Positions 1 to 64,000 of a DNA stretch of 64,000 bases are shown here, piece after piece. Origin of the DNA: Pecten maximus (lineage: Eukaryota). The DNA is taken from positions 41,416,001 to 41,480,000 of the forward strand of contig NC_047021.1 in NCBI RefSeq assembly GCF_902652985.1, in the 5' to 3' direction. Both the position numbers and the translations under genes were made by a program. Every line of letters starts with the position of its first letter. The stretch's first letter is position 1. The notes under the pieces were generated by a model, which searched no databases, had not been told where the DNA came from, and saw nothing but the letters and a program-made list of their open reading frames with translations.

Positions 1-200
1 CGCGGTGGCCGAGTGGTTAAGGTGTCCCGACACTTTAACACTAGCCCTCCACCTCTGTGTTGCGAGTTCGAAACCTACGTGGGGCAGTTGCCAGGTACTG
101 ACCGTAGGCCGGTGGGTTTTCTCTGGGTACTCCGGCTTTCCTCCACCTCCAAAACCTGGCACGTCCTTAAATGAACAAAAACAAACCAAAACAAACCAAA
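1..200 (+). mobile_element. tRNA-derived V-SINE (RUDI/BivaV-like), 5' end at the window edge, part of the 3' tail deleted
   Basis: A-box GGTGGCCGAGTGGTTAAG, B-box GAGTTCGAAAC, V-domain-like GGTTTTCTCTGGGTACTCCGGCTTTCCTCC, (CAAA)-rich tail; near-identical copies at 46103-46316 and 50219-50437. Confidence 0.85.
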
Positions 201-2904
201 CTGTGATGAAAATGAAGTAGGACATACATATCGTTTTTTTTATTCAAATGTTAAAAAACGAATATTTTTATCAGATTAGGGAAAAACTTGTACCAAAATA
301 TCATTACACAAATCTAAATGTTAACAAAATGAAAGGGATGCTTAAAATATGTTATAAACAATTGATTAAAAGGGTAAGCATATTTCTAGTAAATTTACAA
401 ACAATTCTAAATAAACAATTGAGTTAAGATATTTATTACTTGTGTATATCAAAATGCCATCATCACATTGCAGCCTGTTGAATCTGTCCATCTGTCCATC
501 TATCCATCTACTTCCGTTGCCATGTTATACAATTGTTATATATTACTTGACCTATTGTTACACTGAGTATCAGGGTTAAATAAAAATATTCAATCTGGAT
601 GAACTTGTGTTTGTTATCCCTAATTGTGTGTATTGCGTTAAGAGGAATTGGTAGATAAGGGTGAGTGGGCGTGGATTTAGGTAGGGGGACTTTACTGATA
701 GCAGGTGACACACGGCTGAGAAAGCGTGTTGACAATTAAGGTCATGGAAGCTGTTGCTGCTGCTGCTGGGCTTGCGTCAAGTATCTAATAGATGCGTGGA
801 GACCAGAGTTGGGTCTGGTGAGAGAAGGTATTGTTCTATTCTACGAAGATAGCAACGAAGACAGCATATACATTTTTCGGCATAGCCGTATAATTTTCTT
901 TTGGCCCCGAATATGACGCGAAAGGTGGCGTTACTGATCAAGATGAAGTATGTGACTGGTCAATGTAGCGGTAAATGCAAAATGCAGATATGCAGTTTAA
1001 GACGAAACAAAATTAGGATTGAATGCAAGCTGAATAAGTGGATGTATCTTTTCAAATGACACATTAATAAAATCATATTCCTGATTCAAATGCATTCTTT
1101 TTATTACCAAAAATGATTCAAACTGATATAATTTTGTTATCCCTGCTGAAACGCATTTATTAATTAGTTCGTTAATTTATTTCTCCAGCAGTTTAACATT
1201 ATAACCACCAGCATGAAAACTATGCCGTTTATCTTTTTTAAAGATATTTCTTGTTTATTGAATGCGTACGTATTTTGATGAGTTAAAGTTTAGTTGTCGA
1301 AGATTTATTGGAATAACTATAAACAAAACGCGAGAGGCTTTGATAGGTGTTTTTCTTAAATTGGGCTTTTACCAATCAATGCATACCTGTATAAAACGAA
1401 AAAAAAACCCATTTTAGTCAAGCAGTAAAACTGCTAAATTTTGATAATTGTCTGATAAATATAGATATATTCAACTGTATACAAGTATTTTTATTGCTTA
1501 TATATTTTGATGTCTTTCTTGACTTTGTCTGGTGTGAGAAAATCCATTAATTTGATGACTTGGCATGATTTGGTAAAAACAACAACAAACAAACAAACAA
1601 ATAAATAGGACAAACGCAAAAAAAAAATGGAAGTATATATACGAAACAAAGATAGTGAACGTTTAAAATCTTATTTTGAGAAAATTCTGTCCCCGCTGAC
1701 CTTCAAACTCCTTCGGCTGAAACGGACAAAGTTCCATAACTCAACAACGGCAGAATGAATCTACCCGTTAAAGCTTCGTGCAGACAATACTCACCACTAA
1801 TTCATGATCACTGAAGCATAAATCAGCGCCGTGACGTCACTATGTAGCCACACTTACAGGTGTGTGGAAGTGTAAAGGTATGTAGCAGGGTAATTGGAAC
1901 GGAAAATTAACCGATATATATACACAACTGGCTTACCGTGTTACCTGATACGATACTACAAGGCTATTCTAAAAATAGACATTCGTGTTGAAGCTATAAG
2001 GTTATAGATTTTCATATGTGTGTGTACGTAAATACCAAGGGAACTGCTTATGTCTCCATCTCCGAAAGCAAACGTATGTGTGACGTGGTTATGATACAGG
2101 TAAATTGTTTATCTTTAATCTATCTCACCTGCTCAATACATTTAGATATAATGTTTTAGATATAATCATATACTGGTCATGTTGGTAAGGTATACAGTGT
2201 ATATACCTGTGTATTCGTCACAATTCGTCACGCAGTTCTAACCAACCAACTTAGCTAACCACTGGCAAGTAATTTCTTCATGATATAATATTTTTAACCG
2301 AAAGCGTTTTATGTCATACAGAAGGTTGATATACCTACATCAGGGGATATTTGTTTCAGACAGTACCACGGGACATATATATATACATGAAGGTATCTGG
2401 TGCTAATCCGCCATGGACACACAATGTGATTAGCCAAGGTTTACGGGTGTAATATTATATACATGTACATTATAATTAGTTATAACGTGTAGTAATAACG
2501 ACAGTACAGGCAAACTACCCCTTTACCAAGACAGAAATATATATCAAAACACCCCGTATACAATATATACACACCCATACATAAATGTAGCATAGTAGAG
2601 ACATTATTTGTCGAACAAATCGATATAATACAATATACAAATGTAGGACGGTGAATGGTGAGGTGATCCAGTCGCCATTTAAAACTTGTTTTGAATCAGT
2701 GTACTTGTATTACATGTAGGTACATGTATATAGTTTACTTCGCCTATTAGATTTAATATATATGTATTTCGAAATGATCCAGAGGGTTGTGAAATATACA
2801 ACAATTTTACTATCTACGTCGGCAGTGACATACAGGAAGATTTCGTGGCATTTAAACAACGCTCCTTCGTAATATAATCTATACATAAGATGAATGTTGT
2901 TAGT

Positions 2905-3645
2905 TTTTATATATAACAAACGTATTCCGTCGCTGCCACCAGTGTTATTTTTTATATACATGTATTACTATCCTATCACTGTCATTAGTTTTACGCCTTT
3001 ATATATAAAAATCCCACCGCTGCCACCAGTGTTATACTTACATTTATATATATATATATTACAACACACAGCTGTCATCAACGTTAGGCTTTTATATGTT
3101 ACAATTCCAACGCTGTCACCAGTGTTACGTTTAAATATATTACAATCCCAACGCTGTCACTAGTTTAACGTTTTTATGTATCGAAATCTCACCGTTGCCA
3201 CCAGTTTTTTTTCCATATATATTACGATCCCACTGCTGTCACCAACGTTACGTTTTTATATGTTACAATCCCACCGCTGCCACAAGTGTTACGTTTTAAT
3301 ATACTAAAATCCAAATGCTGTCACCATTGTTACGTATTTATATATACATGTATTACTATCCCACCGCTGCCACCAGTGTTATGTTTTTATATGTATTACA
3401 ATCCCACCGCAGCCACCAGTGTTACGTTTTAATATATTAAAATCCCAATGCTGCCGCCAGTGTTACGTAATTATATATATTAAAATCCCAACGCTGTCAC
3501 AGGTGTTACGTTTAAATATATTACAATCCAACGCTGTCACCTGTGTTATGTTTTTATATATAGCAATCCCACCGCTGCCAAAAGTGTTACGTTTTAATAT
3601 ATTAAAATCCCAATGCTGCCACCAGTGTTACGTTTTCATACATTA
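2905..3645. repeat. ~41-bp minisatellite (ATATATTACAATCCCAACGCTGTCACCAGTGTTACGTTTAA-like), about 18 diverged copies
   Basis: CGCTGTCAC recurs at 3111 and 3152 (period 41); explains ORFs 2894-3163 and 3419-3646. Confidence 0.9.
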
Positions 3646-4977
3646 AAATTGTATTTAACCTCTGGCACAAGCTCACAATTAATTTAATAACAAATTGTGA
3701 AGAAATCTATATACACTTCATTTACAGCATCATGTAAATCCATCAAACCGAGCAATCAACACCAGTCTCCAATATTTTTTCGTCACTACACGTACATTTT
3801 CTTAGTTGTCAACTGACACTATTTAAAAATACACACTCTCAAATCCTAACCCTCATCGAGGTCTACTCACGTCTATCCTCTGCTCTAGAACTCTAAATAC
3901 TCCAAGCTCTAGACCTCCTCTTTATTGTCCGACAGCCCAACTCCCTGCTCCTGACTGACCATTCTCTCCAAACTTTCTAGACTTAATCTGCCACCTTTGT
4001 CAGAATCCTGCTGCATTAAATCGAGGTTGAATAAATGGTTAATCCATAGGTCAGCTCTTTCGCTCTCACTGAAAAGTAATATCACAGACTAGACCTTCCC
4101 CACAAGAACTCACACAGTCACTCTTATCTACAGCTTCCAACCGAAACAATTATCTATGGTTACTATGCACCCTAAAGAAAACAACATAGACTACAAGCCA
4201 AGCTAATACTATGTATAACAAATTGTATACATATGAACAGTTAAATGACCAATAAATGCATGAAAATATTATCATATTGTTGTAATCTTGTATTAGTTAT
4301 CATATGCCATATTTGTGCTGATTGAAGCTTAAATGCATAATTGCATTATTCGCCTATTACATTTCTGAATTAATAATCTTTTATGAATATTTATGATTTA
4401 AAGGTGACATTTTTTTGTACACAAGTTTGTCAGAGTGAAAAATAAATCAACAACTGAACTTGAATTTCTTTGATATCACAGAATCCATACTTTTTAAGGA
4501 TATATATATTGGGGGTCAATTTCACTTTTTGCGTTGATAAAAACTAATCAGTATTTGGTCATTGAATCTATTGAACGGTTTGAATTATACAAACCCTGCT
4601 GCATTATGTTTGGGCTTGAAAACGGTCTTGGTTTAGGAGAAGAAATTGAGAATGTTTCTTGCAAAATGGCCCTTTGAAATTGACTGTCAGGAATCATATA
4701 TGACATTTATATTAATTGCATGGTTTTATGCCCTCCTTGCTGGTTTTCTAATACAATACACACAGAAGAAAATAAACGAATTTTCGTGTCGCTATAACTT
4801 GATATCATAACATACTCATTCTTGTTACAAAATTGAGTCATATTCCGATCACAGAACTAACGATTGAAATGAAAAATAAGGCTTTGTTATTGTTTTTTCC
4901 AGTTATAACCATGACATAGTAGTATAACGTGAAGAAGTTTCCAGAATTTTCCCGGGAATACCCGAGTTGTTCCTGAG

Positions 4978-5044
4978 ATGCCTCGACGGACAGGCAGCGC
5001 CGGCATCTTTGCAATATCAATAGCACTAATGGTTTACCATACAG
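4978..5044 (+). CDS. Gene A exon 1, signal peptide MPRRTGSAGIFAISIALMVYHT
   Basis: ATG, basic n-region, hydrophobic h-region; donor ACAG|gtgtgt in phase 1 matches exon 2. Confidence 0.65.
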
Positions 5045-6166
5045 GTGTGTAGATAATCAATCACCTAGATTTCGTTTCACTTTTTTGTAAAACTACAATG
5101 GATGATTTTAAGTGATGAAATTTCGTATCCTCCCTGACAACAGATAAATATCAAAATAAAGCAAGACAAAGTTTATTTTTTTATCTATTTCATTTTCCCT
5201 TTTTTTGTGTGTAAATATCTAATGAAACACGAGGAAATTTTAAATAGTGAGGTAAATTCTGTGATATTAAGGGGACATTTTGATCGGTGAGACACATTTT
5301 GTGATGTAATAGAAAGACTCGATTACTTACACTGAAATTGAAAGTATAATGCTTTAGTGAGTCACATTTGGGATATCAAGTGGAGTTTCATATGAAATCC
5401 ACGGAGAAGACTATGGTTCGGTGGGGTAAAATTTTGTTTCTCAGTTTTGTCTGTATCATTTGTTTATATCTAACGTGTTTATTTTTACAGATGCTGCCGA
5501 TTCAGTTACACTGAGCGAACTAGTTTGTGACTCTCAGGTAAGAACCCCGTTTAGACACTGTCAGCTGATACAAAACATTGAAAAATTTAAACTTCTAAAT
5601 GTATGAAGGGTTCAAGTACAATATTCTTGCTTAAGAATGAAATAAAAAAGTTTCACAGTGCTTTTTCAAAATTTGAAATTACAAATTTTCTTTTATGAAC
5701 TTGAAATATTTTTTTTATTATATCGATTTCAGATTTACGATATAAAAGATGGTGACTCTTTGTTAATAAAATGGGATGGAACTGAACTCCCTAAGTACTG
5801 TCGCCTTGGATTCGAGGCTCCAGACACCAGTTCCTGGACATGTTTCAATATAGAAAAATTTCGTCTGTACAACTGTAAATTTTATATTGAAATATATAAA
5901 AATTTTGAGAAGTACTCATCAAAGGTAAGTAGTTTTAGCTCTAAAATCTTTTTTTTCTCGATGGCCTAAATATGTATTAGTCACTGTTTGTGTCATAGCA
6001 ACCAATTTAATTATCAAGGTTGGGTACTAATTTTAGCATCATGACATTACTACATGGTGACCCAAACTTGACAGATGAGGAAAATAAATAAATATTTTAT
6101 CAAGTTCAAAACTACATTATCAGAACAGGTAGATTTTAATGATTGGGTTTCGCACCAAATCTCATC

Positions 6167-6215
<49 letters not shown>

Positions 6216-9200
6216 CTACTCCCCACTTGAATTTTTTCTGCTCCATCAATGTATTGATAGTATCGGTAAAATCATAGTCGGTCTTGTTAAATGATCTTAA
6301 TATCTATTGTATCTTCTATTAAAACAATAATTAAATATTGTATATCATAATTGCAAATAATCTTATAGGGAAATGGCTTTAAATAAGAGCATACTCTTGT
6401 TGCCAAATCCCTAATTTCCAATTATTGTATATATTGACCCATGTATTGTATATACCATTGATAATAAAATACTGTTTAAACCAACCAATTTAATTTTCCG
6501 GATTTCATTGAAATATGATTTCCTTGAGACACACAAACCCCTATAGATTTCCTTAAAATGCCACCTACACACCTTGTATACTCTCTAAAGACATACTCTC
6601 TTAACCTGTTTACTGATTTCATTAAAACATATTCTAAAAAGCCACACTTCTGATGTTATTGAATCATATCCCAATTTCATTGCAACTTTCTCAAAATAAA
6701 ACCCCACTACTGACTTCATTAAAACTTCCTCTTAATAAATCCTCAACTACTAATTTCAATGAAACATTATGATACTCTCCAAACCACACTACTAATTCCG
6801 TTGAACATACTCTCCTCAAGTACATTACTGACTGCATTCAAACATACTCTCCAAACTACACAGGCTACTGTTGTTAATACCTAATCCAGAAAATAGATAG
6901 ATCACTATTACTATCATTCTGTTTGAATTTGACGCCCTGTGACAAAATTTGATCTGTTAATTCTTCCTCGGCAAAAATATTTTAAACAAAATATGTATAT
7001 ATATAATAAATGTGCAACGTTCGTTGCATTAAACAGTAACTGAACCGCGTTATCTAACATCCCACACTGCTGTTGACTATCTAATGTTTTTTACAGAGAT
7101 ATGACTGCAGTTCCACAGACATCGACGATGAGTACTGCTTACAATCCCAGAAGATAACCTACCTCAAGTTTACCTACAACCATACCGGAATCGCCTCGTT
7201 TAGTCCACATGTTAGACTCTCCGTCAGCGTTCAACATAAAGAGGCCGATGCCGTTGCTTCACCTGAAGGTATGTGAATTATAAATAAAGAGTGGCAGTAT
7301 TACTGGGTTACTCTCGACCACGATGTCTCAGATATCCACGATTCAAACCTTCACGATTTATTGCATGGAATGTCTTTTTGTCTTCGCTTTCCTGTGGTCT
7401 CAGTTCGTTCTGTTACAAAGCCAACATGGTTTTGTCCAAGATTTGCCACGATTTCCATCACTTCTACTTTAGTAATCTTATGGACGTTATGATACGCTTG
7501 GTCACGTTCTTTTCGGCCTTTTCGTTCATAAATTTAATTGAGCTTTCGCTTTCCTGCATTGATGGCCATGATTTAAACTAGATTACCATGCTTTACTTTT
7601 TCATTCGGTCCAGATATATGTGGGTTATAATTCGTTAAAACATATATTGCCCCTCTTTTGTTAAAAAAAAAAAGAAAAAAAAAGAGGGGTGGGGGGTGGG
7701 GGGTGGGGGTGGGAAGGTAATGAATCACCTCTTGCAGGCTAGTATCTCTAATGATATGGGACATTAATGAACAACGCTTATTATACATCACGTGTCCCCA
7801 TTTGAAGTTACGAGTTTCTAGCACTGGCTTCGTCCCTTGAAGCTTTTGATATAATTATCCTTATATCCTTATTGTATATTCTTGTGGAATCGTTGTGAAA
7901 CCTTAATGAATCGGTTTCTTAAAGTTAGGGATTGGGGATATACCTCTCTATATCAAACTGCATTAGAATCCTTGAAAACAACATTTTGTTGCAGTCTCAA
8001 CTATGTCTTTTATCCAAATTATTCATTCTTTTCCTTGTACTATTAAAGGAGGGGTATAGTCCTATCGGGATATTGTTTTCCACAAACGTGCAATTATAGA
8101 AATATTGATTATAAAGAATCCCAAACCGCTTTTGATCAATCTTGAACATCCGCTTCTGTCTCTGGTGTCAACATCTTTACACTGCCACACCATTCTATCT
8201 CCATTCTAAATTTAAAGATCGCATCCATGCTCTGATGACGATATAAATGATCATGGCGCTACAAGTCCAAACATATGAACACAAAATATTGTCGCGTAAT
8301 TAGTTAAATATATGACAAGGACTCAGACCCAGACTTCAACAGACTATTGGCATACCCATCAAACAATCTGTGTCCCTCTTTTGGCCGACTTATTTATCTT
8401 TTCATACGAGACTTATTATACTAAATAACTCATCGGAATAGGTACAGGAGACTAAGTCCTTCAATTTTACCTGTACAATTACCAATGATGTGTTATCGAA
8501 AAAAGCTATATTGACCATATTTATCAGATATATCCTGTATATTTTATAAATCAAGGATACTACAGTCGCTAACCTCGGTCTTGACTTACAATATAATCAA
8601 CAGGACCAGCTTACTGTTAAGCCGTATGATAAGTGACGATTCTTGCTTCATCTCTATTGATAATTTTCCATTTCTAGATAGTAACATCCCTGCATCCCCT
8701 ACATACAATTGGTTTTTTTTTTACATGTTCAAGTTCATTCGATATTCGAGGGATTTTGCTCTCTTTCATTATTTCCGTTATGTATATCACCTACTGCGGT
8801 AAAACCAAAAACAGAAGGTTTCGAGAGATGCTTGTTGATATACCTGGTGACACCCCTGTCACCAACACAGTTCCCATTTTAAGGATAAGACTTAAACCAA
8901 ATTCTACCTATAATTGTGTAGCTGAAGACACTTACCTTTCCACAACACCTAATCTTATTATTATTATTTTTCAATGGTATTCATGCAAGTATTTATGTTG
9001 TTTTGTATTGAGCCAGAAAAACGTATTCTTTTTCATTAGGACATTCTCTGTATGCCCTCCCCTAAATTAAGCGGAATTTCTTACGCTGGAGGATCTAGAA
9101 ATGTTAAGGTATGTTAGGCCCCATTACGTTCATTTACGTTTTACACGTTCCTTTACGCTCTCAAAAGATGTGGAATTGAATCGGCAGGATCGTGGCAAAA

Positions 9201-12200
9201 TTTTAGACAGGCAAAACGACCCTAACAATCGTCACAATTCCATAAAGTGTCCTCAAGATCACCAAGATTTCACCCCCAACGACGTCGTGGCCAAGTGTAA
9301 ACCAAGCATACTGATACTATATAGTTAGTAATATTTGCGGGGGAATTAGAGTTTGCTCTGTCAGCGGTCATTACTCACAATGCGAAAATAAATACTCCGC
9401 GAATATTTTACGACGAATGATTAATGTTTGTTGGAATATATAATTAAACACACAAACAGATGTACACATGTATGTCTCGCCGTGAACACCTTGTTTTTGC
9501 AGAATTTTAATGGGGTGGTATTGCGAAAAATTGGCTAACAGCGAACTAGTCCGACTTCATCAACCACGAAATATTGCGCCTCGGTTATGAATATTGAATT
9601 GATCATACCTCTCCTAGGTTTGAAGCCAAAAGAAGAACTAGACAACACGAGCCGTGTCTGATAGATGGGACGAAATCTTCTCAAGTTCAGTCCGAATACC
9701 AATCCTTCTTTTAGTAGGATTCAGATTCGTTTGCAGCAATTTAGATACATCTTTATCAACCATGTCTCATATTGCTACATATAGACAAAGTCATGTTCAA
9801 GTTGTAATTGTCGTTACGAAGTTATTTGAATCGCGTTGATCTGGAATCGTTTCGACAAGAAGTTAATAGCGGTGTTTAGTTTTGAGGAGAAGTGACGAAG
9901 GCGTTAAGCAGCGGTTTAGTGTACCAGGTACGCCTTCCATTGTCAATACTAATACACTGACCATGTTGTGATTTTTCCTCACTACACGACTCTTTGTGGT
10001 AGTTTTGTGCTCTCTTTAACTATTCTTTGCCCATCCTTGTATTTATCACCTGTAATAGATATTTGTCTTTCCCTATGGAAATCTTACCTCCTTCTCCCTT
10101 CACATTGTCTTTCCCTATGGAAATCTTACCTCCTTTCTCCTTCACATTGTCTTTCCCTATGGAAATCTTACCTCCTTTCCCCCTTCACATTGTCTTTCCC
10201 TATGGAAATCTTACCTCCTTCTCCCTTCACATGGTCTTTCCCTATGGAAATCTTACCTCCTTTCTCCTTCACATTGTCTTTCCCTATGGAAATCTTACCT
10301 CCTTTCCCCCTTCACATTGTCTTTCCCTATGGAAATCTTACCTCCTTCTCCCTTCACATTGTCTTTCCCTATGGAAATCTTACCTCCTTTCCCCCTTCAC
10401 ATTGTCTTTCCCTATGGAAATCTTACCTCCTTTCCCCTTCACATTGTCTTTCCCTATGGAAATCTTACCTCCTTCTCCCTTCACATTGTCTTTCCCCTAT
10501 GGAAATCTTACCTCCTTTCCCCTTCACATTGTCTTTCCCTATGGAAATCTTACCTCCTTTCTCCTTCACATTGTCTTTCCCTATGGAAATCTTACCTCCT
10601 TTCCCCCTTCACATTGTCTTTTCCTATGGAAATAACCTGCTTTCGCTCCTCATTTGTCTTTCCCTTCGGAAATCTTTCCTCACGCCCCTTCACTTTAAAG
10701 TAGACTTTATCTGGTGGAGGATATGTCGAGGCATGTTAAATCACTGTTTATGGGTTAAAACATTTTACATAATACTGGAGGTAGAAAATGTTCCTGACGT
10801 TGACGTTGAAGATAGCAAATGCCGACACTTCTTGACATAATATCATGTTTCGTCTCTGATGTTGTTACAGGAGCATATGATGTCCTTTTGTTTTTGTTTA
10901 ATGTCTTCTCTTTAAAGTTCTCTTTCATTTTCATTTTAATTATGATTTGTGTCCTCGGGCCCTGATGGCCATGATAAAATTTGTGGTATGCATTTCGCTG
11001 AAAAAAAAATAATAAAAAAAAAAACAATGTCAGCTAATCCGCCAAATCTCACTTTAAGATGTGTTGCTGAGCTCTCAATACACTGGATAATCTTACATGA
11101 TCCATTTGGTAAGATATATATTATGTGACCCCCCACCCCCAACCGAAAGTCAAAGTACAGCAACCCAACAGGAAATATTTTTTACGTAACTTCCTAGTAA
11201 AAATCTCCCCTGTTACAAGTCAACAGAGTGTGTCTTGTCATTGAAGATTTTGTTTTGTAGTGAGGTTGCATATTCAAAAGATTCCACTTGCACTGATTAT
11301 GACTGCTTGAAGCGAACAAAAAATATGATGTCAGTTGCGTGTAATTTTGTGGTGAAATGAAAATGAGGCATCGCCTTACACACTTCGCCGAAAGTACAGC
11401 GCTAGTTCAAGACTTTTCTCTCCGCTGGACTGCGCTTATTAAAACACATCTGTATTTTCGAAGCGAAAGCGAACGGATAATTGAAGCAGACATTCCTTTC
11501 TACCTAATTTGAGCGTTTTGATGATGAAGATGGTGGATATCAGAATGTTTACACGCATTGAATTTGACAAGAAACACAAATCATTTACGTTTCAAGGGGT
11601 ACACTTAGACTACTTACAAATTCTTAAGAACTATTGTAGTAAAATTATATTTTCTGTAGTTTCGGTTAAATACCTAGCAGGTTGTGTTAGTGTTAGGGTT
11701 GATATGGTCTCGTGTTTAATAGGCTGAGTAGATTTGGATTTCAAAGTGACTTTGGCTCAAATGCGTTTATAGCCATTCAAATTTTATTTCTTCTGATTTG
11801 CCCTTACAATGGCGTGAAATCTTGGCATGAAAAGATGCTCTTAGTCAGTATTGTTACCAGTCATGCCGATGTTTTACTTCCTTGTACCCAATAACGTTGA
11901 ACATATGAGTTCTTTTACCAAAGTGTATTATCCCCCTTTGTTTATTTTCAGTTTCGGAAATCACACGAAACATCTTGGCCATAGGTGTAGCGATAGGATT
12001 TATAGTATGTTTTGTCGCAGTGAAAAAGAGAGAACATTTAAAGAATTGCAAAGAATATATGGAATGTATAGCCTGCCTTCCATGCGCTTTATGTGAACTG
12101 ATATGCACGGCATGCCGCTCTTTAAAGAATAGATGTCGTGACTGTGTGACGTCAGTGGATATTGACTGCAGTCAGCCATTGGTTTGTTGTCAGCCTCGTT

Positions 12201-15200
12201 CTCAGGAACCAAATGCAAGAGACGCCCCCACACCCACCGTACACTCGCAAACAACAGAATTTGGAAATTATGTAGCAGGTAGGAATTTTGTGCTTATTAA
12301 TAATGATGATGATTAACATCCGCTGATTAAAAATAATTCAGAAACGGTATGCTAACGGTAACATTCCTTCAAGGCTTGACGCGCTGAACTTATTCGCTAG
12401 TATGATTTCATTTACAATAGTTTCTGTGCAATGTTTTCCAATTTCACCAATTTGAATACGCTAAAATAAATATGTTTGCAGTATGTCCCGATTGCCTCAG
12501 TATATATCGTTATGTTAAGGCTGCATTCGTTACAATCTTCCAGAATACACTGATACCCCATGTACAGGTCTGATGTGTTTACGAGAAAATCACCTTCACG
12601 ATACCACTGCATAGTCGGACATGTATTAACTATGTTCCAATTGATGTGTAAATGGATCATTGATATTTTATGAATGATAATTTCCCCAAAACGCTGAAAG
12701 AACAAAAGTTGATTTAAATTATCGTACTCCGACGGTGATTCTATTTTTAAAAATGTAAACCCGTGCAAAATGACGAGGCACAAAACACCAGGTGATCTGG
12801 ATGGGTAACCTTCCTATAAAATAATGTATGGTTCTGTCAAATTCATGTAGTGTCACGCCCTGAGAAATTCGTAACAACGGAATCCAAGGTTTATCAACGT
12901 ACATCGAGCACGTTGATATAGAAATACAATACATTGAACGTAAATTTCTAGGAAGGTCCCGAGGTCCAGCATAAATTCCCTCTATGGTTTCACTCAACCT
13001 AACATGACGATGGATTAGATTTATAAAAACGTATGTATATACATAGTTTCTTTTTAATACTCCCTTATTTTGTCCTATTTGTAATTCAGATTTCGATGAT
13101 ATAACGACTGAGGAATCAGCACATCCTTCAGCAGCCCCCACAGACAATGGATGGGCCCCTCCCCCTTACGTAGCTCCTCCCCCTGACGAGTCCGTTCCAG
13201 AAGCGCCACCTCCTTCATATTATGACGTCATCACAGGAAGTGTTAGTGTGTCTAAAGCATAATAGTCAGTATTATGCGTTTTTAACTTTAATTTGAAATA
13301 TGTTGGCTGCTTTAATAAACCTGAAATATTCTTGTTCTGCAAATGAACACAGTGCAAAATGACAGGTTTTCGACCATCGCTGAAGAAAATCAGAAACATG
13401 AAATATGATCCAGATATCAAATGAAATGGAGATCAATGCGTTGGGAAGTGTTGGCAAATATCATTTGCAGGTACATTCCAAAAATAAACATTATAATCAT
13501 AGGGCGCATGTACAATGTAAACTTTTCAGGGTTTCTTGTAGCGTTTATGTTGTACAAGATATCGTATTCTTGGTCTCCTTGGTTGTATTCATAAGATATT
13601 TGTTTCATTAATGTCTTTTTTATAAACTTATAATATTTTTTTTTATTATTTTAAAGGTTTTAGTATTTTATGTTCTTTTTGTATTTTTTTTTTTTTTCTT
13701 TTTTGGATTTTAATATTTTAATCATTCTTTAAAATAGTAAAAGAGATCTTGCTCCTGATGATATTATCTGTGTTTCTTTATTTATCCGTCCACGTCATCA
13801 ATCAACAAGCGGTTTGTATAATCATAAAACTTGACATCATTTAAATGTTTCATCCTGACATCACAAACGTGTGTAGCTAATATATATTCTAGTGTTGGCA
13901 TATAAATACTATATATATATATGTAAATAAATATGCAAAACTGGCAATTGCAGAAATGTGTGCAGATTTTACAATATTTTGTTAATCATATCAAATTAAC
14001 GGCATGCTTATTACTGTTCAACGAATATTTGATAGAAATCCATATAAAAATGAACATTCACAAAAAACATTCGCAAACTACTTTTTGTGTATCATCATTT
14101 CCGTGGTCCAGATTTGAACAAGTGATGAAAATAGTCCCGGCCAGAGGTCACCGCGTCAACCAATCAAAACGTTTTTAGAGTTTATTCAATGTATGCCAAA
14201 AACTGTTTGCTATTGTTATGGGAGTTGAATAATACCCACCTATTGTGGTAGAAACTAGATATACACAATGTGCTATTATGTATTATGTAAAATGTTATTT
14301 ATTGGAAATTTTGTTAATTATAAATTGAAAAGTTGTTGGTAAAGATGTACGTTTGATATGATTCCCACTATAAAAACAATGTTATTTGTTTTTAATAATG
14401 ATGATATGTGATTATGACAAAATTATATTGCTTTAATTGTTTTATGGTTTTGAACTCATTTAATAAACGAATATATCTCAAAACCACATTATATGACTTG
14501 ATATCTACAAAATGTGATATAGTTTATTATTCATTTCGTATCGTAAATTGAATTCATTTATAGTATTATTGTGTCAGTTTACAAATGTGTATGATTATAT
14601 CTTTTATATCACTGCTATGTTTAACTCAATCGAATTCAAATTAGACGTATTATCTGCTTCTCTGTGATACTCTACGATACAATGCAATAGTGCATCGCAC
14701 AATATCGTAGATAAGCGGAAATTACAAGTATAATTTTATTAGATTCTGTTTGACTCAGATTTTATATAACTATGTTTGTATTTTCTTAATCAAAATGAAT
14801 ATGTATTTTTGCAATTTATCTCTACTTAATTACTTCCATCACTTGTAAGATATATACCTTATTTATGAAACATTGTACAAAAGACCAATGGTATTAACAT
14901 CTTGCAATACATATTGCGAGCTAGATACAGTATCTAAGACTGATTTGTCCTTCTAAGACTTGTCAGTGCTACTGAAGCTGAAGATATTTGAGGCAACGAA
15001 AGATGCTCACTGCTCATTTATTATAACATTGTGAAACATGTGTTTAACATTTTGTCAACAATTGTTATGTTAAAAAATAAATAATGTTTGTCGATGTTGT
15101 CTTTCTAGTTTTGTTATGTATGTTAACGTCAACACGTTCAAAACGACATTTATTCTCATTCTCCCATGTTGTCTTTTTTTACATAAACAATGGATCGTTA

Positions 15201-18200
15201 AGATTCGACGAAGAATAATGGAAAGAAGGGAAAATGATGTTTATAATATCAGAAATAATCCAATACCTGCTGTTTATATTATCCGGAATCTTCGAATATC
15301 CGATGCTTATATTATCTGGATTTTCCAGCTCCTTGATGTTAATATTATTATGAATATTCAAATACCGGAAGTTTATAGCATAAGAGTAAATGATAGTTTT
15401 ACTATCCGGAATACTCTTAAACCCGATGTTTATAATATCCGGAATACTCTTAAACCCGATGTTTATAATATCTGGAATAGTTAATTGCCTGATGTTTATA
15501 CTATCCGGAATACTCAAAACATGATGTTTATATTATCCGGAATACTCAAATACATGATGTTTATATTATCCGGAATACTCAAATACATGATGTTTATATT
15601 ATCCGGAATACTCAAATACATGATGTTTATACTATCCGGAATACTCAAATACATGATGTTTATACTATCCGGAATACTCAAATACATGATGTTTATACTA
15701 TCCGGAATACTCAAATACATGATGTTTATAATATCCGTAATAGTCCTATGCTTGCTGTTTATACTTTCCAGAATACTCCAATACCTTGTGTTTGTAATAT
15801 CCCGAAAAGTCCAATTCTTGATGTGTTTCAAATTAACAATGGTATTTTGATTATTGCTTTATACCAGTTTTGAGAATAATGCAAACAATTCATGATAAAA
15901 GCACACGATTTTTGTTTACTCTCTGTTATTTTTTAATTGTTTCTTCAGACTTCTATACTTTTATCTAATCACTATCGCTGTTGTGTATTCAAATATAGGC
16001 TACTTTCCAAAAATAGTGTACACAGTGCAAAGCTAGCGATGTTGTGTCCGTTCCATAATCTACGACATTTTCAAATTAGAATTTACACCTGCCTATGAAT
16101 TTACGGTAACACTAAAACCAGTTATATCTATAATTTACCAATTATTTTGATATGGATAATTTCTAGAATAGAAGATTCTTTTTGAAATTGAATCTGAATG
16201 TATCAGTTTATTAACTACAGTAGCTATCGATCCGCGTTCAGACAAAATACCACAGAAGATTCTTTTTTAAATTGAATCCGAATGTATCAGTTTATTAACT
16301 ACAGTAGCTATCGATCCGCGTTCAGACAAAAACACGTATTTTATTTTTTGCTTGTTATTTACAAACATTGGCGATGACTACGCTCCATAACATCGTTATC
16401 AACAACCTATTCAGGTAATTATCTTTGAATTGTATTTGATGTTTTGATTGTATTTAACACAAATTTTGATATTCAATTACTGTAAACTAACTTATTTTCA
16501 CGACAACTTGATTTCGCGTTTTCAAGCCTAACCTTTTTTTTGCGGCGATTTAGAATGAAAATGTCCTACTGTATCTGAGATTGAAACTATTTTGCGGCAA
16601 TTAATTTTCGCGACTTTCAATCCCCCGCGAAATACGCGAATATTAATCGTACGCGAAAATAATTTGGTTTACAGTATTACGCATTCACTTTGTATTTCTT
16701 CAATGCAAAATCTCGCTGTACAACAGGCTGGCTATAAACTACCGAATTAGATGTATTATCTGAAATCATTGAACACTTATAATTTTAAAAGTCGAACCTT
16801 TTTATCTGGAAGTTAGTAGGCTTGTAAAGAATGAAAGTAAGCTCCCGAGTATTTAAGATAACATAGTGTATTACATTTTTTGTTTTTGTCCCAACAAATT
16901 AGAATTTTGACTTCGAGTTATCAGGGTTCGAGTCTAACTGGTCATAATTCCCTGCTAGAAGAGATATAAACATCCCATTGCCGGTTGTTAAGTAAAAGTA
17001 TCACATCATTTTTCAAAACAGCGTTTTTTATCTGATATTAGTCACACTTTCTCGAAATGTATCGATTAAAGATTGATAGTAAACGGTTTACTAAAACTGC
17101 TAAGTTGATTTACTAGATAGAAATGTGACAACCACAGAACAAACTAATAAAGCGAAATGATATACTATGTTAGGATTATTAGGGGAGTATCCTGCAATAG
17201 AATAGTGATAAGTTTGATGTAATTCACTTGAATAATTAATTTATTATTTTCGTTTTAATAATCTCTCTTTAATAGTTTGTTGCTCAGCGCTATAACTCGT
17301 ATAAATACTTGTATTCTTGTTTGCACTTGAACTGTAGCGCCTCCATTGAAAGCGAAAAAGTTGCATTCAACAAATGAATGTATCCATAACTTAACTTCAA
17401 TTACTCCACGGAGTCACAGCCGATACATATCTGTTGTAGAAAATGTAGCAAACATTGACTACCGGTGGAACACAGTGTAAATTAATTAAACTCAAAACAT
17501 CGTCACTAAACATATCTTAAAGACATATGATCTAAAATATATCCTCATAAAAATATCTTTCGTTTTGATTGGTGTAACTTTATAATTTGTAATAAGTAAC
17601 GTATGGAGGTTTCATTTACCTTGATATTACGATTTTTTAATGTTGAAAACCTGTAGATATTTATTAACGGTACGATAATAATTGGTAAGCGGAAACAATA
17701 GTCATTATCTCTTTATAGACAGTTTTTGAGATTGAAAATCAATACGATGTATATGTATTTTTCCAACTTGGGAGTACTTTCCTTGAAAACTGGACAGAAA
17801 TATTTTTCACATGAAAATCGTAGACAATATGACTTTAACAAAACAATTGTTTTACTTCCTTGCATTTTGTTTCCACTTGCAATTGATATGCTATCTTTTT
17901 ATAGATGAAATTATGTTTATCTTGTGGGTGGATAAATATACAATTGAAGATATTGAAAATAATAATAATGAAAAAAAATAATAATACGAAAAGGGGGGAT
18001 AACTGAAGAGGTTGTTTAAGTAAGCAAGAAGACACATGGGGTTGTTTGATTCACAACGCTGATTTGTTTGTATTTGCATCCAACTGTCAACAAATATATT
18101 TGTGTGGGTAACAGTCTGCTTTGCTTTGCAAGAATTACAAATGAATTATCATAATGAAGTGAGTATCATGATGAATTGATTATCATAATGAATGGATTAC

Positions 18201-21200
18201 ATAATGAATTGATTATCATAATCAATGGATTATCATATTGAATGGATTATCATAATGAATGAATTATCATAATGAATGGATTATCATAATGAATAGATAA
18301 CGATAATCATTTTCGGCCTTGACAAACGAATATTCTTATTTGAAAACTTTTGTTTTATATTAGTTTCAGGTTTCAATGTCCTTCCTATCATACTGATTCT
18401 TGGTGTTGTCGGAGGAGGCGGTGCCTTGATAAAACACAAGCACGGCTTGACGTGTTTACGCGAGACACTGGGAGCTTTATGGGAATGTCTGAATGATAGT
18501 GTGTGTTGTATCATAAAAGCTGTATCATGTGAATCGTCCAGAGCAGTACAGGAGGACACATCTAGAAACAGAACTGAACATACTGATATAGCCATTACGT
18601 TCGAACCTGGCGTGACATTGTCTCGTCACAACAGCATGCTTTCACTTGGTAAGTACAATAATAGCATATACATGTATGTATTCTTTTTTAATACTGCTTT
18701 CTCTTACAACAATTTATCTCAGTAAATTTATTGATAGAAATTATGAATCATATGATTTTGTATATATACACAGAGTTGTGTTCACGTAATTGCTGTTGCT
18801 GTAACCCCCCTTTCATGTTTCGAAAACATCAATACAATGCATTTTATCGAAGCCGTTAAAACTTAATGAGATGCGTTTATCTGCATATAAACAATATGAA
18901 AATCCAACAAAACCCAAAACCCCATATTTCACCATTGAGAGATAGTCCGAATTAATATCATATCATAGATCTGATTATGCATTGTTTACGTAATTAGTAG
19001 ACATTGTCTGATGTAAAAGATGCCTGCAACTGATGAAGAACCTAATTTTCATGATTACGAGAGATTCATATTTATGACGAGTACTGGGAAGTTTTATAAT
19101 CATCTTGACCTAATATTGAAACAATCGATGTGTTCTGCGTGTATTGCTATACCAGGAAGCCCTGTTGTTTGACCCTGGCTTTTCATTTTGAGTGCATCAC
19201 ATAATTTGGAGTTGACCTAGATTGAAATAGCAGGTGTCGTCGATGAAACGCTTATCCGTCCGAAACCCATGTCCGTTTTCCTCTTACAAAGCGATGTGTA
19301 TGTTATATTCATAGATGTATTTTGTTCACATCTTCTTCCTTTTATAAACGGTGGGATTATTTTGTGTGTAATATTTCTCAATAGTTGAATTCCGTTAGCA
19401 TGAATTTTCTTGCCTTCTAAACTATTGTCTCCTTCCACATTTTTCTTGAATGAAACTTTAACTTAATTGTTTTCATGTGCATGTCTTGAATATGAATCCT
19501 CAATACAAATTCTTTGTAAATGTCTCGTTTTTAATTACTTTACAGGCATTCTAGCGAGTGTGATACCAAACAATTCAAACAATAGATCACGTGCAAATGA
19601 CAATGCAACTGAGGACACGTCGAGAAACAGAACTGAAGAACCGTTTTTACCTTCTTCTGATACTGAATCTTACACGACTCTATCAGAAGACAATAGCCTT
19701 CTATCGCTAGGTATGTAAATGTTACAATTGTCACTCGGTTGATCAGTCAAACCAATATTTTCAATACTGTTTTTTTGTATTAATCTTTAAGTTGATTTTT
19801 CCTTAATAATTGTTTACTGGACGCCAAACAATACAACACCAAACCTTCACTCTTTAGAAGTATTGTATTATGATAGCAATTGACGAAAGCAATGTTCCAC
19901 TTCTGTCGAAACCAGGAAAAGATATGGATTTAGTTCAAATATTTTTCATGTAAATGTAACAAATATCTGATTAGTTTTGCTTTTGTATTTATCATTTCAT
20001 TTCTATTTCTATTTGCAGACATTGATGATGGGTTTACAGAGGAGCCCTTGGACCCTTCCACACCCCCTACCGATAATATATATGATCCACCTTCTTACGT
20101 TGTCCCTCTCCCTGATTCGATTGCAGCTCCTCGAACACTTGCTGTCAACGATATAGTTGATCCTCCTCCTTACGTCGCCCCGCCCTCACCCGAGGAACCG
20201 CCTCCGTCCTATTATGACGTAGTGACAATGAATAAATAGACTGATGAATTGACTATTTCATACATGTCAGCATATATTGTGTAATATCAAAATATAATTT
20301 ACTTAGTAATATTAGGTGTGAAAATGCGTGAAAAAGGTATGTGCTTTTAGTTAGTGAATTGAATAAAAAACTTAATGTTTCCTAAGTTAACTGCCATGTT
20401 TGATACTGAGAGGTAGATTCAAAAGGGGGAAATAAATTTGTAACATAACTTCAAATAAGACTGTTTCGCCGTTATTACTGAAATATCCAGATGAGAGATG
20501 CAGATCCTCTCTGACCTTTTGTTACTATAGGAAAGCGAAGTAGATATGTTTTCTGCCCAAATCTTAAAATGTGGTTAATCTCTCCTAAAAAATATTTTGT
20601 TTTTTTTGTTAGTTTGTTTATTTATCTGTCATTGTGGTATATAAATAATAAACTCTACAGTGTAAAGGTATATACATATGTGTAATTGTTTAAATGCATG
20701 TTAGGTATTAGTTATTTATTGATATTCCAGATAGAGTGCATCCATAATTGAAAAAAAACTCTCAGCAAATCAGAACTGAATCTGAAATGTGGAAATCTTC
20801 CATTAACTGATGCATACTACACTGATACAATTGACGATTTGTGTTGTTTATTAAAACGTGTTAAGACAATTTTTTTTTAAATTTCAACTATGTATTGTTG
20901 TATGAACATGCATTAATGGTGAATGGTATTGAAACTTCAATACTTTTTACGTATGAACTAATACGAGCGTATCTATCTTCGGATTGCAATATATTGCAAA
21001 TATTCATTTTTTTAAATTTAAATTAGACAAAAAATTTGAGTTGCCAATATGGCGTTCATTAAGTTGAACAATGTTTATAAGTTCCATGTATGAAATTTAT
21101 CTAGTTTTAAACCTTTTCTTTCTGGTGCTTTATCTGTAATATGGTGTTATGCTTTATACTTATACAATATAATGTGATTTTCCGCCAACAGAATATTCTA

Positions 21201-24200
21201 GTTTTGTCTGCGATAAAAATAAATCTTACAGTACCATTAAACATAATGTGATTTATTGTTCTTTTGGAAATCAAATGTTCTTATTCCTGAGACAATACGA
21301 ACATCTGTTCTCTAAGAATTTTGTTGATGTACTCGTTTACAACCACTCATTTCAACAACCAATAGACATGTTTATGGATTGGATTCTCGGAGGAATCATA
21401 ACATGTCTAAAAAACGTTTTGCATCTCCCGTGCAACGATACTCATTATATATACAATAATACCACTAATTACACAATCGATCATCAAAATTGTTTATTGT
21501 TATTTAGATATAAAAACAATTGATTGTTGTTTTGTCGACGCATTTTCCAACATGGCGCTTGGCATACTAACTTACTTTGAGCACCTGGATTTCCCTCGTA
21601 CATTTTTAGGGTATTTGTGCTTAGTCATATTGTGCTAGTTTTCCACTCGTTTTATCGATCTTTAGTTGAAATTCATTATTATTTGTTTTCGTTGATAAAG
21701 CCCTTTGTTTTGACTCCCGTATTTACAATGGCTTTGTTTCATTTTGGCATCCAAGTTATTGCGGTCCTTGTTTGGTGGCGTTGTTTTTTTTTTTCAGTTG
21801 GGTCGTTGTTTTTCCTTGAAATGTTTTGATATTTAGTTTTAGGCAAAAGGGAAACTCTTCGCCTTCTATTATATAACCCCGCAAGATGTCTTATTTTTAA
21901 ATTTTTACACCATTGCTTCATTTCTTGCGATATCTCTTCCCGAGTTTTTTTTTGAACACATTAAAACTATCATTATACTATCTATTCACCATTTCCCCTT
22001 ATCCTACTTTGTCTTTCCGTCACATTTAATACTAACTTTCCTTATATCGTTAAGAATGCGCCCTTTTAATAATACTATTGATTTTATAATGATTTCCTGA
22101 TATATAGGGAAAAACTTTCCGTCAATATATACAGCCGACTAACACTGATATTAACAGAGCTGAAATCTTACCCCCGAAACGTCTGGCTTTTATTTTAGAA
22201 GGACGTTTAATACATTACTGTAATTATATAAGATATATTGAATTAGATATATTTCCCTATCAAAATATCTGTTTTTAGCCTAACTTAATCACACTGGTTT
22301 CATTGACAAATTGCATTTTCTCGTAGTCCAAAGTCACGAATGTTTTATTTTCAATAGAATAGGCTGCAGGCACTATGTACGGGTAGGGGGTATAAAAGAC
22401 ATGGAAAATCCAGATAAATCCAATGGAAAAAGAAGTGTGAACAAAATAGATTTTCAAAAATTGATCAACTGACGCCATTTTGGTAAACAATATTGCCATT
22501 CGAAAGAGTAGTCTTTATGCATTTAGAATATATAGTAGATGATTGATTTAGCTATGCATTTAACAAATTTCTGTCTCTCTGTACGTGTTCGCATTTTACC
22601 TTTGATTTATAAAGTTTGAGTAAAAAAAGTTTTATATGTATATCGATATTCTCTGCTTGATTTTAATACATTCAGTCAGACAGGATTGTCCTGTTAAGTT
22701 AATGTCATGTTTCCATTTATAATTATTTTACAATGATGTGCATGTCGTTTCTCTTGTTTGCTTGTAAATCTTATACTAATGGTATTATGTAGAGGATGTT
22801 AATTAGTTCTTTTGTAAATGTTTGTAATTATATTTTGAACTGTATTTTTCAATGGCATGCAAACAATGAGAATTTCTCACGGAGTTGACCCATAGGTGCC
22901 ATTAGTGTGGAGTGGCGTAGTGAATCAACCATTGGTATCCGACGATGGGTATTCTTGACATACTCATTGAATAGGTTTGAGGGCTTGGATTCAATCGGAT
23001 ATATTTTATCATTACGGCTTAACTATTTTCAAAGGAAATTGCGTTATCATTGTGTCCTACGTGTTTACATTAATAAATACTATGTGAAGTTTTCATTTCT
23101 AAATATTCCCCTTCACGTTTTCAGAATTTAATGTCGGACACGTTTTCGGGATCGTATCTGGCAGTTTGGTTATATGTGCTTGTGCTGGAATTCTGAAAGC
23201 AATTTGTGAAAGGTTTTTCGAAAACTGTAGAGAATCTTGTAATGAAGTGTGTGGATGTATTCCCTATATCCTGTGCGGCATAAGGGAATGCATAGCAGGA
23301 TGTTTCGGTTGTGAAAAGAAAGAGGATGCTGATCCTGAAGAGAATACAGAAACTGTTGTGACACAGGAACCACTGAGAGTATATACTATAAATGATTCTG
23401 TGGTGAATCGGACCAGTGCTGTCAGTTTGGACACAATAGACTCTCTAGGTAAATCTAATCATCCTCGAAAGTCAGTTCGTAGTAAAGTCATAAATATAAT
23501 AATATCACAACATCCACATTATAGTTTCTTAATCATAAAGTATATCTGTTTGTATACAAATATTCTCGTTTATTCAAAACAATTACCAGAGACTTAGTTT
23601 ATAGAGGTCCCCATTATTACATTTTCGATTAATGATATACTGAATTGCAATTACAAAGTTATTTTATATCAAGATATTAAACAAAATATAAACTGTTCTG
23701 TCGTTTTTTGTATTGCAGAGGAAAGAGATTCTTTGATAGGAGGCAACGGGCGGAATGAGGATAATGAGTGGGATCCACCTGATTACGTTCCCCCTATGCC
23801 CCCTACTGCTCCCCCTGCTGACTCATTGTCGGATTTATCGCCTCATTACGTAGCCCCGTACCCTAGTGCGCCTCGTTCTGACTCATTATCGGAAGCACCC
23901 CCTCCTTACGTTGCCCCGTCGCCAAGTGCGCGTCGTTCTGACTCAATATCGGACGCACCACCTCCTTACGTTGCCCCGTCGCCAAGTGCGTCTCGTTCTG
24001 ACTCATTATCGGAAGCACCACCTCCTTCCTATTATGATTACGTGACCGATAATTTTTCGTAAGAAATTGGACCTTTATAAAAGAATCACGCTAAAAATTG
24101 ATACGACTAGTTATTGAACGTTTTATGATAAAAATGTCACGCAATAAAGAAAAGAAAACTTTAGTGGTACAGACAGCATAGCTGTAAGCATTAACTTTGA

Positions 24201-27200
24201 ATAGTATCAGAACAGTATGAAGGCTGTGTTTGAGTCCAAAGGAACGTTTTGCTTATTTTTGGTCTTTACAAGGTTAAATTTTGATGCACTTCTTTTACGC
24301 TTTTAACGTAAGGTTCTTTAAGCTAGGATGTTTAATTAAAAAAAGAATTATTGGCTCTGAGAGCCCAGTCATGACGTCACATCATGAAGTCAATAATAAT
24401 ATAAACAAACAACATATTAACACAGTGCCTTTAGAATAAACTAAGAATTTGATACCTGCTTAGATAGCCAGTTTAGTATAACAATAATACTGATGTGCTA
24501 TATCATCACACCGTAGAAAAATAGCGTTATTAAAATTGTGAATGCCTTTGATGTGTACAGGAAGTGATAATGATACTATTTCTTTATCTTAGGTAGCATA
24601 TGCCTTCATCAGATGTTCAAATCGCCATTCCGCTCATTATCGCTTTTTGAGAAGTGGTAAAGTATCTTTGATCTTAGGTTGATATCGCTGTTTCTCAGAA
24701 ATTACTGTATACGTCTTTTAGAAATTTCAAAAAGGATGTTCAATTTTTATGACAGATATGACGATAAAATGGTTGACAGGCGACCATTTTGATTTCTGAC
24801 AGTTAAATATTGTTATTGCTATATTTCAGAAAGTGATATTGATTTTAACCATTCTGTTCAATTTTGCCTTTTATCTGAAAAAAGGGCGAAAGTCTACAAC
24901 CTTTGATTTTGGTTGTTATTAATAAGAAAGGTTAACATGTGATTTTCTCATGCTTTGCTTGTTTCGCATTTTAAAACTGATCAGAAGAACGAAAATTTGA
25001 AAAACATCCATATTGTGTTTCGAAAGTTGAATTTTGTAATTGGTATATTACAGAAAGTAGACCATTAGTCAAAACTTAATTGAATAGGTTCATTGTGGCC
25101 CTTAATGGTAAAGAACCACAAAGAAGTCATATATCGTGAATACAGCAGTTGAAAAGAAAATGAAACAGTTGAAAAAAAGAGAAGAAATTAAACTCGCATA
25201 TAACCAAAATAGATCATAAGAGGGTGTGTGCTAACATCCGTTTGTGATCTTTTAGTCATTGCGATGCTTGCCAGTTCACATTAAATCACATTGGAAAGAG
25301 ACTGCCGTCAATCATTTCAATGAATGAGATTATCTACTGATGTGCCATCAATTCGTTGCGATATATATGAAATAATGTTGATTATGTTATAACAAATGGT
25401 TTACATTTAGAATGCAAATCAATCGGTTATTTTGTCACATCGTTTGAACTTCCTATCAATCACCAGAGTTTGCCTTACAGGGACCACGGAACCAAATGAT
25501 TTCCCATAGACGGAAATGTTAACGTTTACCACTGTACTGCTTAAATAGAGTTTTCAACACTGGTCCACTAGCCATAATTTTGAAGAATGTCATCTCAGAA
25601 ACCTGTAAATAGAATGATTAAAAATTCTACCAATTTGATTTTTTTTTTATATGGGGGCCGCCATCTTGTATTGAATTCAGCACCAAAAATTCGTCTAAAT
25701 TTACAACAAAATACACACTTAATTAACTCCCCCTGACAAAAACAGGCTAGGAAAAATATAACTTTTTTCTAATTATTTTACATTTACATGTATTGCCCAG
25801 CCCACACATAAAACTTTGGAAACTTCTCTCACTTAAATATCCAATCAGTAGGCCCCGATGCATTCACCTTCCTATTAAATCTTCTGCCCAAACGGGGAAA
25901 ACCCACAATCTATTTTTGATTTGGTTCTGTGGCCCCTACAGGATACCCAACGGTCCATACTTGTATACCCATAATATATCATTTAACGTCGGCATTTATT
26001 TATTTTAATATACTCAATGTAACACTTTACAAATGTATACAATAATAGTATCACAATTAAAACAATGTGCGTACATAACATGTTTTGGTATTAACACTTT
26101 CTATATACATTTAGGTTGAATAATATCATGGACGATTAGCCATTGTTTTGATTATGCGTTCAGTGCTGTTAAACTTGGTAGTTTCTACATGTTTAAAACG
26201 CATATCCTAGATACTTCTGCCCGAAACTGTGTGAGACATTATTCGCAAAAGTATTGCGTTTAAACGCATTACATTTATATTTTTTACATTTAACATTTGG
26301 CACCAATGGGCTTCCGTAGAATCCACTTAGGTTTTTAGATCCGAGGCATGTTGTTCGATCCAAGGGGCCGATTGTGTCTCTCAGGAAGCTGGGATCACAG
26401 ATCACCCGCTGCTGCCCTTGTTGTGTCTTTAGGGAAGAAAAGTTAACCAAATTGCTCCGGACAGCATACGGCAAGCCTTCCTATATTGTTCAGTGAGAGT
26501 GTTGACTCTGGCTGTTTATGGGGCGATAAACTCAATCCAATGGTAAACTATATGTATATATATTAAGCGTGATATTTAACGTTTTAACGTTCAATTCACA
26601 AATACATTCGTTGCGTATTGATAATTAATGTATTTCCACTTTAAACATGTATTAACACATATGATGTTAACTTATTTTTGTATGACTCATTAGTTACCGG
26701 TGGTAGTGAATGTTATGTTGCAATTAACTTGTTCTTATTAATTAATTGATAGTCGAATGTCAGTTTAATCAGCACTTAGTGCAATTCTTAAGGAACATAC
26801 ATCTAGATGTTTTGTATCTTGATGTATATTTCACTTTTGTCAATAACAATAGCATTGTTTTCCCTTTATGTTTTATGATACTCTAATGCATAATTTTACT
26901 AGATTTTACATTTGATAATTACTGGCTATTATATGTAAGTACATGTATGTTACTTTAAATAAAGACATGACGCAAGTGATGCATTGTTTTGTTGTGATAA
27001 TATAATCAAACATGATATTGATGTAGAATATGCTGTGTTTTATACCTCACCAATGAAACTATGTCGGGGATTGGTTGAGAGCCGTCACATGTCATGGAGA
27101 CTAAGTCTTCCCGCGTGCGTAATATATCCCCCACGCGGAGCAACTGGTAGGTTAAAGAGAGTTATCGTTTTTTATTTGGAATTCTCCGTGGTTTTCTGAA

Positions 27201-28934
27201 AACAAACATCAACAATGTATGGTAGACCAGCCAGAATGTTTACGTTGCTTTCATCTCGCTATATTTACCATTGTATGGCACTGCCACTATATAACCCTAC
27301 CAATTCAGTTGCGAGTTCACCAGCTTATTTACTGCCAACTGAAATTTAAATTTGAAAATTTCAAAAAAAAATCTAGTGTTTAATACTTTAAAATTGGTGA
27401 AAAAAAATCAACGTTTCAGTGTATTCGAAAACAGGAGGGGATTGTTGCACGTTAAAACAAATAATATATTAATTTGGAATTAATCATAGATGTTTAATGT
27501 ATTTGTTATATTAGGAAATGTTTATCAAAATCTTTTTGAAACTCCATTGAAATGAACAGTTAAGAAAATATAACGAAACGTGTATTAATTCCGTAAACAA
27601 TGCTAAATTAATCATTTTAAGAATAAAAATGTGTTTCATCAAATCTGCAGAAGGACGAACCAGATGAATGAGTTTTATCACAACATTCTCAGTATTAGAA
27701 TCCAGAGCAGAACGGTTGTTGCTCCTTATATGGAGACAATTTCACCATGATGACATAAATGATGTTACATACATGTTCATTCCAAAACATTCGCTTCAAT
27801 CACATAATCAGAAAAACCTCCACATTTAAGTCCGTGATTTTATTTGAATGTGCGAAATATATTTAGTAGAATGCACGGCATTATCAACAGGGTGTGTGTT
27901 TCATAAAAATATCTTTACACAGGGAAATATAGAATATTTAGTGTATGATATGAGATTTATACATTCCAGTACAAGAACGCATAATGCTTTTAAAATAACT
28001 ATAGATTTTTTTTTCAGCAACTCTTATTGGCAACATCCTTGGAGGTCTTGTTGGACTTATATTTTTTGGCTGTGTCATTGCGGTCTTTTGGAATGTTGTG
28101 AAAAGATGCTACGGAGACCTTGGCATGCCCTGTCGTGAAGCATGTGAAGGTATTTGCATTTTCCTGGGAGGTGTATGCAATCAAATATCAGATCTATTGG
28201 ACTGTGGATGTGTTACTAGACGACGTGCAGAACCGACAACATACAGAGACGATACAAGACACGAAACAACAATATTTTCAGCTCAACCGCAACCACAGGA
28301 ACAGGAAATAACTATTACGATTGCCACTTCCTCAAATCTGTCACGTACAGTCAGTCTGGACTCGTTATATACTCTAGGTAAGTCGAATGGAGGCGGCTTC
28401 ATTCGCGACAATCATATCCATAATGATATTCCAGTGTTCGCAACAAATGGTAGCTTGGTTAGTAGAATAAACCTTGTATAAAGTATCATTTTTTACACCC
28501 TGAAGTTATTACATTTTTAATAAATTACTGATAAATAAGATGTCTGTGATGCAAGATGGCCTCAAATCCTATGAAATAAACTTAGTTTAGGTTTTAAAGC
28601 ATATTAAGCATGAACCAATTCTATTTCGGGGTTTTCAATGTATGATTCCCTTTATCCAATTAATAGGTAAAACTTTACCCCCTACATGTACCCCCACCTA
28701 AATCCATGAAATTTCGGAGGCAAGGCTCCTTCATATTTTTTTTTTTTTATTGTTTATGCCTTTTCATTTTTGCTTACAGATTCCCTTCCAATGGAACTTG
28801 TGCCTTCTGCGCCCCCTGCTGACAATAACTCGGCTATCCTTCCTTACCCTGATCGTGATCCACCTCTGCCGGATTTACCACCTCCTTCTTACTATGACGT
28901 CGTAACAGAAAGCAAACGTCAGTACAGCTTATAA
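4978..28934 (+). CDS. Gene A: type I membrane protein with CUB-like ectodomain and four tandem TM/Cys-rich/PPxY 3' cassettes (predicted isoforms 325, 380, 381, 330 aa if all join exon 4)
   Basis: Hand-built exon chain with canonical GT-AG sites and consistent phases: 4978-5044, 5491-5537, 5733-5924, 7097-7268, then one of four cassettes; all reading frames open. Confidence 0.7.
5491..5537 (+). CDS. Gene A exon 2 ((D)AADSVTLSELVCDSQ)
   Basis: Acceptor ttttacag, donor CAG|gtaaga, phase 1 to 0. Confidence 0.75.
5733..5924 (+). CDS. Gene A exon 3, N-terminal half of CUB-like domain (IYDIKDGDSLLIKWDG...YCRLGF...WTCFNIEKFRLYNCKFYIEIYK)
   Basis: Acceptor tttcag, donor AAG|gtaagt, 64 codons, phase 0-0; alternating hydrophobic pattern and Cys spacing resemble CUB domains. 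Confidence 0.85.
6170..6213. repeat. (CT)n microsatellite
   Basis: Direct reading. Confidence 0.95.
6480..6880. repeat. Degenerate ~40-bp tandem repeat (ACTACTGATTTCATTGAAACATACTCTC-like)
   Basis: Recurring TTTCATT(G/A)AA and CATACTCTC words. Confidence 0.55.
7097..7268 (+). CDS. Gene A exon 4, C-terminal half of CUB-like domain and stalk (RYDCSSTDIDDEYCLQ...LKFTYNHT...VRLSVSVQHKEADAVASPE)
   Basis: Acceptor ttttacag, donor GAAG|gtatgt, phase 0 to 1; N-glycosylation sequon NHT; homologous to the - strand exon 60236-60104. Confidence 0.85.
8150..8850 (+). mobile_element. Decayed Penelope-like retroelement reverse transcriptase fragment
   Basis: Frameshifted peptides QQTIGIP, PLLADLFIFSYE, SFNFT..NDVLS, IKDTT, DNFPFLDSNIPASPTY, FIRYSR resemble the PLE-type RT motifs (GIPMGTNCAPLLADLFL, YIDD, NFPFLxSNIP) as I recall them. 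Confidence 0.75.
10060..10695. repeat. 42/43-bp minisatellite (CACATTGTCTTTCCCTATGGAAATCTTACCTCCTTTCCCCTT), about 14 copies
   Basis: CACATTGT at 10101 and 10143; source of spurious ORFs 9968-10840, 10027-10635, 10317-10703. Confidence 0.95.
11952..12278 (+). CDS. Cassette 1 exon a: TM (ILAIGVAIGFIVCFVAV), KKR stop-transfer, Cys-rich segment
   Basis: Acceptor ttttcag, donor GCAG|gtagga, phase 1-1, open frame. Confidence 0.85.
13090..13262 (+). CDS. Cassette 1 terminal exon: DFDDITTEESAHPSAAPTDNGWAPPPYVAPPPDESVPEAPPPSYYDVITGSVSVSKA*
   Basis: Acceptor ttcag in phase 1; 2 PPxY; AATAAA at 13314-13319. Confidence 0.85.
15225..15830. repeat. 30-bp minisatellite (ATCCGGAATACTCAAATACATGATGTTTAT-type), degenerate at both edges
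   Basis: Direct periodicity; explains the four repetitive ORFs at 15116-15850. Confidence 0.9.
16170..16332. repeat. Recent ~84-bp tandem duplication
   Basis: AGAAGATTCTTTTT...GATCCGCGTTCAGACAAAA at 16170 and 16254. Confidence 0.9.
16478..16676. mobile_element. MITE with terminal inverted repeats (TA)CTGTAAAC...GTTTACAG(TA)
   Basis: TIRs TACTGTAAACTAACTTATTTTCACG / CGCGAAAATAATTTGGTTTACAGTA, internal TTTCGCG/CGCGAAA repeats, probable TA target duplication. Confidence 0.75.
18140..18310. repeat. 17-bp minisatellite (AATGAATGGATTATCAT) about 60 bp upstream of the cassette 2 acceptor
   Basis: Direct periodicity. Confidence 0.85.
18370..18648 (+). CDS. Cassette 2 exon a: TM (VLPIILILGVVGGGGALI), KHKH, Cys-containing segment
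   Basis: Acceptor tttcag (an in-frame alternative tag lies 6 nt upstream), donor TTG|gtaagt, phase 1-1. Confidence 0.8.
19546..19710 (+). CDS. Cassette 2 exon b (partial duplicate of the 3' half of exon a)
   Basis: Acceptor tttacag, donor TAG|gtatgt, phase 1-1; shares EDTSRNRTE and TLSxxNSxLSL with exon a. Confidence 0.8.
20019..20239 (+). CDS. Cassette 2 terminal exon with 3 PPxY motifs, ends EEPPPSYYDVVTMNK*
   Basis: Acceptor tttgcag in phase 1; paralogous to 13090-13262; AATAAA at 20362-20367. Confidence 0.85.
21250..21790 (+). mobile_element. Highly decayed Penelope-like fragment (RT remnant plus 3' GAGCACCTG-type region)
   Basis: FQQPIDMFM resembles FQQxIGIPMG; ACTTACTTTGAGCACCTGGATTT resembles similar segments at ~55040 and ~45530. 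Confidence 0.4.
23125..23448 (+). CDS. Cassette 3 exon a: TM (VFGIVSGSLVICACAGIL), Cys-rich segment, ends VSLDTIDSL
   Basis: Acceptor ttttcag, donor TAG|gtaaat, phase 1-1. Confidence 0.85.
23719..24062 (+). CDS. Cassette 3 terminal exon: 4 PPxY, PTAP and PSAP, internal 60-bp (20-aa) repeat, ends PPPSYYDYVTDNFS*
   Basis: Acceptor ttgcag in phase 1; AATAAA at 24143-24148. Confidence 0.85.
26300..26550 (+). mobile_element. Degenerate CORE-type tRNA SINE
   Basis: Aligns by eye with 52598-52886 (GATCCGAGG..GTTCGA head, TTGTGTCTTTAGGGAAGA..AATTGCTC core, GGCTGTT..GGGGCGATAAAC tail). Confidence 0.65.
28018..28377 (+). CDS. Cassette 4 exon a: TM (ILGGLVGLIFFGCVIAVFWNVV), KR, Cys-rich segment, ends VSLDSLYTL
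   Basis: Acceptor tttttcag, donor TAG|gtaagt, phase 1-1; CREACEGIC parallels cassette 3 CRESCNEVC. Confidence 0.85.
28780..28934 (+). CDS. Cassette 4 terminal exon: DSLPMELVPSAPPADNNSAILPYPDRDPPLPDLPPPSYYDVVTESKRQYSL*
   Basis: Acceptor ttacag in phase 1; PSAP and 1 PPxY; AATAAA at 28934-28939 overlaps the stop. Confidence 0.85.
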
Positions 28935-31294
28935 ATAAACACACGTACAAATGGATATTTGGAATCATTCATCCGCTTTTATGGACATTTATCAAAGTAT
29001 TCTTTTTTTGCTAAGTGTTAAACTCTCAAAATTTTACCTGGAATGATTTTTTTTTTTTTTTTGAATTTTTTTATTTTTCAAGATTTTTTTCATAAATACA
29101 AAACATGGAATGATTTATAATCAACAGCATCAAAATGTGATCGTACATTTTATCTGTAAATTTCAAACACCAACTTGCAGACAGTATGGCAAAACGGGCG
29201 TTAGTTACACTGATGTGAAAGCCACATATTTATCAATTATTAGCCTTTGTTGAGGTCAGTATTGTGTTATATCAACTTCATATCAAGCTACATGTATTGT
29301 TATCCTCTTATATGTCCATGATTGTGGACCAAAAGATAGGAAAAATGTAAAATGAATATGTTTCGGGTTTTATTTAGGTGTTTTCAGTGCATAAATAAGG
29401 TATGATATAACAGTACACATCCTAACAGAGGTAGCACACTACAGTAGGACAGGCTGGCCATGGCGCGATTTTTTTATTAAGCAAATAACTCCTGTATTAT
29501 GATATGCATAAAAAATGAAAAAAAATAAATGTACACTATAATTGGTATATTCAGTATGAAGTAGTACATACAGGCTTCACATTTGTTAAAACAAAAATTA
29601 ATAAATTGGTTCCGGATTTTCCGAAAGTGTGTTTACACAGGAAATTTAGTTTTCCCTTCAGCGAAAAATGGAAGTCCACTGAAAAGGTAAGATACCAGGA
29701 AAACTTAATTTACAACATATATCAAAACAAGATTAATTCTGTATTTGGGAAAGAGATATTTAATTTGAAATAGGTTTCAGAAAAAACATTGTGTAGAGAA
29801 TTGTGTCATTTAGGGTCAAATATAATATTTTGCAATTTTTGAGAATTTATTTAAGCTGTAACCATGGTATTCACAGCTCTAAAAATCACAGAAAATATCC
29901 ATCAGAGCTGTACTAAAATTGCAAACGTCGTACAGATTACAAATATATATACTTTATTAGAGGTAATATGTAGGGTTAACTGGCAACTGACATTTTTAAA
30001 ACATGTGCCATGTTTTTCAGAATTGGGCGTTTCTACTGTACACTGCTACCAGAGTCATGGTCAGTTTCTAAGGAAATACATGTTGCTTTTGTTAAAACAG
30101 CAACAATGTATTCATCAAAAAAGTTCTTGTCGCGGCAATTTATTTTCTATCAGTAATATCAGCATAATATACACTTTGATATCAATGTATATTTCTGATT
30201 CTGATGAACACGTGCATAATGACATATATGTATATACTCACGCATCGAATGAGATGCATATATTTTGTATGTATTTACTTTGTAGTATTGGTGATATTTT
30301 TATATTGTGGAGCAAAATTATTGCGCCGTATTGGTGATGTTACTATTTCAGTATTTTTATGTGACAATCAAGTTCATGAATGATACATTCCCTTGTACCA
30401 AAGTCGGCGTTTTTTTACGTTTTGTTACTAATATTTTTTTTACTCTTAAATTCAATCAATAAGTCATTGCTATTTTAACAGACTCTATATTTAAAATGTA
30501 TTCATACTTTTTCATGTGAAGCCTTTCTGCGATACATATTTACGTATGTTTCATTGCTAATGCAATCATCCGTTATACATATTAATACTCATTATACAAT
30601 TCACTTTATACGAAACATTTATACCTGTATTTATCTATTGTGATTTTGTGTGTTTAGTTAAATTAATGTACCTATTAATCCATATTTTTATTTTTATTTT
30701 CCAAATCTTATGACCATCTAAAGTGGAATAAAACATCATGTTACCACTTAATATATATTTGATATTTCCATTGTCTCCTATACTATATTATATTCGGTAT
30801 TCGGTCCATGCAATCTTATTAATTTAAGATTTTCTCATCGAATGTGTAAGGCTGCCATGTTACCCGTATAATCTCTTCTTACTAATAAGACGTCCTATCA
30901 AAAATATTTTAAAGTTTAAAGCAGTCCCTCTCGAGTTCGAGTGATCCACTGGTAGTCCTGTCAGACAAAGATGTTTACCGATGACAACAGCCGAGGTAAA
31001 CACATCCCTGCTTAAATCAGTTTAGTCGCATATAAACCGAAATCAAAAGTCAATAAACGTTTTATTATCTGAAAGATTATTTTCGTTTTCTTTTACATGT
31101 GTATAATAGATGTCAATCTTCCTGCTATTTATATTACATCGTCGGTAACCTGCGATCCTGACGCGCGAGACCGTAAGGATTCCATAATTCAAAAAGATAA
31201 TGTAACACATTTGCCCATATTAGCTGTAAAAAAGTAATATTAAGTTCGGCTGTTATACTGTTATATCACAAAAATATAAACAAAAATAAATTCA

Positions 31295-32390
31295 CTACAC
31301 AGACACATCTATGAACATCATAACTATCTCAAATAAAGTTAAACACCGATATTAGACACGAGAAACAATTATTCATCTTTGCAATCAATCACGTATACAG
31401 ATATATACCTATTCACATCTATATCTTTGTATCTTATCGTTCGGTATATCTTCTTTAAAAAAGTAAATATTACAATGTATTATGTTGAAAAGATATCTTA
31501 ACTACGTCCTACATAAGGGATGTTAAGTATACTTTACTAATTGTAACTGAATTTAATAGCAAATACTATGTTACAATATATTGTAGTGAGGAGCATAATC
31601 TTATATTATGTTGACTTCTATCTATTCAGTATATTACAACTTCAAATAAGTATAATGCATAACGATGGCTACATAAGAGAGTCAATATATGTTACATGCT
31701 GTTGTAAACATATGTCATTCATAAATAAATTCGCCATCATTATGGCAGACAGGCAGTTGCAGAACTGTTAATTTGTGCTAAGAATAGGAATTCTAAAAAA
31801 ATGCATTGTTTGGGACTACAGAATTCGTAGTGCGGCCTCATATGATGTCTTCGCAATTGCCGAAAGTGAAACATGGTTGTGAGTTAACTCCCAAAGGTGG
31901 CATCCCTTCCAGCCACGTTTTTTTTGTGTCGCTAGTGTTGCTTTTGATACCAGCAACCGTTCGTCCCTTTGAATATTTGTTCAACAAAATTCTGAAGCAG
32001 CACTAATTTCCTAGATAGTTTGGTTATCTCGATCTTGTTTTTTACGAAAGCTGACAGTATCAGAAACACTGGTAATCGTACTGGATTCAATAAGAGAAAC
32101 TGTATGTATGATATAAGGTTAAATATATACTACATTCTGTATTTACCAATCATTGGATATTGGCAATAAGTCCAAAATATTTAACCTCGGCTGTTTCCCC
32201 GTTACATCACAGAGGTATCAAGAAAAATAAATCTAATACACAGACAAATTCAGTGACATATGAACAGCATAACGATCTTCAATATAAAATTACACACGGC
32301 TATTTGACACGAGAAATAATGATTGAACATTGAAATCAAACATTTATACAGATACATACCTGTCCACATCTACATCTTTGTGTCTCATGT
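31295..32390. repeat. Old ~150-bp direct repeat (copies ~31295-31435 and ~32237-32390)
   Basis: TACACAGACA..ATGAACA..GACACGAGAAA..TATACAGATA.ATACCT..CACATCTA.ATCTTTGT in both copies. Confidence 0.7.
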
Positions 32391-35249
32391 GTAGATTTAT
32401 CTCGCTTTGTTTACTAGGAAGTAGATGTATCTGGCCACGTTGTCGACGAAATGAAAAGGCAATGCAGTCTGTGGTGTAGAGAGAGGTGTAAATTGAAGTT
32501 TAAAATTGTCCCAGAGACAACTGATACACATGCTATGACAGCAACTTGTATACATGGACATATAAATAGTTTTAAATCGGAAACGTACTTTTATGCCTTT
32601 ACACATGTCTATGATATTTACAGGGTGATTCCATACCATCAAGTAACTGACATTTTAGAGAATTTTAGAGTCTACCTAAACAACTTTACTGACAAGCGAA
32701 ACATATCATTAGGTGTATTTCCTGTTCTAGCATCGTTTTCGTCTGCTTTCTGCTGGTGGGATATACTACGTCAACATAGGCTTTACAAATTGTGTACTAA
32801 CGAAGTTGGAAATGAATACCATTATGTATATTAATGTGATAATGTACAAATATTACACCTCAGAAATAAACTCATTCCAGATTATTTTTGCAAATATCCA
32901 AGTTTCTTTAAAACGAAGAGAAGAAGTCTCAATTATTGTTTATATACATGTATGATTATAATCTTTTGTAGATTTCTAGTAAAAATTAACTAGACCGTGT
33001 CTATCTGTATAATGATTCTGGTTTTGATCTATCAGAGTTACTTCCCTTTGATTGACTCTGTAGGAAGACTGTACATTGCTATTACACTTCAACAAATGTT
33101 TAACCTGTCATTAGTATGTGAATTATATATTGTTTTAAGTGTATTACAAAACCCTTATTTATCCAGTATTCAGATAATGCTGCGAAAGCTATATTTTGTC
33201 ATACAAGTATTATTACTAGGTGTCTACGAAAAGTTGATCTCAGTGATTTTTCAATAGTGACTACAATGCGTATTTATATTTTAAGTAATCAAGCTGATTG
33301 GTTCCATATTATGATCCTGGATGAATGTCATACTGCTTTCTGCTATTTTGCAGGTATCAATATAGATTTCTAGAGACAGTTGGAGTTAGATTTGTATTAT
33401 TAAGTGATTTATCAATATTGCATATCAGTATTGCAACGGCGAGCCGTCATGATCACAGAAGATAGTATTGCACTTTAAGAGTCATTTATATCGGAGAATA
33501 ATGGTTAAATCTTAAATAGGAGTAAATAGCACAAAAAAAGTCATGTAATATACCAAAATGTTTGTCTTGACATGTAGTTTGTTAAAATCACCAATAATTT
33601 GCTGTAAACGCTTACAGTGTTTTCTATAGAGTAACTTTGTGTGTAACATGTAGCATGAACTAGTTCTAAGTCACACAAATAAACCTGAAAAATAATCAAA
33701 CTGTTATTCTCACAAGTGTCTATAGCACAGGATAGGAGCATTAGTTTGACCGGATTTAACTTTATATACGTATAAACATTTATTTTGTTTAAAATGCAAA
33801 TGGCAGCAAAAGACTAGTTTGCTGTTTAGATACCACTTAAGACTCACTTATTTATCAGAACAATTCGACAGAGACAAGTAAAAAGTTAAACTCAGAAATA
33901 GCTAAACTTATCCTACAACATTTATCGGAGGACGTTTAGTTCATCAACAATTGTTAATTCTTCGCTAAGTTGGACGAACTATAAAACTCGGCATCGAAGC
34001 GTGATTCGTCGGCAATTTGTTCATATTGATTAATCAAAACAGCCTAATGTTGATCTTGATTTTTCAGAAAGACTCTGATGACATCTGATGTAAAGCAATC
34101 ATGTTTAATCTTACATCCCTATAATATTTACAAAAAACACAAGGAAACGGTTATTTTTATGTCTTAGATTGTATATTGTATACCTAACGATGTAAGGTAT
34201 TTTATGATTTAAAATAAATTCGATAGAAACATATTCAAATACATACGAGAGTGTGCGAAATAACGTACCCCTACTCTATACGTACAGGCAAATGTTCGAT
34301 CCCATAACTGTACTGAAATGATATAATTTGACAGCTTTTCATTTCTAAATGTCCACTGATATTTTCAACGAAGAAGGAAATTCCATTACAATAATTATTT
34401 ATGACCAGTCCGTTCTCGAAATGCGTCTCTTTTCGGAACCAATCCATAACATTTTCGGCTGAAAATCCGTAACGTAAACAAAATCATTTCCCCTTGTTTT
34501 TTGTGAATCATAGGGCTGTGTGCGTAAACATCATACTGTTTAAAAGCGAAATGTCATCAGGGAATCATTCTGGCAATAAAGACAAATGCTCCACTGTTTT
34601 GATAATTCAATATCAGCAAAAACACCCGTCGAATCACGCCTTGATGATGCCGAGTTTTATTGTTCGCCTACCGTTACCATCTTGAAAAGACCATTCCCTT
34701 ACGAGTACGCGACAGTGGTAATTAACACATGTAACACAACCTGTTTTGGCATGCACTGCATTTCTATTGCATACATTTCTTATCGAAAGGAAGAACACTT
34801 TTGAATGTTACATAACTGTTTATAATAATAAACGTTAGTTGATTTCTTAAACAGTTCAACTTATCGTTAGTGATTTTTCAACAGTGTCCATCTGTAATCT
34901 GCTGTCACATATATGTGTATAGCTTATTGATTGTTTATCAGTAGAAATAAATTTACTCTAAAAACCATCTGGATTTATTTGGTGCTGAATTTCTATAGCA
35001 TACAAACATGCTGTTATCATATTTGAAGAAAAAGTTGATTCTATAAAGTAGCTAAGGTATCAGTATTATTAATCTGAACTGTAACAATCTAATTCAATCT
35101 CATGATATGATTATGAATTAATATCATATTGAATTGCTACAGCATGCTTGTGATATCTTTGTCAGTAATTTGCCACACTCTACTTTGTAAAACGACCTCT
35201 TCTTTCACGCTGTAAGTGCGGTCGAATGAATAAATACATCTGAAAAATC

Positions 35250-36385
35250 TGAATCCGTTGTTCATGTCCGGCACTTCATGTTTATTGCGTTCCCTTCTTT
35301 TTCTATTCTATAGTTCAGATATAATATCTTGTGATTCCGTATGCAAGTCTCTCCTATGCTGGCCAGTTGATTTCTCGGATAGCCGCGGTAGTGTTTATTT
35401 GGCAATGTCCTGGACTTGTCTTTCTTCATACTTCTTCATCAACCCACATTTTTGTTAAGTTTTGTTCCAAGAGTTTTGTCCGGTGACCTGTCACAGAACC
35501 ACAGGGAGTCGAAGACTGATAGGACATCTAGACATCTCATACAGAAATGCTTGTGACATATTTTGCATTCCATGACTTTGCAATCAGAGTTCTCGAAAGC
35601 ATTGCAGGCTGGTAAGTCCATAATAAGTCTTCTTGCGGTGTTTTGAAGCCCCTTCCTTGCTTTCCACGTTATCGTTTTGTCCTTTCGAGTATCCTACTCG
35701 GGTTATCCTGGTGGTTGTCAAGTCCTTGTTCAGTTTGTTTACAGTCTGGATGGATGGGCTAGCAGCTGACCTCATCGATGTTGATGATTTCTCTTGGACC
35801 GAAATGAGTGAAAAGCAAACATCCTTAAGTACTAGTATGTCCACTGTCCTGCCTTTTTCTTCAATATTCTTCACGCTGTCTAAGATACCCGAATCAGATT
35901 GTTTTCTCTATAACTTTCTCAAGTTTCCGAGATTACATTTTTTCGTCTTCAGATTTCGGATTTTTCCTACTTTGGAAGCATTCAGTTTTCTCCTTAACGC
36001 CGCACCGCACTTTGGCAACCTCACATTTTAATCCAATCTGGTGTTCAAATTCAGCGATACAGGATTCAAAAGATTCCATATTTCCTGGCATCTTTCTTCA
36101 GATTGCCTATCAGTTGTGATGCTTTTTTCTACAACAAGAATAGGACAAAAGAACCACATTATATCCAATTTTTATCAGATAATACTTGCTGTCTTCAAAG
36201 TCCAGGAAGTTGATGTAAAGTGTTCATGTCAACGATGATATACCAGCATTAACGTTACTTTATCCCTTGAATTACTCTTCCAAACTAGCATTTTGCTGAA
36301 TTCTTGTCTTTGACCCTGACTAGGAAGCCGATATAGCCCTTGGTCAGCATCAACTTGGCTCCTTCCTGTTCTGTGTTTGGCCATA
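35250..36385 (-). pseudogene. Decayed CR1/L2-type LINE ORF1-like sequence (PHD finger plus coiled coil), apparently two tandem remnants
   Basis: CNAF..DCKVMECKICHKHFCMRCL..WFC (PHD-like) at 35621-35439 and IMWFFC..VEKSITTDRQSEERCQEI further upstream; several stops and frameshifts. Confidence 0.55.
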
Positions 36386-50877: not shown

Positions 50878-50992
50878 TCAATCCGCCAAAGCAAGATTTA
50901 TTAGATAAAATGTCGTTTTGTCGCGTTTTTTTTTACCGCGACAACACGCCAATATGACATTTCGAACACGCAAATCAACGTGCATGGAATGG
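50878..50992 (-). pseudogene. Possible rhodopsin-family GPCR TM1-TM2 fragment
   Basis: IPCTLICVF[frameshift]NVILACCRGKKKRDKTTFYLINLALAD* resembles the class A GNxxV..NLAxAD signature. Confidence 0.4.
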
Positions 50993-52430
50993 TGTGTGGG
51001 CGTGGTAAAATGGTGTGTTGGCGCGGTAAAATGGTGTGTTGGCGCGGTACAATGGTGTGTTTGCGTGGTAAAATGGTGTGTTGGCGCGGTAAAATGGTGT
51101 GTTGGCGTGGTAAAACGGTGTGTTAGCGTGGTAAAACGGTGTATTGGCGTGGTAAAATGGTGTGTTGGCGTGGTAAAATGGTGTGTTGGCATGGTAAAAC
51201 GGTGTGTTGGCGTAATAAAACGGTATGTTGGCGTGGTAAAACGGTGTGTTGGCGTGGTAAAACGGTGTGTTGGCGTAATAAAACGGTGTGTTGGCGTGGT
51301 AAAATGGTGTGTTGGCGTGGTAAAACGGTGTGTTGGCGTGGTAAAACGGTGTGTTGGCGTAGTAAAACGGTGTGTTGGCGTGTTAAAACGGTGTGTTGGC
51401 GTGGTAAAATGGTGTGTTGGCGTAGTAAAACGGTGTGTTGGCGTGGTAAAATGGTGTGTTGGCGTGGTAAAACGGTGTGTTGGCGTGGTAAAATGGTGTG
51501 TTGGCGTGGTAAAACGGTGTGTTGGCGTGGTAAAACGGTGTGTTGGCGTAGTAAAATGGTGTGTTGGCGTGGTAAAACGGTGTGTTGGCGTAATAAAACG
51601 GTGTGTTGGCGTGGTAAAATGGTGTGTTGGCGTGGTAAAACGGTGTGTTGGCGTGGTAAAACGGTGTGTTGGCGTAGTAAAACGGTGTGTTGGCGTGTTA
51701 AAACGGTGTGTTGGCGTGGAAAAATGGTGTGTTGGCGTGGTAAAACGGTGTGTTGGCGTGGTAAAATGGTGTGTTGGCGTGTTAAAACGGTGTGTTGGCG
51801 TGGAAAAATGGTGTGTTGGCGTGGAAAAATGGTGTGTTGGCGTGTTAAAACGGTGTGTTGGCGTGTTAAAACGGTGTGTTGGCGTGGAAAAATGGTGTGT
51901 TGGCGTGGTAAAACGGTGTGTTGGCGTGATAAAACGGTGTGTTGGCGTGGTAAAATGGTGTGTTGTCGTGGTAAAATGGTGTGTTGTGGTAAAATGGTGT
52001 GTTGGCGTGGTAAAACGGTGTGTTGGCGAGGTAAAATGGTGTGTTGGCGTGGTAAAATGGTGTGTTGGTGTAATAAAACGGTGTGTTGGTGTGGTAAAAT
52101 GATGTGTTGGCGTGGTAAAACGGTGTGTTGGCGTGGTAAAACGGTGTGTTGGCGTGGTAAAATGGTGTGTTGGCGTGGTAAAATGGTGTGTTGGCGTGGT
52201 AAAATGGTGTGTTGGCGTAATAAAACGGTGTGTTAGCGTGGTAAAACGGTGTGTTGGTGTAGTAAAACGGTGTGTTGGCGTAATAAAACGGTGTGTTGGT
52301 GTGGTAAAATGATGTGTTGGCGTGGTAAAACGGTGTGTTGGCGTGGTAAAACGGTGTGTTGGCGTGGTAAAATGGTGTGTTGGCGTGGTAAAATAGTGTG
52401 TTGGCGTGGTAAAATGGTGTGTTGGCGCAT
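50990..52430. repeat. 21-bp minisatellite (GGCGTGGTAAAA(C/T)GGTGTGTT), about 68 copies
   Basis: Direct periodicity; source of the 394-aa and 365-aa repetitive ORFs. Confidence 0.97.
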
Positions 52431-52597
52431 TGGTAGGTTGAAGGAGTGATAAAAAAAATACCCTGGCTCTCGACCTCTCTCTATATGAGCTGAAATCCTA
52501 ACACCAGGGTAAAGGGAAATTCCAGCCAGCCTGAGCCAGCACGATACCCTTTACTATTATACATAACTTATGTCTGTACATAACTAGTTTGAGGTTT

Positions 52598-52886
52598 GCT
52601 TTTCTGGTTTATCGCCCCGTGAACAGCCTAGATCATGTTGAGGCGGGGGTCCCTTTGTAGTAGTTAGTGGCTACCTCAATTAACACTATACGGAAGGCCC
52701 GTCACAAGCCACCCAGAGCAATTAGGGCAAAGTGTCTTGCTCAAGGATACAACCACGTTAGCTCTGACCGGTCCGGTTCTCAGATTCCCGAGAAACAAAA
52801 GCCGACAAGGGTAGGGAAGGTCGAACCACGCACCTCGGATCATCACCTGAGGTTACGTGGCCGGCGCTCTAACGCTATCGAGACCC
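52598..52886 (-). mobile_element. Near full-length CORE-type tRNA SINE
   Basis: Reverse strand: TAGCGTTAGAGCG (A-box-like), GGTTCGA (B box), CORE-like GTATCCTTGAGCAAGACACTTTGCCCTAATTGCTC, tail GGCTGTTCACGGGGCGATAAAC. Confidence 0.8.
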
Positions 52887-55259
52887 TTTACAATTTTGAG
52901 GGGACATCATATCTGCTTACAATATCAGTTCACAAGACAGATTTTTGCATCGCATGGCCTCAATCTGGTTTCAGTGATATTTAAATGAACTCATGCCCCC
53001 TGATGATTGCCCAGACGAAACCCAGTAGAAGCAATATGATATTGTTGAGTAAGCAAAAATCGGCGACCCCGTATTTTATTGATAAATTGTGCTTGGGGAC
53101 CAGGAATGTTGGTTGTTTTATCAACTCGACGATATTGTCACCAGACAGCGTCTATGTTGTGTCAACAATACAGCCCTTATCTACTAGACTGGATGGATAC
53201 GTCGTTTAAAAATTCCGTCCTCTTTCACACATCGAGGTCGGCAAGATCTAAATTTCCCACCGGTTGTTCAAATGATCAACAGTCTGCACTGCTCATTCAG
53301 AGTCGAAACAAATTCGAAAAGGGCAACATTGGCTCGCGACCAATATGGATTAAAGTTGACTGAATATGAAGATATTTGACACGTTCATACTTACGAAATA
53401 TCAACTTCAATTACACAAAATCAACTATTTCACAAATATATAAACACACAATAAAACTTTATGCTTGAAAAAAGCTTACAATACTAGCAGACACAATGGT
53501 AAAAATCTTCGTGAATACATCAGCCATTATTTGAAGGGGACTGGAATTATTCATTCTACTCTGCCATTACTCACGTGTACCTCACCTGACACACCCACAG
53601 ACGAAAAGATCCAAATACGAAAGCGAGGCTATTAATTATACATTTGTACGACAGATTCATCATAAATCACTCCTGGCAAATCCGGATTCTTAGTCCGCAT
53701 TCGGGTTATATATCACATGTCTCCGAAGAAAGTGACCTGCCTTTTCGCGACTAGTATATCTCGGGCACTTCCTACGATATATCACATTGATGTTACGTTG
53801 ACTCAAAGTTTTGTTAGCTTATCGCCCTAAAGCTCCAAATGAAAAATCATACAAAATAGGCGATAAGGGTAAATATATCAGACAAATTTCAATTTCGGTA
53901 AAATTATAATTGTGTTGTCTCTCGTTAAGTATGAATAAATGAAATATCTAAAGTCAGATTTGATGATTGAGTAGAAGATAAAACCCATTCATGCAACCGG
54001 AACCGGAAATACGACCAGAATCGGAACTTATTAGCATTACAACATAATGAGTCTTGTGTTTGGTAGACAAGATTGCGTTGAACTTCATGTGGAGTTTAAT
54101 TTTTCAATATAACACAAATATAACACAACTATTGTACAACATATGAATTGTCTGGTGAGAACATATCTACAGCCTTTTCAATTTTGAATTTGAATTTTGT
54201 TTAAGATAAAATGTAAAATATATCTTTCGTACATGTGATTGTAAAGAAAACTGGACTTTGAACAACATTAATTGGATCTTTAAAAGTAAAATAAATATCA
54301 CAGAGGGTTGAATCTCGATCGATAAACGACAGTCGGTCGTTTCCTTTAATTTTACGATTTCTCATTGAGTAGAATATTCTACAGATTCAATGAAATTTTA
54401 ATGACTCTGGTGAAATTGAAAGATTTATATGCATCCTGGCGGAAGTTTTGTTTTTTTAACCAATAAAACATTTAACTTTGAAACAGAATGTGTATAAATC
54501 ACACGACAGCTTGTTTCTATGTTTTATTTAAGAGCTTCGGTTTGTAACTGATTAATAAGATATGAAGCAGGCATATAAAACGGCCATTTTGCTGAATGTC
54601 GCTATAAAAACTGTTGGATATTTCATTTCGTTTTGTATGAAGTATTGTATCAGTATTCAAGTCAAAGATAACAAACATCACTGCAAAACAAATATCAACG
54701 AGCGTTTTAAAATTCATTCATAGAGAAACCAATGAAATCAAACATTTCCTGCATCATTTCGTAAATTGAAGGCTCATCTATCATACTTACAATCAGAATT
54801 ATGAAAATCCAAGTAAATGTTCATGCCGAACATTAAAGAAGAATATCTCATGATAAGATGGTATAGATGAATGCAAAATGTTCATGTTGTCTTCCTCAAG
54901 ATACATTTCTCGTTGTTACATGTTCATTAATATTCCTGGTGAGCTTCGTTTCCACTGCCCTGCTTTTTATTTTGAGGAACATGACATTTCCTTGAATGAA
55001 TTGATCTAGCTGTACATAGCTACTAATGTCGATGAAATATACTACCCTTACCCTTCCGGAACGTCTGACCCATTCTTCCGTATAAATGTATGTTTCATTG
55101 ATATGTTGCCCTCGTTATTGTAAGGATTCATGTATTCATGTTGGCATCCCACTGTTGTTGACGGCAATCTCTAAATAAAATCAACTTTTGTATAAAAGGC
55201 AAGAAAGACTTCTCAGAGATAGCAAGTCAACAAATAATAAAATGAAAAAAAAAATCCTT

Positions 55260-55796
55260 ACTAGTGCTGAACACCATAGTCCCGCCGGTGCATACAGGGC
55301 GTAAGAATTGTACCTGCTGACCTACCGCCCCATTGCCTGATCGTAAGAGGCGACTTAATTTTGGTTCTTATATTTTCAATACTTTCTAAACAACTTTCTT
55401 CCAACTATGTCTCCCTTGTCATTGCCTCACGTTTAGCCTATAGCTGAAGCATTCACCCCTGTGAGGAAAGCTTTGGGTTCTGACTGAGACCTACTTGAAG
55501 TCTATGAAAATAGTAATTGCCTCCCTTGTAAACGCTCAGCATTCTGGGAGTGGGCTGACTGGTACGCCAGTTGTCAGTATGGGATGTCCTGCTGGGTGTC
55601 TTCTGCAGTATGCTTCAGTGAAGTAGCACTGTAAAATCGGCATCAGTATCGAGCTATCACAAGGTGACAAGTACAACCAAACACCAGCCTCCTAAAACAC
55701 ACACATTCTCACTAACCACATACAAATATCTCGCTCACATGGGCGACTGTCCTTGAATGACCTTAGCTGTTGATAGGACGTTAAACAATACAAAAC
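55260..55796 (+). mobile_element. Meta-type SINE with a 5' extension; possible TSD AAATCCTT (55252-55259 / 55797-55804)
   Basis: AGCATTCACCCCTGTGAGGAA, CGCTCAGCATT, GTTGTCAGTAT shared with 39081-39547; tail GAATGACCTTAGCTGTTGATAGGACGTTAAAC. Confidence 0.7.
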
Positions 55797-56549
55797 AAAT
55801 CCTTCAAAGCCTGTTGAAACGAGGAGAAGCCGAACACAGTTTTTTTTTTTTTATTATTTTTTATTTTTTTTTAAACATAATGCTGAATTCAAATCTAATA
55901 CCAAGCAATTGCTGTTTAAGAATTGAACCAACCTGATACTTTTCGATTATCGACAGTGTGCAATCACAAGAGCAAATATTACTGCTACACAGAGATGGGA
56001 AGGTTTCAGAATATAGACATTGCGTTCAGTTTGTACTTGGTCAACGAAGGTCTCGTTCTAGAGTTGGGCGACGGATGTCCAGAAAACAATACTGTCTGTT
56101 ATTGTATATAACACCGTGTATGGAATCAATGGCCCCTGGAGCGGAACTCCGTTAAAGGGGCACTCCTTCGTTCTGACATCAGAAACATGCACAATTTCTA
56201 TTGATGAAATCTATGTCCGAACGATGATTATATGAGGGTTTGTGCCAACAAGTGATGAAATTAACGCCGAAATGTACAGGAAAAAGGCGTATCGTATACA
56301 AATACCGTATTTCTTTGCGGTAATTAGTGATATTCGGGTCGAAAGAATTTTCAGGACTTTTTAATTGGAAGAATCTTGGTTTATCTTGAGAGTAAAACTT
56401 TCCTATTAATGAAAAAAAAACTTATTATTTGGAAAAAATACATATTTTCCAGTAAGTTTAATTTAGACGACCTAAACTTATTCCAACCGAAGGAATGTCC
56501 CTATAAAACACTTTTTTAAATTATGATGTCATGTCATAGTGATGATATA

Positions 56550-56794
56550 TTTCGGTAGATCCGAAGTGTTTGGGTCAATTATAAGAGAAATTGGTCTGCG
56601 TTTAATCACTGGCCATCCTGTGCTGATGTGATGGTGCCCTTGTGAAAGACATTTATCCCCAATTGCCACTGGACAGCTGCAACGGAACATTTGTCTGCTG
56701 TTCTCTTAGGTAGCCACCATCTACTACATGAACGCATGCGTTAAAATATCACTGGTAGTTCAGGAGGCGATAAACGCATCAAACAAACAAACAA
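56550..56794 (+). mobile_element. Degenerate CORE-type SINE
   Basis: GTGCCCTTGTGAAAGACATTTATCCCCAATTGC core, AGGTAGCCAC..CTACTACA, GGCGATAAAC(CAAA)n tail. Confidence 0.65.
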
Positions 56795-57339
56795 GTAATC
56801 AATTTCAATTTGTCTTTGCTTCCAAGTATTTCTTCGATGAAGACGCAGTAGATATTTGAGGAAAAATTGCAAGCAAGTTAATCTAAAAAACGATGTTGCA
56901 TGCAACATGCAATTCTCTTGTAATGTCAAATCAAGAAAGGTCGATATTACGAGCAAATGTATATAGATCTTCGAGGTTTTTCTCGTCGTAGTAGCTATAA
57001 AGTATGAGTTTAAGTACACTTAAACAAAAATGATATTTATAATGCCCGCATAACACATATCAAGGGGTCAAAACCCAGTCCTGGGAAGACGGGAATACTG
57101 CGAGTTCACTTCGATTGTTTTTGCTGCAATCTCACAAGACACAAACTATTGAGACAAGTAAATAGCATGCGATGTAGGTTCATATAATCAGTCTTGTATG
57201 CGAGGGTTAGAGTTAAACCATCCCTTAACGAGAAGAGATATGTAAGTTGTTGGAGTTCAAAAAGGAGTTGCGTACTGAGAAATGAAAAAAGGCAAATAGA
57301 GAAATAAGAGTTGCGAGTCTTGAGAAATAAGATATACAA

Positions 57340-57765
57340 GTTGAGAACTGAAAGTTGTGAGTTGTGAATAGAGAGGTGTCAGTTGAGAACTGAGAAACGT
57401 GACTTTAATAATGAGAAATGTGAGTTTAAGAATGAGAGTTGCGAAATTAGGAATGAGAGTTACATGTACGAGTTTAGGAATGAAAGTTGCTTGATGAGGA
57501 ACGGGAGCTTCAAGTTTAGGAATGAGAGCTGCGAGTTTAGGAATGCCAGTTAAGAGTTTTGAAATGAGAGTCGCGAGTTTAGGAATTAGAGTTGTGAGCT
57601 TAGGAATGAGAGGTGCGAGTTTCGGAATTAGAGTTCAGGAATGAGAATTTAGGAAACAGTGTTGCGAGTTTAGGAATGAGAGATGCGATTTTAGGAATAA
57701 GAGTTGCGGATTCAGGAATGAGAGTCGCGATATTAGGATGAGAGCTATGAGTTTTGGAATGATTT
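57340..57765. repeat. Diverged 21-bp tandem repeat (GAGTTGCGAGTTTAGGAATGA)
   Basis: Direct periodicity. Confidence 0.85.
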
Positions 57766-59919
57766 TTGTGTTCTGCTCCATTTTAACTCATTAATTCTTT
57801 TATGTCTGTGTCATTGTCGCCCTGTTCTAACGCTTCACTAAGTACCTTATATATAACAAGTAGCAGCATTGTTCTAGTCTTCGAACAAGACAGGAAATAG
57901 AAAACCTAATACTGATCAATCTTCATTTCATACTTAAACAATTTGGTATTTCCAAATACCACTGCACGCTCATTCACGTCTGTGTGGTGTAATCAATCAG
58001 AGGAGTCTCGAATGACGCCAAATTGGCGAGACTTTTGGGAGACCTCTTAGTTTATTCATCTCGATCCATAATAATTACGAAAAGTTTGCTTTTTTAAGAT
58101 TCTTTTTGTAACTTGTCACTGATTCACTAGTTATCTTCAAAATTTCACTTACACCACGTATTAAATAATAGTATTCACTACACCACGAGTTAAACAACAG
58201 TATTTGAAATCTGCTAGCATCTTGGCCCGATGAAACCGCGAGGCTTGAATGTTCATTCAAAATGCGATTTATAAAAAAAAATCACATTATAATAGTAATG
58301 CTGTAGTTTAAACTGTCGAATACACCGGGAATGTTGAAAAACAAGCGCGAAATCAAAATATCTTTTTTTTTAGGTTTTTGATTAACAAAGATAAGGTTGA
58401 ATTTCCCTTTTGAATTGTTACAGCAGAGAAAAAAACCCGTTTATTTTTTTTCATGTTTAATATTTGCCTTGAGTTTAATCGCGCCTTCATTTTGTGCGTC
58501 GGAAATACAATATTATTCAGCTATAAATAACGTTGATGTTTTTGATATGAATATGTATTTCTGTTACAGTGCCGAAAACGATTACAGAAATTAATACATC
58601 CTTATTAAATTTTATTACACGATATTTACAGTATCGAGTGTTTCGTAGCCCTTTCTGTGCCCATTGTTATTTTAACAGACATTCATTTCCATAGTCAATT
58701 TTAAGTATACAGTTGTTATGCGATATCGAGCGCCCGTCTTCTGACACGAAATTAAAATTGACACTTTTCAATATTTGTATTTAGAATTATTCCTCCCACC
58801 ATGGTAAAAAAGTATGATTTACTGTGTAATTTGCCAATGACCTGAAATAATATCGCAGGCACCAGCATTGACTGAGTAGTTCCCGAGTTTCCTTGAATCA
58901 AATTACCAGTACAAGGCCAACGGAAGCTAAAATCTAGTTAGAAGCGAGCAGAATGTCTTCTTGTTACGCTGCGCTATACTGTTAAAAGTTCAATTTGTTA
59001 ACACATCGAATGATTGTAAAATCAGTAAAGGTCGAAGGAATATAAATGCACGTTTTCGTTTGATGCTTTTAGCTCTAAAAATGCGAATTTCACAAAAAAA
59101 AAAAAAAAAAAAGAGAGAGAGAGAGAGAAAAGAAACGTTATTTCGATTCTTTTCGGTTCGGGCATTTCCATGTACTGGTTTCGATAATTGATTTAAAACG
59201 AGAGACTTTAAATCTGAAAAAGGAGAAAATGAATGCGTAATCTGCGGAAATTGATCAGGATATAAAAAAAAAAAAAAAAAAAAAAAATGGTGCCGTCGAC
59301 AGAAACCTAATTTCCATTGCGTAGCGTATAATCTTAGTTGCGTGGTTGATGGGATATTTCTAAGCTTCACCGGAAGACAGAAAACGCCATTAACACCGTG
59401 TGCTTCCGGTATTTGAGTGATTTTGCCGAGGCTTCCTTTTATTTAAGTTTTTATTCTTCCCTTTTCAAACGTTATATTGAAACGTAATCCATGTCGCACA
59501 GAAGCTTCTCTTGCTTTGGCATTTGGATGATCCAATTAAGTGGAAAATACAAATCCGAAAGAGACCATATCGTATAGCAAGAGACCAAATCGTATATATA
59601 TATATACATATATGTCAATTAGTAATAACGACAGTACAGACAAGTAAATTGTAGAATTTTCGAGGCAATCTGCCCCTTTATCAAGACACAGGTAAATTAC
59701 ATACAATCACATATAGACATAGAACATGGAACAGTTACACAAATATAGTAGGTATAAACAACAATAATTTTTTTTATATCCGAGAAAATACATGATGCAA
59801 TTATTTAAGCCATAACATTAATGAACTGCCTTTTTATAAGGAGACGTTTTAATTTCTTATCGTCGATCAGTATTGATCACTCATTTGTTTTTTAATTAGT
59901 GATAGTACATATAAAATAG

Positions 59920-59966
59920 ACGACAACAACAAGAACAAGAACAAGAACAAAAACAACAACAACAAT

Positions 59967-60002
<36 letters not shown>

Positions 60003-60006
60003 AACA
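59920..60006. repeat. (AAC)n / (AAGAAC)n microsatellite
   Basis: Direct reading. Confidence 0.95.
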
Positions 60007-60103
60007 CATGACTGGTCTATAATGAAAAATACCATTGTCTAAAACGATAATTATGTCATAAATATTATGCACAAAGGTCTACAAGAAGTCACGACATACT
60101 TAC

Positions 60104-60236
60104 AATCATACGTTTTCCTCGCCGTCACCATGAGTCGTACAACGGAGGTGGAAGTACGAAAGTTGCTGAATGAGATGATGAAGTTCTCATTTTCCACAGC
60201 ACAATACTTTCCAGGCCCAAATCCGCATGAATAGCT
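60104..60236 (-). CDS. Gene B ectodomain exon SYSCGFGPGKYCAVENENFIISFSNFRTSTSVVRLMVTARKTYD (paralog of gene A exon 4)
   Basis: Acceptor tttgtag, donor GATT|gtaagt, phase 0 to 1 as in gene A exon 4; shared YxC..YC..F..VRLxV pattern; upstream exons not found in the window. Confidence 0.75.
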
Positions 60237-60272
60237 CTACAAATAAAATTATTCAACAGTTTTATAAGAAGT

Positions 60273-60428
60273 TAAGCATTGATGTCATTTTTTTTAGTTT
60301 CATCGGGGTATGAAACAAATTTTGTTTGCAAATTGTATGAATCCGCGTAGCGGATTCTTACAGAAGTTTGTAAAAAAAATTTGTTTCATACCCCGATGAA
60401 ACTAAAAAATAATTGACATCAACGCTTA
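60273..60428. mobile_element. Near-perfect ~155-bp palindrome, probably the core of a non-autonomous DNA element extending to ~60657
   Basis: Arms TTGATGTCA..TTTTTTAGTTTCATCGGGGTATGAAACAAATTTT and their reverse complement, centred on GAATCCGC-GTA-GCGGATTC. Confidence 0.8.
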
Positions 60429-60964
60429 TAATTAATTTTTGAAAATGATTTTCTAATTTAAAACATGTTTTATGTACAATTTTACTGGTTTTGAATGGGA
60501 TTCTTTTTCTCAAATCAATACGCAACGTCAATTGTCGTATTGTGACGTCACATTTTTCGCGCCATTCTCGGAATTTCTTTCATAGAAGAATGAAAAGAAT
60601 TTTTCGACCTATCACATTTGAGTATTTACCATGAAAACAAAGAAAAATTAATTATAAGATGATGTTATGTTATTTTCATAATTCTCATGCCCGTATAAGC
60701 ATTTGTGAATAGCACGCGTCATATTTAAAATGCACATTGTATGTTCGGCGCGACAGCTCTATTAAAAACCAACTCGCAGTTGTGTAAAACAGTGTGTATA
60801 TACGTATAGAAAGTAATAAGCTGCTTTCTTCGCTCACTTGCCCAAAAATACAGTTGACATTCATATTGCCTTTATATAATTGACAGCAATTCAGCACTTA
60901 AAAAATTGTTAAAATCACACATGGGGATATTTATTCAAGAATTTACACTTTTAACGACAGAGTT

Positions 60965-61045
60965 CTTCTAGGAAGCAGTGAGGGAAAATGTCACCACCTT
61001 GTCGAACACCTTTGAATATTTTGAATTCACCATTTGAATACCAAT
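60965..61045 (-). mobile_element. Tiny non-LTR RT remnant
   Basis: Reverse strand reads SNGEFKIFKGVRQGGDIFPHCF, containing the GVRQG motif of LINE RTs. Confidence 0.45.
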
Positions 61046-62029
61046 CAATAATCATTCACTGGGGTAAACACTGTACAGTTGATTAATTTTGCGATGCTAA
61101 TATTCCTGCATAACTGAACAAGTTCGCGTTAAACATGTACAGTACACAGGTATATTTGCGTCTACATTGATTTTCGTGGACGAAACATTTTAAGCACATA
61201 TTATAAGATCAAACTCCTTGATTTAAACAAAGAATATAATTTTGCAACGAGCATCTCGCTTTCCCGAGCTCTCAGCAGGAATTTTCCAGCTTGCATCTCG
61301 AACTTTCCAACTCGAAATTCTTCGACATTCGAAGAAAGGAAACTTTTTTTTTATTGATCGCATTCATTGAAATATAATCCTCTGTAAATGATATCGATTT
61401 GAGAAAGTAACCTTTTCGTACTCCGTTTTTCTTTTTAAAATTGCCGTATTTGCAATATCTCTTAATTTGTATTATAAATGCTAGATGTATTTATAGCGCC
61501 TTACGAGATTTTCCTGAAGCCGCGGACGTTCACACTTAGAATTTTCTCATTATCTATTTAATGACTTATCTTGACAAATAACCGTTAGGAAAACGATAAA
61601 ATATGGCGGAAAATTGAAGAGAAATTGTGAAAATGAACGCAACAATGGTTTCATGTCTGTTTGAAATTAACCTGGCATATTCACGTATGCGCGTGATCTG
61701 TCCCATACCTATCACATTATATGCTATTCTAGAAGACAAACTTAAACATTTCAAGCCAATCTCGTGCTCAATCGGGATTCATTTGTTGCTGGTACGCAAA
61801 GTCAGAAACAACGTTATCAGTAGTCTTGGGGGAAAATCACAAATTTTATGCAAAATTATAGACTTTTGATAAGGCGTATACAATAATGTACATGTTTTTG
61901 TTAACCCGAGAGAAATATTTTATTGTTGGCCCGGATGGAAGCTTGCGACAGGTTTTACTGTGGGAAAAAAAAACTATTACTCGTGTGAAAAACCCACGTC
62001 GTCGGGAAAACAAAGCTCTTAGGAGTTCA

Positions 62030-62205
62030 GAATGCCAAATTAAATAAAAACAAACGTGTTTGGGGTTCAGAATATCAAACAAAATGAAAACAAACATGTT
62101 TGGTTAAGAATATCAAACTTAATGAAAACAGAAATTGTCATGGGTTCAACATATTAAGCTTAATAAAAACCAACATGTTAAGGATTCAGATATCCAATTA
62201 AATGA
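62030..62205. repeat. Degenerate ~40-bp tandem repeat (GAATATCAAAC..AATGAAAACAAACATGTTTGG)
   Basis: Four to five diverged units. Confidence 0.65.
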
Positions 62206-64000
62206 ACGTTTCTTTTATTTTGTAAATATATTGTAATGGAGACGACTCTTTGTTTATGAGGTCACTCTGTTGAGACATATCGAAAAATGAATTGACGAAA
62301 ATTAAATTGTTCTTTAAAAAAAACTCTCACAACTGGAAAGACGTCTTTGGGTGAAGAGACATAATCACATCTGAAGACCGCTATTTCTGATCAATAGCTC
62401 AATCTTAGTCAAAGTTTTCGAATATTTTTTTTTTTTTTTTTTTTTGTCGTCTGTTATTACGTTTTTGTATGACGAATCGATGGCGACAAAGAAATAAACT
62501 AGTTATTACATTATTCGAGGTCATGTCATTCAAAATAGTTTTTAATTTTCTGTAGAAGCATTAAACATATTAACGGCTCAAATGATGCGGGTTTCTCTTT
62601 CTCTTCCAGCCTTCACCGGCAAGGGATATAACAAAATCAGGCACACAATTTTCGTACAATGTGTTGTGTTTTTGAATTTGTTGTATTGAATTTGAGTTTA
62701 TTTCGATGGAAAATAAATTTATCAAAATTTAATTCAATTGACATTTACAAAATTTAAGAAAAGATTCTATTTACTAATATCATGTTTTCTGTAGCGATAA
62801 CATGTCAATTTCCTTGGTTCGATAAGAATATATGTTAGACAATAAACCAACCGATTCAACACGAGAATAGTTTTGATCGAATCATTTCTTCAAATGTTTT
62901 CGCAAAACTTTCAATACACAAATCCTACACACGCTGAAAACTGATTTGTTGTTTGATAGCTTATGGGCTTCAAGGTTATTTAGTAAGCATACACATAAAA
63001 CAAATTCGTGAGTGACACATTCCATCGAATTGAAATGGAAAATAGCACGTGACAGATGTGAAATCAAATTTAATTTACCTAAATCAAACAAAATATAGTC
63101 TGTTTATACATCTGAAGAATCTTCTAGGTGGAACTGTTGAAATATTCATGAGTTAGCGGCTGTGTTTTGAGCCCGGCCTGCTATATGGGGATGATATTAA
63201 ATTGTTTCTGTGTGAGTCGATGTTAAATATTCCGTGGTTTAAGTTTACTTAACTGGTTTGGAACAATTGATCAACGTGTAATTAGATTTATACTCTCGTA
63301 AAACGTCCGTCGGTGAAACTTGTTCTCGCATTCCAGGTGCAACTAGTCGATAAAATGTGTTTCCCAGACATCGGCAGTACTGGAACGCGCCAAGATAATT
63401 CAGATTAGTAAAAGTGGGTAGCTTCAGTCTCGGGAGTGTTACTACGTCTACCAAACAACATCACACAGGTTACTTTCAGAGACATTTGTACAGTTGTAAC
63501 ATCTGACACCAGGCCGTCCCTCACATTAGTATTTGACCTTCAGCTGTGACCTTGAACTTGACGTTATGTTCGTGTTCATAATTTCAAAACCTCAGATCCA
63601 GTTTAGTAAAAAGATACTATTGGTGTACGTAATAATATCACGCTTTGTCTGCTAGGAGAAGTCAGCTCAAAAGGTTCAATGCACGTAGTTGTACTGTGAT
63701 GAATATTTATAATATGTACACAATTCGCATCCATGTATATATATATACATTGCGATCTAGGTATTCAGATATTCTAATAGATGACTTCCACTATGATTAT
63801 GTCAGGGTATCGGGCCGACCATCACTGCGCCACTGAAACGTTCTTTTTTAAGAACGCGGATGTAGCGCAGCGGTATAAGCTGCGAGTATTTCTGGCTAGG
63901 CGATTTGGTGCTGTAGATCGTGAGTTCCGAGGCCCGGTCAGGGCACGAGTCATGAAGTTGTCTCCCTTGGTAATTTGTGTTACTACGTAATATCTATGTA

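What the first reader, a model, noticed from the sequence alone, without database searches (positions are those of the whole stretch)
4978..28934. One ectodomain, four alternative TM+cytoplasmic cassettes: a candidate 3'-variable receptor gene
Seen: exons 1-4 encode a signal peptide and CUB-like domain and end at a phase-1 donor (7268) with no TM. Four intact paralogous cassettes follow (acceptors at 11952, 18370, 23125, 28018). Each starts in phase 1 a few residues before a TM helix, has no in-frame Met before the TM, and ends in its own stop followed by an AATAAA (weak evidence in AT-rich DNA). I found no copy of exons 2-4 in the 2.9-5.1 kb spacers. The cassettes are strongly diverged yet free of stops and frameshifts, which suggests purifying selection. 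Inference: mutually exclusive alternative last-exon splicing joins one ligand-binding domain to four different membrane/trafficking modules. Constant-5'/variable-3' arrays are known (Drosophila lola, mod(mdg4), PGRP-LC), but I do not know of one that swaps whole TM+PPxY tails in molluscs. Automatic annotation would probably split or truncate this locus.
Basis: partly seen in the sequence, partly recalled or inferred. Interest (0 to 1): 0.9.

Follow-up and report, generated by a model that had tools for sequence, protein, structure and literature searches.

The report
Scallop receptor gene with four tails

Summary
Four constant exons (4978-7268) encode a signal peptide and a domain whose predicted fold is CUB, and end at a phase-1 donor. 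Four downstream exon sets follow. Each starts in phase 1 just before a membrane helix and ends in its own stop.

The public RefSeq models of Pecten maximus LOC117330863 already list four isoforms (X4, X1, X2, X3). They equal constant exons + c1, c2, c3 or c4 exactly.

RNA contigs from two studies carry the last 30 letters of exon 4 joined to 18364 (c2), and one joined to 23125 (c3). The c1 and c4 junctions rest on RefSeq models only.

No hidden ectodomain exons lie in the spacers.

- c2 uses acceptor 18364, not 18370.
- c2 has three exons and is a fusion of two ancestral cassettes.
- Real 3'UTRs run well past the first AATAAA.
- Automatic annotation did not split this locus.

The same layout occurs in the neighbouring paralogue LOC117330862 and in Argopecten and Mizuhopecten, so the array is old. 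It is a new member of the known class of 3'-variable (alternative last exon) genes. The function of the tails (PPxY, cysteine-rich) is inferred only.

The parts
4978..5044 (+). Constant exon 1: start codon and hydrophobic signal-like segment (coding part only; 5'UTR not mapped)
   Evidence: equals residues 1-22 of P0001/P0014/P0015/P0016
5491..5537 (+). Constant exon 2 (DAADSVTLSELVCDSQ)
   Evidence: AG/GT flanks
5733..5924 (+). Constant exon 3: first half of the CUB-fold ectodomain (64 aa)
7097..7268 (+). Constant exon 4: second half of the ectodomain. Its phase-1 donor at 7268 is the common 5' splice site
11952..12278 (+). Cassette c1, TM + Cys-rich exon (RefSeq isoform X4)
   Evidence: junction to 7268 not seen in reads here
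13090..13262 (+). Cassette c1, PPxY tail exon with stop
18364..18648 (+). Cassette c2, TM exon (ancestral c2a type); acceptor 18364
   Evidence: exon-4 overhang in X1 and X3, and joint 18648>19546
19546..19710 (+). Cassette c2, symmetric middle exon (165 nt). It is the remnant of the c2b TM exon that lost its TM helix
   Evidence: (joints in X1, X3, X11)
20019..20963 (+). Cassette c2, tail exon (CDS ends 20239) and 3'UTR seen in an RNA contig to at least 20963
23125..23448 (+). Cassette c3, TM + Cys-rich exon (isoform X2)
   Evidence: exon-4 overhang in X1, and joint 23448>23719 in X1 and X3
23719..24062 (+). Cassette c3, tail exon with a 60-nt tandem repeat that multiplies PPPY units, then the stop
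28018..28377 (+). Cassette c4, TM + Cys-rich exon (isoform X3)
   Evidence: junction not seen in reads here; orthologue in Argopecten
28780..28934 (+). Cassette c4, tail exon with stop

Best explanation
This is one gene, Pecten maximus LOC117330863, with a 3'-variable region. Four constant exons encode a signal peptide and a single CUB-fold ectodomain. Their last 5' splice site (7268, phase 1) is joined to one of four tandem terminal cassettes, each with its own stop and 3'UTR. Each cassette supplies a transmembrane helix, a cysteine-rich juxtamembrane stretch, an S-x-SLD-x-x-x-SL/LG motif and a proline-rich tail. The tails carry 1-4 PPxY motifs and end in PPPSYYD(V/Y)(V/I)T. The result is four type-I membrane proteins with the same outside and different anchors and insides.

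Shown here: the exon structure, the four public isoform models, and the 7268>18364 and 7268>23125 junctions in RNA.

Inferred:
- The choice is ordinary alternative-last-exon selection. One common donor competes for four acceptors, coupled to terminal-exon definition and polyadenylation.
- The tails differ in palmitoylation and in recruitment of NEDD4-type WW-domain ligases, and hence in sorting and turnover of the receptor.

The array arose by tandem duplication of cassettes before the Pecten/Argopecten split. In Pecten the block ecto..c3 was duplicated once more, giving the neighbouring gene LOC117330862.
For: Isoforms: searches returned XP_033745293.1 (X3) and three more isoforms (X1, X2, X4) of the same LOC. 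All are identical over the first 159 residues. The window exons reproduce all four proteins exactly with GT-AG introns.

RNA: contigs of run X1 start with 28 letters that occur once in the genome, at window 7239-7266, and continue at 18364 and at 23125. Run X3, from another study, shows the same for 18364. Joints 18648>19546 and 19710>20019 appear in X1 and X3, and the first also in X11, a recorded RNA library. Joint 23448>23719 appears in X1 and X3. Both overhangs stop 30 letters into exon 4. That is what a k=31 assembly graph does at a branch point.

No ectodomain copies lie in the spacers.

The ectodomain model (pLDDT 80-89) matches CUB structures: 1spp TM 0.74, E 5e-7, plus TSG-6, neuropilin, Kremen and C1r.

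The same layout is seen in the paralogue LOC117330862, in Argopecten irradians (ecto + c1 + c2a + c2b + c4-like, all open) and in Mizuhopecten.

Single-cassette paralogues at C7:43.46 Mb show that exon-4-type donor to TM exon is the family's normal join.

Against: The 7268>11952 and 7268>28018 junctions were not seen in reads here. Run X1 may be the data NCBI used, so it is not fully independent of the models. dN/dS of cassettes between the two Pecten paralogues is 0.7-0.9, against 0.18-0.32 for ectodomain exons (short alignments). Constraint on the tails is therefore weak, or the tails are diversifying. c2 is a patched cassette, and the paralogue's c1' is decayed (frameshifted tail, no TM exon), so not every cassette need be functional. 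Nothing here shows protein, membrane topology, WW binding or isoform-specific regulation. A crude search for docking/selector RNA pairings found nothing above shuffles.
Confidence: 0.88

Rival explanations
1. Ordinary tandem array of separate small membrane-protein genes. Each cassette has its own promoter and 5' exons, and only c1 belongs to the ectodomain gene.
For: Cassettes are paralogous and each has a stop and a poly(A) signal. A broken copy of an ectodomain exon exists in the neighbouring gene's intron, so whole-gene duplication followed by decay is conceivable as the origin.
Against: RNA contigs join exon 4 directly to c2 and c3. No contig joint from the 20.3-23.1 kb spacer enters c3. 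There is no Met before the TM in any cassette. No ectodomain-like exon lies in any spacer by tBLASTn or HMM. RefSeq models all four as isoforms of one gene.
Confidence: 0.03
2. The splice forms are real but only some matter. The array is in birth-and-death flux, and one or more cassettes (for example the patched c2) are tolerated by-products without a distinct function.
For: Cassette dN/dS is 0.7-0.9 between the paralogous Pecten genes. c2 is a fusion after a 3.5-kb deletion and a 138-nt loss of a TM helix. The paralogue's c1' is decayed. Cassette number differs between genes and species.
Against: Each cassette type (c1, c2a, c2b, c4) is kept open, with TM helix and terminal PPPSYYDV motif, in Argopecten as in Pecten. 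c1 tails are 73-77% identical across genera, as high as the ectodomain. c2 and c3 contigs are among the better covered pieces in two studies (depth is not a measure of expression).
Confidence: 0.25
3. The c1 and/or c4 isoforms are artefacts of model building (chained evidence), and only c2 and c3 are truly joined to exon 4.
For: These two junctions were not checked in reads here. The Argopecten model P0003 shows that pipelines can mis-chain this locus: three cassettes concatenated into 625 aa.
Against: c1 is the proximal acceptor with a strong pyrimidine tract. Ecto+c1 is also the form modelled in Mizuhopecten (P0010/P0013). c4 has a conserved orthologue at the distal end of the Argopecten array with no ectodomain exon of its own.
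Confidence: 0.07

Closest known systems
3'-variable-region genes of Drosophila (PGRP-LC, CG42235, Pip; also lola and mod(mdg4) from my own knowledge)
   Same: Constant 5' exons with one common 5' splice site, followed by a tandem cluster of paralogous terminal cassettes of which one is used per mRNA. This is the class described in PMC6191721, which notes that a simple scanning/competition model suffices for most such clusters.
   Different: Here the variable part is the TM helix plus the whole cytoplasmic tail of a type-I protein. In PGRP-LC it is a ligand-binding ectodomain, and in lola it is zinc fingers. No docking/selector pairings were found. There is no sign of trans-splicing. The phylum is Mollusca.
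Dscam1 exon 17.1/17.2 (alternative transmembrane exons) and alternative endodomain exons
   Same: One ectodomain is combined with alternative TM segments and tails (PMC3364881).
   Different: In Dscam the alternatives are internal mutually exclusive exons followed by shared 3' exons. Here they are whole terminal cassettes with their own stops and 3'UTRs.
NCAM120/140/180 and, from my own knowledge, Aplysia apCAM and Drosophila FasII/Neuroglian isoforms
   Same: Alternative 3' exons give the same ectodomain different membrane anchors or tails. Juxtamembrane cysteines of the NCAM TM isoforms are palmitoylated (PMC4810158), an analogy for the Cys-rich stretch here.
   Different: Those alternatives are not paralogous copies of one cassette, and those ectodomains are Ig/FnIII, not CUB.
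Single-pass CUB receptors (neuropilin, Kremen, NETO, CDCP1, small CUB/LDLa proteins of molluscs and arthropods)
   Same: Predicted CUB fold next to a single TM helix.
   Different: No Pfam CUB match. There is one CUB only, and the tails are unrelated. By sequence the family was found only in scallops (12 hits in 1.84 billion, the real ones all Pectinidae).
PPxY membrane adaptors/cargo of NEDD4-family ligases (NDFIP1/2, Commissureless, LRAD3, PMEPA1; from my own knowledge)
   Same: Short cytosolic tails with multiple PPxY motifs.
   Different: There is no sequence homology, and binding is untested.

Membership tests
3'-variable / alternative-last-exon gene | Isoforms share the 5' exons and one common 5' splice site | tested here: met
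   Four public isoforms are identical over residues 1-159, and all are reproduced from 7268.
3'-variable / alternative-last-exon gene | Several tandem terminal cassettes, each with its own stop and 3' end | tested here: met
   Stops confirmed. AATAAA/ATTAAA hexamers lie after each stop. c2 and c3 3'UTRs are seen in RNA contigs. Cleavage sites are not mapped.
3'-variable / alternative-last-exon gene | Junctions from the common donor to each cassette seen in RNA | tested here: inconclusive
   Seen for c2 (two studies) and c3 (one run). c1 and c4 rest on RefSeq models only.
3'-variable genes with competing RNA pairings (PGRP-LC type) | Docking site after the constant exon that is complementary to selector sequences before each cassette | tested here: inconclusive
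   Best ungapped stems score 30-37, against shuffle maxima of 34-36. The only one above the maximum is a G-run/C-run. The duplex-energy attempt was unusable. This was a crude test with no cross-species alignment.
CUB domain | About 110-residue beta-sandwich fold of spermadhesin/C1r type | tested here: met
   The AlphaFold model has pLDDT 80-89 over residues 30-150. Foldseek top hits are all CUB: 1spp_B E 5e-7 with TM 0.74, plus 2wno, neuropilin, Kremen and C1r CUB2.
CUB domain | Match to the Pfam CUB profile (PF00431) | tested here: not met
   No Pfam hit for single exons or whole isoforms at E up to 1-10. UniRef nevertheless names the Mizuhopecten orthologue 'CUB domain-containing protein'.
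CUB domain | Conserved cysteine pairs | tested here: inconclusive
   C35, C61 and C75 are invariant in 8 family members. Other Cys are conserved in most. Disulfide pairing was not examined.
PPxY cargo/adaptors of NEDD4-type ligases | PPxY motifs in the cytosolic part | tested here: met
   c1 has 2, c2 has 3, c3 has 4, c4 has 1. All lie after the TM helix.
PPxY cargo/adaptors of NEDD4-type ligases | Binding to WW domains and ubiquitin-dependent sorting | not testable with these tools
   Needs a pull-down or trafficking assay.

The most novel reading that the evidence does not exclude
A scallop-wide, long-conserved switch in which one CUB ectodomain is routed, cell type by cell type, to four or five different anchor/tail modules. 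The modules differ in palmitoylatable cysteines and carry graded numbers of PPxY motifs, so the same ligand signal gets different residence times or destinations. Since c4 lies outside the duplicated block, the neighbouring gene LOC117330862 might also reach into this gene's cassettes by read-through splicing.
Probability: 0.3. Interest if true: 0.55.

Novelty: new member of a known kind. Interest (0 to 1): 0.38.

Why it matters
It is a clean, conserved example outside arthropods of a 3'-variable gene. Paralogous terminal cassettes swap the whole membrane anchor and cytoplasmic tail of a receptor while the ligand-binding part stays fixed. Several features make it a usable natural system for asking how tail modules (PPxY number, juxtamembrane cysteines) set receptor trafficking, and how alternative-last-exon arrays grow and decay:
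- The array is duplicated as a block within Pecten.
- One cassette is patched from two ancestral ones.
- One cassette of the neighbouring gene has decayed.

It also flags a likely mis-model in Argopecten, where three cassettes are chained into one protein. The practical weight is limited. The gene is uncharacterised, the family seems confined to scallops, and RefSeq already lists the isoforms.

Tried and rejected
- Pfam on single exons and on whole isoforms: nothing.
- Low-complexity hits P0004, P0006, P0007 and P0009 from the representative search: discarded as composition artefacts.
- tBLASTn and family-HMM search for hidden ectodomain exons in the spacers: none.
- Protein Atlas on the c1 tail alone: no usable hit.
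- Search for homologues of the c1 cassette: only this gene and its Mizuhopecten orthologue.
- Search for short protein fragments that might carry the exon4-c1 or exon4-c4 junction: blank. Given the length filter this says little.
- RNAduplex over long introns: the first attempt timed out. The second gave energies no better than shuffles and is not meaningful at that length.
- Ungapped stem search for docking/selector pairs: at chance level.
- The look-up of sequencing runs labelled no holder as recorded RNA. The spliced contigs themselves show that X1 and X3 contain RNA.
- Within-genome dN/dS does not support strong purifying selection on the cassettes. I rely on cross-genus retention instead.
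Exons were searched by reference, and afterwards the public protein ids were used. Only a local script joined window exons, to test equality with the public proteins.
Full report
**What the window is.** The window is G000:C7:41416001-41480000 of a 918-Mb assembly. Proteins encoded here are identical to RefSeq proteins of Pecten maximus, so the organism is the king scallop.

**Checking the observation: constant exons.** Reading the three forward frames and fitting to the public proteins gives four constant coding exons: 4978-5044, 5491-5537, 5733-5924 and 7097-7268.
- All have GT-AG borders.
- Together they encode 159 residues.
- The donor after 7268 splits a codon after its first base (phase 1).
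- There is no hydrophobic helix after the N-terminal signal-like segment.

**Checking the observation: cassettes.** Each opens a phase-1 frame that reaches a strongly hydrophobic 19-residue window within about ten residues. None has a Met before that helix.

Each TM exon ends in a phase-1 GT donor after a conserved ...SL(G) motif. It is followed 0.3-0.9 kb later by a proline-rich tail exon with its own stop. So every cassette has at least two exons.

**No hidden ectodomain exons.** tBLASTn of the ectodomain exons against the window finds only the constant exons. So does a profile HMM built from seven family members and run with all filters off against every six-frame open piece. Nothing is found in the spacers between 7.3 and 28 kb.

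**Public annotation already has the four forms.** I searched exon by exon, by reference. The 64-residue exon 5733-5924, searched against 1.84 billion representatives, found twelve proteins. The true hits were all from scallops.

The best hit, P0001, is XP_033745293.1, 'uncharacterized protein LOC117330863 isoform X3 [Pecten maximus]'. It reads constant exons + c4.

A second search, restricted to the shared N-terminal region of that public protein, returned isoforms X1 (P0014), X2 (P0015) and X4 (P0016) of the same gene. A local script showed that constant exons plus the following sets reproduce X4, X1, X2 and X3 letter for letter:
- c1 (11952-12278, 13090-13262) gives X4.
- c2 (18364-18648, 19546-19710, 20019-20239) gives X1.
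- c3 (23125-23448, 23719-24062) gives X2.
- c4 (28018-28377, 28780-28934) gives X3.

The joined sequences were used only for this equality test. No joined model of mine went to a search or fold tool.

The prediction that automatic annotation would split or truncate the locus is wrong for this species.

**RNA evidence.** Only one read-laying run of at most 6000 letters was allowed. I chose 18200-24199 for two reasons. A graph-based contig of a distal isoform should be anchored in its cassette and carry only about 30 letters of exon 4. This stretch also holds two cassettes and a whole spacer. One search shows the following.
- In run X1, a 1425-letter contig covers 18362-18647, 19545-19708 and 20017-20963. 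It has a 28-letter overhang before 18362.
- A second X1 contig covers 23123-23308 with the same 28-letter overhang.
- That overhang occurs once in the 918-Mb genome, at window 7239-7266. This is the end of exon 4 minus its last AG, which is ambiguous with the acceptor's AG.
- These contigs are therefore the junctions 7268>18364 and 7268>23125.
- Run X3, from a different study, shows the exon-4 overhang at 18362 as well, with a 6-letter in-frame difference.
- Joints 18648>19546 and 19710>20019 are in X1 and X3, and the first also in X11, a recorded RNA-Seq library.
- Joint 23448>23719 is in X1 and X3.
- Both overhangs stop 30 letters into exon 4. That is what a k=31 graph does where several paths diverge, and it fits co-expression of several isoforms in one sample.
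- No joint enters c3 from the 20.3-23.1 kb spacer.

The refuting scenario 'only 7268>11952 exists' is thus excluded. The junctions to c1 and c4 were not examined in reads. A search for short protein fragments carrying them was blank, which says little.

**What the parts are.**
- *Ectodomain.* It has no Pfam match. An AlphaFold model built on an eight-member family alignment has pLDDT 80-89 over the ectodomain. Its best structural matches are all CUB domains: spermadhesin 1spp TM 0.74 and E 5e-7, then TSG-6, neuropilin, Kremen and C1r CUB2. The Atlas look-alikes are mollusc clusters without names, followed by CUB proteins. 'CUB-like' therefore holds at the level of predicted fold, not of sequence profile.
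- *Variable parts.* Each holds a TM helix, 5-12 cysteines in the next 70 residues, a serine/leucine motif at the exon end, and a tail with PPxY motifs. c1 has 2, c2 has 3, c3 has 4 and c4 has 1. All end in PPPSYYD(V/Y)(V/I)T.
- *c3 repeat.* The c3 tail contains a 60-nt tandem repeat (23818-24027) that multiplies the PPPY unit.
- *Function.* The tails probably recruit NEDD4-type WW ligases, and the cysteines are probably palmitoylated, as in NCAM TM isoforms (PMC4810158). Both points are inference from motifs only.

**Evolution: the neighbouring paralogue.** The 40 kb upstream of the window holds a paralogous gene, LOC117330862. It is collinear with this one at 70-80% nucleotide identity through exons and introns. 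It runs ecto', a decayed c1', c2a', c2b', c3'.
- The decayed c1' has no TM exon and a frameshifted tail. A broken copy of an ectodomain exon sits in its place.
- Public isoforms join ecto' to c2a' (P0002) and to c3' (P0017).

**Evolution: c2 is a fusion.** The comparison shows that the window's c2 is a fusion of two ancestral cassettes.
- The c2a TM exon is kept.
- The c2a tail and about 3.5 kb of sequence are gone.
- The c2b TM exon has lost 138 nt, in frame, that encode its helix and cysteines. It now serves as a symmetric internal exon (19546-19710) before the c2b tail.

**Evolution: c4 and other genera.** c4 has no counterpart in the upstream block, so the duplication spanned ecto..c3.
- In Argopecten irradians the orthologous locus has one ectodomain followed by c1, c2a, c2b and a c4 orthologue. 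All are open, each with a TM helix and its own stop, and there are no extra ectodomain exons.
- The RefSeq model there (P0003, 625 aa) chains three cassettes into one protein, which is probably an artefact.
- Mizuhopecten has ecto + c1 + a c2-like cassette within one gene range.

The array therefore predates the split of these genera.

**Evolution: selection.** Between the two Pecten paralogues, dN/dS is 0.18-0.32 for the large ectodomain exons but 0.7-0.9 for cassette exons (short alignments). The better argument is retention of each cassette type across genera, with c1 tails 73-77% identical.

**Mechanism.** The simplest account is standard for 3' tandem clusters (PMC6191721, discussion). 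One common donor is paired with one of several acceptors. Recognition of a terminal cassette is coupled to use of its poly(A) site, and skipped cassettes are removed as intron. I looked for docking/selector RNA pairings of the PGRP-LC kind and found none above shuffled controls. The test was crude. The AATAAA hexamers at or near the stops are not the only 3' ends. The c2 contig runs 0.7 kb past the stop, and the c3 contig leaves the stretch.

**Comparison and verdict.** The locus works like the 3'-variable genes of insects (PGRP-LC, lola). In what is swapped, it is like the alternative TM exons of Dscam (PMC3364881) or the anchor/tail isoforms of NCAM-type molecules. It differs in that whole paralogous TM-plus-tail terminal cassettes are exchanged on a CUB receptor, in a mollusc.

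I found no paper on it, but the isoforms are in RefSeq. I rate it a new member of a known kind. It is of moderate interest: real, conserved and neat, but not surprising in principle, and the gene's function is unknown.

Noticed in passing
L018:8765-8960 (G000:C7:41394765-41394960), 21 kb upstream of the window: Broken duplicate of the 5733-type ectodomain exon (frameshift and a TGA, dN/dS about 1). It sits in the intron of the neighbouring gene LOC117330862, where its c1 TM exon should be. That gene's c1' tail exon is frameshifted too.
   Followed up: partly
window 7247-7252: The run X3 contig lacks six letters (GATGCC) of exon 4 just before the donor. This is an in-frame two-codon difference, probably an allele.
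   Followed up: no
window 23818-24027: A 60-nt tandem repeat (3.5 copies) inside the c3 tail exon multiplies a PPPYVAPSPSA..SDSLSE unit. The paralogue's c3' has a different repeated unit, so PPxY number changes by intra-exon repeats.
   Followed up: partly
window 35265-35435 (-) and G000:C7:41482226-41482408 (-): Marginal matches to the family's ectodomain: HMM E 0.018 for the exon-4 type, and E 0.16 for the exon-3 type just beyond the window's end. Possibly another diverged family member on the minus strand.
   Followed up: no
L027:10001-31022 (Argopecten irradians, XP_069142165.1): This public model chains ecto + c1 + c2a + c2b into one 625-aa protein with three TM segments, by skipping each cassette's stop. 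It is likely a mis-model of an alternative-last-exon gene. A fourth, c4-like cassette lies downstream at 34292-35933.
   Followed up: partly
G000:C7:43460647-43463397 (-) and 43473116-43480237 (+): Single-cassette paralogues (for example LOC117330924, P0008). P0008 ends in ETSV, which looks like a PDZ-binding end, rather than in PPPSYYDV.
   Followed up: no
window 21263-22620: Unspliced, low-depth RNA contigs of run X1 in the c2-c3 spacer. They could be pre-mRNA, a long c2 3'UTR or unrelated transcripts.
   Followed up: no
window 10063-10681, 15390-15824, 50991-52427: Long tandem repeats: 42-nt units in the exon4-c1 intron, 33-nt units in the c1-c2 spacer, and 68 copies of a 21-nt G+C-rich unit at 51-52.4 kb.
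   Followed up: no

Follow-up and report, generated by a model that had tools for sequence, protein, structure and literature searches.

A Pecten maximus gene with one CUB-like ectodomain and four alternative transmembrane-plus-tail cassettes that carry conserved PPxY motifs

The analysed window, a whole stretch of 64,000 nucleotides to which all positions below refer, contains the Pecten maximus gene LOC117330863, the exon at 5733-5924 being identical to that locus. The gene is laid out as a signal peptide and a CUB-fold ectodomain followed by four alternative transmembrane-plus-tail cassettes. We give about even odds (a probability of roughly 0.5) to the reading that the single ectodomain is combined with one cassette at a time, and that each tail recruits a ligase of the NEDD4 family through conserved PPxY (PY) motifs, likely leading the product to the endosome-lysosome route. 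Sequence comparison indicates that the PPxY motifs in the tails are real and old, and from the known biology of such motifs we infer WW-domain binding, ubiquitination and sorting of the LOC117330863 products.

Results and discussion

Gene organization

RefSeq models of LOC117330863 comprise four isoforms (X1-X4), and this four-isoform architecture is already public in the RefSeq annotation, without an assigned function. All exons lie on the forward strand. The coding part of shared exon 1 (4978-5044) holds the start codon and a hydrophobic signal peptide, exon 2 (5491-5537) starts the ectodomain, exon 3 (5733-5924) encodes its CUB fold according to the fold model, and exon 4 (7097-7268) ends it and provides the phase-1 donor common to the four cassettes in the RefSeq models. 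The four shared exons (4978-7268) joined to cassette 1, 3 or 4 gave products letter-identical to isoforms X4, X2 and X3 (XP_033745294.1, XP_033745292.1 and XP_033745293.1, respectively), and joined to cassette 2 they gave isoform X1 minus two residues, the acceptor in that model lying 6 nt upstream.

The cassettes are tandem duplicated multi-exon units at the 3' side of the gene, each with its own stop and polyadenylation signal; they share the same splice phase, and the reading frames of all four are open. Cassette 1 consists of a transmembrane and Cys-rich juxtamembrane exon (11952-12278) and a tail exon (13090-13262, with AATAAA at 13314). Cassette 2 has a transmembrane exon with tandem acceptors (18364-18648; acceptors 18364/18370), a middle exon (19546-19710) and a tail exon (20019-20239). 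Cassettes 3 and 4 each comprise a transmembrane and Cys-rich exon (23125-23448 and 28018-28377) and a tail exon (23719-24062 and 28780-28934); the stop of cassette 4 overlaps AATAAA, and its transmembrane exon had a single match in the genome search. Four separate genes, considered as another arrangement, were ruled out, as no signal-peptide or ectodomain exon is present between the cassettes. Among nine candidates scored in the genome with the cassette 1 tail as the query, no cassette array was found beyond LOC117330863 and its adjacent paralog. In the stretches examined at C7:43.46 Mb and C7:8.1 Mb, each relative has a single tail.

More distant family members lie on either side of the array. 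LOC117330861, with a single tail and two PY motifs, is about 60-55 kb upstream of the window, and LOC117330865, with a single tail and no PY motif, occupies 48537-48707 and 60105-60236 on the reverse strand. In Mizuhopecten the counterparts are LOC110465421 and LOC110465426; their adjacent locus numbers and the equal length of their contigs suggest that the array neighbourhood is syntenic in that genus. Two further family genes at C7:43.46-43.48 Mb are arranged head to head and have degenerate PY tails and a type-3-like transmembrane exon, and another is found at C7:8.13 Mb. In a distant relative from Dreissena (LOC127877631), the CUB-like domain is repeated several times in tandem, numerous isoforms are annotated and the C-terminus carries a PPPY.

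The window also contains other features. Two elements (1-175 and 46128-46320) have tRNA-like heads and a shared body and look by eye like SINEs; no tRNA was called in either by ARAGORN. Minisatellites at 10063-10696, 15390-15824, 18140-18298 and 50878-52497, with units of about 84, 33, 17 and 12 bp, create long spurious open reading frames. On the reverse strand, after the 12-bp repeat, a segment at 50850-50960 that ends in a stop presumably resembles the second helix of a rhodopsin-type GPCR.

Ectodomain fold and membrane topology

An AlphaFold2 model built on 19 relatives presents ectodomain residues of about 25-150 as a beta-sandwich (pLDDT mostly 75-93) in which conserved Cys residues are present. 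The top VIA rows for this model are all CUB, including Kremen1 CUB (Z 11.4, rmsd 2.3, 107 residues aligned), and its best Foldseek match is a spermadhesin CUB (E 4.6e-6). The ectodomain is thus, as a predicted fold, one divergent CUB-like domain. The Pfam CUB profile had no match in the six proteins at E<=1, nor in the 19 relatives at E<=0.1, and nothing above the cut-off in Pfam named either set. In the ESM Atlas, unnamed mollusc clusters were matched at 0.92-0.93 and CUB candidates at under 0.9.

Each cassette encodes one strong hydrophobic helix followed by a Cys-rich amphipathic helix. A second transmembrane span, which would place the tails outside, was rejected, as the amphipathic nature of the Cys-rich helix gives it a much lower score than the first span in 9/9 proteins on approximate hydropathy scales. 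The tails of this single-pass protein, with their motifs, should therefore be cytoplasmic, which supports the sequence-only reading on this point.

A Ser-rich element of the Arg-x-x-Ser...Ser-Leu type is present at 18625-18648, 23410-23448 and 28340-28377. It ends the transmembrane exon in types 2A, 2B, 3 and 4 (Pecten and Argopecten) and is absent from type 1, a pattern defined after seeing the data, and it is a possible phosphorylation site.

Tail motifs and their chance level

The six-frame scan and the joined translations confirmed the motif inventory of the sequence-only reading. The PPxY counts in cassettes 1-4 are 2 (PPPY 13158, PPSY 13209), 3 (PPSY 20087, PPPY 20162, PPSY 20201), 4 (PPDY 23775, PPPY 23898 and 23958, PPSY 24021) and 1 (PPSY 28881). 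P(S/T)AP is present in cassette 3 (PTAP 23802, PSAP 23862) and cassette 4 (PSAP 28803), with PSAA in cassette 1 (13125) and PSTP in cassette 2 (20054). Acidic dileucine motifs are found in cassette 2 (EDNSLL, 19686-19703) and cassette 3 (ERDSLI, 23721), and the tails end in PPPSYYDV followed by I or V in cassettes 1 and 2, PPPSYYDYV in cassette 3 and PPPSYYDVV in cassette 4. The first Tyr of this ending gives a further YxxPhi (YYDV) in cassettes 1, 2 and 4 but not in cassette 3, which had been missed. The altered sites of cassettes 1 and 2 had also been described as standing at the position equivalent to P(S/T)AP in cassettes 3 and 4. The equivalence holds among cassettes 1, 2 and 4, where the site immediately precedes the first PY; it does not extend to cassette 3, where PTAP and PSAP sit after a PY and within repeat units.

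Chance levels were estimated from 5000 composition shuffles per last exon; several motifs were scored, the p values are uncorrected, and the tandem repeat inflates the values for cassette 3. PPxY exceeded chance in cassettes 1-3 only (p = 0.003, 0.0004, 0.0004 and 0.19 in cassettes 1-4), and P(S/T)AP gave p = 0.005 in cassette 3 and 0.023 in cassette 4. The YxxPhi motifs, which had been counted among the sorting motifs, are at or near chance (p = 0.046, 0.27, 0.66 and 0.18 in cassettes 1-4). The dileucine of cassette 3 reached p = 0.038; that of cassette 2 lies in another exon, outside the last-exon shuffles. Given the shuffles and the comparison across cassettes, dileucine and YxxPhi were dropped as components of a code.

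Conservation of the cassettes and of their motifs

The adjacent upstream paralog LOC117330862 is a duplicate of the whole array with 70-80% DNA identity, in which cassettes 2A, 2B and 3 are intact, cassette 1 is broken and cassette 4 is absent. Its array lies between about 27 kb and 4 kb upstream of the window; the tail of its cassette 1 is frameshifted, and a broken partial ectodomain copy with a stop and a frameshift occupies the place where the transmembrane exon of cassette 1 is expected. In Mizuhopecten, isoforms X1 and X2 of LOC110465421 have one ectodomain common to two different transmembrane-plus-tail parts, and in an Argopecten model cassettes 1 and 2A and a truncated form of 2B follow one another in the order known from Pecten, chained rather than separated. 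In a 17-row tree the cassettes cluster by type across species, with support of 98/96 for type 1 (Pecten and Argopecten), 99/96 for 2B, 99/99 for the type-3 pair and only 86/86 for the 2A pair.

The sequence-only reading called for conservation of the motifs across species, and for PPxY this was found in the orthologs. Of the 11 complete cassettes across species (the truncated Argopecten 2B model was left out), all have PPxY, ten have two or more, five have P(S/T)AP and three have an acidic dileucine. Over six counterpart pairs, which are not independent, were chosen by us and give alignments that tend to anchor on the PY motifs, identical positions amounted to 44/45 for PY-defining residues, 50/61 for other prolines, 12/16 for P(S/T)AP and 180/302 for other residues; the P(S/T)AP positions are thus no better conserved than other prolines. 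Among 15 single-tail relatives (22 library matches minus 4 array proteins and 3 fragments), a PY motif occurs in nine and P(S/T)AP in none, which makes PY a trait of the family and P(S/T)AP a trait of the array. The six relatives without PY also indicate that the family can function without it. The tail types keep their own PPxY/P(S/T)AP profiles between paralogs and species. A point against is the cassette-2-like tail of Mizuhopecten isoform X2, which is without P(S/T)AP.

The cassette 1 tail is 82% identical to its Argopecten counterpart and 77% identical to that of Mizuhopecten; in the same two comparisons the ectodomain reaches 56% and 42%, and the transmembrane exon 37% and 32%. This rapid change of the transmembrane exon (32-37% identity) bears on a reading that we consider rather unlikely, namely that the tails are near-equivalent PY modules and that cassette choice changes the transmembrane helix and Cys-rich segment (with effects on partner or cargo selection, palmitoylation or membrane domain) or the tissue of expression. 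It agrees with local scores of transmembrane exons in Pecten of 220-417 within a type and under about 110 between types, with the terminal motif common to all tails, and with the report, in the available part of PMC11315911, that the transmembrane and intracellular part of LRP10 alone suppresses its target. Against it, type-specific tail sequence is preserved between genera well outside the PY core, including a 15-residue block of the cassette 1 tail that is unchanged in 3/3 genera, and the presence of P(S/T)AP follows the type.

Origin of the motif counts

The 2/3/4/1 counts mostly reflect duplication history, and the idea of the motif set as a designed gradient is not borne out, since cassette 3 owes its count to a tandem repeat, cassette 4 to a degenerated first PY and cassette 2 to a fusion. 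A 60-bp tandem repeat (23818-24027; 3.5 copies, 87% matches), identified by repeat finding and paralog comparison, multiplies the PY and P(S/T)A unit of cassette 3, and its units are also present in the paralog. The first PY of cassette 4 now reads ILPY. Cassette 2 is, by sequence comparison, a fusion of two older cassettes that combines a 2A transmembrane exon, orthologous to that of the paralog's cassette 2A, with a 2B remnant and a tail of 2B type. Relative to the unfused 2A/2B arrangement, which is seen in Argopecten, about 3.5 kb bearing the 2A tail are missing, and the middle exon corresponds to the 2B transmembrane exon minus about 130 nt in frame, the helix and the Cys-rich part being gone. 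EDNSLL is located in this remnant.

The site that reads PSAA, PSTP or PSAP in cassettes 1, 2 and 4 is PSAP in Argopecten 2A. PSAA had been described as an altered form of P(S/T)AP; the position is indeed shared with PSAP, but PSAA is a conserved state, unchanged in 3/3 genera, and not a decayed one. Two PY motifs are found in types 1 and 2A of every species compared, which makes two the likely ancestral count.

Selection on PY number may remain compatible with this history, as the counts are kept between counterparts: 3 and 3 in type 2B and 4 and 4 plus LPSY in type 3 (paralogs), and 2, 2 and 2 in type 1 (genera). These constant counts, together with the cassette 3 dileucine, which is kept in the paralog, and the additive action of Commissureless PY motifs described in the accessible portion of PMC12101832, speak for the strong form of the sequence-only reading, a selected four-step trafficking code composed of PPxY number, P(S/T)AP, YxxPhi and dileucine. 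We nevertheless judge such a code distinctly unlikely, given the repeat, the degenerated PY and the fusion behind the counts and the chance-level YxxPhi. Moreover, the cassette 2 dileucine, proposed as one of its elements, is absent from both 2B counterparts, and types 2B, 3 and 4 have no complete counterpart outside Pecten in the compared set.

RNA evidence and choice of cassette

The RNA evidence consists of contigs of four sequencing runs (X1, X7, X9 and X15) aligned to 4700-24500, a range that ends short of cassette 4. In these contigs all three shared introns are removed (joints 5039>5486 in runs X9 and X1 and 5922>7095 in runs X7 and X1), as are the internal introns of cassette 1 (12275>13087, run X1), cassette 2 (18647>19545, runs X15 and X1; 19708>20017, run X1) and cassette 3 (23446>23717, run X1). 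Run X15, which is on record as RNA, by itself contains fragments from exon 1 and from each of cassettes 1-3. A joint from exon 4 (7268) to a transmembrane exon was not seen among the joints listed (15 of 18) for the contigs over 4700-24500; direct splicing of each cassette to the last constant exon is modelled by RefSeq in Pecten and Mizuhopecten. In run X1 the cassette 1 contig carries 24 unaligned letters and a shared AG upstream of the acceptor. These 26 letters in total match in number what a 31-mer graph would produce were exon 4 also spliced to the acceptor at 18364, whose first four letters are the same, an indirect hint taken from length alone. One-at-a-time choice of cassettes by 3'-terminal splicing is therefore likely on the strength of the RefSeq models in two species.

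As each cassette has its own stop and a downstream AATAAA, competition between splicing and polyadenylation is our default guess for how a cassette is chosen. Docking/selector RNA pairing gave no conserved inverted match within the limited windows searched, and 0/8 intron pairs beat all 12 shuffles.

Two further observations concern individual exons. The remnant exon at 19546-19710 retains the phase-1 acceptor used by the paralog's cassette 2B; were this exon spliced directly to 7268, the resulting isoform would lack a membrane anchor. At 23309-23399, a run X1 contig differs at 11 of 91 nt from the cassette 3 transmembrane exon and probably derives from cassette 3 of the paralog and not from an allele.

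The least probable of the readings, in our opinion, takes the cassettes as leftovers of repeated partial gene duplication, with mostly one in use and isoform models that overstate switching. The high turnover of the array fits such a history: in the paralog cassette 1 is broken and cassette 4 absent, cassette 2 of LOC117330863 is fused, and the Argopecten model chains its cassettes. It is at odds with four open frames, with the internal splicing of cassettes 1-3 in RNA contigs, with their joint occurrence in run X15 and with the persistence of types across three genera.

Comparison with known systems

NDFIP1/2 have N-terminal PY motifs followed by three transmembrane helices. In LOC117330863 there is one span with C-terminal PY motifs, so that of the earlier proposal of a Commissureless/NDFIP-type adaptor with an ectodomain, the NDFIP part does not apply and Commissureless remains the best analogy. 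According to the accessible text of PMC5578492, the Commissureless/PRRG group is defined by cytoplasmic L/PPxY motifs, one of which is extended by acidic and hydrophobic residues. Such motifs are present in the LOC117330863 tails, and the likeness to Commissureless/PRRG4 covers the single-pass topology, two or more PY motifs, the last one followed by acidic and hydrophobic residues and, by analogy, predicted NEDD4 recruitment and lysosomal routing (PMC5578492 and PMC12101832, in part). LOC117330863 differs from Commissureless/PRRG4 by its signal peptide, its folded CUB-like ectodomain, the amphipathic Cys-rich segment, the P(S/T)AP present in some tails and the alternative transmembrane-plus-tail cassettes. 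No sequence homology to Commissureless/PRRG4 was found, nor any Gla match (Pfam, six proteins); PRRG proteins have a short Gla-type lumenal region without a folded, Cys-bonded ectodomain, in contrast to the CUB fold with conserved Cys found here.

A second resemblance is to LRAD3 (LDLRAD3) and LRP10/LRP3/LRP12, type I proteins with a small ligand-binding ectodomain (CUB in LRP10) and a Pro-rich PPxY tail, of which LRAD3 activates Itch via two PPxY (as cited in the accessible part of PMC11315911). LOC117330863 differs from this group in having one CUB-like domain only, no LDL-A, no conserved DxxLL and four alternative tails; Ldl_recept_a had no Pfam match in the six proteins or the 19 relatives, and the ectodomain is fully explained by one CUB-like domain. 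The pairing of PPxY with P(S/T)AP within a single Pro-rich stretch, seen in cassettes 3 and 4 and in type 2A, is shared with LITAF/CDIP1, ARRDC1 and viral late domains, as far as PMC5095921, PMC9105457 and PMC12789967 were available. Unlike in those systems, the motifs here are carried by a type I receptor of non-viral context that has neither a LITAF zinc domain (no Pfam match to this C-terminal zinc-binding monotopic domain in six proteins) nor an arrestin fold, and half of the cassettes lack P(S/T)AP. Shisa-like proteins and CYYR1 are also single-pass, with Cys near the membrane and several PPxY, but their N-terminal C*C*CC*CC module is absent here, with a CUB fold instead, and the CYYR1 profile touched only 1/19 relatives (E 0.004).

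For gene organization, the closest cases are Drosophila PGRP-LC, CG42235 and Pip, in which constant 5' exons precede tandem duplicated 3' cassettes chosen alternatively (PMC6191721, in the part available). In LOC117330863, as opposed to the PGRP-LC type, it is the ectodomain that stays constant and the anchor and tail that vary, and no docking/selector pairing was found within the limited windows searched. Taken together, the product most likely works like Commissureless or LRAD3 by analogy, and belongs to neither family.

PPxY motifs are not selective for particular group I WW domains, and WW domains are found in non-ligase proteins as well. The PY motifs could accordingly bind mainly YAP/Yorkie-, WWOX- or MAGI-type proteins or be switched by Tyr/Ser phosphorylation, making the product a signalling receptor and not a sorting adaptor. 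The Ser-rich element that closes the transmembrane exon in types 2-4, and not in type 1, would suit this view, which we regard as very unlikely because the pairing with P(S/T)AP and the acidic and hydrophobic residues after Tyr are typical of NEDD4/ESCRT ligands (PMC5095921 and PMC5578492, as far as accessible).

Proposed mechanism and significance

In the preferred reading, recruitment of a NEDD4-family ligase through conserved PPxY, the CUB-like domain or the transmembrane segment would bind a partner, the PY motifs would bring a HECT ligase of the NEDD4 family to the tail, and the receptor and its bound partner would go to late endosomes or the lysosome. The cytoplasmic parts are poor in Lys (6, 4, 2 and 2 in cassettes 1-4), which fits an adaptor that directs ubiquitin to a partner and not to itself alone. 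Tails carrying P(S/T)AP would also engage TSG101/ESCRT-I, leading to intralumenal or extracellular vesicles; a UEV-domain gene, a TSG101 candidate, is present in the genome. The tails would most likely form two classes and not four grades, with PY only in types 1 and 2B and with added P(S/T)AP in types 2A, 3 and 4. The number of PY motifs may add avidity, even though it arose by repeat expansion and loss. A more far-reaching version, possible but tentative, is a splice-switched trafficking menu in which cassette choice wires a CUB-like sensor to one of two routes, NEDD4 alone (lysosomal turnover) or NEDD4 plus an ESCRT-I late domain (vesicle release), with cassettes reshuffled by fusion and repeat expansion.

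No papers naming these loci were found, and this family was likewise absent from the topical literature covered, which lies outside subscription journals and whose supplementary tables could name loci. PY-tailed single-pass adaptors and arrays of variable 3' exons are each known, and the motifs alone are ordinary. What is unusual is that complete anchor-plus-tail cassettes form an array that is both conserved and reshuffled and that serves a single ectodomain, a combination not found in the literature searched. If the tails do not differ in routing, LOC117330863 would be an uncharacterised PY-tail receptor with duplicated last exons. If they do differ, the array would be a natural experiment on PY and P(S/T)AP valency in NEDD4/ESCRT sorting, and it would point to an unstudied family of bivalve receptors.
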